The notes under the pieces were generated by a model. The model made no database searches and had not been told where the DNA came from. It worked only from the letters and a program-made list of their open reading frames with translations. A stretch of DNA of 45,431 nt, counting the filler, from Catajapyx aquilonaris (taxonomy: Eukaryota), in NCBI GenBank assembly GCA_000934665.2. It is 2 parts of 2 records of this genome, joined end to end, with 100 filler letters (N's around TTAATTAATTAA, not from the genome) between each part and the next. Parts side by side here need not be neighbours in the genome. Positions count along the whole stretch, not along the records: positions 22,830 to 45,431 come from JYFJ02005840.1; 1 more part is not named here. One strand, written 5' to 3'. Each line of letters opens with the position of its first letter. Position 1 is the stretch's first letter. Made by a program: the position numbers and the translations under genes. Shown here in pieces: positions 1 through 45,431 of this stretch.

Positions 1-94
1 AAATTTTTACAAACAAACACACTTCCTAAAATAGTGTATATGTACCCCTTACCAGCACCCCAACATACCCGGGCAACGCCGGGTAACCTGCTAG
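1..94 (+). mobile_element. Helitron-like element, 3' terminus
   Basis: GC hairpin CCCGGGCAACGCCGGG (68-83) followed by CTAG (91-94) then T; the same terminus occurs in reverse at 5824. Confidence 0.7.
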
Positions 95-276
95 TATATA
101 TATATATATATAAAATATAGCAGAACTCTTTGGTTACTACAGGCACTAACCAGTTATCGATTTAAGTGAATTTCATGATATTTTAAGAGGGTGGGTTAAT
201 TGGTCAAAAATGTTAGTTTTGGGGTCCCCTACCCACCTCTAAAATTTCAGCATAGGGTCTTGTTACATCCTGTATA

Positions 277-1345
277 CAGTAAAACCTGTCTATGTTGGAC
301 ACTGATTGTTCCAAGAAAATTGTCCAACATAAGGAGGTGTCCAACATATTAGGATTTCAATATCTCGGGTTTCATAGTGCAGCACAGTAATGTACGAGTA
401 AGTACTGTAATCATCCAGTAATCAACTTGCAATGTAAGTTTTCTTATTTTCGGTACAGTACAGCACAGTGTATGTGAAATTTCTGAAACGGGACTACTTT
501 TTGGTTTATAAATCGGGAACAAGTGACTTTTTAATCAGAGAAATTTAGTTTTTCTTTTGGGCAGCAAAAAAATGTCATCAATAGTAAGAGTGGCATGCCA
601 AAGCATCAAGTTCTAATTTTTTAAATGCACTCAAGGGCATCCCGATGAGGTGGTGGTTTATCGTCGTAACCAGGTTTTCCAGTGTATTCATGGCTGAAGT
701 CAAGTATGCGGGACATTCGCCGAATCAATTAAGAAACAGTACTTGCGGCTTGCCGACCCTCTGATTCGTTGTTTTGCTTCTGGGTTTGAAGTCGGGCAAG
801 TGACCAGGGACCCTGGAATTAATTCCTCAAGCTTGACCAGAATACAGATGGGATCATCGTCATCTCTCAGGTCAAATCGTAAGTTGCTAGGTTACGAACA
901 AATTGATTCGGTGAATGTCCCGTATACTTGACATTAGCCGTATTCAACTTCTGAAGATTTACTTTGTGTATCCTGCAACACTTGCTTCGGCATCTCATCT
1001 GCATTGCCACCATATTCATCCTCTGTTGTCAGGATGCTGTTGTCATACAGTTGACAATGTCACTTGAAGACATGAAGACATGCTTCACAAATTATGTATG
1101 CAGAGCTCAGCATGGGTCAGGTTTTTAGAAAAAAATTGGAATATTATGTAGAGCACATGTGAAAATGGTAGGCCCACAGCACGTGTCCAACTTAAGAGGG
1201 GGAAAAAGTGTCCAACTTCCAAGATAGACAGGTGTCCAACTTAGCAACATTACAAGGGATATGCTTTTCCAACCGTTCCAAAAATAATGTCCAATATAGG
1301 GAGGTAGCCAACTTATTAAGGTGTCCAACTTGACAGGTTTTACTG
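277..1345. mobile_element. Non-autonomous Tc1/pogo-like DNA transposon
   Basis: Terminal inverted repeats CAGTAAAACCTGTC...GTTGGACAC / GTGTCCAAC..GACAGGTTTTACTG; repeated GTGTCCAAC subterminal motifs; TA on the left flank. Confidence 0.7.
699..932. mobile_element. Small MITE-like insertion with ~32-bp inverted repeats
   Basis: GTCAAGTATGCGGGACATTCGCCGAATCAATT (699-730) is the near-perfect reverse complement of 901-932. Confidence 0.55.
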
Positions 1346-1854
1346 CACCACTGCGATAGGATCGGCGTGAGTGGGTATACATGCATGCGGCCAAGTTCAC
1401 CCCGTCTGACATGCGGGAAACGAGTTCTGCTATGAATTTTTAAATGTGTTTTTAAGGAACTGCATACATAAGCTGTAATAAATATTAACACCACTGAAAA
1501 GGTTCACCTTCATCTCCTAAAAATGGACAAGACACTTGCTTCGCAATTTCTTGATTTGCAAAATATAGTTTGCACACTATGAAAATTGGGTGGTTTCATG
1601 GGGGTGTCCTTTAACTTTTATTTCCTTGCTCACCTATGTTGGGACAGGTGGTTTTTTTTTGTCTACAGCATGCTAAGTGCTGCAATAATGGCATGACGTC
1701 ATTGAAAGCCCCATTTTTATGACACATGTTACCTTAAATATTCATTCATGACATTTTTGTAATTGTGGCCAAGTTCATCCGGCCGGCCAACGTCACCCCA
1801 TTTGACGGTACTGCTCTTACTCTAGATGGGGGAAACAAGCACATTCACACTTAC

Positions 1855-1901
1855 CCGGAGCAAAGTGACTATTTTGTCATCATCTTCCCCGGATACCGAT
1901 T
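1855..1901 (-). pseudogene. kra: BZW/kra-like exon (acidic tail ESVSGEDDD), downstream of the premature stop
   Basis: ttgcAG acceptor and GTAAGT donor; continues the ...GSEE/E frame, matching the AEEESES tail of BZW proteins. Confidence 0.55.
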
Positions 1902-1959
1902 CTGCAAGGAAACAGAACGTCACCTTTCATAATAAAAACATGTGATGGTCATGACTCAC

Positions 1960-2082
1960 CTTCTTCTGAGCCTGGTTCACCATCGATGTACGCCTTCATC
2001 TGTTGCTGAAATTACATCCTTTCCCTTTCCGGAAACTCCATGTAGTACCATGAAAGGACCATGCTCATAGAGAGAACATTAG
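1960..2082 (-). pseudogene. kra: BZW/kra-like W2-domain exon with two compensating frameshifts and in-frame TAA (2012-2014)
   Basis: tttcAG...GTGAGT; encodes NVLSMSMVLSWY / HGVSGKGKDV / FQQQMKAYID, compared with the BZW-type EVLSEE.IL.WY..H..KGK..FLEQMK.FVEWL motif. Confidence 0.7.
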
Positions 2083-2141
2083 CTGAAACAGTAGGCATAA
2101 ATTCAAACACTGAACATTGGTTAAAACTGCAGAGGTCTTAC

Positions 2142-2361
2142 TAATGTGAAGCAGGCACAACATTTCTTTGAACATTGCCACAAAATATCTGTTGGAGTAG
2201 TAGTAGTAAATAAATTCAAGGATCAGCGTTTCTTCTGAACAAGGACTCTTCACAAAAGCTTCAAAAATGGGACTGTACTTCACCACTTGCTCCAGGGCTT
2301 GATCAGCTGCAACTTTCTCATCCTCGCTCCACTCAACTCCTGCCATAACAGAACCCCAAAT
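2142..2361 (-). CDS. kra: BZW/kra (5MP/eIF5C)-like W2-domain exon
   Basis: IWGSVMAGVEWSEDEKVAADQALEQVVKYSPIFEAFVKSPCSEETLILEF.YYYSNRYF matches BZW IWSSVM..VEWNKKE..VAEQA.KHLK.YSPLLAAF....SELTL; AG/GTAAG boundaries with phase continuity. Confidence 0.85.
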
Positions 2362-2710
2362 CTGAAAGTGACACCATAATGTAGTATGGCAAATGTGTGA
2401 AAAATTTGCATACTGAATAAATCATTGTTGGCACTGACCTCCCCTTTGACCAGTGCCACAGAATTTTCAACACGAACTCCAGAAGCCTATTTTAAGTAAT
2501 TTCACATACATGCAATCTTACGTAAATCAGCAGTTGAGAATTTAGGCGGCACCCACGTTTTAGTTACATTTGTATTGTTAACTAAAACGAGCATTTCATG
2601 ATATAAACATATGAAGACACTTGGTTGCCAATCATGCCCATTTGAAGGGACATCAACCATGAGGTATTGCTTGAGATTTACTTCGTGTTTCACAAGTCAG
2701 CTCCCATCTA

Positions 2711-3618
2711 CCTTACCCAAATCCTGAAGTCTACTCGTGCCCCAAAAAAGTGGAGGGGTGGGGTAGTAAACAAAATGTGATAAAAAATCTCCGTTAAGAT
2801 TATCTGGACTTTCGAATTGATAACTATTAATCGTAACAATGGAGCTAGGATGGCCCCAAAGTTAAAGTTAATTTGACAGTTAACAACTGAAACAAATATG
2901 ATTACACTTTGGACAGTGAATTTCTGTTGGGTCTGGTAATAATGTTACGTAGTAGGACATTAATTTTAATGATGACCCTGAGGGGCCACACAAACCCAAA
3001 GACCGCATTGAAATTAATTACAAAAAGTTGTCACTGAATGTAAAATGTTTATATATCGTGATGTTTTCAGAAATTGCAACACTTTGCTGAACTACATTTA
3101 ACATTGTTATTTATTAATAAATTAAAATGTGATGACATTGAGTATTTGGACTTCAGTCAAATGTGCTACGATAAAAATTTCACTTCAATTAATGTGAAAT
3201 GGCTTTAAATATCCCTTCATTCAAAAATGTGGGAATAATTTTATTTCAGCAAGTCATGAAAAACGTTTTAAAATTCTGTGACATTTTTTGTAATCAATTT
3301 CACTGCAGTATTTGGGTTTGTGTGGCCCTTAAGGTTCATTAAAATTAATGTCCTGCTACGTAACAAATTAACATAGCGACAGCAATTATTACCAGACCCC
3401 ACAGAAATTCCCTGTCCAAAGTGTCATCATATTTGTTTTAGTTGTTCACTGTCAAATTAACTTTAACTTTGGTGCCATCCTAGCTCCATTGTTACGATTA
3501 ATAATTATTAATTCTAAAGTCCAGATAATCTTCACGGAGATTTTTTTATCACATTTTGTTTACTACCCCACCACTCCACTTTTTTGGGGCGCACATAGAC
3601 TACGGGATTTGGGTAAGG
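2711..3618. mobile_element. Foldback/MITE with ~340-bp inverted arms
   Basis: 2711-~3050 is the reverse complement of ~3262-3618 (CCTTACCCAAATCC... / ...GGATTTGGGTAAGG); TA on both flanks. Confidence 0.8.
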
Positions 3619-3780
3619 TATATAATCAGTAAAAATCTCATAATGTTAATTTACACTTGCTCCAGTTACCTCTCCAAGTGTGGCTCAGCAAGTCATACAA
3701 CATGAAATACATCTGGCCACCAGCATAATCACTGGTCCAAAACAAATGGGGGAGAAATGAGACCAACAGGTTATGATATA

Positions 3781-4308
3781 CAGGGTGTTTCAGAGCTATC
3801 TTTACAAACTTCTACGGGTAATAGAGGGGACCAAGGCAAACATATTTCACATAGGAACCCGTGTCCGGAAACGCCATCTGGAGGGGGTTCATAGACAAGG
3901 AACGGATGCGCTCAGATGCGTCAGGCGGACGCATTAGCGAGCGGACCATTTAGTTGCTATGTGGCGCGCGGATTGTACACAACTTCGCAATTCACAATAA
4001 CCTGGCAACAACAGAGCCACCTAACAACTAAAGTCAGCATGCTAGGTAGCGTGCAGATAATAAACAACAACTCTGTTGTTGCCAGGTTATGGCGAATTGC
4101 TGAGTTGTGTACAATCTGTGCGCCACCTAGCAACTAAACTGTCCGCTCGCTAATACCGCCCGCCTGACGCTTCTGAGCACACCCGTTCCTCGTCTATGAA
4201 CCCCCTCTAGATGGCGTTTCCGGACACGGGTTCCTATGTGAAATATGTTTGTCTTGATCCCCTCTATTACCCCTAGAAGTTTGTAAAAAATAGCTCTGAA
4301 ACACCCTG
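3781..4308. mobile_element. Tc1/mariner-type MITE, nearly fully palindromic
   Basis: TA|CAGGGTGTTTCAGAGCTA...TAGCTCTGAAACACCCTG|TA; arms >200 bp. Confidence 0.9.
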
Positions 4309-4440
4309 TATACAATAAGAAATACATGCCTTCTCTAGTCAAAGACAGAAATCCATATGGCAGCTGTTGGCAGACAGAATAACCCACGTACATTCAGTGG
4401 TTGACTACGAGAGAGATATGGTCGCCATAAAACCGCACGT

Positions 4441-4660
4441 CAGGCCTTCCCAATATTTTCCCTTGGTGATCCCAGAAAATCATCTCGTAAAATTCGTGAC
4501 CCCTAATTTCCAATTCTATCCCCCTCAGCAGTAGTCAATGACAATAGTTGCTAAATTAACACATCTTGTCATTTACAGGCACAATTTTCCAGAGAGATAG
4601 AATCATTTTGTGAAAATAATTTTTTACCCTCCCTTGCGACCCACAGTTTGGGAAGCCCTG
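4441..4660. mobile_element. hAT-type MITE
   Basis: TIR CAGGCCTTCCCAA / TTGGGAAGCCCTG; degenerate 8-bp TSD ccgcacgt/ccgtaagt. Confidence 0.7.
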
Positions 4661-5376
4661 CCGTAAGTACTGCGGCTGAGGCAACATTATAAAAATTGTC
4701 TCCTTATGAAAAGTAATAGTATAGCCATATTCATACACAGCTCCCTAGTAAAACAAGTCTGCATGATGTTCACAGGCTGTTCTGGCTGCAGCCACTCGCA
4801 ATGTCTGCTGTCACGTATGTCTAAGGCAGGCATTGTTTTTTTTAGAAATGATTCTAGTCATCTAGGTCATTACCAATGTTTATATCATTCAACATTTCTC
4901 ACCCCTATATTTTGGGACTTGTTTTGGGCCAATGAGTAAGCTTCCAGCCAGATGCTCCACTAGTAAGAAACACACTGAATACACTGTTGGAAAGCACATT
5001 CAAATGGGCTTTCCAATAGCACAATTGAAGAGCTCGGGTGCAAAAGTGCCGAAGTCCATTTTCGTGAAATTTGAGATAGCAACACCATGCAGTCAATGAG
5101 GCGGCCCTTTACAAGTTGGTGTAAAATTCATACACAAAATCGCATAAGTCTCGTAGGTATTAACTTTGAAAAACATCAATTAGCGGAAAAAGCGCCTACG
5201 TCAAGCAGGACTTCATTTGAAAAATCACCAAGTCCTTAAGAACCAATCTGGAGCAGAGATGAGGTCACGTGACAAAATGGCAACCTCCGTGCCGGAAAAG
5301 CTGCAAAATATTTTAGAAGGCGATTACCTGTTTCTGAACATTGCAACAGTGAATCACATGATGGCTGAGTTAAATA

Positions 5377-5801
5377 CAGGGTGTCACACAAGTCCGGAAG
5401 CATAGGTAATTTGAGAGGACTGTTGGTTTCTAGTTGTGCCAACTAGTGGTTTTTATTTCATTTCATTTCATTTATTTTACATACCCCATTATGACCCAAG
5501 GGGGGGGGGGGGGGGTCTTTAGGGAGCACTCAGGCAACTAGCAGTTTGATGACAGTAAGTTAAGGTTGACTTGGCACAGTTAGCATTTTCAGTTGGCACA
5601 ACTGGACACCAACAGTGCAATTCAATTACCTATGGGTCCAGACTCGAGAGCCTTAAAGAAGAGAGTTGCCAACTTGTTATGTAATGTTATCTCTGATTCG
5701 CTGGAGTAATTATTACTCCAGTGAATCAGAGATGACCTTACATAACAAGTTGGGGACTCTCTTCATTAAGGCTCTCTAGTCCAGACTTGTGGGACACCCT
5801 G
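5377..5801. mobile_element. Tc1/mariner-type MITE containing two internal hairpin modules
   Basis: TA|CAGGGTGTCACACAAGTC...GACTTGTGGGACACCCTG|TA; internal inverted repeats 5401-5445/5590-5635 and ~5647-5777. Confidence 0.8.
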
Positions 5802-5823
5802 TATTGTAAGCTTTATTAATAAA

Positions 5824-6401
5824 CTAGCTGCGATACCCAGCGTTGCCCGGGAATAAATGAATGAAGGGATAACACCTACCTGTAGCCCCGTAAAAATTTT
5901 CACGCACAGAGACCCGCCATGACACTTTTAAGAAGGCTACAAGGTCTGGACACTCCCACCTACCCCCTGCCGGGGCGTTTTGTAGGAGGTGCTCACCTGA
6001 GAGCACCATGAGACCTGTCACGGAGCTATTATGTGGCGACCCTACCGGATTACGCTGACCTTTATAGGTACAAAAAGGGAAGCGCGACATTGGGGACCCA
6101 ACATGGTCGGGCGGACATGTTGGGCCCCCATGTAGGGCTTCCCTTTTGTACCTATAAAGTTCAGCGTAGTCTGGTAGGGTCGCCACATAAATGCTCCGTG
6201 AAAGGTCTCATGGCGCTCTCAGGTAAGCACCTCCTGCAAAACGCCCCGGCAGGCGATAAGATGAGAACGTAGAGGTAGTGTCCGGGGGCTGGCCAGGTCG
6301 GAAGGACGGGAGAGGTTGGAGGTGCAGGAAGCGGACCACAAATGGCAGGCGAATGAGATGGTTGGTGTGCCGGATGGGCGGACGGACAGACGGACAGACA
6401 G

Positions 6402-6454
<53 letters not shown>

Positions 6455-6690
6455 ATCACATCCATCTTTATTGATAGAAAATAGATAGATTAGGAAGGCT
6501 GGGAGAGGTTGGAGGTGTTGCAGATGGACCACAGACGGCAGGCAAATGAGGGTTGGGGTTATACAGGTGGGAGAGGTTGAAGGTGTTGGAGTATAGGTCC
6601 ACAGATGGCATTGGTGGGCGGACAGACAGACAGATGGAAAGACAGACAGAAAGACAGACAGACTCACATCTCTCTTTATTGATACAGACA
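5824..6690 (-). mobile_element. Non-autonomous Helitron (DINE/Lep1-like) with (CTGT)n microsatellites
   Basis: 3' end hairpin + CTAG at 5824-5851 (minus strand); duplicated 5' segments TCTAT...TCAATAAAGA..GATGTG followed by (CTGT)n at ~6385-6490 and ~6620-6690. Confidence 0.7.
5966..6253. repeat. Palindromic element inside the Helitron (family shared with 10861-11302)
   Basis: CCTGCCGGGGCGTTTTG...AAGGGAAGC mirrored by GCTTCCCTTTT...CAAAACGCCCCGGCAGG. Confidence 0.75.
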
Positions 6691-6792
6691 GATTGATAGG
6701 AAATGTGAGTTAGTCATTATTCCGCAGCAAAATCCACATGATATCATGTTTATTGTGTCAATACTACTTGTACTATGAAGTAAGGCAATTTT

Positions 6793-7047
6793 ACGGGCGA
6801 CACGGTGGCGGAGTGGTTAGCGCCACAGCCTTCCACCTCTAAGGTCCCGAGTTCGACCCCCAGATCGGGCAGAGGATACTTATGTGGATAGAGTTTCGAT
6901 GGGTTCTCTCCGTGTTCGCGTGGGTTTTCTCGGGGTTCTCCCATTTCCTCCCACTATCAAAATCCATCACATTACAGGCAAATGATTCAAGTCTGTGAAT
7001 TAAAAGATGATCCCCTAAAAAGCCCAAGGAGGCTTATCATTATTATT
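6793..7047 (+). mobile_element. tRNA-derived SINE with V-domain-like core
   Basis: A box TGGCGGAGTGG, B box GTTCGACCC, core TTCTCTCCGTGTTCGCGTGGGTTTTCTC...TTTCCTCCCAC, (ATT)n tail; 15-bp TSD AAGTAAGGCAATTTT (6778-6792/7048-7062). Confidence 0.9.
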
Positions 7048-7408
7048 AAGTAAGGCAATTTTTTGCTAAACAGCCAATGTCCAAATGGTTAAATCTCATT
7101 ATCTCTAAAACTGCTGCGACTAGATTTCCTGCACTATTGTCAGTGGAAGGCCACGGATCATATCAATTACCGAAGTAATAAAGAAGTTACTAATTCTAGC
7201 TAGTATGGACACATTGCTCTCTTGCCCTCTCGTGAGAAATGAAGAAAATGGACTTAAGCATTTTTGCAAACGAGCTCTTCAATTCCACACCAAACTTGAA
7301 GTTGAGTATTACATGGTAGGCTAAAGCATATGCAAAATTCCCACCAATATGAACGAGAGGTCAACACTGAAACACATGGTATTCACAATAATCAATAACC
7401 CTGCCATC

Positions 7409-7774
7409 GCACGGGAAGGTGCGGTGGCCGAGATGGGACCTTTAGCTCAGCAAGCCAAGACGTTACGTCTTGGCTTGCTGAGCTAAAGGTCCCAGCTTCG
7501 ATCCCAACCTGGCAGCTCCCTTTCGCCTGCATCAGGAGGGTTTCTGACCCGCGCCTTGGAGGTGTCTGGCAACCTAACTTAACCTGGGCACATGGCCCAG
7601 TTTGAGACATTGCACTTGCACCCGTGTCCCCTCCACAAAAAATCCCCATTCCCTTCCCCATTTCCGTTTCTCCCCTGCATGGTGGTAAATGAAAAATCCA
7701 CAAAATTGAGATGAAAAATGGTTGTATTCCACCCCCCTATGGGGCAAGTAAAAATAAAAATAAGAAAAAATAAA
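7409..7774 (+). mobile_element. tRNA-derived SINE with an internal perfect palindrome
   Basis: A box TGGCCGAGATGG, B-box variant GCTTCGATCCC, A-rich tail; 15-bp TSD AATAACCCTGCCATC (7394-7408/7775-7789). Confidence 0.85.
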
Positions 7775-7977
7775 AATAACCCTGCCATCAGCTATAATAC
7801 ATCTCAGGTTGAGTGAAAACTGTAACTGATATTGGGTCAGGCATTGCCAAATGGAATCTGTTGCATTTTAATTTAACTACCCAAAAGGTGGTGTAAACAA
7901 ACCAGTCCCTTCTCCAAACTTTTTCCCCCACCCACCCTGTACAAACCTTGAACAACACCTACATCTGCAACACTTAC

Positions 7978-8173
7978 TGTCTTCACAATTTCAGGCTCAG
8001 GAATCGCGTGATTGGATGAGTATTCCCTGACATTGCTCTCAATCTCCATTACAGGTTGCCCTTCTTGGATTGCTTTTACCAAATAGTTATGGAGACATTT
8101 CATCCTCAGGAGTCTCTGCTCATTCTGGAATCGGACGATTTCAACTGAATCCTGTCGTTCGGATACTTTTAAG
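7978..8173 (-). CDS. kra: BZW/kra-like exon preceding the W2 core
   Basis: ttctccacAG...GTAAGT; EIVRFQNEQ...LHNYLVKAIQEGQPVMEIESNVREYSSNHAIPEPEIVKT matches the Kra-type EIVK..AQ...LQQ.L...I....P..EI..D.K.F.....IP..EI..; splices in phase 0 to IWGSVM. Confidence 0.8.
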
Positions 8174-8383
8174 CTGTGGAGAAAATATAATATACATGTT
8201 CATGCTGCATTACAATATTACACCAATGATAATTACAAAATGGACATCCTATGGACCTCTGAAGATCATCTTTTATGGCCTCTCCACCTTGTGGAAGGTG
8301 GTGTGGGTGTGGTGCCGTGGCCCGCTAACCACTAATGGGCACTTACGAACATTATTTATTTATTTTAAAACTATTGAATTATA

Positions 8384-8612
8384 CAGGGTGTTTGAGCTAT
8401 CTTTAGAAACTTCTACGGGTAATAGAGGGGACCAAGACAAACATATTTCATATAGGAATCCGTGTCCGGAAACGCCATCTAGAGGGGGTTCATAGACAAG
8501 GAATGGGTGTGCTCAATCGCATTTCCGGACACTGGTTCCTATATAAAATATGTCTGTCTTGGTCCCCTCTACTACCCCTAGAAGTTTCTAAAGATAGCTC
8601 GGAAACACCCTG
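8384..8612. mobile_element. Internally deleted copy of the 3781-4308 MITE
   Basis: Same CAGGGTGTTT..AGCTATCTTTA TIRs and TA flanks. Confidence 0.85.
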
Positions 8613-8727
8613 TATTTTGCACTAATTTTAGGGTGGAATCTCTTGAGGAGGTTTGGGGGCAACTCTGTATGCCAAAATTTGCTGGCCAACATAAATTTGT
8701 GTGTGGGTGTGTGTGTGGGTGTGTTCA

Positions 8728-9071
8728 TGTCTTCAATAAGGTCTGGGGACGTAGGTCTGTGTTTCTACTGAAGCTGTGGGGACTAGTCCGCATTGTGGGG
8801 ACATTTCTCGGTCCCCACAGTGTGTGTGACGTGTGTGTGACGTGTGTGACACACTGTGTACTATTAGAGTGGGGACATGTGTAAATTAGTGGGGACATGT
8901 CCCCACTATTTTCAGTTGTAGGGTTTCACAAAAGTCAATTTTTCTCAGCCTAGGTTAGTTAGTAAGTGTAGGTTAGGGTAGGGTAGGTTAGGTTAGATTA
9001 GGTTAGGTAAGGTTAGTTTACACTCGCTTCGAAAAGTTGAATTTTCACGTCCCCACGCCTTAGTGAAGACA
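8728..9071. mobile_element. TIR element in a TG microsatellite carrying a (TTAGG)-like tract
   Basis: TIR TGTCTTCAATAAGGTCTGGGGACG / CGTCCCCACGCCTTAGTGAAGACA; repeated GGGGAC motifs; second copy at 12236-12577. Confidence 0.7.
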
Positions 9072-9111
9072 AGGCTGTGTGTGTGTGTGTGTGTGATGTG
9101 TGGTCAGACAT

Positions 9112-9365
9112 TGCTATCCTTGTGAGGATATTTTTCGCAAGTTTCCTATCCTTGTGAGGACCGAAAACCTTACGAGGACTTTTTTCAGGCCCTCATAACG
9201 TACACAGTCCTCACAAGGATGGCAGAAAATCAAACCAAGACCTCCTTTTTACTGTGAAAAAATAGGTCACCAAAATTTCGTGTGTATTTTGTAGGTTAGG
9301 TTAGGTTAGGTTAGGTTAGGTTAGTTTTAAATTTTTATTTTTGCCAGACCCTCACAAGGATAGCA
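9112..9365. mobile_element. Second TIR element family in a TG microsatellite with (TTAGG)n
   Basis: TIR TGCTATCCTTGTGAGG / CCTCACAAGGATAGCA; (TTAGG) run ~9293-9323. Confidence 0.65.
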
Positions 9366-9378
9366 CTTTATAACATGC

Positions 9379-9409
<31 letters not shown>

Positions 9410-9837
9410 GTTTTTTTAAAATTTCTTGGGGGGGGGGGAAGTTTTTTTTCCATTGGCTGCAAAAAGATGATGTCATTCAAGTTACTCTGGTTACTGGCTT
9501 ATTTATGCAAGATTTTGTAGGCCAAAATTCGCGATTTTTTTGCCTGAGAGGAAATTTTAAAAGCCACACAGAAACCACATTACATAGTGAGAAAACGGTA
9601 TAGTTTCGCCAGCAGAATTTTTTAAAGCCAGTGTATCAGCATATGATAGCCCGTCTTATTAGGGTTAACCCTTTGATGGTGGGTTTTTTTGGGCTGTTTT
9701 TTATTTTCTTGACCAAAATTTGTAGTAGGAGTGATATTCATTAAAAACAATATGCTCCAACATTTATCATTTTAACTCGTGGTGGTCCTTTTGAATGCAA
9801 AATGCAGGAAAAATTCATCTACGGGTGTTCCAGAAAA

Positions 9838-10623
9838 AAAGGAGGAGGCACAAAATATATGGGCGAGTGGCCTTCCGTTCGATTTGCCTGAAAATTGGAT
9901 ATGTCGTAGCCCAGACCATCCTGATCAATGTTAGATGGGGACATTTCGAGGTATGACCTACAGGGAGCGTGCTATTGACCTCCGAAGGTCATATGGGATA
10001 TGATCTGGTTTTCCGTTCGATTTGGCTGAAAATAAGATATGTTGCAGCCCAGACCATCCTGATCAATGTTTGATAGGGACATCTCGAGGTAGGGCCTACA
10101 TGGAGCATGCTAATGACCTCCGCAGGTAATAGGGGAGTAGAGACTACAATAAGTCTCAGGAACTCAATGGTTATTGCATTAAATTATTATCTATTAATCT
10201 TTATTACCTATTCATCTGGTTCAAATTCTACTCCTTGAAGGTTGCCATCTGGAGTTTCCTCCAGCTGCACTTCAACATTCATTGGGTCAATGTAAGGAAG
10301 CGAGGTTTCTCTCACAGCAGTCTTCTAGCCTCTTCGATGAATAGCAATTAGCATGCTCCCTGTAGGTCCTACCTTGAAATGTCCCTATCCAACATTGATC
10401 AGGATGGTCTGGGCTGCAACATATCTTATTTTCAGCCAAATCGAACGGAAAACCAAATCATATCCCATATGACCTTCGGAGGTCAATAGCATGCTCCCTG
10501 TAGGTCCTACCTCGAAATGTCCCTATCTAACATTGATCAGGATGGTCTGGGCTACAACATATCCCATTTTCAGGCAAATTGAATGGAAGGCCACTTGCCC
10601 ATATATTTTGTGCCTCCTCCTTT
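9838..10623. mobile_element. Foldback element with ~280-bp arms containing a ~140-bp internal duplication
   Basis: AAAGGAGGAGGCACAAAATATATGGGC... mirrored at ...GCCCATATATTTTGTGCCTCCTCCTTT. Confidence 0.8.
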
Positions 10624-10860
10624 AAAGTGCAATTAACTTTAAATCTAATTAAAATAATTTAAAATTTTAAAGTCACTATAAAATTGTTACTACGGATACA
10701 AATTAATCCTAAAACACTGTACTATGAGAAATTCCTAAGAGTCCAGACTTACAGGACACCCTGTTCTGATGGCGTGGGAGGGGGTATTTTTAGCTCACAC
10801 TGGAAGTCAGAAAAACTGATTACCATACGCCACCCCCCAGACACTCCCCCTATAATCAGT

Positions 10861-11302
10861 TCTTATCGCCTGACGGGGCATTCTGCTGGAGGTGCTCACT
10901 TGAGAGCACCTGTCTCTGATACAAATACATGTGGAGACCCTATCGGACCGCACTGAACTTAGGTTGAAGAGAAGTGTCGGTCAAAATTAAGAATCTCATA
11001 TGAGTAATCCGAGTAACACTCGTATGAGATTCTTAATTTTGACCAATGATGAGAGTGCCTTTCACTGATGTAAACACATGTGGCGACCCTACCAGACCGC
11101 GCTGAACTTAGGAAGAAGGGAAGAGTCAGTCAAAATTAAGAATCTCATACGAGTGTTACTCGTATGAGATTCTTAATTTTGACTGACACTTCACTTCTAC
11201 CTAAGTTCAGCGCAGTCCAGTAGGGTCGCCACATGTATTGACATCAGAGACAGGCGCTGTCAAGTGAGCACCTCCCGCAAAATGCCCTGTCAGGCGATAA
11301 GA
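10861..11302. repeat. Palindromic element related to 5966-6253, with a duplicated inner hairpin
   Basis: TCTTATCGCCTGAC...GTCAGGCGATAAGA; inner palindrome CAAAATTAAGAATCTCAT...ATGAGATTCTTAATTTTG occurs twice. Confidence 0.75.
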
Positions 11303-12235
11303 GGGAGTGACCAAACCTAAGTATTCTAAGGCCATGCCATATGCCATGGTCCTTGAGCCCCCTTCCACGAGGTGGTAGGAGCAGTTTGAGCCTCAAACTG
11401 CGCCATTTCTGTCTAAACTCTAGCGCGCCCAGTTCAAAAACCAGCAGGACATCATATGATGTCCATAGGCCTCAAAGGGTTAAAAATTGTGAGGTTTTCA
11501 TTTTGGTGCAAAGCATGTGCAACCAAAATGACAGGATGTTTTTTTGTCCACTTATCACATACTGTACTATTAGGTTTCTGGAGCAAAAAAGACAAGGCCA
11601 AGTACCAACCGAGGATCAAACTGCTCATCTGGTATGCCACCAATCATCGTTTTGTAATCTGGCTTTGTGGTCACCATGGGTATAACCTTGTACTCCATAG
11701 GTGGATGAGAGGTGAGGCTGGCATTGATGACTTTGTCTGGCCTGGAATTTAAATAATTAAGAAAATCATTAGTGAAGTGGCAAAATCCATTACTCTCTCT
11801 AGTAGTGCATAATATCATCGAGTAAATTAATGTGACACGGACACCACAATGGAAACAAATGATAACTTTCAACAATATCAATAATGAAGTCTATCAAACA
11901 GAAATGGAAACATTGCTCTCAGCTTTCAGATTAGATCAGCCCCTGGACACTCATATACCAGACATGTGGCTCCCCCTGTACTCCCCCACCAGGTGGGGGA
12001 TCTGTAATGGCGCTGTTGCCTCAAGGCTGCAATCCTGTCAAGATCAATGGCACATCCTGTCAGGCAATTCTGAAGCATTTCGCATTGATTCACGGCTTCG
12101 TGAATCGTGCTTGAATCGATGCGAAGTTAACTGCAGAATCTGCCACCAGGTCGGCTCCGGCTACACATCCACAGGTACGGCACAAGCGGCAAGGGGTGGA
12201 TCAAAACTAGTGAGCACACACAGGTGGGTGATCAG

Positions 12236-12577
12236 GTCTTGACTAAGGTCTGGGGACGGAAGTCTGTGGTTTTACTGTAGCTGTGGGGACCAGTTCCAAT
12301 TGTGGGGACATTTGTCGGTCCCCACAGTCTCACACACGCGAAGTGTACCATTACAGTGGGGACATGTGTAAATTAGTGGGGACATGTCCCCACTATTTTC
12401 ATTTGTAGGGTTTCACAAAAGTCCATTTTTCTCAGCCTAGGTTACTTAGGGTAGGGTAGGTTAGGTAGGGTAGGGTAGGGTAGGTTAGGTTAGGTTAGGT
12501 TAGGTTAGGTTAGGTTAGATCAGTTTACACTCGCAGTGAAAAGTGATCAATGTCCGTCCCCACGCCTTAGTCAAGAC
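12236..12577. mobile_element. Second copy of the 8728-9071 TIR/(TTAGG) element
   Basis: TIR GTCTTGACTAAGGTCTGGGGACGGA / TCCGTCCCCACGCCTTAGTCAAGAC; internal sequence aligns with 8728-9071. Confidence 0.7.
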
Positions 12578-12849
12578 AAGAGTATGTGTGGGTGTGTATG
12601 TTAGGAGCTTGTACTACCAGCCAATCAGTCGACCAAAATGGTATAGAATTGCCAGCTAGTGGTGGCCCCACCTGTATTGGCCCCTGATCCCAGCGCTTCT
12701 GTGGTAAACCCCCCTTGATGGGGAGATCAACTAAGCTCACACAAAAAGGGGGGGAGTGGCTGCCACCTGACTACAACTGTATACTTTTTTTCAACATAGT
12801 TTCAAGGCAAAACGGAGGCAGAATGCAGGCAGGCATTGTTGTGCAAGAA

Positions 12850-13375
12850 ATATACAGTAGCCCAATACTCAACATGCTGCGATGTGTGTTCCATGCAGAG
12901 GTTTATTGTGAGACATTACAGAAGCCCAAAAGGGCCATGTTGAGTTCTGCAGTGTTTTTCATGCATGACAATGCCAGCCTGCATACTTCTGTGCATACTG
13001 GAACCCTGCTGCAACAATTCCAGTGCGAATTATTGGATCACCCACCTTACAGCCTGCATTTAGCCCCTAGCGATTACCACCTGTTCACACCTGTGCACAT
13101 AAAGAAGTGGCTTGCAAAACATGCTTTAACAATGACGAGGAGTCGCAGTCCAGTACAGCATACAGGGGTGGATGAAATCACAAGTGGTAGACTCCTGTGG
13201 CAGAGGCATACAAGCTCTTGTGAAACGTTATCACAAATGCCTCAATTTGGCTGGAAACTAACTTGAAAAAAGTAGACATGTAGCTTTCCGTTGTACAGGT
13301 GAATAATAAAAATTCTTTGCTTGCATTGTTGTTTTTCTAAGAAAAAATGTCAGGTACTTTCCAGATTATCCTCAT
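12850..13375 (+). pseudogene. Mariner transposase remnant (catalytic C-terminal half)
   Basis: YCETL...FMHDNASLHT...LDHPPYSLHLAPSDYHLF (HDNA and YSPDLAPxD motifs), frameshifted afterwards. Confidence 0.9.
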
Positions 13376-13575
13376 ATTACTTTTGAAGTGATCATTAAGT
13401 TAAATTTATGATGTTTCACTTGAAAATTCTAAAGTAGGAGTATGTTTTCCACACGATAACCTCATATTTTCATGAATACAGTTCAATTGCTGTTCAAGAA
13501 CCACAGATCATTTTTCTATCAATCCTGAGAGACCTTAGTGCTATGCAGGATTGAGAAATTTCAAAATGGCTTCAC

Positions 13576-13685
13576 CTGTATCCAGTGGGTGGAGGCAGAC
13601 CACTTGCACATACTTGTGAACTAGTGGATGGAAAGTTCACAGGTGACAGGTCCAAGTTGATTGAGGCAGTGCCACCCTCTTCACC
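13576..13685 (-). CDS. Putative internal exon of the BZW-like gene (GEEGGTASINLDLSPVNFP...), no recognisable homology
   Basis: ctctAG acceptor and weak GTGAAG donor; open 110 nt, phase 0 in and phase 2 out, compatible with exons 18565-18693 and 7978-8173. Confidence 0.35.
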
Positions 13686-13986
13686 CTAGAGCATAAATGT
13701 ATGTCAAGTTGTTCATGGCAAGTCAAAACGGAGGCAGTCTTTATGGCATGATTGTGAATCACATTACTGCTATTAATGTAGCGCCATGGAAAATTTTGCT
13801 TGGACATTTGCACTGTCAACAATAATATCATGCACACTTGCATATGGTTGTGATACCCATGCACAACTTACCCTGAGGCATTTTCCTTGCACGAAGAACT
13901 CGCAGACGGATTTTCCCATTCCCTTCATGCCTCTGTTCATCATCCCTCTTCTCTTCAGTGTTTTATCCGGCGAGCAATCCCTTCCT

Positions 13987-14230
13987 CGCCTGTACTGATC
14001 CCCATGTCGCCTGTAACGATCCCCATGTCGCCTGTACCGATCCTCATGTCGCCTGTAACGATCCCCATGTCGCCTGTAACGATCCCCATGTCGCCTGTAC
14101 CGATCCCCATGTAGCTCCTTTTCTGTTCTTCCTCCATGATCCCGGTGGTGCCCCCTTTCTCTTCTTCCTCCATGATCCCGGTGCTGCTCCCTTTCTCGTC
14201 TTCCTCCGTGATCCCGGTGCTGCTCCCTTT
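13987..14230. repeat. Minisatellites: ~6 x 21 bp (GATCCCCATGTCGCCTGTAAC) then ~3 x 33 bp
   Basis: Direct inspection of tandem units. Confidence 0.9.
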
Positions 14231-14684
14231 CCCGCTGGCGAGGCTAATTTTACACAAATCACATAATTAGCAATTTGCAGGTTTCACTTCTCTGGGGGGG
14301 GGGGGGGGGNTGCAAATTTTTCAATTAGATTGCTTTTATTAAATGTTACTTTAAAATTAAATGATCATTTCCAAACTATCGAGTAGCAAGGTCATCTTTG
14401 TTGGCAGGTTTTTTTTTACACAAACATAATAAAATTCACAATGAGTTCCCCTCAATTCCACAAGTGATCCAAACTAGACCTTACAATTATTGCCACCTGC
14501 TACATAAATCCCACATGTGGCCTTTTTCTTCCCTAATCCTGAATTTGCTTCCTTCTGGCTAGTGTCCACACTCCCACTTTTGAGATCCCGACCACCACCA
14601 CCCCAGCACTGGCAAGCCTCTACACACAAGCATTGGCAGGTAACGAGGTGTCTCAAAGGGTTAAAAATCCTCCAGTTGAAGGCA

Positions 14685-15670
14685 CAGTAAAACTTATTCA
14701 TGTTGGACACTTAAGGTTCTGAGTATATTGTCCAACCAAGGGAGGTGTCCAACATTTAAGAGTTTCCAAAGTCACAGGTTTCATCGCATTGAACAGTACA
14801 ACGGTGAGTACGTACAGTATGGTATTCAAAGGTAGTAACCAACTTCCAATGCATGTTTATTTACATGTGGTACACAGTACAGTATGGGGGGGGGAGGAGG
14901 GGGGGGGACCGAAGCAGGTTGGCATAGTGGATAGGGCGTCCGACTGCTAATCGGGTTGTTAAGCCCCACTGAACCCAGTCCTCCTGGAGTGTGATGGAGT
15001 GATTCCCAGCTGTGGTCCAGCTTTGAGAGCCCTTTGCGAGCAAAATGTTTGTCTTGGTCATCATACCATTCACCGGCAGTGTCCATGATGGAACTGTCAC
15101 AGTTGAAACACTGCCCTTTCATCAGATGTGTGTTTGAGTGTTTGGAACAGGTGATAAGTTAGACAGTGCCAAATCTGGCGAGTAAGGTGGGTGGGGTCAC
15201 AATTCAGAACACCGCAAAGGAAGGACAACGTTACAACAGTGATGTGGCTGTCAAAGATGCTCTCCGTGAATGGTGTGATGACCCAAGACAAAAATAATTT
15301 CTTGGTGGGTTCGTAAAGCTGAACCACCGCTGGGAGTAGTGCATCGCACTCGAGGAGGACTACACAGAGAAGTGCTCAAGTGTAATTCACCTGGAACAAC
15401 TCCTTCACAGGTAGGCTCACTACTTTTCAAACACCCCTCATACACCACAGTGAATGTACCATACAACTCTACACAATAGTGCAGCAAAATTTCTGAGGCT
15501 GGCCTACTTTTTGGTTTAAAAATACGTAACAGTGAAAACTGTACTGTACTGTCCCAACTTAAGAGGGGAAAAGTGTCCTCAGGTATACGGGTGTCCAATT
15601 TAGCAACCATTTTAGGAATTACAGGGGATATGCTTTTCGATAGTTCCCCCCCAAAATATGTCCACCATAT
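14685..15670. mobile_element. Second, truncated copy of the 277-1345 element with nested insertions
   Basis: CAGTAAAAC...GTTGGACAC left end; 15555-15670 aligns with 1187-1297. Confidence 0.6.
14960..15440 (-). pseudogene. Mariner transposase remnant
   Basis: Frameshifted HPPYSPDLA/YHLFQTLK followed by KGQCF...W..QDK.F..KG..KL..SW mariner C-terminal pattern. Confidence 0.8.
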
Positions 15671-16399
15671 ACTCGTACGGGTAATTTGCCCAGAACTGTC
15701 ACCTTTTGCAATGACTTTTGCCCCAGCACACTAAAAACAAAAGTAACAAAGTTGGATTATAATGCAGTGGCAACTAATCCTACACTTCCTGACAATATAC
15801 GACACCTACACGACTTTGTTAGGGAATTAAACACAGATAAATCTCGTGGTGAAATATTTTGGGGTTGGGCGATCTACACTGAGGTTGGGCAAGTTTACCT
15901 GTCAGAAGTCTGAGCACACTCCCCCAAATACTGGGATTTTATATTTCTGTTCGTGTCAATGGTACCAAAGTGCTAGAAATGTACAATACCAATTGGGCCA
16001 CCAGATCGACACAAACCACACGCATGTAGAGGCAACTGTAGACCTGAGCACATCATTCTCCAGTGTGCAGTAAAAGGCAGTTTTTGATAACTTCTACAAT
16101 GATGGTGTCAACCAATCATAAGCTGAACATAGAAACAAGGGCACATGCATGTGGGCTATGAGAAATGAAGCTGTCATTAAGAGCCATAGCAAAGAAACTG
16201 AAGATTTCTTTTGGGGCCATGCATCAAACCCTGTTTAGGAAAGCAGAAACTGGGAAAAACATCACAAAACCATGGAGTAGAAAGTCGACATCATAGATAA
16301 TAAAGGTAGCTACCTTTAATATCTATGGTCGATATCAAGGGACACTGTAGGGGAACTCAATGCAAGAAGGGCAAACTCAGCGTCTTAACGAACTGGGAC

Positions 16400-16710
16400 A
16401 AGAGGCCTGCATGATGCCGGTCTCATCAGTAAGGTAGCAGCCAGGAAGCCATTGTTGAGGAAGGCCAACTTCGCAAAGAGACTAAAGTGGGCCCAGGAAC
16501 ACAAGAACTGGACTGGGGATCAGTGGGGACAGGTGCTGTGGCCAGATGAATCCAAGTTTGAACACTTTGGCTCAAAGCAGAATCAGTTTGTCCATCGCCA
16601 TCCTGATGAACACTTCCTGACTGTGTGGTACCCACAACTATGCATGGGGAGGCAGATGATGGCTTGGAGATGCTTTGATGGAAAGGGAGTGGGTGATATT
16701 GTGAGGGTTA
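16400..16710 (+). pseudogene. Tc1 transposase remnant (first catalytic D region)
   Basis: ARKPLLRKANFAKRLKWAQEHKNWTGDQWGQVLWPDESKF. Confidence 0.9.
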
Positions 16711-16711
16711 C

Positions 16712-17433
16712 TGTTTGTTTGTTTGTTTATAACTTTATTTGAATCGGTCATTTTGAAAAGGGGTCATATCCTCTGGAAATGCGCTGGAGATGACCCCTTT
16801 TCCAAATGACTGATTCATTTACATTTCGTCGTCCTGCCGCACATACTGCTTGGCCGACCCTCCTGCTTCCATACACATTTACATCTTTGTCCCTCTAGTC
16901 TTCTACAACACTCTTGCCCCATCCAAAATAATATTTTCACTCACCCCCTCTCCCTGTCTCTCCAAAACTGCAACATCTTTCTTTTTTCCACCATACCGTA
17001 CAGATACGTACACATAGCTCCCCTATTTTTACATTCTTTACAAATCCACACACTTCTTCATCCTCCATCCCTTCCACTGCTGTTATCCATTTCCTCCTCT
17101 CTTCCCTCATTACCCTGCAATCCCTCACAATGTGCCCCATATTCTCCTCCCCCTCCCCACACAATAAGCAGTTCCTATCCGCTTCTGACAGCCACGACCA
17201 GCTAGCCCTGCAATGTCCCACATCTGAGTTTAGCCAACACCTTCAAAAATTTTATATTTCCTCTGTCTGTATTGGTCTTCTTCTCTCTCTATCTTTACAA
17301 ATCTGTAGTCTGGCCAGTTTAGTCGTATTGTCAATTCTCTCCTCCCTCTCTTTGATCATCCTCTCCCTCAGTTCCTTCCCCCATGAGTCCCATCGTTCTT
17401 CCCAAGTTTGCCTTTGCCATCCCTCGTCACATT
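16712..17433 (-). mobile_element. 5'-truncated LINE 3' end inserted in the Tc1 remnant
   Basis: CLLCGEGEENMGHIVRDC (CCHC zinc knuckle of ORF2 C-terminus), 3' stem-loop 16740-16818, (AAAC)n tail. Confidence 0.8.
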
Positions 17434-17439
17434 AGAAAC

Positions 17440-17527
17440 ATTGGAAAAATTGGCGTCTAGAATGCCTCGCATCTGTGCAGCAGTCATCCAAGCTCGTGGC
17501 TGGCACATCAATGAAAAGCAATTATAA
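17440..17527 (+). pseudogene. Tc1 transposase extreme C-terminus (continuation after the LINE)
   Basis: LEKLASRMPRICAAVIQARG. Confidence 0.75.
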
Positions 17528-17789
17528 GCCTCCAACACAAGGACCATTGAAGTATTATTTCTTTATTTTCATTTTGCCTTAGGAAACATTCATGCACAAT
17601 TTTCCATAAAAGAAAAGTCAAGATGAAATAGTCAAAGAACATCTGCGGAAGGCACGAACCTCCCACTTTTTATGTTGCTAACAAAAAGCCACTGTTTATT
17701 CCTATTGTTGCATGAAGGCATGGCACCTTGAAAAGTGTGAGGTTTCAGAAGTGCATTCTCAGATGTTCTTTGACTATGGCCGGGTTGCA

Positions 17790-18140
17790 CCGGCTCCTGG
17801 AAAATTTGTCTGGCCGAAGAGCCAGGATAGTTTGTTATTCATTGTTGCCAACAATTCTGTCAACAATGAATAACAAATTATCCTGGCTCTTCTTCGGCCA
17901 GACAAATTTTACCTAGCGCATCTAGTTAACAGACAACATAACAGTAGTGAGAAACATGTCTTAGGCCATTTTTGCACTGGCTCCCGGAAAATTTGTCTGG
18001 CTGAAGAAGAGACAGGACAGTTTGTTATTCATTGTTGACAGAATTGTTGGCAACAACTATCCTGGCTCTTCTTCGGCCAAACAAATTTTGCAAACGGCCT
18101 AAGACATGTTTTTCACTGTCACGTCATCTGTTAACTAGGT
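17790..18140. repeat. Complex palindromic repeat (two tandem hairpin modules), MITE-like
   Basis: AAAATTTGTCTGGCCGAAGAG...CTCTTCTTCGGCCAGACAAATTTT duplicated at ~17800-17910 and ~17988-18089. Confidence 0.65.
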
Positions 18141-18564
18141 GCGCTCCGACTTCTGAGACGTAGTGTATGCCTCTTAAGAGTAACTAGAACTGGTGACTTG
18201 TATATCCTCCTGAGACCTGATGTCATCAACAGTAAGTGACCTTTATTTTTATTATTTATTTATTTTATTTTTTGCTGATGTCCAATATATTGGACATCAG
18301 GTCTCTGGAAGATATAAACGGCCTAATTCAGCGCTGTACCGTTTCCAGAAGAAGCCATTGGCTCACCAAAGGGCTGTGTAAACAAATCATTGCTCTGGAC
18401 TTACTAGTGATAATGAAACCAGTCACGAACGGATATGGGGGCTCACATGAAGTGACAGAGTGCCGTGGTGTGCCCTGCTTGGTCGGTCAGAGAATCAGAC
18501 GTACGGGGCCACACCCGTCCAAAAGTCACTGGCGTGCCCAAACGCAGAGCCAAACGCTACGTAC

Positions 18565-18693
18565 CTTCGACAAAGGAGCCATGCTTTTCCTCCTCCACCT
18601 ACTCCAAAAGATGAAAGCAGCGAGCGGTGCCCGACAGCGCCTGCGTCAAGGTTGGTCTCTATCCACCTTGGCCTCCGTGGCGTTGCCAAATTT
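18565..18693 (-). CDS. Putative start-codon exon (AGCATGG; MAPLSK, ATG at 18582) of the minus-strand gene
   Basis: Pyrimidine tract + ccctcAG acceptor, AAG|GTACGT donor, strong Kozak context. Confidence 0.4.
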
Positions 18694-18965
18694 CTGAGGG
18701 GCGAAAATAGCATAGCATTATCAATGCTACTTCCAGTTGCTGCATTAATATAATAACAGTTCACTTCAGATTGTATTACCCGGGCAGGTTTAAATCAGCA
18801 GGAACATTTTTCCAGATAGGAGTAAGGAGTGACTTTCAAATTCAATTTAAAAGTTGAAAAATGTGATTTATTTTGCTGTGTCCCTATTCACCCCAATGCA
18901 GGTACGAAAAATTATGTTTTATAACAAATCTATTTAGAGATATTTTCAAAGATTTTCAAGTTTAA

Positions 18966-19224
18966 CCCTGGAACCGTGCCGTGGAGTCTTTTCGGACCCC
19001 ATCCATTATTTTAATTTTTATTAATTCTTATATAATACTTTTCAATGTATTGACTATATATGCAATCATTCTTTGAACTATGCCTAAAATGATCGCTAAT
19101 TCAAAATAAACATGCACTTCCTGTTATATACTGTAAAAAAAATGGCAAAAGTTCATTGTAATCCTCATTTTAATCAAATTTAATTCCTTGGGGTCCTAAA
19201 AGACCCCACGGCACGGTTCCAGGG
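18966..19224. mobile_element. piggyBac-type MITE
   Basis: TTAA|CCCTGGAACCGTGCCGTGG...CCACGGCACGGTTCCAGGG|TTAA. Confidence 0.9.
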
Positions 19225-20182
19225 TTAAAGGATTACTTAGCAAACCTCAGTGTATATTCCACTGTATATTCATAAATTGATGAGCTTAACCACCTCATTG
19301 ATGCAACAAATTGTTTGTAGGCTATTGAAATATGACAACAGGTGATTCTCTCATCACACCAATCTGCTGAAGACAAATAATTTGTAAGAATTATGTTTAC
19401 GACAATTCATATAGAAAGCACTTCCCTTCTGTAAAAACTATACTGCTGTGATTTTTTTCAATTTTTAAAAATGCCAATAATTTTTTAAAAATTGCAACTT
19501 TTTCCCATATTCACTCCGGTGTCCCTATTATTCGCCGCATTTTATGGTCCAGTTTTGAAAATGCCTCAATCAGCATTGGTGTGTGTGTACACTACCACAC
19601 TGTAGCAGTATAGGACAATATAGACATGTGCACACCATGTTATTTATTATGATTATTTATTTGATACCCTGCGCTGGAGCCTTTTGGCTCCCTTAGGGGG
19701 GTGGAATACCACCATTTTTTCTTAAGGATTTTTCTTTCGCATTTTTCTCTCTAGTTCAGGGATCAGGATTCGGTGTGTGCCCATCATGTTGTTATGATGC
19801 ATGTTTTGGGGGGAAATTCTTGCTATTTGAGGGGCTCCCAACAAGAGTGGTTCAAGTGACAAAACATAATTAAAAAAGTTATATAGGCTATACCATTGGC
19901 ATTGTCGCGATACCATCTTTCACGTGCAATACTGGTTGTTGTGCAGACAAATTCCTGGACGACTTGAACCTCAAAGATTCATATATTTGATCACATAATG
20001 ACTTCGGTGTATGTTGTTAACTTTAAGTCCCATTTTCTCGGAAACTACATTTTGTGAATTGAACCACTTTTTGGGAGCCCCTCATTTATTATTGCTATAA
20101 AGAACTTTTTCCCAACTATAGGCCGCCTGGGGTGGAATTCAATGTTCTAAACGCAGAGTTTGAAAGGATCGTCTGTACGAAC

Positions 20183-20590
20183 CTGCAATTGCAGCAGCTG
20201 ATGCCTTCTTGGAGTCTCGCCTAGCTTCTGGAGGCAGTTTTGTACGTGTGGTTTTGCCCCGGGGCAGGGGCAGGACCCGAGGCGAGACACGAACAGAACT
20301 TGAACCAAGATGGCCGCCAGAACGGTTAGAATAAGCCCGCCCACTCTCATTTTTGTATGGCTGACGTCATCAAGTAAAAACGAGCGAAAAAAGCGCTTGT
20401 GACGTCACGTTCGATTAACAAAAGCGGTGTTGTCAGATCCCACAAAAAATTAGCATACTATAATTGCACACAAACGCATTTATATGAAATAGTTTTAATT
20501 AAGTGTTAAAATAGAGGTCCAAACCGGCAGGTTCGACTCCTATTTTTCCTTAGCACATGATCCCGCCATGATGGCGGCGCAGGCGCACTA
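20183..20590. promoter_or_regulatory. CpG-rich promoter / first exon region, possibly bidirectional
   Basis: Two perfect CRE palindromes TGACGTCA (20362-20369, 20400-20407), YY1-like AAGATGGCCGCC (~20308) and GATGGCGGC (~20570), minus-strand donor CAG|GTTCGT at 20183. Confidence 0.5.
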
Positions 20591-20914
20591 GTTGCCCGTT
20601 GTTTCATGGAACAGCAGCATATGGGCTTCTTTCTTGTCCAGTTTTCTCCCTGAATAATCCCCATAAGTTCAAAGGCCTCGGCCTTATCATGGAGGTACAG
20701 AAGCAGACTCCATCAGGAACCGGGAGAGACGACGAGGGCCTGGACCAGCACAAAGGAAAGGATGATGATAATAAGGTAAAAAGGTTTGGAGGACTTAACA
20801 TAGCAAGAAAATTGTTGGCCCATGGAACTAAATAGAATAACTCACATTCGAACGGCGAAAAAATAAACCCACAGGTCTTCTCTCAGGTTGTAATTAAACA
20901 GCGAAAAGAACCGA

Positions 20915-20917
<3 letters not shown>

Positions 20918-20988
<71 letters not shown>

Positions 20989-20991
20989 GTA

Positions 20992-21032
<41 letters not shown>
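20918..21032. repeat. (TAA)n(TAG)n microsatellite
   Basis: Direct inspection. Confidence 0.95.
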
Positions 21033-21280
21033 AATGGAGAATAGCTAATGAATGATAACTAATGGAGAATAATAAATAATATTATAATAATAAGAAACTA
21101 GCAGGTAATAACATTTGATAATAATTAACTAATAGTCTATAGATAACTATAACATACATAATAACTAACCGATGATGGATATAATAACTGATAGGTAATA
21201 GATAATCATTATTATTAGTAGTAGTAGTAGTACTAGTAGTAGTACAACAAGTAGTAGTAGTAAAACAAGAACAACAACAC

Positions 21281-22420
21281 CATCACGACATTTCCCTATA
21301 AAGGGTAGTCAGCGATGACGGGAGCCACAAGCTAACCCAAAATATGAACTAAATTAAAACTTGCAAAAATCAGCCTATAAACCACCCATCCGGCCCCCCC
21401 ACCCCTGTCCATCTCAGACGACAAACTCTCAATATTAAATTTTAAATTTAAATATATTACATGACTATGCAACACAGTACTTGAGAAATCCCCCCCCCNC
21501 CCCCCCCCCCCCCTGGAAGAGGAATCAGCAACTGTTATATTCCTCCAAGTGACTAGAATATTCTCCTCCAAACGACCAGAACACCCACAGGCCAGCGAGA
21601 AGAACCAGCATACAGAAATCCACATCCGAACTCCAAGCGCTGTGCAGGACAGAGAGAGAGGCAGACACCCTTGCAAGCATGACTACCGGTGTCAACCTAT
21701 GCATTACTGTGCAAGAGATATTTGCCAAACTTGTAGTTCTGCACAGCACCCAGAGCCAGAGTATGAACTTCCAGACGCCTACTCCTCCCACGAACCTACA
21801 AACATTCTAGCCATTCGGAAAAATTCAATGGACACTGCCATTTCTCACAAACCTGTGAATATTCTACCCATTAATTAACCTACGCCATTTACACCTATCC
21901 AAACAAACAACCCTTAGCCTCAGCCACATCCATGGTCCTATTGACACATGAACGTCGAGGCTTAACACTAGCAACACCCTTAAGACACTGACCCACCTGG
22001 TCCAACCATGTCTTCCTAGGCCTCCCCTTGCCCCTCTTACCAACTACTCCACCCAAATACACCTTCTTCACAATCTCCTCCTCCTTCATCCTCTCCACAT
22101 GACCAAACCACCTTAGAGTAGACCTACACACCTTATCTTTAACAGTCTCCTTAACATTGCACCTCTCCAAAATCTCCTCATTCCTAATCCTATCGAACTT
22201 GGTAACCCCACAAACAGCCCGGAGATAACGCATCTCTGTAGCCAACACCCCCACTCTTATGCCTATCTGACCAAACCCACGCTTCACTACCATACGTAAG
22301 TGAAGGAACAATAACGTGAGAATAGACAGACAACCTACAGGCAGAAGATAAGTCCTTATTTCTAAAAAACTTACTTGTGGCACCTATCACTTTCAACCCA
22401 GAACTAACTCTCCTAATACT
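21281..22420 (-). mobile_element. 5'-truncated RTE-clade LINE (RT C-terminus plus 3' UTR)
   Basis: IVPSLTYGSEAW...EMRYLRAVCGVTKFDRIRNEEI...LRWFGHVERM...GKRGKGRPRKTW; the 3' end recurs at 31198-31280. Confidence 0.9.
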
Positions 22421-22512
22421 CTCCTATATAATAATCATAATCATATAATAACCTATGTATGATGACTAATAAAGAACAGTCAATGGATATAGTAGCTACT
22501 GAATGATAAGTA

Positions 22513-22729
22513 ATAATAATAAACCAGCAGATAATAAATAATAACTAATAATAGATCAATAATAATAAACTAGCAGACAATAAATAATAACTAATAATAG
22601 ATCAATAATAATAAACCAGCAGATAATAAATTATAACTAATAATAGATCAATAATAATAAACTAGCAGATAATAAATAATAACTAATAATAGATCAATAA
22701 TAATAAACTTGCAGATAATAAATAATAAC
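22513..22729. repeat. ~45-bp AT-rich tandem repeat running into an assembly gap
   Basis: AATAATAATAAACYAGCAGATAATAAATAATAACTAATAATAGATC units. Confidence 0.9.
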
Positions 22730-24007
22730 NNNNNNNNNNNNNNNNNNNNNNNNNNNNNNNNNNNNNNNNNNNNTTAATTAATTAANNNNNNNNNNNNNNN
22801 NNNNNNNNNNNNNNNNNNNNNNNNNNNNNGGAATTGGGTGTAAATGATGATATTTGATGACTGATGTTTTAGGACGTTTAGGTGGTACGGGTATGATCAT
22901 GTCGAAGTTATGAATATTTGAGAAAAGGCGGCGACATTTTATGCCATCGGAAAATTTGGTTGACCTTGAAGGAAGGCATGTGGTTTGTTCAGTGCAGACA
23001 GATGAAATCAACTTGCGCTGGAAATGACTGCAAAATGTTAGCTTGGGGTAGCCGCCTTTAAAAAGCAACTTTTACGCAACTCAGCCTCTACATTAGGTGT
23101 CAATAGTACTCACATTATTACAATTTTGAATCTGAAGGATGATCTTGTGAAGGGATCTGGTAAAGGCATAATTTTCAGTTTGCATTTCTTGAGTACAAAA
23201 TGTAGCAAAAAGTTTCAGATATGTCATGTAGGATTAGGTTGTATTGCGGGGTATCTATGCGGAGAAAAGGTGACAAATGAACTGACTGTCGTAGCAGAGC
23301 ATTTAAAAATTCATGTCCACTGCCCTTGACTTTAGTGATTTTAGGCCACATTGGCAGAAGGCAATGTTTTATTTTATGTGCGGCTGTTGTATGTTTGATC
23401 AAGGGCAAAAAGATGGAAGTTGATCCATATGTCCGTACTAATGCTCATTCCCTAGAAAACTATTCGGGTTAAAATTGTGGAGATTGCCTACTATTTGATT
23501 ACTAAGCCATGTAGAGAGGTGTGAGATGTGCAGAAATTGCAAAGGGTTATTGCAAGCTATATAGCATTTGTTGACTACCATGGGGTTAGTTTTCAGTTGA
23601 TTTGTTCTTTTCCCATTCTGAGCCTGGTGATTAATCAGTTTTTCTTAAAAAATCTATTCGTGATTCTAGTTCAGTGGCTGAGGTTTGCCCTGTAATATCT
23701 ACTGATTTTCAATTATGGTGGCGTTGGGTGAAGGTACCTTAGGTTAATTAAGTTAATATGTACAGTTTACATTAATATTAATAGTTATGTAAGAGTTGTG
23801 TAACATTCAGTGTAATTGTAGCTGTAATACTTAGTTGTAGTACCAAGTAGTAGCAGTAAGGTTGATAAGGTCAACTGACGCCACCAAAATTTTGAAATCA
23901 ATTGTTTGGGCTGCAAACCTTAGCTGCCTTGTGTAAAATTTTGAATCACTAATGACTGCCAATAAAGCCAGACGCCAAATTTTTGTAGCTCTTCCATATG
24001 TAGATTA

Positions 24008-24201
24008 AAGATGTGTTTACTTGTGAGCTATTTGATAGCGCAATGTCATCGCCGAGCTCAACTCTGAGTAACACGAGTAACCAATATTGTTTGAGGTGAA
24101 AGTAACAATCGAGTTTCACCGCAAACAATATTGGTTACCTAGCGTTGTTATCGCTTGGCTATGACATTGCGCTATCAAATCGCTCATGTGTAACGCACCT
24201 T
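24008..24201. mobile_element. PIF/Harbinger-like MITE
   Basis: AGATGTGTTTAC..TGAGC..TTTGATAGCGCAATGTCAT mirrored by ATGACATTGCGCTATCAAAT.GCTCA..GTAACGCACCT. Confidence 0.6.
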
Positions 24202-25139
24202 CAGACTTTACGACACATGCAAAAGGTAGGGAACAAACTGGTAACATAAAATTTTATAAATTGCGAGAAAACATGTTAAATTTCAGCTCATGGCAACTTG
24301 AACCTGCCCCTTGAGACTCATTCCTTACTCGATTTACACTTGACAGACATTTGCGCCATATTCTTCTTTTTTTGTATCATTCTGGAAAATCCAAAGAAGC
24401 AACATTGGTGTGATACCTGATGGTGTTCAGAGTGCTGGCCAAACCATACTACCATACTCAAGGCCAACCATGAGTTTCGATGGCAGATAATGCACACATA
24501 TCTCAAGATGTCATGATTTTCTCTTTCATGCCTGTACTATATGGCTCAAAAAGGTAGAGATGATTTTGCATTGAAACCAAATGCAAAATCGTCTCTGTCT
24601 TTTTGAGCGACATAGTACCTAGTGTGTCATTTACATAACCTTGAGGAAAGTGGACCTAGTTCAGTTTCCTCAGTGCTGTGCAGGTGACCGCTCTGAAAAC
24701 TTAAGTTCATCATGTTTGAGGTCATTTATTCCTAAGGCCTTTGATTTATAACATGAAGTGGCATTGAGCGGAAACAATAATAATTACTTGAAATACAAGA
24801 GGATTATTGAAGCAATTTAGGCAAATTCCATTGCTCATGACCTTCAGTAACGGTGGAGTGACCTGAAACCTGTTATTGGTATTGTATAAATTCAAAGCAC
24901 ATGTGCATAGCCATTAATTTTTTTTAAAAGAAACTCTGTTGGCCAAGTGAAATTATATGAATAAGCATGTGGCTAATTTTGAACATGTGAAAATATTGGG
25001 ACTAGGGAAGTTTTGTGGCATCAGTAGTGACAATGTAAAATCAATTGTTGCATCCTTCTTGTGTTGTCCATTTTAGATTGACTCATCTGCCAGCCTATTT
25101 TGACATGGTATCTATTTTTGATGTAGAATATGTATATTG

Positions 25140-25397
25140 TTTGTTTTGTTTTTTTATACCCCATTGGGAGAATCAGCGCTCCATTAGGGGGGTGGAATAC
25201 CACCATTGGATGGGGCCAAGGATAGGGATTGAAGGAACCGGCTGTGGCCTATTATACGGAAACAACCCGGGAATTATCCTGGGGGGACCTTGGAAAACCA
25301 CAGAAAGCCACTGTCAGGATCGACCGCCCCGGGAATCGAACCCAGGACCTCCCGATTAGCAGTCTGGCTCGTTAACCCCTACACCAACCTGCTTTGG
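25140..25397 (-). mobile_element. tRNA-derived SINE (Lm1/Talua-like 3' region)
   Basis: B box GGTTCGATTCC; 18-bp TSD TGTAGAATATGTATATTG (25122-25139/25398-25415). Confidence 0.85.
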
Positions 25398-26456
25398 TGT
25401 AGAATATGTATATTGCGTACATGAATGTCAACAAACTTGGGAAATTGATCGCTATTCAAAGGCAAATTATTGCGTATTAACATAGTTTTGCTGTGTCTTT
25501 GCTGTTGAGAGCAGGAATTTTTCCACGTAAATGACAGCTGCTTAGCCCCAATTAATTAAATGCATTTCAGTGGCAATGTCACTTGCACTTGAGAATTGTT
25601 AATTACTGTATTATTGGTGTACATGTGTTGGAAAAACTTGGTTTTTGATTTTCATTTTTAGGACTTGTAATTATTTTTTTACTTTTTTACTATCATTTCT
25701 TTATTGCAATTATTTTTGGTCTTTTTTATTTTTATGTACAATTTTTTTTCGTTGAATATATTTGAAAAATATCAATGGTGGGCTTCCCACATGTAGTCGA
25801 ACACACTTGATCATGTGTGTAGTGCCTTAGCCTATTGTAGTAGACATAGTGCCCACAATTTTTGCAGATCATTATAATTAGTTTTTATTTTTTTTATTTT
25901 TACAAACTGTAGTACTAGTGTCTTTATTTTTATTTTTAAGATATTTAGTGCGATGAAACTGCATTTTCAAATTTATTTCCACTGGTTTTTGTAAATATTA
26001 CTTGCATAGTAAATTTTTTTAAAACTTTGGTTACAAACAAATAATGGACTTTAAATTTTGAGGACCTACTCTGGATCAAAAATGTTCATAGTACTTTGTT
26101 GCACATAGTTGTAGAGAACAGATCTGAACAGCATTGCATTATTTTCATTCTTGCTAAAGTCGGGCACCAACAAGTTGACTGGATCAATAATAATTCATTA
26201 TTTATTGAAAACCATTTGCTAGTACGAGGACTGACAAGTGAGTGCTTGGTCAACAACTTCAATTTTTTTTTCTGAAAGTTTTTGTCGCATTATTATTGGA
26301 CCTCATTATTGATTTTAATTACGAGGTGCCTTGTCCCACATGGTTGCACCTAGGTGTGCTTCACTCTCATCCATCATTTTCCTTGGACCTTATCAATTGC
26401 GTTCCATGATATAGCAACTGTTACTCTTATGATATAAAGGAAATGTCTCATTATTG

Positions 26457-26835
26457 AGTTCCCCTCCCTCTCCCTTCCCCAGATGGTATCTCCCCCTTTG
26501 CTTCTCCCATGACCTCGAGAGCTATGCCGGCGGTAGCTTAGTCTACTGGCAGGGTTTCCCAAGCCGGACAGGTCTTTGGGGTAGGAGAAATGCAAAAGGA
26601 GATGCCAGTCCTTCCTCTCTTCTTTTCCCTCTTAGTTTCTGTGTACATGTGCTGTTTCACTTACATTTTGCGAAGGTTTTGATTCCTTAGCCTGCCCGTA
26701 GCTTCAATGATGTAATGAAAAGCTGTCTGAATTTTTTCGTGTTGAAAGCTGCAACACACTGATTTCTTCTCATGCATTCTTCGTGCATTCTCAATCCATT
26801 GATCAATTGTTTCCTTTTTGCAGAGGACATGTCCA
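26457..26835. repeat. ~375-bp direct repeat copy 1 (RTE 5'UTR-like piece plus an unknown coding fragment)
   Basis: Near-identical to 28420-28792. Confidence 0.95.
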
Positions 26836-27049
26836 TGAAACAATTATTGTTTCAGCCCTCAGGCATTTGTCATTGTCTGGGCCGATCCTGCTTTTGAGGC
26901 ATTTCACCTGGCTCAAGGGACATAACCTTTGTATCAAGGTTCCTGATGTTTTTTTGCTATACATTCGGTGAGTCATATTGAACCAACTGATTTCCAGGCC
27001 TTTGATTCCTGATGAATCTATTGAGTTTGCATCTACATCTGCCTTGTTA

Positions 27050-28145
27050 CTCACCATAATGACTGTCTGATAAATTAACTCAAACATCTTTCCATCGACT
27101 TTAGCCATGTTTAGGTAGACATAATTCTGCTGATCTAGATTGCCAAATGGATCCTCGTATTTAAGTCGTTTCTTGTCAAAGCATCCAGTCTCACTTACTG
27201 GGACTTTGAAAGATGACAACTTTCATGGTGATAAAAGATATCACTTTTCCCTCCGTAGATGTCCACAGGTTCTGCTGAATGACTTTGTCGTTAACATTGC
27301 ACAGAAGTTGAGCACTGGTCATATTGACACGAAACATAGAGTCGTGTGTAGGGCATATCACATTTGCAACTGTCTTCTTGGAAAGACTTGCGTGACAAGT
27401 TAGTACATCGTCTAACTTATGGTTACATTTGTCTTTATTCCAGTTGGGGTCTGGGATCTTCTCCCATGTAAGTACCCCGTGATCCGCTGTGTAACAATAA
27501 ATCTGATTGTAGAGGTAGTGACCAGACAGTGGAATCAGCGTTTTTATACTCAGATCCCAATGGTCCATACTAACTGTTAAGTTAGACACCTTGATAATTC
27601 TGGATACTGTCGTGGATGTTCCTGTCCAGCCATGTTGTGCATGAATAATTTCTCCAATCTGGTTCCCAACATAACCATTTTCCCTCTTTTCCTCCAGTTC
27701 TCTGATATACTTTCTACAGTCCACTGCATCTACAGTGACTGGCTTGGTCTTAATGGTTTCTGTCTGAGCTCCGAAGAACCAGTAGGTATACTTGGAAGTG
27801 TACTCCACACCATGACAATAAGTCACGTTGATGTTCCATGCAGATGTATCGAGGGACCATAATCCGACTTGCACTTGACATGTGTTAAGCGTGGATGTCC
27901 ATTGGTCTTGGTAACCTCCAATCAGCTTCATCCAGGGCTGCTGCAAAATCGGGCTTATTGAGCCTATTTTTCCACTGCAGTTGGATAATGGGTGAATGTA
28001 CGGATTTTCAGTGTTTTTTGTGCATCTGTAGTGCTTGTGCATCAACTAGGATTGGAGATTTTTCTAATGAGAGGTATCCGTCAGTGAAGGTCACAATTGT
28101 TAGCCCGATCAACAGAGTCTGCATGACAATGTATAGAAAAAACAT
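27050..28145 (-). pseudogene. Endogenous viral element: mononegavirus (rhabdovirus-like) class III glycoprotein G, frameshifted and lacking a TM anchor
   Basis: Signal peptide MFFLYIVMQTLLIGLTIVTFTDG from ATG 28145; YCHGVEYTSKYTYWFFGAQTETIKTKPVTVDAVDC parallels vesiculovirus MCHASKWVTTCDFRWYGPKYITHSIRSFTPSVEQC (fusion loop 1); GWTGT (loop 2); CYTADHGVLTW. Confidence 0.8.
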
Positions 28146-28228
28146 GATTTATATTGAGCTGATACTCTTCGGAAGACACTTTATAATTGATATTAAGGTG
28201 GTTGGCCCAGCATTGCCTTTCAACCTCC

Positions 28229-28399
28229 AAGGATAGGGAAGGAAGGAAGCGGCTGTGGCCTATTATACGGAAGCGACCCCGGAATTATCCTAGAAAGACC
28301 GTGGAAAACCACGGTCAGGGTTGCCGGCCCCGGGATTCGAACCCAGGACCTCCCGATTAGCAGTCGGACGCCCTATCCACAATGCCAACCTGCTTCGGT
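28229..28399 (-). mobile_element. tRNA-derived SINE, same family as 25140-25397
   Basis: A box TGGCATTGTGG, B box GGTTCGAATCC, GGCCACAGCCGCTTCCTTCC 3' motif. Confidence 0.85.
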
Positions 28400-28419
28400 G
28401 ATCAGCATGGAACTGATTA

Positions 28420-28792
28420 AGTTCCCCTCCCTCTCCCTTCCCCCGGATGGTATCTCCCCCTTTGCTTCTCCCATGACCTCGAGAGCTATGCCGGCGGTAG
28501 CTTAGTCTACTGGCAGGGTTTCCCAAGCCGGACAGGTCTTTGGGGTAGGAGAAATGCAAAAGGAGATGCCAGTCCTTCCTCTCTTCTTTTCCCTCTTAGT
28601 TTCTGTGTACATGTGCTGTTTCACTTACATTTTGCGATGGTTTTGATTCCTTAGCCTGCTTCAATGATGTAATGAAAAGCTGTCTGAATTTTTGCGTGTT
28701 GAAAGCTGCAACACACTGATTTCTTCTCATGCATTCTTCGTGCATTCTCAATCCATTGATCGATGGCTTCGTTTTTACAGAGGACATGTCCA
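28420..28792. repeat. ~375-bp direct repeat copy 2
   Basis: Near-identical to 26457-26835. Confidence 0.95.
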
Positions 28793-29169
28793 GGGTGATG
28801 CGGGGTTGCCGAGCATTAAGGTTCTGTCGATCCCTGCTTCAACGGCTTTATCGTGCCTAATGCTGATGGGGAATTTCTGCGTAATGATGATCATTGTTGT
28901 CATCAGAGGGTTTGGGTCTTTCGAGGTCTCTTGATGCTCTTTTGATTGCCCGTAGATTGTTGGGTGGGGTTGTCTGCAGAACTTTTATTGGTTGGGCTGC
29001 AAAAGGGCAGCCACGGGTCATTGTCCTCAAGAGGTAATCTCTCTCATTGTCTGTACTGGATAAGCGTTTCTCCAGTGATAGTTTTTTTTAGATGGCAATT
29101 ATTGGAGTGTCAGAAAGTATCTTCATTGGCATTCCTTCTCTCTTATTAGCAGTAAACGCAAATCTTCAC

Positions 29170-29750
29170 AATATGTGTTTGTTGTTTATATTGCTTGTCA
29201 GTTGACACATTGCTGTTTGGAAGTCGTCGTCTGCAGGGTTTTACCCTCCTGGTCTCATGCTTGCAGTTTCTACTCCGAATTGGGCTTCAAAACTGACGTC
29301 CTGGTACCAAGACGTGTACTCCCCAAAACCTTCCTTGAATATCCAGCTATTTATCTCACTGATGTTTGTGCCAAGGGGTTTAAATGAGTTTTGGTGCAGT
29401 ATTCATCGAAAACACCGAGGTACAATGGTGCTTTCGAAAGGGTATATTTAATCATTCGCAAGATCATAAATAGTCGTGTTGGTTCATTGGATCAAGGTGG
29501 GTGTTGGTTGCCCCCAGCAGACAATTTCAGGTAGCCATCATTAATATACGGATGGCCTGTATCATCAATTTTTGTGTCTTTTGCATGAGTGGGATCCTGT
29601 TGGACTTGTCTCCTAATTCTTCAAAGGGCTGTAAAGTCATACAGTGAAATGCCAAGTATGGATTCATGTTGAATGGCATTTAAAGTCCTAACAATGATTT
29701 ACAAGTTATACCTGATAATCACTATAATAATACTGTAATGGTTGACCATG
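29170..29750 (-). pseudogene. Possible second, highly degraded rhabdovirus-like G N-terminus
   Basis: Hydrophobic leader; [37 protein letters not shown] aligns ungapped with the VSV-G fusion-loop-1 segment; multiple stops. Confidence 0.35.
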
Positions 29751-31197
29751 ATTATATCCCAAGTTGGGTCTAAATGGTCCCTGTGTGAGCCATGAAGGGA
29801 CAGTTTTTAATACAAAAGTATGATCCTACATATTGCACTCGCATCCATTAACCTCATTATATCAGAGTGCCATGTGGCTAATTGCCCTGCATTACCCACA
29901 ACCTGCTTTCTCTTGGAAATGCAGTCACTTTCGAAGACAAATTCGTGTGGTCCAAGCTGGTTATCACTCCCTTTTTAAGGAGTAAAAAGGTTGTCATGGA
30001 CCTTGTTCTTTTGTTGAGTCTGTTTATGCTCTCTTGGGTGAGTGAGATCGTGTTGGAATCTAGCCGCCTAATTCTTCTTGGGTCCTCTTCTTTTAATGGC
30101 AATACCATGCTTTTGTCTCAACTTTTTCATCTTGTTGAATTTATTATTTGCTCTGCTTTCTAATGTTCGCCTTTTTGTGTGGATGGTACTGAGTTCGCAT
30201 ATCTCAAAAGAGAGTTAGATCCACTCCAAGCAGTTGGAACTTGGGTTTTCCCACATCATGCTTGAAGAACTAAACTATCTGTATGCCACTGCTAGACACA
30301 CTTCGATCAGTTATTGGGCACCAGGTTTATTATTAGTAAGAAATGATGTGACTTGATATGCAGTTGAAGAACACTCGCTATACATTGTCACCCTTGGTTG
30401 CATTTGATTATTCTCTGGGTCCACAAATATTGTGCTGAAGAGGAAAGAGATACGTAAGGGTACATTCCTGTAGTACCCACCAGACAGCTTCTGGCCGAAA
30501 ACTTCTGGTGCAAATGCACTTCGTTGGGCGTTGTCTTCAGAGGCTTCTGGATATTAATGTCGGAAGCAAGTCTAGTTCTCATGTAAAGCGCAAGTTTTTC
30601 GTACACACTTTGTCCATGTAATATCGTTTCTGTGCATGTTCCATGGAAGTCCTTTTAAATGCGTTTGATATTATCTGCATAGTCGTAAGGTAATAATTAT
30701 TACAATAACAAGGTTACATTCACCTACATACGTACCCTAGAGTTGGACCCAAGAGGGTAGTCGGATGACTGGATGAGTTGGCTGTGTGTAGCTCAGTTTT
30801 ATGTTAGGTTTTATTGCTGGGGTCATCAGACATCATTCCCTTCTGTACTTGTGCACATGACCCCTGAAGCATTCGTGCTTTTGTCATTGCCAGCTTTACT
30901 GAGTGTTAATATTCAAATAATATTTTGGAAGGACTGTCTTAAATGAATTTAATGTTGTTTATTTACAAATGTCTTTAGAGAATAGTTACAACACAACGTC
31001 ACTAAAGTTAAGTTACCCAAGTTTCACAAGTTTGCTAATTAATTAGACGTTATCTGAGCATAATCGAGGGAAAGTGCCAGCCTTACAGGTTAATTTCGAG
31101 CGGCTACATTATCAATCGTGACTGCTAGCCCGCGCCCAGGAACTAATTAGTCCTCTTCAGAAGTTACTCTTACATACTGGACTGTGCATGACAATAA

Positions 31198-31280
31198 CAT
31201 CACGACATTTCCCTATAAGGAGTAGTCAACGATGAACAGAGACGCAGGTTAACGCCACATATGAACTAATTTAAAACTTG
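31198..31280 (-). mobile_element. 3'-terminal fragment of the RTE LINE family seen at 21281
   Basis: CATCACGACATTTCCCTATAA..GTAGTCA.CGATGA...ATATGAACTAA.TTAAAACTTG shared. Confidence 0.7.
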
Positions 31281-31542
31281 TCCGGCCTCCTTCCGCTCCG
31301 AAGGGTTAGTTTAATCCGCCCTCTGCATCCTCACCAGTGGCGTCCCTCTGATCATTACGTGGAGACCTCTTGACGCTCTTGTACTCCGACTACTCCCTCA
31401 CTGTGTTGCTCGAGTATCGCGGCTATAATGTACAACATATACTGATATATATCCCAATTGTTAGACGCTGAACTACCTCCCTTAGGGCCTAGGTATTCAA
31501 AGGGCGAGTAGTGCACAACCAACTATAACCCTAATCAGGAAA

Positions 31543-31863
31543 TTACTTTTTACGGTACATGAGGGCTTCGTAAAACTGTGTCTTCATCAGCCATGGCCCT
31601 GGTCCTTTCTGTCCATAGCTGGTGCATCCTCCCAGTTCCAGATGTATGCCCGCGTTTCTGACCCTCCGAGAGGTCCAGCGTTGGACCCTCCCCCACAGGA
31701 TCAGATGGACATCCACGGTGGTGTCGGTGCTTGCCTCTTTTGCCGTTATGATTACCTCATCTTGGTCGACGTGGACTTCCAGGTTGCTCGGACTGGCGCA
31801 GAAAATCTCTACGACCATGATCCGACCGTACTGTCTCCAACCGATGATACGAGTGCTGCCCAT
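31543..31863 (-). CDS. p23/CS (HSP20-like) domain-like ORF, copy 1
   Basis: GWRQYGRIMVVEIFC...LEVHVDQDEVII...VHLILWGRV...GIHLEL fits the CS-domain W.Q....V...+...V strand pattern; paralogous to 33928 and 38124. Confidence 0.5.
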   Translation of the reverse strand: MGSTRIIGWRQYGRIMVVEIFCASPSNLEVHVDQDEVIITAKEASTDTTVDVHLILWGRVQRWTSRRVRNAGIHLELGGCTSYGQKGPGPWLMKTQFYEALMYRKK

Positions 31864-31994
31864 CTTGGGGTTGTTGATTCTCCTCTGTTGTTCCTTTTAT
31901 GCAGTTCCTTTTGCTGAGGTGTGCCTCCGTGTTCAGTATAATGCATACCGTACCAAAAGTTAAGTTATCTGCACTGCTGTAAGATCAACATTAT

Positions 31995-32500
31995 CAACAA
32001 TTATGGAATGACACTCAAAGCTCAAAGTAGTCGATGTCTGATTTCAATGGTATAGTTAGTATTAACCTAACATGCGTTCTCATAAGCAACATTAGGAAGT
32101 CCAGCAGTAGTATAAGGGAATTTAATCAATCTTGGCTGGGATAACTAAGTACAAATTACTCGGCCATGAAGGCAGTATTTCTTTAAGGTTATGCGAGAAT
32201 TCCTCAGGTGTCAACCAACAGTCTACTGTGAAATCGGCCTTCCATTGATTTCTGAAATACATCGTCTAATTCATCAACCGCCTGCCTCCCTAGGCAGCAT
32301 GCGCAAGCCTATAGCTCATGCTAAGTGAATGCAAGCTTAGAGTTCCACGTTGTCTCATTCCCGTTGCGCTTGTACTGCCTGATAATGCTCGAAATGTACT
32401 CTCCTGCAAACTTGATTGTCTCCTTGGCCTATGATCAGACTTTTGATTCCTAAGTGGTGCTCGACTAAGAGCAGAAGGGCGATCGTGATCAAAGTTCATC
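31995..32500 (-). pseudogene. Baculovirus F / errantivirus Env-like fragment (mid F1)
   Basis: ELDDVFQKSMEGRF...LTPEEFSHNLKEILPSWP.NLYL.....IPLYY...VRLILTIPLK..YFEL. Confidence 0.7.
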
Positions 32501-32859
32501 CTTTCTGCCTGAGGCCCTCTAATCCACCCTTATGAGAGTACCAGACCCCGGCGCCTGTCTCTCAGGTTCCTGGCATCTGGAAAAGAAGGAAGGAGGAGGA
32601 TTGTTATGAGATGCTTGGAGGGCACCAAGATTATTTGACGACGAAGCAATGCATTCCTCGCACCAGCAAATATTAAGTCTTAATAAGCGATACTTTTATC
32701 CCTAAGAGCAAAATATTGGAGCAGGTGTCAGGTGTTACAAGAGAACCGTTGTATATAATACAACATGTGTATCAAATAGACCTTGCTGGGTGTCAGGGAG
32801 GTGTCAAGTATTTGGATTTATTGTTTCTGCAAGCCTTCTGCCTTATCTGATTCCTCCAG

Positions 32860-33300
32860 TTCACGTATGCGTTGATCACGCTGAGCTTTCTATTAGTCTG
32901 AAATGTTGAAAAACCATTTTTAGCTGGCTCTCTAGCCAGCGTGCATTAGACAAAATCCAAGAACGGTTATAAGATTGCCGGATCTTCGCTATTATTGGTG
33001 GGGTTATGCTTTTATCAAGAATATCTGCCCTGTCTATATTAAAACATTCTCAATTTTGAGTTACTCCTTTAGTATCCTGCAGGCCAACTGGATGCACTCA
33101 GTTCGTGATGTTGATCGCGTTGCATTTTAGTCCAAAGAATATTATATAATTTTCCTGCTACCGATCTTCAAGGTCGAATATCTTTTCCGGTAGTGACTTG
33201 ATTTGGGTGTCCATTTGGCTTACCATCTCCATCAGAGTCTGAATTTCGTCATCTGCTCTTTCAATGGGTGTGGAATCTTCATCAGTATATTTTTAGATCA
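32860..33300 (-). pseudogene. LINE ORF1 remnant (L1/CR1-type coiled-coil + RRM)
   Basis: IFDLEDR*QENYIIFFGL...IDRAD.L.K...IAK...WILSNARWL. Confidence 0.7.
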
Positions 33301-33927
33301 TGTGCCAGCGTTTGATGCAGGTTATCATTTTGAACTAGTTTCTAATGGTGTCGTTGCTTTGTGGTGATGCATAGTCCTGCTGCTGTGGAACTGGGTTTGG
33401 CCATCCATACCTTCCGTATTTGATTGAATGAGCCTGTCAAAATGTGGCCGTTGGGTTTTCACCCTACTTTAATGTCGTTTAAGGTTCGAATAATCTGGGT
33501 AAGGCTACATTAAAAATGCGATTTTAATATGACATATGTACAAAATGTTCTCTACGACTGTTGAGACAACGTTCACAACCCAGCCAAAAGTTTTGACAAT
33601 AATTTCTACAGGTCTTCTTGGACACCGGTATCAGCAGCGCCATCTGGTCTGGGTCGAATGGGACCTTCCCCAGTCTTCGCTTCGGTTTGTGCAGGCTGGA
33701 GTCTCCATCTTGGTGTACGTTGCGGTGTCTACCCCTTTTCATTCCCAAGGGTCTTCCGGACTGCTGTCATATCCGAGAGTGGCGGCCTCTTCTTGGTCCT
33801 GACCATGGTTCGTCTGTTCCGCTCTTTACAATAACAACACATCGTTACGAATCACTGCATAATATGACCCTCATGTTACAGGCTAGGCACTCAAAAGGAC
33901 AAATAGTGTAACAACAATAACTATTCC

Positions 33928-34317
33928 CTAATCAGGGATATGACTCCTTACTAGACCATGGGGTGGTCTACCCCGAGGCGCGTCCTCCTCTTCTTCCTGT
34001 TCCACCAAGAGCCTGGCGAACCATAGCTCATAAATACGGCCCTGAAATAACGCCAACCTGGACACTCCCCTTCTCTCTGTCTTCTCCCAACGTGTGGATG
34101 GTGCCAGTACCCACTTCGGATCTTCTCCGAAAACGTTGATCAGTTGTCTCCAAGGCCTTACGGTTCCCGTCTCCAGCTCAAGGTGTAGACCCCTGTGACT
34201 GGTCATCAGCCTCGTCCACTCCCGGATGGGTCCCCAGGACTGGTGGTTTATCCTCATGCATTCCACAAATTTTGCTTTATTTATCTTCGAGACTTGATCT
34301 GTCCCACCTTTACGCAC
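33928..34317 (-). CDS. p23/CS domain-like ORF, copy 2
   Basis: WGPIREWTRLMTSHRGLHLELETGTVRPWRQLINVFGEDPKWVLAPSTRWE parallels p23 ..WPRLTKE...NWL.VDF..W. Confidence 0.55.
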   Translation of the reverse strand: MRKGGTDQVSKINKAKFVECMRINHQSWGPIREWTRLMTSHRGLHLELETGTVRPWRQLINVFGEDPKWVLAPSTRWEKTERRGVSRLALFQGRIYELWFARLLVEQEEEEDAPRGRPPHGLVRSHIPD

Positions 34318-34599
34318 GCCCTTTGTATAGAAATATTCCCATGATAGCTTCCCCTACACACTACTATAGTGTATAGGATCGTCATATTTATGGACCGCCC
34401 ATATAAGGCCAGCGTTAGTGTCCCATCGTTTAACTGTCAATTTCTGGGACTTGTGTCTGGTGGAGCTCCCCATTTCTTCCTTTCACTACTCCTTCCCACT
34501 CGCTGCAAACATTTTGCATGTGCGCTGATACTCTTCTCTGGCCCAAGCTCTATAAGTAGGTACCCATGTTTGCCAATCATTTTTTAACCATGTGGCAAT

Positions 34600-35600
34600 A
34601 TCGTGGCGAACGTACTGTTCGCAACCACGACACCGCTATAGATACATCCTCTCCCAATCATCGTCATGGTTCGAGTTGTGTTCTCCATCTTGACCTCGTC
34701 CTTCAGTCACTGGAGCCGGATCTGCAGGGGTCCAGAGCCAGAGAAGGCACCATGGGACGAGTCTTGTTGTTCTTCAACATCTCTACAGGGGCAGCCCCCC
34801 CGGGTCAAAAATGTCCCTTGCATCAAGGGAATAGGTGATCAAGAATGAGTACCATTTTTTTCCTCGTACAGCCACCCGGTAGTTTGCAATGTTCTGGTCC
34901 ATTCTGTCTACACATCCCACGTTTTGATTGTACATTATTTTGAACCAGTCAGCTGAGTCGGGGATAATATATGTTATGCTGAATCAGGGTGGTAATCTAT
35001 ATTGCTGACTCAGGGATTGCAACATATCCGCTCCCTATGTGGAAAGTTGTGTGTCCGGTCTGACAACCGACACTGAAATGAGAGTTGCATTGGGTATCTT
35101 ACATTGAAGACCCAATGGTCATAATCATTGACGGGAGCAAAGTTGGGTTGCGGATTAACTACTATGGTTTTTATACACTTCACTCCCTCGATATGCGCTA
35201 TTGTTGTGATCACTGAGGGCTGCAATTTATTCCTGAACGTGCACGATTTCTTGATTTTTCTGCGTCAAGCCTACTCTTAGTTTGTGATTCAACCGCCTGA
35301 TATCACTTTCTGTGCTAACTCCAAAGATCCCTTTGATAACTTTTCCGCCAAAGTATATCAGTCCTCTTTTCTGCCTAGATGCGTCTCTTACTTCTGTTAA
35401 ACGTTCGAGTGTTTTACTTTTACGGTTAGTGTCGTCTAAGTATTTTATCTCGGCTTGTATGCCGCGTATAGCTCTGATGATGTCTTCCCAATCAGCCTGC
35501 CACACATCCTCTTGCTCCGGATCTCTGATGAATTCTTGAGGGCCACGAAGAGTTCTCCTAGGTCCAGTTCACCATCGGTACAGGAGGAAGACAATACCGT
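34600..35600 (-). pseudogene. Baculovirus F / errantivirus Env-like gene remnant with furin site and fusion peptide
   Basis: RQKR|GLIYFGGKVIKGIFGVSTESDI (RxKR-GLI..GG...K.LFG..D..D motif, ~35376 downwards); HWVFNV...LSFQC downstream; internal deletions. Confidence 0.85.
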
Positions 35601-35689
35601 GGATCGTCACTTCCGTCATAAGGGAGCTATTTGGTTCACAGGAAGTGTAGCACTGCATCTTGCTCTATATCTTCCTGCTTTGAAATACT

Positions 35690-36100
35690 CAATCGAGTCA
35701 CGGAGCCGTATATCAACAAAATATTTATTTCATGGCTCCTTTCACTTCCGCCGCTGTTAACTTGCCGAATTGGTATTAATTATAGTGTTTTTCAAAGTGG
35801 AACTCCAAGGGACAACAGGTTCGGTAGTTTAGTGATTAATTGAGTTAAAATTCAATTTAACCGAGTAGGGGGAAGGATCTACGTGGTTATTCCACCTTGG
35901 CTCAACGCATCTATTGCATGCATTACTTGGTCATGCAGATCGGCAATCACTCCGAAATTGATTTCAAAGGCCCGGAACATTGTGTCCGTATCTGCAATCG
36001 CAAATACCTGAGTTCAAACTCGACTTATTTGTTCACTGTTTTCCTGGGATAATTGTATCATGATGGTTGTCATAATATGCATTGTTTCTAAGAGATTTAA
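35690..36100 (-). pseudogene. F/Env-like fragment (mid F1)
   Basis: VMHAIDALSQGGITT*ILPPTRLN*ILTQLITKLP fits the G.I...I.PP..L...L..I...LP motif. Confidence 0.75.
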
Positions 36101-36550
36101 TAGGGTTCGTTTTCTTTCGTTTTTCCCGCCATTTGTTCAATTATTATTGTCACCTGTTCTTCTCTAATATGTAACGTACCCTTTTGTGTGTTCACCAAGT
36201 GTCCAATTCAATTGTTCAGTGATCTTCGACGTCTTTTTCAGCAGATAAGCCAAGGGAGAACCTCGATGTTGTGTTTACAAAAATTTTAATTTTTAATCCG
36301 CTCTTTTTTCTCCACTCTTCCATTAAAGTGAACGTATCTTTCAACTCATTAAACTTTCGTCTTAACCCTCTGGTTTCATTCATTATTCAGCTCTTTTCGC
36401 TTCGAATAGAAAATCTACTCTTCCGAACCCAAGCTTAGCCATGCGTTAATCCCGTTTTTCTAAGTTATCACATGTAATTTTTAGAATTTATGTAGCTCTC
36501 TTCAGAAGGTGTTGATGAGCTTCCGGATTAAACGATTATCCAAGAAAATG

Positions 36551-36905
36551 AGTGAACAAATAAGTCGAGTTCTCAACTCAGATGTTCGCCATTGCAAATA
36601 CGGTCACATTGTTCAGAGCTTTTGAAATCAATTCAGGAGTCATCCCTGATTGGTGATTAAAAAGTGGTGTAAGCCATAGCCTACATGTGAGGTGTCAAGG
36701 CGAAATGTTCACTATTTTTCCGCCTACGCAGCCGACTGAAAATTTAACTAAACTTATCACAAAATTACCTATAATCAATTGTCTTTTGCAGTACCTTTAA
36801 AAAAAATACCTCGTCTCCTATTATTACCAGTCTGGTAAGCTAACGGCGGGAGCAGTGGTGAAAGGAGCTATGAGGGTTTCTGTTGATGTATCGCCCCGTA
36901 ACTGA
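36551..36905 (+). pseudogene. Inverted, diverged homologue of the 35690-36037 F/Env fragment
   Basis: AGTGAACAAATAAGTCGAGTT...TTTGAAATCAATT...GTGAAAGGAGC shared; TQMFAIANTVTLFRAFEINSGV vs TQVFAIADTDTMFRAFEINFGV. Confidence 0.8.
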
Positions 36906-37392
36906 ACCCCTCGATGTGGGCGCCTGTTCGTGGTGAGGGGACCACCCTACTGGGCATTCCTTCGTGTTTCTCTGGTAGGGTCCTGAACGCCCACCCGCAA
37001 TTGAAATATTTATTTCGCCGACTTTTGCGGTGTTGTTATTGGCTATTTGGCGGAGGAGAATATATTGTTGATGTTCTCTTTCGTGGGCGTTGAGTTGGCT
37101 TATTATCTGTCGCTTGCTATTAGCGAGATGGTTTTGTCAGTTGACGTATTTCATTGTTGTTTTGATGGTTTATCTTTATTCAATAATTGAAGTAATTGAA
37201 AGTCACTAATTATTTATTAGTGACTTTGTAACATGAACTCTTACTGCGATTAGTCTTTAGTGTCTTTATTATTTTTCCTCTGTAGTGCATGAGGGACTTG
37301 GATGTTGATTATTACGGTGTTTGTTGGTGGGGGTTTCTTTTATGAGGTGCCGGGGGGCTAGGGCCTATTGGCGGGGTCGACCCTTGAAGTTC

Positions 37393-38041
37393 CTATGTAA
37401 GTGCAAGTGTTTGAGATATGGGGCTAGAGAGAGACTTGTGACTGGCCATGATCTCTGGAGCGACTTTGTCATGTGCAATCATCCAGTTGATGACAATGCT
37501 CTCAATTTTAGGATGCACCCCTTTCGATGCTCTCTGGTAGTTTGCGAAAGACCGAGTTTGATGCCTCGCGATTGCAAATTCAGCCGTGATATAGATATGT
37601 TGTTTCTGTTGAGGCATTGGGTTTCGCTTTTGGGATGAAGCAATTTCACGTAGCATCTGTCGGTGGCAGGCTTGGTCATGAGGTATTTCCACGCTTCCGT
37701 CATGAGCTCCACTTCCTCTCTGAGATGAAGAATGAGGAGGATCTCAGGAAAAGTTATGTATAGATACTGGTCGATGACCAAGATATGCAACATTTCCGAT
37801 CCGTGGAGCACAGTGCAGACGGTGTTGAGCCCATGGGTCATTTGGCGCTGACGGTTCTGATAATGATGTACATCAGTTCTCGTCGAAGAATGTAATTGGC
37901 GGACATGAAGTTTGTTGGCGGAATCCATCCCTGGTATACCAGGGACCCTTTCCAGCAATTCTCTCTCTCCACTACTCCGAGGGTGACTGCAAATGTGTCG
38001 ATCCTTGACTGTACCCACTGATCGTACCTTCGGGCATTCAC
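37393..38041 (-). pseudogene. Endogenous viral element: chuvirus (Jingchuvirales)-type nucleoprotein, C-terminal portion with two frameshifts
   Basis: YDQWVQSRIDTFAVTLG...W...FMSANYILRREL / EMLHILVIDQYLYITFPEILL..LR....MTEAWKYL...DRCYVKLL.PK..T..LNRNN / A.FAIA....SFANY. Confidence 0.8.
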
Positions 38042-38123
38042 ATTTTAAACTAAGGTCAGGAGAATAAAATAGCGGACTTGGATGTTCTATGATTTATGGT
38101 CTTGTTCCACTTCTTGATTGCTT

Positions 38124-38400
38124 TTAACACCCAGTCAGGCTCCTCCCCAGGGTGCTCACCAGACTCGGCCAACGTTGGTCGCTCTCGGTCTGGAACTCCA
38201 GATGTAGGCCGTCCCTATTCGTCATCAGGCTGATCCACATCCTTACACTTCCCCAGAATTTAAACCGGATGTCTACTGTTGCTTTGGTTCCCTGCTCTCT
38301 AACTTTGATGGTTAAAGTTGAGCCTTCCAGTTGGATGTCTGGGCTGAAACAGAAGACTTCCAGCACCAGGTCCTCTCGCCGCCAGTGACTACGTTTGATT
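38124..38400 (-). CDS. p23/CS domain-like ORF, copy 3
   Basis: HWRREDLVLEVFCFSPDIQLEGSTLTIKV...VDIRFKFWGSVRMWISLMTNRDGLHLEFQTESDQRWPSLV. Confidence 0.55.
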
Positions 38401-39089
38401 GGTCCAAAGTGACCGCCTATCTAGTGAAACAACATGTATGTTTTATTCTCCTTGTAGTATACATGCGCACCGTATATTGAAAGCTTTATTTACAGAAGAA
38501 ACGAGAAAAATTAAGAGCGAGAGAAACTTAACGTTTTCATATTACTTTATCTAAACAATGTAACAACTTAACTCACTTAACCAAAACAAAACACCACAAA
38601 ATAATGTTACATGAGAAATACCAATAGTCTACCTTCATCTCAAACAACAACACGTTGAGGCAGCCTCGCCCTAGACAATACAGTCTGGATCTCACCCGTC
38701 CGATTACGACATTGGAAGTGACTGAATTCGACGGCCCCCCCAGCGTCTCCAGCCTCTTCCATTGAGAGTGGTCCTTCCTGCAGTCCTATCGTGGTCTCAG
38801 GCTTCGCTATTTCCGCTTCAGATTTTTTCGGCTCTTCTTCCCTTAGTGTTGGTTGCTGGCCTTCTGGTGTCTCCCACATTCTTGGCTTGTTGTCCGTGGT
38901 AGATCCTCCTCCTGTCTCCAGCTTCCTCCACGTTGGGTATAATTCTTTCCTTAACAGCGGTTGACGTCCTTTTTCGTTTTGTCAGTGGCATTCTCCTATC
39001 TCAACGGCTTCAGACATCTGGAAGGTGGTTTCTTCTCACCTCCAGTTCGGTCTTCAGATATTATTCTTTCTAGACGGATCGTGGCTGAT

Positions 39090-39300
39090 TTTTGAAATAC
39101 GTCATCCAATTCGTGCCCTTGTACTATCGCAGCATGTGCAAGCCTGAAGCTCATGCTGAGTGAATGCAAGCTTAATAATCAACGTCGTTCCAGTCTTGCT
39201 GTGCCGGCTTGGCATGATAGTGGTCAAAGTTTGTTTTGGAACACACTGAGCGTATTAACTAAATGTCTAATGGACATCGTAATGATGGATCGAGTAGTAG
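39090..39300 (-). pseudogene. F/Env-like fragment homologous to 32250-32400
   Basis: Shared GCAGCATG.GCAAGCCT..AGCTCATGCT.AGTGAATGCAAGCTTA block and LSLHSLSMS.RLAHAA...ELDDVFQKS. Confidence 0.7.
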
Positions 39301-39399
39301 TATCTCTTCCTGGTCAACCTTGTCTGATATCCGATCACTTGAAAGCAATGCACATTTGCATGCTGGTTAGATATGCATGTTTCAAGAGAGAACAACATT

Positions 39400-39505
39400 C
39401 GGCTCTGGCAGGTTATCTCCGACGATGCCAGCCCATACGTTCATGGAGAATCAATGTTGATGGCGTGTAACTACGTATATAGGCATGTGGATTGTCGTGA
39501 TTGGG
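39400..39505 (-). pseudogene. Tc1/mariner (DUF4817-type) transposase fragment
   Basis: DNPHA...RHQH*FSMNVWAGIVGDNL. Confidence 0.75.
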
Positions 39506-41169
39506 GCCTGTAAATATCGTCTGGATGTACAATATCCACCACATTTTTTCTCGTATTAATTATAAAGGGCTCCCTTGATTGAATTTACTGATATCGCATT
39601 TACAACGCCCTATTCAAATAACACAATTTTTTCCATGTCCATTGGTCCAATCAAAATTCTCTGTGTATGCTGTAGCCATTTTGGTCGTTTTTGTTATTGT
39701 CGAGTTTCTGAGTGGGGTAGGAGTTGATCTCCAGCAGTCTTCTTAGCTGCCTTACAACTGCTGCCTTCCGGTTGGGATCGTCCCTTTGGGCAGCAAGCTC
39801 ATGTTGTATGTATATGAACTGTGTAATATCTATAGACCTAAGAGGAGCACCTAACTTGATGTCCTGACATCCAGGCATCAGGCAAGGTTTCCTGCCGAAT
39901 GATGGTCTGCTCGTCTTAGTGTATGGTAACATCTGACAGTAATATTTGCATCATGTTGCTGACAAGTATTTCGTTAACCCAGTCTTCATACAAGTTGGAA
40001 TGGTGGGCGGGTGGAGGCTGAGCAGGTTGTGAGTCTGGACAGGTGTTTGTCGTATGAGTCATCATGATCTCACCGCTGACACCCTCCCCTCTTGGTCGTT
40101 CCATTGGTCTGCTAAGTCGCCTCGGATGGGGATGACCCGCTCTAGCGGTTCTTCGGCTCCCTGTTGGTCAAAGGAAGAAATTTGTCCATACACCCGCGTC
40201 GCAGCATGTCCAACAAGACAGCTATGAATGAGCATTCACTCACTTTTTCGTCCTGTTTTGACCGGACTGTATGTACCATTGGAAGGAACATGCGCACTGG
40301 TTCTTCTATTGCCCCTACGTTACACATGTCAAGGGAAGATAGTACATCAAGTCCGTTCGAGGCGAAAAAGGTTCACCATCATTAAGCACGAAAAAATACA
40401 ACAGCTCACCTTCAACTCGACTAGGTCTGCTGATAATTATCTTGATCATTATGTTAAGTACAGATCAGATTGTCAAATGCGCAAGGGTCATCAGCACCGA
40501 TTTCGAAGGGAGCTTCTAGTTCAGTGATTAGATTTTCACCTCTAGCGGACTGATGCAACCTCTTAGAGCGCTTTAAAGTAATGGGGGAAATTGTGTACAA
40601 CCCATCTATTATTAAACATTGACACTATAGGATAGTACAGCCCCTTCTGTTATTAAAGACATTTATATATCAAGAATATATCAATAAATTTAACCCCAGG
40701 TTTGTACTGTATTAACCATTGGTACACCCTGTCCTCCTGTGGTTCTGCTTCTGTCGCACTTGCGAGTACGGGAGGGTTCGGACGAGACAATGTGCTTAGG
40801 CTTGATTGAAACTATCAATGGTTAACATGACCAAGACAATGCTTTAATGACGACAACTCTATACAACAACGATATTAAGTTCTCATGAGTATAACATTAA
40901 TAAAGACCCTTTTCATCACAGGGGGGAATAGTCGCCATAATTACCTATTCAGTACTCCGTAGGGTGATGTCTCCTTTGTGGTTCTGGGTCACTCACTTAC
41001 TCACTGACTCTCCTGGCATTAGAAGAGTCCAGCATTTATATACTGATCAATGAGCTGACCTCAGCTAGCTGTTGTTTTCTTTATTACTAGCTGAGGGGCT
41101 CTTACACATGTTTTGAGCTGTTACGGATGTCTCAATATCTGATAAGGAGTGCTTACTGGTGGTGAGTCA

Positions 41170-41672
41170 GGCTGACATATATTGTGCTGATTCAGCGATG
41201 GCAACAATATTGCATTGCTCCAGTAGAAGTGGTGTTAGGGCACAGATGTGTTTAAAGGTACAAGAATGGTGTAGTGCATCAAGTAAAGGTGCAAGACACT
41301 TGTCAATATATACCTATCAAGTCAGTAGTGCGGAGAATGATGAAGGTTCCTGGATTTTTAGAGGCAATGAATAGTTTTAAGAGAAACAGATTGACAGACA
41401 CTGGGGAATTTTATACTGTTCATGGTTGTCGGTATTATAAAACGCACAGCATAATCCAAGGGAATGACCATGTTTACCTCTTAGAATTTTACATTGATGA
41501 TATTGAAACTGTTAACCCTCTCGGATCACATGCCGGCATCCATAAACTAGGGATGGTATACTTTACCTTCAAAGACTTACCACCACAGTTCAATTCGCAT
41601 CTGAGATATCATTTTATTGTTAACATACATTCTGCAGTTGATGTTGGAAGTATGGGTATGAGCCTATTTTGA
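41170..41672 (+). pseudogene. CMC/EnSpm-like DNA transposase fragment
   Basis: LEFYIDDIETVNPLGSHAGIHKLGMVYFTFKDLPPQFNSHL. Confidence 0.8.
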
Positions 41673-43063
41673 ACCCAATATGACCATTACTGTTGAGAAA
41701 ACGTTTACAACCCAGCCGAAAGTCTTGACAATGAATTAGTCTTCTTGTTGTCACCGGTCAGCGGCGCCATATATTCTGGGTCGAGTTGGACCTTCCCAGC
41801 CTTTGCTCTGTTCAGCTGGGCTTCCTTCCTTGGCTCTTCTCCTTGGCTGGATAATGTAGCTTCGGGTTAATTTATGGTGTGTCCCCACTTCCACTGCTTG
41901 AGGTCGCCTTCCTCTACCAGGCTGCCTCGTCCCTTCTGACGGTGGGCGTCTCAGCCCGATCTTCACAATATTCTGTTACACTTGACCTGGGATTGGCTCC
42001 AATGGTTTCTCAAAGAAGGACGATGGATCAGTAACAAAAGTTTATCAACAAAAAATAAAGCAATTACATACCCATGATGTTCACTGTTCACTCACTCCGA
42101 CGGACCAAAATAAAAAGATGCTGCTCTGGGGCGGTCACCCCCTTTTATACCCTCGGGTTGCGTACCAGGAAGTTAGGCACGTACGGCCAACGTCTCTGTT
42201 TTGGTGACAATGTCCTCACTGCCCACGTCACTGCTGACCATACATTTTATTATCTTAATAGTCAGGCAGCCTCCAGGTAAACATCCCCGAGTTCAAACCA
42301 TATCGAGGATTCCCTGCTGTATTGTCGTAACTCACTTGGGCAAAATTTTCCAGGGGAAACGATTGAATTATTACTCGGCATCAATATAATATATTGTGGC
42401 GTGAATGTATTCCTCTGCAACATCATAATATTATGTGCCCTTGGCAGTAAGTATGACAATGTATGTCAATTAGAAGCTGCAGAATTGGACACCATTTTTG
42501 TGGAGTTACGACATTTGGACTGCTACATGGTTTCCATATGGTGCATGCTATATTGTCGTATGTGCAAATGATGAGAGGAGAGCAAGTAAAAGTCATAGAC
42601 AAGACAGTAGTTGTAACCAGATGATGAATTCTTGGTTCGGTTGAAGTTAAGGTTTTGACTGCAGTATAATGTGTCTGCCTCGGAGTTGAACTTTTACTCT
42701 CACATGAATGTCATTATTCATTCACTCATTAAGGCATTATTTTTTCATTTACTAGAAGATTACTCATCATACTGATTGTACAACATACTGCACGTATCTG
42801 TCCATTTATATATTTCTTTTTTAAATTTCCGTTACCACACACTTACAAAACCATTTGAATAATAAATTATTGTTCTGAATAAGCTTGACATGATCTTTTA
42901 CCACTATAACCAAAGAACAGCCACAGCTAAAATATAAATACAAAACATTATTTCTCACAATAAAATTATTCAGCCAGTACTGTCATCAACTATGCGTATT
43001 TAACCCAAGATAGTTGACGTTAAAGTTTTCCATACCCAAACCTCCAGAAAAGATAAACACAAA

Positions 43064-43444
43064 TGTTCACAGTGTATAAACGGTTTATTATACGGATGCT
43101 ACACAGAGTCACAGGCAAGGGTTGCCTGTATAACACAATTATAAAAGGACAAGAATTTGGGGCTACTTACACAAGTGGGAGCTTCCTGTAGAGTCGTCCT
43201 GGAGAGAGAGACCAAGAGAGGCGGAGGACGCTTTATATAGGGCTCGTTTGCCCTTCAGAACAAGGAAATCCACGCGTGCAACCTTAGTTACGTAAAAGTT
43301 AAGATGGACGGTACATCCGATGTACCTGTAAATTTTAGTTGTAAAAAGGTGACCTCGGTCCGTCCTTGAACAATACTAGAAGAGTACTAACGCACGCGTG
43401 TGCAAATGGTACGTACAGAAACAAACATGGCGCCCTCCGTGACA
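43064..43444 (-). mobile_element. 3' LTR of an LTR retrotransposon, preceded by a polypurine tract
   Basis: Minus strand TGTCAC...GTGAACA; TATATAAA (43232-43239), AATAAA (43084-43089); GGAGAGGGAGG a few nt upstream (43450-43460); no TSD, so not a clean solo LTR. Confidence 0.65.
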
Positions 43445-43604
43445 AATCACCTCCCTCTCCGGAAGAAATTATGGCCAGCGCCATAATTTCTCCTTTTGCA
43501 CTCATGGAATTTTTTTAAAAAAATGACAGAGATTGACCATTTCAAAAAAATAAAGAAAAAAGAAAAAATGAATAATACAAAACATGACCGTGCGAGCAAT
43601 TTCA

Positions 43605-44201
43605 CTACGGCTGCTTCTTGGGATTCTGGACCTTCCACACCCTCCGCTGACCTGGCAGCCGTCTGGTCCCATAGGGATGCTCGTTATGGTCCCGGAATTG
43701 CTGCTGTTTTTGGGCCGACACAGGACCGGGACTCCGGGCTCGGGGGCTGGATCCGGGAAGAGCGGGCTCCGCAACCCGTGTGAGAACGACGGGGAGCACC
43801 CCTGTCGCTACCTCCTCCAAAGCTCCCAAGTCGGACAGGAAGCGGTCGTCGATGTCCTCCTCTAGACTGGAGCAACTGCTAACTGGTGACCACCCGGGTT
43901 GCGTGGTCCCCTCGGCCGGACCCTGGGTTATCACGGCGTCCACACCGCTGGCTGCCGTAAGGTCTGCGTGGCTGCCGGCGGGCGGTTCGGTGGCGTCCTG
44001 GGTGGTGGCTGGCAGTATACCTTGGCGCCAGGGCTGTACCTGGATCCTCGCTTCAGGGGGCAGCCACCTCCAGTCCGCTATCCAGTTGCCGGCTACCCTC
44101 ATCATCAGCATTCCGCCGTTGTACCCGTCAGGGGAGATCAGCACAGACCCATTGGTCACCGCGTGCCCAGCGAGTTGTAATGTGGTCGGGGGATTATACA
44201 T
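43605..44201 (-). CDS. Unknown GC-rich 198-aa ORF between the G fragment and the PPT/LTR (possible retroelement accessory ORF)
   Basis: Open frame in the ORF track; no recognised motif. Confidence 0.3.
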   Translation of the reverse strand: MYNPPTTLQLAGHAVTNGSVLISPDGYNGGMLMMRVAGNWIADWRWLPPEARIQVQPWRQGILPATTQDATEPPAGSHADLTAASGVDAVITQGPAEGTTQPGWSPVSSCSSLEEDIDDRFLSDLGALEEVATGVLPVVLTRVAEPALPGSSPRARSPGPVSAQKQQQFRDHNEHPYGTRRLPGQRRVWKVQNPKKQP

Positions 44202-44347
44202 CTACCACGGCTGGCGGCGGCACAATGTACGTCATCAAGGGCCCCTGCTCAGACGTCCTCACACTCGGCTGGATCCCCTGAGCTACGGTAACTGCTGGTT
44301 GCATCCGGTTGGAGACCGGCCCATGCAGCGGAGGGGCTGCCGCTCGC

Positions 44348-44614
44348 TGGTATGATTCTCTCGGAGTGTTGAGAGGTATAGGCTCCGAAGAAGTATCGGG
44401 TGGAGGTGCAGCTGGTTAACCGGCAACGCACGACATGGGCTGGTATTCCCTGGGACCTCAAGTCCGGTGCAAAAATGTCCAGTCTCAGCGACATGAGAGG
44501 AGTTGATTCACAGGCGATCGGGGGTGGTGACGGAATCAGGACGGGTGTTGAGTGGAAGTTGCACAGGGAGGACACAAGGCGCAGGAGGGACGCCAGGAGC
44601 AAGGGGTGTCTCAT
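44348..44614 (-). pseudogene. Endogenous viral element: 5' part of a mononegavirus class III glycoprotein G
   Basis: Signal peptide MRHPLLLASLLRLVSSLC; HVVRCRLTSCTSTRYFFGAYTSQHSERII fusion-loop-1 pattern; starts just after a viral gene junction. Confidence 0.7.
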
Positions 44615-44638
44615 GGTTGGTTTGCTCTCTTTGAGAGT

Positions 44639-44656
44639 CGCTTAGTTTTTTTGATA
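44639..44656 (-). promoter_or_regulatory. Mononegavirus gene junction (gene end / intergenic / gene start)
   Basis: TATC-AAAAAAA-CT-AAGCG between a stop codon (44671) and the G ATG (44614); VSV consensus is TATG-A7-CT-AACAG. Confidence 0.8.
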
Positions 44657-44670
44657 GGGAAACTCAACAA

Positions 44671-45130
44671 CTACATAAGTTTCTCCGGAGCTCTAGGAGC
44701 GGGCTGGTCTAAAACATGGATCTCTCGAACAAAAACGACTTCTACTTTAAGCCCCATAAAGGCTGCTCGAGGGAGGCCGCTCACTTCCGTTCCACTGAAC
44801 ATCCAATACCCGTTCTGAGGCGGGTTCGGATAGGTCCTGTCGGGAGTCACTGTCATGATCAGATCTCCCAGCCACAGAAACTTGATGTTTGATCCATCGA
44901 AGTGCAGTCCGGATTCGTTGTCCTCCAGGCTCCCGATAGGAAACCGCATGTCATGAGCTACCATTTCTCCGTTGGTGTGGGTCACTTCCACTCGAACAAG
45001 CAGATACACCTTCATGTCATGCAAATGCCTCCAGGGAAGGCTGGTCCGGAGGAAACACTTGAGGGGGTGGACGGTACACTCAATATTAATATCTTCCCAT
45101 TTTCTTTTCAACAACTTCTGATTTGAAATG
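44671..45130 (-). CDS. Putative viral matrix (M)-position ORF upstream of G
   Basis: Uninterrupted ~150-codon frame ending 14 nt before the gene-end signal; assignment by gene order only. Confidence 0.5.
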
Positions 45131-45133
45131 GCA

Positions 45134-45335
45134 TCACAACATGTGTTGGAAATGGCCACCATTATCGGCCAGGCAGGTCTCAACACGGCACGACATATTT
45201 TGGAATCTTCTGGCCAGCATAATTATTATCTTGCGGTACTGCCTGAATTTCCTGGACAGTTGTTGTCCTTCAAGGCCTGGATGGACCGTTGATTGTTGCG
45301 GTACACTCTTCCTTTCAGAAAGCCCCATAAGAAGT
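45134..45335 (-). pseudogene. Tc1/mariner (DUF4817-type) transposase C-terminus
   Basis: FLWGFLKGRVYRNN..SIQALKDN / MLARRFQNMSCRVETCLADNGGHFQHML*. Confidence 0.85.
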
Positions 45336-45431
45336 GTGACGCCAGGTTGGCGATGCACATGGCTGTGGGAGTGACCAGTTGCAATTGGTACACTCCGACC
45401 CAGTTCGGGCTTCCGCTGGCCACAGCCAGTA

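Follow-up and report, generated by a model that had tools for sequence, protein, structure and literature searches.

A strand-polarised mosaic of virus and transposon fragments in the Catajapyx aquilonaris genome as a candidate one-strand piRNA source

A mosaic of short, decayed and unrelated coding fragments, strongly biased to the minus strand, occupies 25-42 kb of a 45,431-nucleotide stretch of the Catajapyx aquilonaris genome (hereafter the window, which consists of two genomic parts joined end to end). Since these unrelated fragments lie almost all on one strand, a plus-strand transcript of the domain would run antisense to them. Observed in the DNA itself are the fragments, with their identities and their common polarity; the leading interpretation, which we hold tentatively, is that the 25.0-42.0 kb domain is a trap-like graveyard, most likely a plus-strand Pol II unit serving as a one-strand piRNA source, and here the transcript, its direction and its piRNAs are inferred.

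Extent and polarity of the domain

AT skew, a measure that is independent of annotation, was computed in one-kb bins and was negative in all 17 bins of the 25-42 kb region (mean -0.143; plus strand T-rich), compared with 13 of the 25 bins of the first 25 kb (mean +0.015). The skew is absent from 42-45.4 kb, where the bins at 42-45 kb are near zero or positive (-0.005, +0.097 and -0.034). The strand-polarised domain therefore spans approximately 17 kb (~25.0-42.0 kb; 25001..42000) and terminates inside the window, and the borders of 26457-45431 proposed in an earlier reading made without database searches (the sequence-only reading) are not borne out. The same reading described the first half of the window as mixed in orientation and containing MITEs, in agreement with the many palindromic MITE-like pairs and the mixed orientation found there.

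Approximately two thirds of the domain is unannotated; the skew is -0.146 in its 10931 unannotated bases and -0.138 in its 6069 annotated bases, and all 12 unannotated gaps of 200 bp or more have a negative AT skew. With the plus strand T-rich across 25-42 kb, most fragments have the A-rich minus strand as their sense strand. The skew is equal in the unannotated bases and absent only from two plus-oriented pieces, indicating that it belongs to the inserted elements and, consequently, that most of the domain has their orientation. The features recognised are as follows.

25216-25399, minus: SINE-like copy in direct orientation to 28227-28400, with which it shares 79% identity (self-blastn)
26453-26835, no strand assigned: direct repeat R1, 95.6% identical to R2
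26806-28045, minus: rhabdovirus-type glycoprotein G remnant (284-aa ORF, with a 139-aa ORF in a second frame)
28227-28400, minus: tRNA-derived SINE with a tRNA-like head at 28322-28393 (Rfam tRNA, 34.1 bits)
28416-28792, no strand assigned: direct repeat R2, partner of R1
29181-29387, minus: orthomyxovirus-like PB1 polymerase piece, ~70 aa (PB1 positions ~464-546)
31546-31896, minus: beta-sandwich copy 2 (blastp between window ORFs)
32403-32558, minus: Mononegavirales L polymerase piece, ~50 aa (Pfam Mononeg_RNA_pol, E 6.4e-11, 41.2 bits, cut-off 27)
33931-34353, minus: beta-sandwich copy 3 (blastp between window ORFs)
34786-34983, minus: piggyBac-type transposase C-terminal tail (Pfam DDE_Tnp_1_7, E 5e-6, 26.5 bits, cut-off 22.4)
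35230-35568, minus: Baculovirus-F / errantivirus-Env-type piece (Pfam Baculo_F, E 1.2e-3)
35639-36100, minus: coding-like piece without a family name, inverted partner at 36570-36874
36570-36874, plus: inverted partner of 35639-36100, the sole supported plus-strand exception
37480-38071, minus: lispivirus-like nucleoprotein (N) remnant (phmmer and a local N profile)
38127-38420, minus: beta-sandwich copy 1 (blastp between window ORFs)
41256-41669, plus: 138-aa ORF, present within the second plus-strand exception of the sequence-only reading (41170-41672)

Between 25.2 and 38.4 kb, 13 pieces are both oriented and tool-supported (the G, L, PB1-like, N and Baculo_F-type pieces, the inverted pair, the piggyBac tail, the two SINEs and the three beta-sandwich copies), and 12 of them lie on the minus strand (two-sided binomial p 0.0034); when neighbouring or duplicated pieces are merged, 9 of 10 do so (p 0.02). 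This count, together with the uniform skew, upholds the strong minus-strand bias claimed earlier for the mosaic. At 25.9-45.4 kb, Pfam matches were obtained on 4 of the 100 minus-strand stop-to-stop ORFs of at least 45 aa and on none of the 119 such ORFs of the plus strand. A second Pfam pass, in which both strands were searched alike by six-frame read-through translation with X in place of stops, added the Mononeg_RNA_pol match at 32406-32558 (minus) and improved the Flu_PB1 match from E 7e-3 (ORF-based) to E 2e-4 (20.1 bits, still under the 26.4-bit cut-off), and returned no match in the plus-strand frames. Of the five DNA repeat pairs that lie in the domain or touch it, four are direct (self-blastn), and no tandem repeats were found in the second half of the window; duplication therefore does not explain the polarity.

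The first plus-strand exception of the sequence-only reading (36551-36905) is confirmed as an inverted copy (36570-36874) of the minus-strand piece at 35639-36100; the two are 68% identical in DNA (self-blastn) and match as proteins at E 3e-14, and the AT skew of the inverted copy is +0.016, unlike that of its flanks. The ORF at 41256-41669 also has a skew of +0.016 and gave no Pfam match when E values up to 1 were allowed.

Identity of the fragments

The G remnant carries one frameshift, its two ORFs lying in two frames. The 284-aa ORF (27194-28045) matches Pfam Rhabdo_glycop_FD (E 6e-7, 30.6 bits, above the curated cut-off of 22), its 139-aa continuation (26806-27222) has no Pfam family match of its own, and no relative of the remnant was found by PDB sequence search, word-index search or IMG/VR. 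It is the only G found in the window, for which two to three copies had been proposed. R1 and R2, which flank the G fragment, both begin with TGGACATG on the minus strand; they may be LTR-like or represent a segmental duplication.

The N remnant covers profile positions 167-369 of 424 and is thus cut at both ends, and it lies in three frames. A phmmer search of 1.84 billion proteins returned 40 matches at E up to 1e-3 (best 7.2e-11); among the 20 clusters looked up, the four that were informatively named were three Lispiviridae or lispi-like viruses and one "Nucleoprotein" from a weevil genome. Against a local profile of 16 N proteins, the three frames gave E values of 5.4e-31, 5e-13 and 9.6e-4, and protein identity to known viruses is 40-47% over 70-80 residues. 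The remnant is therefore homologous to the central region of the N of Lispiviridae and of endogenous copies of it, such as ORF1 of Hubei rhabdo-like virus 3 and the "Nucleoprotein" in the Ceutorhynchus assimilis genome, and differs from them in being an internal piece of approximately 200 codons with two frameshifts. An N piece had been recognised in the sequence-only reading as that of a chuvirus, an identity that is set aside because the named relatives are Lispiviridae. Lispivirus EVEs appear to have been described already.

Over 48 aa, the L piece shares 60% identity with that of lispivirus contig L001. It also contains GGLEGLRQKG and GQGDNQ, which we take to be polymerase motifs B and C; the piece is mononegaviral and its lineage is uncertain. 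In a PDB sequence search with the PB1-like piece, 13 of the 16 matches were influenza PB1, at the same PB1 positions (best E 0.016). Neither polymerase piece was in the fragment list of the sequence-only reading. In L001, the one lispivirus compared, the ORF at the glycoprotein position (assigned by gene order) lacks Rhabdo_glycop_FD, unlike the G of the window, and does not match it; G and N therefore probably come from different virus lineages. The earlier count of at least three virus lineages is retained in corrected form, all from negative-strand RNA viruses: the G is class III and of rhabdo type, the N lispivirus-like and the PB1 orthomyxo-like, and the mononegaviral L piece is present in addition.

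Five F/Env pieces had been listed, of which one stands at the Pfam level: the Baculo_F match, which at 17.9 bits falls short of the cut-off (24.1) and spans positions 109-173 of the 609-position profile. In this piece an RQKR site precedes a stretch rich in glycine, presumably a furin site and fusion peptide. The piece at 35639-36100, presumed here to be Env-like, matches no Pfam family, and the inverted pair is accordingly without a Pfam name. Three other candidates are the beta-sandwich copies, which Pfam did not match to Baculo_F even when E values up to 1 were allowed. These form a diverged family (27-34% identity in blastp between window ORFs) with exactly three members in the window and with invariant W, WG, W, G-HLE and W in their alignment. 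The AlphaFold2 model of copy 1 is all-beta (pLDDT 60, pTM 0.51), and the folds that best match this predicted model are those of CS/p23 and of small-heat-shock domains (E 0.01-0.03, TM 0.5-0.6). A profile comparison of copy 1 with N shows no relation (probability 2.9%).

The piggyBac tail covers profile positions 305-342 of 349 and was found again by the read-through search. The SINE noted in the sequence-only reading is present as two tRNA-derived copies; ARAGORN calls the head at 28322-28393 tRNA-Ser (gct), and the copy at 25216-25399 is oriented by the tRNA-like head of its partner. The two Tc1 pieces, LINE ORF1, RTE end and LTR that had also been listed gained no support from any search. 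Reverse transcriptase, integrase and gag domains were found on neither strand at 25.9-45.4 kb (Pfam, ORFs and read-through), and no credible Pfam family was found at 38.4-45.4 kb in 60 read-through tiles of both strands.

Origin of the polarity

The plus strand of the domain has 13 AATAAA/ATTAAA hexamers and its minus strand 39; over the first 25 kb, the plus strand has 43 and the minus strand 40. The asymmetry is due to a minus-strand excess (22.4 +/- 4.5 in shuffles) and not to plus-strand depletion, the plus-strand number showing none beyond base composition (10.6 +/- 3.1).

One-strand polarity is also expected from an ordinary plus-strand transcription unit, such as a long intron. Transposons within introns are known to be biased towards the antisense orientation, and the domain could be an intron or read-through region of a plus-strand host gene or lncRNA, from which sense insertions with splice or poly(A) signals would have been selected away while antisense insertions remained, with no small-RNA function. 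This explanation predicts the same polarity and the same hexamer asymmetry (13 vs 39), and is consistent with the sharp borders at ~25 and 42 kb and with the modest size of the domain; however, neither an exon nor a protein domain of the host could be recognised in the window, where the families above cut-off among 468 ORFs of at least 45 aa are all of transposons or viruses, and four viral gene pieces in 11 kb are a high density for an arbitrary intron, so that we regard it as possible but rather unlikely. Two weak host-like Pfam matches look like noise once translated.

Alternatively, the polarity may be a by-product of arrival, if the reverse transcriptase of a retrotransposon switched templates from viral mRNAs to those of cells or transposons, or the reverse, and a small number of the resulting chimeric cDNAs were by chance inserted alike. 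Parts of one chimera keep a common polarity, so the independent events would be far fewer than 13, and chance may account for the bias; merging neighbours does lower the tally to 9 of 10. Close abutment fits this account, copy 1 of the beta-sandwich family lying ~55 bp upstream of the N piece and sharing the frame of the N-holding ORF, and the L piece lying 500 bp upstream of copy 2, and one Aedes study (PMC7161354) describes TE-EVE hybrids that share a coding strand. Nevertheless, pieces from three or more virus lineages, from a DNA transposon and from SINEs must have arrived in separate events, the skew spans 17 kb including all 12 unannotated gaps, and no reverse-transcriptase-bearing element was found nearby, which together make this origin improbable. 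Minus-strand transcription, which might start at the GC-rich block just to the right of the domain (43.5-44.7 kb; 51-56% GC, CpG o/e 0.7-0.9, long ORFs on both strands) and run leftwards, would render the fragments sense and is very improbable, as the 39 minus-strand hexamers, against 13 on the plus strand, would favour early termination.

Comparison with known piRNA clusters

The layout of the domain matches that of known one-strand piRNA clusters holding viral fragments, such as the flamenco-like locus of Aedes. Aguiar et al. (2020, PMC7161354) describe cluster 38 of Aedes aegypti as a 143-kb locus with TE-EVE hybrids on one coding strand, giving a single antisense transcript and phased piRNAs, with PIWI5/6 loading and a Ci site near the promoter. 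Both regions are repeat-rich and intergenic-looking, with non-retroviral EVEs beside transposon pieces on the same coding strand; by that account, the EVEs of cluster 38 are mostly rhabdo- and chu-like and its transcript and piRNAs are demonstrated, whereas the window has a lispi-like N and an orthomyxo-like PB1 in a candidate domain of ~17 kb, in a CpG-depleted genome of arthropod type.

Van Lopik et al. (2023, PMC10643416) describe Drosophila flam-like clusters of 227-1085 kb, composed mostly of Gypsy-family LTR remnants and recognised by a discrete promoter and by piRNAs that are strand-biased and enriched in the soma. As in these, the remnants of the window are biased opposite to the inferred transcription and include envelope-type (baculovirus F-like) sequence; unlike these, the window has prominent non-retroviral RNA-virus pieces. 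Since no reverse transcriptase, integrase or gag remnant was found at 25.9-45.4 kb, the label "flamenco-like" comes from orientation only. The lack of such remnants, set beside the Gypsy-rich clusters, and the size of the domain, ~17 kb ending in the window compared with 143 kb in Aedes and 227-1085 kb in Drosophila, as those sources give them, speak against the piRNA-source reading, as do the large unannotated share of the domain and the plus-strand hexamer number, which base composition accounts for. In an arthropod survey (ter Horst et al., bioRxiv 10.1101/396382), 81.4% of in-cluster EVEs give primary piRNAs, against 35.7% outside clusters. Its cluster EVEs resemble those of the window in deriving from negative-strand RNA viruses, in low identity to known viruses (median ~34% protein in the survey) and in repeat-rich surroundings; its clusters were defined from small-RNA data, whereas candidate status in the window follows from layout.

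Because N is 40-47% identical to known viruses and G and PB1 are matched at the profile level only, current antiviral targeting by the domain is doubtful. The virus, Env-type, transposase, SINE and unnamed coding remnants of the domain accumulated in one orientation, a polarity for which its position within a plus-strand RNA polymerase II transcription unit, acting as a one-strand piRNA source, is the most likely though tentative reason. The plus-strand transcript would meet one third as many poly(A) hexamers, and as a precursor antisense to nearly every fragment it may be diced into primary piRNAs that would pair with the mRNAs of matching elements and viruses.

Strand polarity and borders of the domain

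AT skew was calculated in one-kb bins as a measure of polarity that is free of annotation. Between 25 and 42 kb, T exceeds A on the plus strand in each of the 17 bins (mean -0.143), whereas in the first 25 kb, which served as a control, the skew is negative in 13 of 25 bins (mean +0.015), and in the three bins right of 42 kb it is near zero. The skewed domain is therefore placed at approximately 25.0-42.0 kb rather than at 26457-45431, the borders proposed by a sequence-only reading of the window. The minus-strand bias noted in that reading is borne out by the bins and by the pieces, that is, the decayed viral, transposon and unnamed coding fragments within the domain: 12 of the 13 pieces with a tool-based orientation lie on the minus strand (two-sided binomial p 0.0034), as do 9 of 10 after neighbours and duplicates are merged (p 0.02).

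The skew is equally strong in the unannotated (10,931 bases, -0.146) and annotated (6,069 bases, -0.138) parts of the domain and is negative in each of the 12 unannotated gaps that reach 200 bp, whereas two plus-oriented pieces, unlike the rest of the domain, have a value of +0.016. Because these two pieces lack the skew and unannotated sequence shares it, these observations suggest that the inserts themselves bring the skew and that the unrecognised sequence, two thirds of the domain, is for the most part oriented likewise. A regional mutation bias is disfavoured as its source by the same two plus-oriented pieces (n=2 only). Two coding exceptions on the plus strand had been listed. The first, 36551-36905, is confirmed by an inverted copy at 36570-36874 (plus) of the sequence at 35639-36100 (minus); at the second, an ORF of 138 aa exists at 41256-41669 (plus), but it has no relative.

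Viral, transposon and unnamed remnants

On both strands, all stop-to-stop ORFs of 45 aa or more were scanned against Pfam at E up to 0.01, and in a second pass the six frames were translated through stops, with X at every stop. The results of the ORF scan were as follows.

Pfam matches in stop-to-stop ORFs, by region and strand, and the families recognised
25.9-45.4 kb, minus strand: 100 ORFs, 4 matches
25.9-45.4 kb, plus strand: 119 ORFs, 0 matches
First half, minus strand: 132 ORFs, 3 weak matches, none above cut-off
First half, plus strand: 117 ORFs, 1 match above cut-off; 3 weak families on 2 other ORFs
27194-28045, minus strand: Rhabdo_glycop_FD, E 6e-7, above cut-off
29244-29402, minus strand: Flu_PB1, E 7e-3, below cut-off
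34786-34983, minus strand: DDE_Tnp_1_7 (piggyBac), E 5e-6, above cut-off
35230-35568, minus strand: Baculo_F, E 1.2e-3, below cut-off
16389-16739, plus strand: Tc1-type transposase HTH, E 1.3e-8, above cut-off
16940-17242, minus strand: zf-RVT, adjoining the Tc1-type HTH, weak, E 1e-3

Apart from the last two, no transposon domain was recognised in the first 25 kb; weak HlyIII and zf-ANAPC11 matches in the first half were considered as host exons and rejected, since their translations resemble noise. In the second pass, no family was found in any read-through frame of the plus strand or in any frame of 38.0-45.4 kb, and 60 shorter read-through tiles of 38.4-45.4 kb yielded nothing credible at E up to 0.05. 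The Tc1, LINE ORF1 and RTE remnants previously assigned to 38-45 kb thus found no counterpart: within the limits of profile sensitivity, no transposase, ORF1 or RT/endonuclease profile matched in 12 long read-through frames, the 60 tiles or chosen ORFs searched at E up to 1. Word-index searches at E up to 1e-3 detected no proteins homologous to 35230-35568 (minus) or 27194-28045 (minus), a PDB sequence search with 45137-45430 (minus) was empty, and 44674-45222 (minus) had no usable match in the ESM Atlas.

Proteins of RNA viruses that have no DNA stage were significantly matched by the glycoprotein (G, E 6e-7), polymerase (L, E 6.4e-11) and nucleoprotein (N, E 5e-31) pieces. These pieces are endogenous: they are 50-410 codons long, truncated and frameshifted, SINE copies and a piggyBac tail are interspersed among them, and they lie not on a viral contig but within host DNA, the 45-kb window also containing MITE-like repeats and TAGGT arrays. 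By its fusion-domain profile (Rhabdo_glycop_FD, 30.6 bits against a cut-off of 22), G is classed as a rhabdovirus-type (class III) glycoprotein; it has no pairwise relative in the PDB, IMG/VR or word-index searches, and the second G copy that had been proposed was not found, the sequence left of the SINE at 25.2 kb included. The L and PB1-like pieces are additions to the fragment list. The former, at 32406-32558 (minus), matches the Mononegavirales polymerase in the Pfam read-through scan (E 6.4e-11, 41 bits), shows the motifs GGLEGLRQKG and GQGDNQ in its frame, and shares 60% identity across 48 residues with the L protein of L001, a lispivirus contig used for comparison. For the latter, the Flu_PB1 match improves on read-through to E 2e-4 and then spans 72 residues (20.1 bits, below the cut-off of 26.4); when the read-through at 29052-29702 (minus) was compared with all PDB sequences, 13 of the 16 matches at E up to 10 were chains of influenza PB1, the best at E 0.016, and in all of them the alignment falls on PB1 residues 468-546, corresponding to 29181-29387. 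Since these two independent searches converge on the same 70 residues, 29181-29387 is likely an orthomyxovirus-like PB1 remnant.

The N ORF at 37482-38093 (minus, 204 aa) retrieved nothing by word-index search (E up to 1e-3) or in the ESM Atlas. The read-through at 37482-38420 (minus) gave 40 matches at E up to 1e-3 among 1.84 billion proteins (HMMER, best 7.2e-11), all within query residues 157-280; the longer relatives (388-473 aa) align near their own residues 240-360, and no Pfam family was detected in the 17 matches scanned. Of 20 clusters looked up, four are informatively named, three as Lispiviridae or lispi-like and one as an insect-genome 'Nucleoprotein'.

Named relatives of the N piece
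ORF1 of Hubei rhabdo-like virus 3 (classified in Lispiviridae)
gp1 of Hangzhou acrida cinerea lispivirus 1
VP5 from a termite lispi-like virus
'Nucleoprotein' in a weevil genome

A local profile built from 16 full-length relatives locates the N remnant at 37480-38071 (minus), covering profile positions 167-369 of 424 in three frames (E 5.4e-31, 5e-13 and 9.6e-4), which indicates that N lacks both ends and carries two frameshifts. Because its named relatives are Lispiviridae or lispi-like, N is assigned by similarity as a lispivirus-like nucleoprotein in place of the chuvirus N first proposed; no chuvirus occurs among the four named clusters of the 20, a judgement made by cluster names. In L001, the 539-aa ORF that gene order places at the glycoprotein position shows no match to the window's G and carries no Rhabdo_glycop_FD domain, and hence G and N probably derive from different lineages. 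With the PB1-like piece, the earlier count of at least three virus lineages would then survive under changed names (rhabdo-type G, lispi-like N and PB1-like).

Exactly three diverged copies of an unnamed domain, 27-34% identical in protein sequence, are present in the window.

Copies of the unnamed beta-sandwich domain
31546-31896, minus strand
33931-34353, minus strand
38127-38420, minus strand

They share invariant W, WG, W, G-HLE and W, and two of the three adjoin viral pieces (N and L). The predicted model is an all-beta sandwich of low confidence (pLDDT 60), whose best fold matches, CS/p23 and small-heat-shock domains, are weak (E 0.01-0.03, TM 0.5-0.6). The copies had been read as Env, a reading that found no support here: they match no Pfam family at E up to 1. 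The profile found nothing in the PDB sequence search, the alignment had no relative in IMG/VR, and the copies matched none of the L001 ORFs. The possibility that the domain is an N-terminal part of the nucleoprotein was rejected, given an hhalign probability of 2.9% and the same lack of an L001 match, and a single 17-residue metagenome match to the alignment (L002) was treated as chance.

Repeats and base composition

A tRNA-like head at 28322-28393 (minus; Rfam, ARAGORN) belongs to a SINE-like unit at 28227-28400, which has a direct copy, 79% identical, at 25216-25399. The G remnant and this SINE are bracketed by a 384-bp direct repeat pair (26453-26835 and 28416-28792, 95.6% identical), both copies of which open with TGGACATG on the minus strand; the pair could be explained as LTRs bounding a TE-EVE hybrid or by a tandem duplication of 1.96 kb. 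Two further direct repeat pairs in the same orientation lie inside the domain: 32246-32339 and 39086-39174 (77% identical), the former lying, in the minus-strand direction, immediately downstream of the L piece, and 33557-33681 and 41689-41807 (80% identical).

The MITEs ascribed to the first half were recovered as many palindromic MITE-like inverted-repeat structures, some families of which recur (for example, 3777-3914 with 8380-8515).

Palindromic MITE-like structures
2706-4318
5641-6253
8366-8630
9838-10623
10861-11302
17798-18145
24024-24186

Interstitial TAGGT arrays, the unit of which is a permutation of TTAGG, the usual arthropod telomere unit, occur at 8951-9020, 9292-9324 and 12438-12518, within a direct repeat pair (8721-9094 and 12228-12601, 78% identical). 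Within 22512-22829, a 46-bp AT-rich tandem repeat (4.7 copies) enters two 44-base runs of N, at 22730-22773 and 22786-22829. In the analysis these runs, approximately 2 kb left of the skewed domain, were taken as a probable assembly gap or masked stretch; positions 22730-22829 are the filler that joins the two records and are not genomic.

CpG is depleted throughout the window (o/e 0.32-0.93 per kb), which we read as a sign of DNA methylation; together with the TAGGT arrays, this depletion points to an arthropod source. Values in the domain core, 31001-41000, are 0.62-0.91 per kb and exceed those of most first-half bins (0.32-0.73; a single bin reaches 0.93), and insertions in the core may be of more recent date or may carry less germ-line methylation. 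A GC-rich block at 43500-44700 (51-56% GC), preceded by an A-rich run at approximately 43510-43580, contains ORFs of 226 aa (plus) and 198 aa (minus), and no protein family was found in it.

Candidate readings of the domain and their significance

In Aedes aegypti, a 143-kb TE-EVE hybrid region with one coding strand is transcribed into a single antisense RNA and is a source of phased piRNAs (PMC7161354). As reported in a survey of 48 arthropod genomes, EVEs were over-represented within piRNA clusters for 28 of the 30 species with any there, and primary piRNAs arise from 81.4% of in-cluster EVEs compared with 35.7% of those outside (bioRxiv 10.1101/396382). The flam-like loci described in Drosophila have the same polarity as this domain (PMC10643416). 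Those loci span 227-1085 kb (PMC10643416) and the Aedes region 143 kb (PMC7161354), whereas this domain spans approximately 17 kb and has its two borders within the window; size, given as tens to hundreds of kb for one-strand clusters, is no strict criterion for membership. Gypsy-family LTR remnants, especially env-bearing ones, dominate the Drosophila loci as described (PMC10643416), whereas here one Baculo_F/Env piece has Pfam-level support and, unlike in flamenco-type loci, the ORF and read-through scans detected no RVT, rve or gag family on either strand of 25.9-45.4 kb. The lack of Gypsy dominance weakens membership of the flam family and leaves untouched the proposal that the domain works like one.

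The poly(A) hexamers AATAAA and ATTAAA are asymmetric within the domain: a plus-strand transcript would meet 13 and a minus-strand one 39, compared with 43 and 40 in the first 25 kb. The plus-strand number matches the base-composition expectation (10.6 +/- 3.1), and only the minus-strand excess is unusual (expected 22.4 +/- 4.5). On the basis of this asymmetry and of the layout shared with EVE-bearing one-strand clusters, a plus-strand, piRNA-producing transcription unit is tentatively ranked first; its transcript would run antisense to nearly all pieces and would yield piRNAs. Confidence is kept lower by the small size of the domain, which ends within the window, by the failure to find RT, integrase or gag remnants, and by plus-strand hexamers as numerous as composition predicts. 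In a fuller version of this piRNA reading, which we regard as possible and hold with greater reserve, the domain would be a compact, self-contained one-strand locus in an arthropod-type genome poor in CpG, one of many small ones that jointly provide a heritable memory against viruses and transposons. Negative-strand RNA viruses of at least three lineages (rhabdo-type G, lispi-like N and orthomyxo-like PB1, plus the L piece) would be archived in it together with Env-type pieces and transposon pieces, a single precursor being antisense to them all, and the thrice-captured CS/HSP20-like domain may belong to an undescribed mobile element or virus that is also targeted.

Sense insertions are selected against within transcription units such as introns, and the polarity might accordingly mark long plus- or minus-strand transcription units, for example giant introns, which we consider rather unlikely. 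It is improbable that the domain consists of a few template-switch chimeras, each carrying several same-sense pieces, and minus-strand transcription starting from the GC-rich block at 43.5-44.7 kb is very improbable.

Viral fragments in one-strand clusters are already known, and lispivirus EVEs are already in print. What is worth keeping in addition is the corrected viral inventory, with its orthomyxo-like PB1 piece, and the unnamed beta-sandwich family that was captured three times. Should small RNAs be absent, the locus would serve as a negative control, showing that orientation bias alone fails to identify piRNA clusters. Should small RNAs confirm the plus-strand piRNA unit, the Aedes-type one-strand cluster of viral fragments would be extended to another arthropod lineage, and orthomyxo-like and lispi-like viruses would join the archived set.

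What the first reader, a model, noticed from the sequence alone, without database searches (positions are those of the whole stretch)
31543..39300. Recurrent F/Env -> p23/CS-domain module: trace of an undescribed enveloped element carrying a co-chaperone-like gene
Seen: three divergent intronless paralogues (31543-31863, 33928-34317, 38124-38400) share WGx(V/I)xxWxxxxxxxxG(L/I)HLE; two continue with W..L. On the minus strand each lies downstream of an F/Env fragment (31995-32500; 34600-35600; 39090-39300). Copies 1 and 2 also share downstream sequence (31489-31540 vs 33883-33937). Established: W.Q...V at the start and WxxL...W...W at the end characterise p23/CS domains; p23 is an Hsp90 co-chaperone. 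Inference: the conserved order across diverged copies points to a family of errantivirus-like retroelements or F-encoding DNA viruses with an accessory p23-like gene after env. I know of no described element with this arrangement.
Basis: partly seen in the sequence, partly recalled or inferred. Interest (0 to 1): 0.85.

Follow-up and report, generated by a model that had tools for sequence, protein, structure and literature searches.

The report
Chaperone-fold gene relics, no Env link
Three decayed copies of a small gene, whose protein is predicted to fold like the p23/CS family of chaperone helpers, sit in a one-directional graveyard of virus and transposon fragments, but they are not attached to viral envelope genes as first thought.

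Summary
The three minus-strand paralogues are real (tblastn E 1e-8 to 1e-10 within the window). Their predicted structure is an HSP20-like beta-sandwich, closest to CS domains (Ncb5or, Sgt1, Shq1, p23). No sequence method links them to any known family.

The claimed recurrent "F/Env then p23" order does not hold.
- The "Env" piece before copy 1 is a rhabdo-like L polymerase fragment (Pfam Mononeg_RNA_pol E 2.9e-12), followed by a 140-nt non-coding core.
- The piece before copy 3 is only a second copy of that core.
- Only copy 2 has an F-like fragment upstream. It is sub-threshold, lies 720-760 nt away, and a piggyBac fragment sits in between.
- No gag-pol or LTRs frame the copies.

The repeated unit is core, spacer, CS-fold ORF, then a conserved 3' flank. 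The ORFs diverged under protein-level constraint: codon positions 1+2 are 59% identical and position 3 is 32%. Close relatives lie outside the window.

All 8 coding remnants between 26.7 and 39.3 kb lie on the minus strand, including rhabdovirus G-like and PB1-like pieces. This is the layout of a one-strand EVE/transposon archive.

The origin of the family (small mobile unit, host family or viral gene) stays open. Expression could not be tested.

The parts
31543..31863 (-). CS-fold ORF copy 1: ATG to TAA, 106 aa, uninterrupted. It is shorter than copy 2 in the tail (internal gaps relative to copy 2).
   Evidence: model pLDDT 73.3, pTM 0.65
31489..31542 (-). Conserved 3' flank of copy 1, directly after the stop. 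It aligns with 33870-33927.
32246..32393 (-). Shared non-coding 'core', copy 1, about 380 nt upstream of the ATG of ORF copy 1
   Evidence: 80% identity over 138 nt to 39086-39228. Exact 26-mer (one degenerate letter) found twice, 0 expected by chance. Not L-like beyond shuffle level.
32391..32614 (-). Fragment of a rhabdo-like (Mononegavirales) L polymerase, motifs B-C including GDNQ. It is broken by an in-frame stop and a frame change, and it ends where the core begins.
   Evidence: Mononeg_RNA_pol E 2.9e-12, 45.6 bits, profile 667-717. 62-76% identity to P0001-P0007. Every tblastn hit of these and of the viral loci to the window at E 1e-5 or better lies within 32391-32570. Upstream piece in another frame.
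33870..33927 (-). Conserved 3' flank of copy 2
   Evidence: Summed contig depth 232-305 at 33933-33946 against about 35 for single copy.
33928..34473 (-). CS-fold ORF copy 2: ATG at 34473, frame change near 34357, stop at 33928. It has the longest tail, with an acidic run.
34786..34983 (-). piggyBac-type transposase fragment between the F-like piece and copy 2
   Evidence: DDE_Tnp_1_7 E 5e-6, 26.5 bits
35194..35568 (-). F-type (Baculo_F-like) fusion-protein fragment: basic cleavage-like site followed by a glycine-rich hydrophobic stretch. About 90-110 aa only.
   Evidence: Baculo_F E 0.0012, 17.9 bits, profile 109-173. E 0.0024, profile 114-199 in the read-through. Below the cut-off of 24.1. 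No homologue.
38059..38420 (-). CS-fold ORF copy 3: first codon ATA, 98 codons open, then the tail continues in another frame to 38059
   Evidence: model pLDDT 63.4
39086..39228 (-). Shared non-coding 'core', copy 2, about 665 nt upstream of ORF copy 3.
   Evidence: No Pfam hit in 3 frames. L-likeness not above shuffles.
27194..28045 (-). Context: open 284-aa ORF with a rhabdovirus glycoprotein fusion domain
   Evidence: Rhabdo_glycop_FD E 6e-7, 30.6 bits, above the cut-off of 22
29172..29387 (-). Context: orthomyxovirus PB1-like polymerase fragment (sub-threshold)
   Evidence: Flu_PB1 E 4.8e-5, 22.2 bits against cut-off 26.4, profile 464-534. E 0.007 for the single ORF piece.

Best explanation
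The three ORFs are dead or dying members of a low-copy repeat unit of about 0.9-1.2 kb. The unit has four parts: a conserved 140-nt non-coding core, a variable spacer, a stand-alone intronless ORF of about 106-180 codons, and a conserved 3' flank of about 58 nt.

The ORF encodes a single CS/HSP20-type beta-sandwich. Known proteins with this fold (p23, Sgt1, Shq1, small heat-shock proteins) act as non-enzymatic adaptors that bind Hsp90 or hold client proteins. I take that to be what an intact member does. This is inferred from the fold only.

I read the unit as a small copied-and-pasted (mobile or retroposed) sequence, for two reasons. Its non-coding ends are kept better than its coding part. 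Each window copy also has a closer relative outside the window than inside it.

The copies lie in a 17-kb block in which every recognisable coding remnant points the same way. These remnants are L polymerase, G-like, PB1-like, F-like and piggyBac pieces. That is the layout of a one-strand archive of virus and transposon fragments (piRNA-cluster-like).

The neighbouring virus pieces are other tenants of this archive, not parts of one element. The apparent Env linkage is a misreading of an L-polymerase fragment and of the unit's own upstream core.

Shown: paralogy, fold prediction, identity of the neighbours, strand bias, extra copies elsewhere.
Inferred: mobility, chaperone-adaptor function, archive function.
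For: PARALOGY AND CONSERVED POSITIONS
-.

FOLD
- Copy 1 model: pLDDT 73.3, pTM 0.65, 8 strands.
- Foldseek pdb ranks 1-15 are all CS domains. Best E 9e-3, TM about 0.6.
- VIA search of 48,161 chains: Ncb5or CS Z 10.5, Sgt1 CS Z 9.8, sHSP Z 9.2, p23 Z 8.5. The first 35 of 50 rows are all CS or alpha-crystallin domains.
- Copy 3 model (pLDDT 63.4) gives the same list, top Z 8.5.

PROTEIN-LEVEL CONSTRAINT
- Copy 1 vs copy 3: amino acids 26/73 identical, codon positions 1+2 59% identical, position 3 32%.
- All three keep 98-141 open codons.

UNIT ANATOMY
- The core is 80% identical over 138 nt, while the ORFs are 43-57% identical.
- The 3' flank of copies 1 and 2 aligns for about 58 nt.
- The start position is shared: ATG, ATG, ATA.

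COPIES ELSEWHERE (the window's own single-copy contigs have depth 31-40)
- An 875-nt contig is about 87% like 31511-31780.
- One contig joins 33862-33963-like sequence to 38167-like sequence.
- Summed depth is 232-305 at 33933-33946, 102 at 33985-34024, and 114 in bin 38642-39108.

NEIGHBOURS
- Mononeg_RNA_pol at 32409-32561.
- Baculo_F-like only at 35194-35568.
- piggyBac fragment at 34786-34983.

STRAND BIAS
- 8 of 8 coding remnants between 26.7 and 39.3 kb are on the minus strand.
- One search scanned 76 plus-strand pieces (40-74 aa) in 26.2-41.1 kb, and the longer ones outside 31486-39000. Neither gave a hit at E 0.01.
- AT skew is negative in 18 of 18 one-kb windows from 25 to 43 kb, and mixed before that.
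Against: - No ends, target-site duplications, poly(A) tail, transposase or reverse transcriptase define the unit as mobile.
- Three copies within 7 kb on one strand is also what tandem duplication of a host gene gives.
- The extra copies seen could lie just outside the window. No census is possible because no genome is held.
- Copy 2 shows no core upstream.
- The fold rests on a 3-sequence alignment. Z values of 8-10 are only moderately above the tool's stated background of 7-8.
- Pfam CS and HSP20 models do not match.
- A profile search of 1.84 billion proteins found nothing, so no independent family supports the gene.
- No small-RNA data exist for the archive idea.
Confidence: 0.4

Rival explanations
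1. Host gene family. A lineage-specific, fast-evolving tandem cluster of small intronless co-chaperone-like (CS-fold) genes, with a conserved upstream regulatory element (the core) and a conserved 3' UTR. Transposon and virus fragments have invaded the cluster, and most local members have become pseudogenes.
For: - The three copies share one strand and lie 2.1-4.2 kb apart.
- Divergence shows protein-level constraint.
- Non-coding stretches upstream and downstream are conserved, as promoters and UTRs can be.
- Copy 1 is still an intact ATG-to-stop ORF.
- Unchecked notes of other agents describe a divergent tandem HSP70 family and a J-less SEC63 copy in the same genome, so private chaperone expansions may be a habit of this lineage.
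Against: - Each window copy has a closer relative outside the window than inside it.
- 2 of 3 copies are broken.
- No homologue in 1.84 billion representative proteins, and none in the near-length word search.
- No poly(A) signal within about 150 nt after the stop in copies 1 and 2.
- The surrounding 17 kb holds only virus and transposon debris.
Confidence: 0.28
2. Viral gene. The ORF is a gene of an RNA virus (rhabdo-like or other) that was endogenised several times from diverged relatives. It would be a virus-encoded p23-like helper, with the short conserved flanks being its untranslated regions.
For: - A compact unit with about 30 nt of partly similar sequence before the start and about 58 nt after the stop.
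- Copy 1 lies 530 nt downstream of a rhabdo-like L fragment on the same strand.
- G-like and PB1-like fragments lie on the same strand nearby.
- Synonymous sites are saturated while amino acids are conserved, which fits divergence in replicating lineages.
- Hsp90 is needed for maturation of mononegavirus L polymerases (abstracts of PMC9266396 and PMC6315898), so such a gene would make sense.
- CS-domain proteins exist in giant viruses.
Against: - The CS profile finds nothing in the ORFs of 14 L-bearing viral or metagenome loci (best E 0.3).
- It finds nothing in 1.84 billion proteins.
- L-likeness stops exactly where the unit's core begins, and the second core has no L next to it. The L and CS neighbourhood is therefore seen once, not twice.
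- The core differs between copies without third-position bias, as neutral host DNA does.
- BFVD shows no RNA-virus match.
Confidence: 0.14
3. An errantivirus-like retroelement or F-encoding DNA virus carries an accessory p23-like gene after env, and three diverged copies preserve that order.
For: - One F-like fragment (35194-35568) lies upstream of copy 2 on the same strand.
- The CS-type fold is supported.
Against: - 2 of the 3 claimed Env pieces are not Env.
- The F-like piece is sub-threshold. It covers only profile positions 109-199 of 609, and a piggyBac fragment separates it from copy 2.
- No gag, pol, integrase or LTR was found around any copy.
Confidence: 0.05
4. No real gene. The similar ORFs are chance open frames in an old non-coding repeat, and the predicted fold is an artefact of a thin alignment.
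For: - No sequence homologue anywhere.
- The Atlas recognition scores are low, and its second query gave no usable hit.
- Model confidence is only moderate.
Against: - The opposite-strand frames are less conserved: E 1e-5 against 1e-10.
- Codon positions 1+2 are far better kept than position 3.
- Three frames of 98-141 codons are open where DNA identity is 43-57%.
- Two models give the same fold family in two different search programs.
Confidence: 0.04

Closest known systems
CS domains of Hsp90 co-chaperones and relatives (p23/Sba1, Sgt1, Shq1, Ncb5or CS; Pfam PF04969)
   Same: - Predicted 8-strand beta-sandwich of about 90 residues. Z 8.5-10.5 with 85-96 residues aligned for the copy 1 model, and Z 6.5-8.5 for the copy 3 model.
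- A tryptophan in the first strand and one closing the domain are invariant in the three copies.
- Copy 2 has a long tail with an acidic run after the domain.
   Different: - No sequence-level match: the Pfam CS model is silent at E up to 1, and a PDB profile search gives 0 hits at E up to 10.
- Identity in structural alignments is 6-16%.
- It is a stand-alone, intronless, low-copy repeat in a transposon and virus graveyard, not a conserved housekeeping gene.
- Hsp90 binding is untested.
Small heat-shock protein alpha-crystallin domains (Pfam PF00011)
   Same: Same fold clan. Z 8-9.2. The only weak language-model leads were HSP20 clusters, at 0.80-0.83.
   Different: - No PF00011 match.
- CS domains rank first in both structure searches.
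One-strand piRNA clusters that hold non-retroviral EVEs and transposon fragments (flamenco of Drosophila; the flamenco-like cluster of Aedes aegypti, PMC7161354, abstract seen)
   Same: - All recognisable coding remnants point one way over about 17 kb.
- RNA-virus fragments (L, G-like, PB1-like) are mixed with transposon fragments.
- There is a strand-wide AT-skew block.
   Different: No small-RNA or transcript evidence could be obtained. Cluster status is inferred from layout alone.
Errantivirus Env / baculovirus F proteins (Pfam PF12259)
   Same: One fragment (35194-35568) has the cleavage-site-plus-fusion-peptide region of the profile.
   Different: It is below the curated cut-off, covers only about 90 of 609 profile positions, occurs once, has no gag-pol or LTR partner, and does not adjoin a CS copy.
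CS-domain and sHSP proteins encoded by giant viruses and cyanophages (BFVD hits: Hokovirus SGS-domain protein, Hyperionvirus and ChoanoV1 CS-domain proteins, phage sHSPs)
   Same: They show that viruses can carry this fold. TM 0.57-0.63 to the model.
   Different: All are large DNA viruses or phages, with E 0.014 or worse. Nothing links this window to such viruses.

Membership tests
CS domain (PF04969; p23/Sgt1/Shq1 type) | Match to the family HMM at or above the curated score | tested here: not met
   0 of 3 copies match CS at E up to 1. The profile of the 3 copies finds no PDB chain at E up to 10.
CS domain (PF04969; p23/Sgt1/Shq1 type) | Compact 7-8-strand HSP20-like beta-sandwich | tested here: met
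   Two models with 8 strands each. CS domains are the top structural matches in Foldseek and VIA. The models rest on a 3-sequence alignment with pLDDT 73 and 63.
CS domain (PF04969; p23/Sgt1/Shq1 type) | Binding to Hsp90 or an Hsp90 client | not testable with these tools
   No host Hsp90 sequence is held. No complex job was run.
p23 / PTGES3 / Sba1 subfamily | Specific kinship with p23 rather than other CS domains, and a disordered acidic tail after the domain | tested here: inconclusive
   - p23 scores Z 8.5, below Ncb5or (Z 10.5) and Sgt1 (Z 9.8).
- Copy 2 has a 76-residue tail with an acidic run, copy 3 has part of it in another frame, and copy 1 lacks most of it.
Small heat-shock proteins (PF00011) | Match to the alpha-crystallin domain HMM | tested here: not met
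   No PF00011 hit at E up to 1. The fold-level match alone does not separate it from CS.
Env-bearing LTR retroelement (errantivirus-like) | F-type env ORF directly upstream of the accessory gene in each copy | tested here: not met
   1 of 3 copies has an F-like piece upstream, sub-threshold and 720-760 nt away with a piggyBac fragment between. The other two places hold an L fragment plus core, and the core alone.
Env-bearing LTR retroelement (errantivirus-like) | gag-pol (reverse transcriptase, integrase, protease) and flanking LTRs | tested here: not met
   - No such Pfam family was found in the scanned ORF pieces of 22.9-45.4 kb. The pieces were all of 75 aa or more, and most of 40-74 aa apart from both strands beyond about 41-43 kb and the plus strand below 26.2 kb.
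- The only hint in the window is a weak zf-RVT hit at 16940-17242.
- No direct repeats flank the copies in 30-41 kb.
Non-retroviral EVE from a Mononegavirales L gene | L polymerase HMM above cut-off with catalytic motif C (GDNQ) | tested here: met
   For 32391-32614 only: Mononeg_RNA_pol 45.6 bits against cut-off 27, with GDNQ present, and 62-76% identity to L-like proteins P0001-P0007. For 39086-39228 the feature is not met.
One-strand piRNA cluster | Transposon and virus remnants in one orientation | tested here: met
   8 of 8 coding remnants between 26.7 and 39.3 kb are on the minus strand. No plus-strand hit among the pieces scanned. AT skew as.
One-strand piRNA cluster | Production of strand-biased piRNAs | not testable with these tools
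   No RNA holder was listed for the stretch.

The most novel reading that the evidence does not exclude
The CS-fold ORF is the cargo of an invader rather than of the host. It would be either a gene of an arthropod RNA virus related to the L fragment beside copy 1, or the only gene of a tiny undescribed mobile unit. It would act as a private p23-like adaptor that recruits host Hsp90 to fold the invader's own polymerase or another client. The three copies would then be a fossil series of diverged lineages of that invader, stored in a one-strand defence archive.
Probability: 0.15. Interest if true: 0.75.

Novelty: new member of a known kind. Interest (0 to 1): 0.35.

Why it matters
If the family is real, it adds an orphan branch to the CS/HSP20 fold. 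This branch is invisible to sequence search and travels as a small repeat unit.

If it proves to belong to a virus or transposon, it would be a rare case of an invader bringing its own Hsp90-type co-chaperone. Mononegavirus polymerases are known Hsp90 clients (abstracts of PMC9266396 and PMC6315898), so the idea could be tested directly.

As it stands, the main value is corrective. There is no evidence here for a new enveloped element. The block is better described as a one-strand archive holding L, G-like, PB1-like and F-like virus fragments.

Tried and rejected
- WHOLE GENOME: none is held, so there could be no census of copies, flanks or synteny.
- EXPRESSION: no RNA holder was listed. The three runs laid are contig sets, two on record as DNA (X1, X2) and one of unrecorded kind (X5), so they say nothing on transcripts.
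- SEQUENCE HOMOLOGY OF THE CS ORFS
  - Pfam: no CS or HSP20 hit.
  - Near-length word search: none.
  - HMMER profile against 1.84 billion representatives: 0 at E 0.001.
  - PDB sequences: 0 at E 10.
  - Atlas: only weak HSP20 leads at 0.80-0.83 for copy 1, and no usable hit for copy 3.
  - CS profile against ORFs of L001-L014: best E 0.3.
- F-LIKE FRAGMENT: no longer homologue was found.
- AN IDEA I HELD AND DROPPED: that the shared 140-nt core is L motif D, so that both copy 1 and copy 3 follow an L fragment.
  - The closest L relatives align only to 32391-32570.
  - The region after motif C scores inside the shuffle range for 7 of 7 L proteins on both units.
  - The one suggestive alignment (score 46) is reached by 4 of 200 shuffles.
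- CORE: no Rfam family, and no third copy in the window.
- TERMINI: a search for colinear homology beyond the 58-nt 3' flank and upstream of the ATG gave only patchy, unconvincing similarity.
- METAGENOME SCAN for closer L-bearing contigs: 2 loci, one a duplicate of L012.
- dN/dS: not computed, because synonymous sites are saturated. Identity by codon position is given instead.
- LITERATURE: search for EVE + CS domain + p23 found 65 papers holding 2 of the 3 terms. In the 10 listed, 'endogenous viral element' occurs 0 times. This is a thin basis for 'not in print'.

Full report
WHAT WAS CLAIMED
It claimed that each lies downstream of an F/Env fragment, read the ORFs as p23/CS-like, and proposed an undescribed enveloped element with a co-chaperone-like accessory gene after env.

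THE PARALOGUES ARE REAL
- Stop-to-stop ORFs of 117, 141 and 98 codons lie at 31543-31896, 33928-34353 and 38124-38420 on the minus strand.
- Translated searches inside the window give E 1.5e-10 (copy 3 vs 1) and 2.6e-8 (copy 3 vs 2). The opposite-strand frames score worse, at 1e-5.
- The trimmed alignment has nine invariant columns: W, WG, W, G, HLE, W.
- Copy 1 runs from an ATG at 31863 to a stop at 31543 (106 aa).
- Copy 3 has ATA at the matching first codon. After about 90 codons its tail continues in another frame to 38059, where it aligns with the tail of copy 2.
- Copy 1 vs 3, aligned by codon: 26 of 73 residues are identical. Codon positions 1+2 are 59% identical and position 3 only 32%. 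The alignment is protein-guided, which favours positions 1+2 somewhat.
- I read this as old divergence under selection on the protein, not as neutral decay of a local duplication.

THE FOLD
- An AlphaFold model of copy 1 on the three-sequence alignment has mean pLDDT 73.3, pTM 0.65 and eight strands.
- Foldseek against the PDB gives no match at E 0.001. Ranks 1-15 are all CS domains (Shq1, Ncb5or, Sgt1, p23, Sba1), with best E 9e-3 and TM about 0.6. Small heat-shock proteins follow.
- An independent all-against-representatives search gives Ncb5or CS Z 10.5 (96 residues aligned), Sgt1 CS Z 9.8, a plant sHSP Z 9.2 and p23 Z 8.5. The first 35 of 50 rows are all CS or alpha-crystallin domains.
- A model of copy 3 is weaker (pLDDT 63.4) but has the same strand order and the same top matches, with Z 8.5 for Ncb5or CS. 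It uses the same alignment, so it is not independent evidence.
- The tool warns that best Z values of 7-8 are common background. The homogeneity of the list carries the argument more than the scores do.
- Sequence methods are silent:
  - Pfam: no CS or HSP20 hit at E up to 1.
  - PDB profile search: nothing at E up to 10.
  - HMMER profile against 1.84 billion representative proteins: nothing at E 0.001.
  - Word search: nothing.
  - The language-model atlas gave only weak HSP20-clan leads for copy 1 (0.80-0.83) and nothing for copy 3.
- So an HSP20-like, CS-type fold is supported at model level. Membership of the CS family by sequence is not.

THE NEIGHBOURS ARE NOT ENV
Before copy 1:
- Reading 32358-32717 through its stops with X gives Pfam Mononeg_RNA_pol at E 2.9e-12, 45.6 bits (cut-off 27). 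The match covers profile positions 667-717, which hold polymerase motifs B and C with GDNQ.
- Relatives are L-like proteins at 62-76% identity. Named rhabdo-like polymerases match at about 50%.
- Every tblastn hit to the window at E 1e-5 or better, from these proteins and from the ORFs of the first 13 viral loci, lies within 32391-32570. The few others are short chance-level hits at E 0.002-0.008.
- A short upstream piece in another frame extends the match to about 32614.

The shared core:
- Directly after this fragment begins a 140-nt stretch (32246-32393) that is 80% identical to 39086-39228.
- I first took this core for L motif D. Shuffle controls reject that.
  - For 7 of 7 L proteins the region after motif C scores within the shuffle range on both units.
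  - The one suggestive alignment is reached by 4 of 200 shuffles.
- The differences between the two cores show no third-position bias.
- No Pfam family matches 38999-39372 in any of three frames.

The F-like piece:
- Only 35194-35568 resembles an F protein: Baculo_F E 0.0012, 17.9 bits against a cut-off of 24.1, profile positions 109-199 of 609. It has a basic cleavage-like site and a glycine-rich hydrophobic stretch. No longer homologue was found.
- A piggyBac transposase fragment (34786-34983) lies between it and copy 2.

Other retroelement features:
- No gag, reverse transcriptase, integrase or protease family appears in the ORF pieces scanned between 22.9 and 45.4 kb.
- No direct repeats frame the copies.
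- The recurrent Env-then-p23 order is therefore not there.

WHAT THE REPEATED UNIT LOOKS LIKE
- The unit is core, spacer (about 380 nt in unit 1 and 665 nt in unit 3, not alignable), ORF, then 3' flank.
- The two non-coding ends are better kept than the ORFs. The core is 80% identical, and the flank aligns over about 58 nt. The ORFs are 43-57% identical at the DNA level.
- No core was found before copy 2.

Contigs of DNA runs of the same organism were laid at 80% likeness.
- The ORFs lie at single-copy depth. The window's own contigs have depth 31-40.
- Relatives exist outside the window:
  - an 875-nt contig is about 87% like 31511-31780;
  - one contig joins 33862-33963-like sequence to 38167-like sequence;
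  - summed depth is 232-305 over the 3' flank of copy 2 and 102 over its tail;
  - summed depth is 114 over the spacer of unit 3.
- Each window copy thus has a closer relative elsewhere than its neighbours here, and 3' ends are more numerous than ORF bodies.
- Where those relatives lie is unknown, because no genome is held.

THE SURROUNDINGS
Between 26.7 and 39.3 kb, all 8 coding remnants I could name are on the minus strand:
- a 284-aa open ORF with a rhabdovirus glycoprotein fusion domain (E 6e-7, above cut-off);
- a PB1-like fragment (E 4.8e-5, sub-threshold);
- the L fragment;
- the piggyBac fragment;
- the F-like fragment;
- the three CS-fold ORFs.

The three ORFs are not independent of one another. 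One search scanned 76 plus-strand pieces (40-74 aa) in 26.2-41.1 kb, and the longer ones outside 31486-39000. Neither gave a hit at E 0.01. AT skew is negative in 18 of 18 one-kb windows from 25 to 43 kb and mixed before.

This is the layout described for one-strand piRNA clusters that store transposon and non-retroviral virus fragments (abstracts of PMC7161354, 10.1101/396382 and 10.1101/438911, seen in the listing). An unchecked note of another agent reports a similar one-way array elsewhere in this genome. No small-RNA or RNA data could be had.

BEST READING AND RIVALS
- Best reading (0.40). The ORFs belong to a low-copy, copied-and-pasted unit that encodes a CS-fold adaptor-type protein. 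The copies here are dead tenants of a one-strand archive, and the virus pieces beside them are other tenants.
- Host gene family (0.28). A host tandem family with a conserved promoter and 3' UTR is a serious rival. It fits the same-strand clustering and, if other agents' notes are right, a lineage with private chaperone expansions.
- Viral gene (0.14). This is attractive because mononegavirus L polymerases depend on Hsp90 (abstracts of PMC9266396 and PMC6315898), and giant viruses carry CS-domain genes. However, the L neighbourhood occurs once, and the profile finds nothing in L-bearing viral contigs.

COMPARISON WITH WHAT IS KNOWN
- By fold the ORF sits with p23, Sgt1, Shq1 and Ncb5or CS domains and next to small heat-shock proteins. 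By sequence it belongs to none.
- p23-specific kinship is not shown. p23 ranks below Ncb5or and Sgt1.
- The block resembles flamenco-like clusters in layout only.

VERDICT
What remains is an orphan CS-fold ORF family of unknown origin in a virus and transposon archive. It is of moderate interest, and a genome census and small-RNA data would settle most of the open questions.

PAPERS
For all papers cited I saw only the search listing and the start of the abstract. No supplements were consulted.

Noticed in passing
window 27194-28045 (-), flanked by 26472-26835 and 28436-28792: An uninterrupted 284-aa ORF with a rhabdovirus glycoprotein fusion domain (E 6e-7, above Pfam's cut-off) lies between two direct repeats. 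Each repeat is about 360 nt, they are 96-98% identical, and they lie 1964 nt apart. The repeats belong to a high-copy family (summed depth 3,000-25,000 against about 35). This could be an LTR-like frame around a G-like gene, or two copies of a SINE. Not resolved.
   Followed up: partly
window 29172-29387 (-): Orthomyxovirus PB1-like polymerase fragment: Flu_PB1 E 4.8e-5, 22.2 bits, below the cut-off of 26.4. If real, it is a second kind of RNA-virus polymerase remnant, on the same strand as the L fragment.
   Followed up: partly
window 32391-32614 (-): Rhabdo-like L polymerase remnant with motifs B and C, 62-76% identical to short L-like proteins from JGI and Logan sources and about 50% to named rhabdo-like viruses. 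It ends exactly where the 140-nt core of the CS unit begins. This may be a recombination joint between viral cDNA and a repeat.
   Followed up: yes
window 28322-28393 (-) and 27901-28834: A tRNA-like sequence (Rfam tRNA, 34.1 bits) sits inside the most repeated stretch of the region, with summed contig depth up to about 179,000 against about 35 for single copy. It is probably a tRNA-derived SINE.
   Followed up: no
window 35939-36061 and 36527-36650: Inverted repeat with arms of 76 and 45 nt (79-84% complementary) around about 500 nt. It is MITE-like or hairpin-like and lies between the F-like piece and copy 3.
   Followed up: no
window 38643-38981 (-): A 113-aa open frame rich in E, P, G and T lies in the spacer between the core and copy 3. 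The stretch has about three copies' worth of depth, and other contigs show small indels there. No family hit.
   Followed up: no
window 25001-43000: AT skew is negative in all 18 one-kb windows of this block and mixed in the 25 kb before it. This marks a strand-asymmetric domain that coincides with the one-way remnants.
   Followed up: partly
window 16389-17242: Tc3-type transposase HTH fragment on the plus strand (E 1.3e-8) and a weak zf-RVT hit on the minus strand (E 0.001), outside the one-way block.
   Followed up: no

Follow-up and report, generated by a model that had tools for sequence, protein, structure and literature searches.

The locus described here raises the question of whether two neighbouring open reading frames (ORFs) in the genome of Catajapyx aquilonaris are the remains of two adjacent virus genes, and whether the few nucleotides between them are a transcription junction of that virus. 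The whole stretch of DNA analysed, called the window below, is 45,431 nt long, filler included. A two-gene mononegavirus EVE retaining an intact junction, with an ORF in the M position followed by G, had been proposed for it in the first-pass annotation. We found that the observation lies on the minus strand, and that the stop codon, the 14-nt spacer (TTGTTGAGTTTCCC, between the TAG and the gene-end-like signal), TATCAAAAAAA, CT, AAGCG, the 24 nt and the ATG are all present on this strand as had been described (Table 1).

Table 1. Features of the locus and of its flanks, with positions counted along the window.
Feature	Position	Strand	Remarks
M-position ORF	45186..44671	minus	171 codons from GTG; mostly beta strand predicted
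Gene-end / polyadenylation-like signal TATCAAAAAAA	44656..44646	minus	14 nt past the stop codon of the M-position ORF
Intergenic dinucleotide CT	44645..44644	minus	
Gene-start-like AAGCG	44643..44639	minus	alternative reading: TAAGCG with a one-base spacer C
Rest of the putative G 5' UTR	44615..44638	minus	24 nt; leader of 29 nt from AAGCG to ATG
G piece 1	44249..44614	minus	ATG at 44614, signal-peptide-like N-terminus, 121 codons, TGA 44251..44249
G piece 2	43605..44201	minus	198-codon open frame, in a different reading frame from G piece 1
Possible membrane-anchor remains (speculative)	43450..43683	minus	third frame, TM-grade hydrophobic stretch, then basic tail
A-rich tract	43537..43590	plus	abuts the 3' edge of the island
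Transposase-like flank remnant	45134..45431	minus	split over three frames, stop 45136..45134, runs off the window edge

The gap between the two ORFs, counted from the stop codon to the G ATG, is 56 nt and the junction falls exactly within it, leaving the M-position ORF a 3' UTR of 25 nt when the signal is counted in. The A7 run of the gene-end-like signal (44652..44646) is the sole A7 of the minus strand inside a GC-rich island at 43600-45080. The probability of such a run in a 56-nt gap is 0.0008 with the local composition and 0.0075 with the composition of the window, and the fraction of all 56-nt stretches of the minus strand that hold one is 0.026.

The rhabdovirus junction that had served for comparison, TATG-A7-CT-AACAG, is indeed given for VSV and SVCV, as TATGAAAAAAA-CT-AACAG, in PMC8675757 and PMC11326706. 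The junction 18-mer of the locus is identical to it at 15 of 18 positions and departs from the consensus at the base preceding the A-run (C, not G) and at two bases of the start site. Taken element by element, the tetranucleotide before the A7 is TATC instead of TATG, a match at three of four bases; the run of seven A that ends the upstream gene is present; the short spacer of a rhabdovirus-type junction is provided by CT; and AAGCG agrees with AACAG at 3 of 5 positions or, read as TAAGCG, with the start TAAGAA at 4 of 6. When up to three mismatches were allowed, the junction 18-mer was found at one site in the window, compared with 0.03 expected and with at least one match in 3 of 100 shuffles. 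The VSV-type consensus TATGAAAAAAACTAACAG, which had first been entered from recall and was afterwards located in PMC8675757 and PMC11326706, found this site only at the same tolerance (0.09 expected; at least one match in 8 of 100 shuffles), and this match, alone, is modest evidence against chance. No second junction of the same form occurs in the window at three or fewer mismatches; one boundary is present and the contig ends at 45431. A full-text search of the literature with the exact motif returned plasmid, primer and poly(A) matches, with no viral junction among the matches listed.

The M-position ORF belongs to a frame of 183 codons from stop to stop (45222..44674), with its first in-frame ATG at 45162 and its stop codon TAG at 44673..44671. 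This length was reached by 1 of 2000 shuffles, and the GC content by codon position, 0.60/0.38/0.60, has a coding-type periodicity. The first 18-35 codons look like an overlap with an apparent transposon tail; if the transposase assignment of the flank is right, these codons are the tail itself and the viral part of the ORF is 5'-truncated. The portion outside the transposase-like tail, downstream of about 45081, has 136 codons, and no start signal was found nearby upstream of the ORF. With 136-183 codons that end 56 nt before the G ATG, the ORF fits the place and the size of an M gene (about 140-230 aa), which is evidence of position only. The ORF was also tested as a member of a three-copy minus-strand repeat family of the window (31.5, 33.9 and 38.1 kb), to which it does not belong.

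On the other side of the junction, G piece 1 opens with MRHP followed by the hydrophobic core LLLASLLRLVSSL, with a Kyte-Doolittle mean of 1.98 over 13 residues, so that the downstream ORF does begin with a signal-peptide-like sequence, as the first-pass annotation had it. Its frame of 130 codons is of a length that 112 of 2000 shuffles reach, which is not significant. The 198-codon frame of G piece 2 is marginal in the same test (20/2000), with a GC content by codon position of 0.66/0.54/0.71; the piece is 57-72% GC, rich in P, G, A and S, and its KD19 maximum of 1.32 is below membrane-anchor grade. The opposite strand of this stretch carries an ORF of 191 codons. Between about 44250 and 44160 the G region contains at least one premature stop and at least one frame change, and its coding capacity is at most about 336 codons. 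The G proteins of the salmon-louse rhabdoviruses have 532 and 542 aa (PMC4234470), in comparison with which the G of the locus is about a third shorter. It thus either has an internal deletion or represents an unusually short type of G, and it is not intact.

As to the traits of a type I membrane protein, which in rhabdovirus G are an N-terminal signal peptide, a C-terminal anchor and a length of roughly 500-540 aa, the signal-like N-terminus is present and the anchor is only speculative, in a third frame and in AT-rich DNA. This third-frame piece (KD19 of 2.43, no Pfam match) sits in a T-run stretch of 26% GC and could, speculatively, be what remains of a membrane anchor, or equally be flanking DNA. 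By eye, both G piece 1 (..RYFFGAYTSQHSER..) and the beginning of G piece 2 resemble rhabdovirus G motifs, a likeness that was without statistical support and was set aside.

When both ORFs were searched with profiles for M and G, a check suggested by the first-pass annotation, no significant similarity was obtained to a mononegavirus M or G, nor to any other family. For the M-position ORF, nothing relevant was found in Pfam or among PDB sequences, and a word-index search for homologues of near lengths retained 0 of 70 candidates at E<=0.01. An exhaustive phmmer search of this ORF against 1.84 billion representative proteins returned a single match, to a 4174-aa bacterial repeat protein (P0001; E=2.6e-6), which we rejected as spurious: the score sums seven weak repeats, of which the best domain reaches 10.1 bits. 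The ESM Atlas gave no usable match (recognition value 1548), and neither M nor VP40-type similarity to mononegaviruses was seen by Pfam, PDB, phmmer or Atlas. Structure prediction with AF2, run without an alignment, gave pLDDT values of 41.7 (full ORF) and 53.8 (136-codon core after trimming), with seven strands, so that a mostly beta protein is predicted at low confidence. Foldseek searches of these low-confidence models (BFVD, PDB) gave no match at E<=0.001; the matches listed were generic beta-barrels and phage proteins, with no matrix protein among them.

The G pieces fared similarly. A word-index search with G piece 1 at longer lengths, in a collection of 5.8 billion clusters, retained 0 of 306 candidates; the G pieces found nothing relevant among PDB sequences and no usable match in the ESM Atlas (recognition value 1264), and G piece 2 had no Pfam or PDB match. 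The Rhabdo_glycop_FD model (PF00974) matched neither the whole G pieces nor their sub-fragments at E<=10, a result in which the HMMER filters may hide very weak matches. An exact look-up of four ORF variants in a collection of 15 billion proteins found none of them. Neither ORF has a significant relative, and the only intact part of the locus is the junction.

Such orphan frames might be host sequence (for instance an exon, a pseudogene or a GC-rich island) in which the frames and the A-run are fortuitous. Long ORFs are indeed found on both strands of the 57-72% GC stretch (198 codons on the minus, 191 on the plus strand), the 130-codon G frame is no longer than chance allows (112/2000 shuffles), the Atlas values of 1548 and 1264 are in a range where shuffled sequences are common, and none of the four ORF variants is in the 15-billion-protein collection. 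We nevertheless consider a host origin distinctly improbable, given an upstream frame of 183 codons that only 1 of 2000 shuffles attains, with its coding-type periodicity, and given surroundings made of transposon debris and not of genes. Two ORFs on the same strand, 56 nt apart and the second with a signal-peptide-like start, would also be atypical of eukaryotic genes.

The sole G-type Pfam match was that of G piece 1 to BDV_G (PF06208), with E=0.09 and 11.6 bits compared with a cutoff of 27. The alignment is colinear from the N-terminus (residues 15-82 of the protein with positions 23-90 of the profile). The match is at noise level, about three matches with E<0.1 having been obtained among roughly 25 pieces at loose thresholds. 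Were the match real, it would point to a source in another mononegavirus family (bornavirus-, nyamivirus- or arto-like), which would be a subset of the viral reading that we favour below. The M-position ORF, predicted to be nearly all beta strand, would suit such a source: the matrix proteins of bornaviruses and filoviruses are beta-sandwiches and rhabdovirus M is alpha/beta, so that the predicted fold is more like the former pair. The rhabdovirus G model of Pfam is moreover unmatched. We regard this source as unlikely, since the BDV_G score is far under its cutoff, no matrix protein of any family was among the Foldseek matches listed, and the junction resembles the alpharhabdovirus type far more than it does bornavirus signals.

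How much the negative protein searches weigh can be judged from an independent rhabdovirus-G fragment at 26806-28045 of the window, 16 kb from the locus, which is recognised by the Rhabdo_glycop_FD model of Pfam (E=6e-7). It is one of the single-gene, rhabdovirus-like G EVEs that arthropod genomes contain. Like the locus, it is a viral glycoprotein-like remnant with frame breaks, on the minus strand and in transposon debris. Unlike the locus, it has about 41% GC, is without an upstream gene or a junction, and lies between two direct repeats of 384 nt. No alignment between this fragment and the G pieces of the locus was obtained by phmmer --max, and thus no detectable similarity. Used as a query, the fragment retained 0 of 1731 candidates at E<=0.001 for the rhabdovirus-G profile, and among PDB sequences it found designed armadillo repeats only and no rhabdovirus G. 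As a fragment that Pfam does recognise retrieved no relatives, single-sequence searches are insensitive for G proteins, and the negative protein searches of the locus are therefore weak evidence against a viral origin. The fragment also indicates that the genome of Catajapyx aquilonaris does endogenise such viruses.

The locus coincides with a GC island (about 43600-45080) of 50-72% GC, compared with a window average of about 42%, and its CpG o/e of 0.73 exceeds the 0.56 of the flanks. At the downstream edge the GC content falls to 26% (43500-43599). The A-rich tract at this edge is T-rich on the strand of the viral-like ORFs and is therefore not the insert's poly(A) tail. At the other edge, the translation of the flank in three frames reads, by eye, like what we take to be the C-terminus of a Tc1/mariner-type transposase; this remnant has no significant Pfam match. 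We found no poly(A) tail on the insert strand and no target-site duplication or flanking direct repeats around 43600 and 45080, so that both hallmarks of capture by a LINE, the 3' poly(A) and the target-site duplication, are missing from the locus. Self-comparison by blastn and tblastx detected no copy of 43000-45431 elsewhere in the window.

The rest of the window is decayed transposon debris, including HTH_Tnp_Tc3_2 at 16389-16739 and a weak zf-RVT match, together with a Baculo_F-like envelope piece at 35230-35568 (E=0.0012). A further 124 translated pieces, each 75 aa or longer, showed no N, P or L domain. The locus is embedded in transposon debris and carries disabling lesions, as is expected of an EVE; homology to a protein of an exogenous RNA virus, which is expected as well, was given by neither ORF in the protein searches run. 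A search of the whole window with Rfam found only a tRNA-like element, at 28322-28393. From 21 to 45 kb, every coding remnant that could be recognised is on the same strand, and it is for this reason conceivable that the locus serves as a piRNA source.

The foreign coding remnants of the window, of which the Baculo_F-like piece is one, also bear on another origin, in which a different unknown virus or mobile element (for instance a large DNA virus, or a retroelement with env) would have supplied the two ORFs and the resemblance in the spacer would be coincidental. Both ORFs are complete orphans. The motif test was post hoc and allowed three mismatches, and 8 of 100 shuffled windows hold such a site. 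The spacer contains CTAAG, close to TAAG, the late-promoter core of baculoviruses and nudiviruses. These viruses are AT-rich, unlike the island with its 59% GC. The ORFs have no pol, integrase or gag-like domain beside them, and the junction fits not only in its letters but also in its position, by strand, by the 56-nt gap and by UTR lengths like those of rhabdoviruses. On balance we find a coincidental resemblance somewhat unlikely.

The state of the two ORFs also bears on the age and the fate of the insert. The first-pass annotation had deduced a fairly recent capture from open frames; this deduction turns out to be weakly based, as only the upstream frame is open, G has at least one premature stop and one frame change, and neither poly(A) nor a target-site duplication is left. 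The contrast between an M-position ORF open over 171-183 codons and an adjacent G with at least two disabling lesions might indicate that the upstream ORF was domesticated by the host and held open by selection. However, at the lesion density of G (at least 2 per 1010 nt), we estimate that a frame of 549 nt would stay open by chance in about one third of cases. The ORF has neither a start signal nor a well-placed ATG outside the transposon-like tail, and no homologues or paralogues were found with which selection could be tested. Domestication appears highly improbable to us, and nothing seen at the locus indicates a present function.

The explanation that we consider probable is that an unknown rhabdovirus-like virus left the locus as a truncated M-G fragment, through a copying event that crossed the junction. 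The island would then be a non-retroviral EVE, a DNA copy of a plus-sense mononegavirus RNA with rhabdovirus-type signals, and this copy would run from the gene in the M position, which precedes G, into G itself. The polymerase of the virus would have polyadenylated the upstream mRNA by stuttering where U7 was the template for the A7 of TATC-A7, then skipped the dinucleotide and restarted at AAGCG for the mRNA of G. Given an exactly templated A7 and two contiguous genes, the RNA that was copied would have crossed the junction, as a bicistronic read-through transcript or as an antigenome, and the eroded ends fit either. In the host the signals would be inert and the insert would be a truncated, decaying fossil, its 5' side abutting or cut by the transposon remnant and its 3' side left with neither end signal nor tail. 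What is observed directly is the arrangement of the parts, the statistics of the motif, the GC island and the coding-like periodicity of the upstream ORF; the viral origin, the naming of M and G, the kind of template and the lack of a present function are deduced. The two-gene EVE of the first-pass annotation is partly supported, in its architecture and in a junction that agrees at 15 of 18 positions, is unsupported as to the identity of the proteins, and has to be amended for a G that is broken and short and for an M-position ORF that has no recognisable 5' end.

A further reading, that no trace other than this locus is known of its mononegavirus lineage, with M-position and G proteins that have no detectable relative and with stop and restart signals that are nevertheless of alpharhabdovirus style, is possible and put forward tentatively. 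The lack of a detectable relative refers in this case to the search of the M-position ORF against 1.84 billion representatives and to the word-index search of G piece 1 in the collection of 5.8 billion clusters.

If the viral reading is true, cis-acting transcription signals can reveal a viral fossil when the proteins have diverged too far for homology searches, and the locus would represent a 'hidden' class of EVE that is overlooked by similarity-based screens. The fossil would keep, of a virus not seen otherwise, both coding sequences and the transcription junction in its exact form, and the two ORFs with the 18-nt junction would make a probe for the cognate virus in transcriptome data. It would also be an arthropod-type case of capture from read-through or antigenomic RNA, which is documented, as far as PMC10288550 describes it, mainly for vertebrate bornavirus elements. 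If the reading is wrong, the locus would serve as a warning against relying on an 18-mer alone when it resembles a junction with three mismatches.

Among known systems, the closest to the locus in its signals is the alpharhabdovirus junction of VSV, SVCV and the louse rhabdoviruses, with which it shares the order of TAT-N, A7, CT spacer and A-rich start. The salmon-louse rhabdoviruses, as described in PMC4234470, have TATG(A)7, spacers of 0-6 nt that include CT, and the starts AACAG/AACAA or TAAGAA; AACAG is used by LSRV-No9 and TAAGAA by LSRV-No127, and it is the N-P junction of No127 that carries the CT spacer. Differences from this type are the base before the A-run, which is G in these viruses and C here, and the start, which is AACAG or TAAGAA there and AAGCG here. 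TATG is described as conserved in PMC4234470 and PMC11326706, with TAAG as one exception in the former. The starts TAAGAA and AAGAA/G of the crustacean-louse rhabdoviruses differ little from AAGCG, and AAGAA/G is noted as a common start among related rhabdoviruses (PMC4234470). The place of the junction is likewise between the gene before G and G, M and G being named here by position, and the UTR lengths are similar, the G 5' UTR of the louse rhabdoviruses having 20-28 nt (PMC4234470). In alpharhabdoviruses the signals are conserved across junctions, whereas the present locus offers one junction only.

For the capture itself, the nearest parallel is the EBLN/X/P elements described in PMC10288550, which are derived from bornaviruses through read-through transcripts and keep the start and stop signals. 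Homology makes N recognisable in these elements, and their origin from mRNA is backed by poly(A) or by size (PMC10288550); the locus, unlike them, has neither gene recognisable, has both ends eroded and carries signals of rhabdovirus type. As read-through-derived bornavirus EVEs with internal signals are documented in that source, the mechanism of capture across a gene junction is already known, and the locus, if real, is notable mainly for having been recognised by its cis-signals and not by protein homology. Like the EBLN/X/P elements, it would be a multi-gene non-retroviral EVE with internal transcription signals (PMC10288550), and in both cases these signals indicate that the copied RNA spanned a gene boundary.

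A second rhabdovirus-G-like fragment was found in the window, frame-shifted, with a GC content of about 41%, and it is unrelated to the putative G that follows the M-position ORF. A signal-peptide-like ATG near 28155 precedes this second fragment, and the junction motif (the rhabdovirus-like TATC-A7-CT-AAGCG signal) was absent upstream of this ATG. Since the fragment sits between two direct repeats of 384 nt, the arrangement suggests that it was captured inside a repeat element, or duplicated with one. The tRNA-like element falls within the upstream copy of the repeat region flanking the fragment and is probably a tRNA-derived SINE head.

We found also that the plus-strand sequence CCATTTCAAAAAAATAAAG, placed just past the 3' edge of the GC-rich island, agrees at 15 of 19 positions with the minus-strand reading of the junction. 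This likeness is probably a chance match of A-runs.

Features of the window, by position
Feature	Position	Strand	Remark
Ambiguous bases (N)	14310, 21499, 22730-22773, 22786-22829		
Tc1/mariner-type transposase pieces, decayed, and a weak zf-RVT match	16389-16739, 12688-13263, 16940-17242	+, +, -	
RT C-terminus-like ORF	21898-22383	-	
Second rhabdovirus-G-like fragment	26806-28045	-	Pfam Rhabdo_glycop_FD, E=6e-7
Direct repeats either side of this fragment	26453-26835, 28416-28792		384 nt each, 95.6% identical
tRNA-like element	28322-28393	-	Rfam RF00005, 34.1 bits
Protein-coding repeat family, three diverged copies	31546-31896, 33931-34353, 38127-38420	all -	pairwise phmmer
Envelope fusion protein-like fragment, baculovirus-F/errantivirus-type	35230-35568	-	Pfam Baculo_F
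Inverted repeat arms	43537-43555, 44641-44659	+, -	1085 nt between arms

Among the Tc1/mariner-type pieces, HTH_Tnp_Tc3_2 was matched at E=1.3e-8, and a mariner-like DDE C-terminus was recognised by eye only. The zf-RVT match was weak (E=0.001). The ambiguous positions indicate assembly gaps; the two 44-nt runs they include fall in the non-genomic filler joining the two records.

The Baculo_F match of the envelope-like fragment (E=0.0012, 17.9 bits) lies under the Pfam cutoff of 24.1. The three copies of the protein-coding family, which gave no Pfam match, match each other pairwise at E from 2e-10 to 0.01 (phmmer); as kin of the M-position ORF they were rejected, being unrelated to it.

Over about 21000-45431, every recognisable transposon or viral coding remnant is on the minus strand. 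This set comprises the RT C-terminus-like ORF, the two fragments resembling G, the envelope-like fragment, the protein-coding family with its three copies, and the tail that resembles a transposase. With its remnants on a single strand, this region resembles, speculatively, a uni-strand piRNA-cluster-like region.
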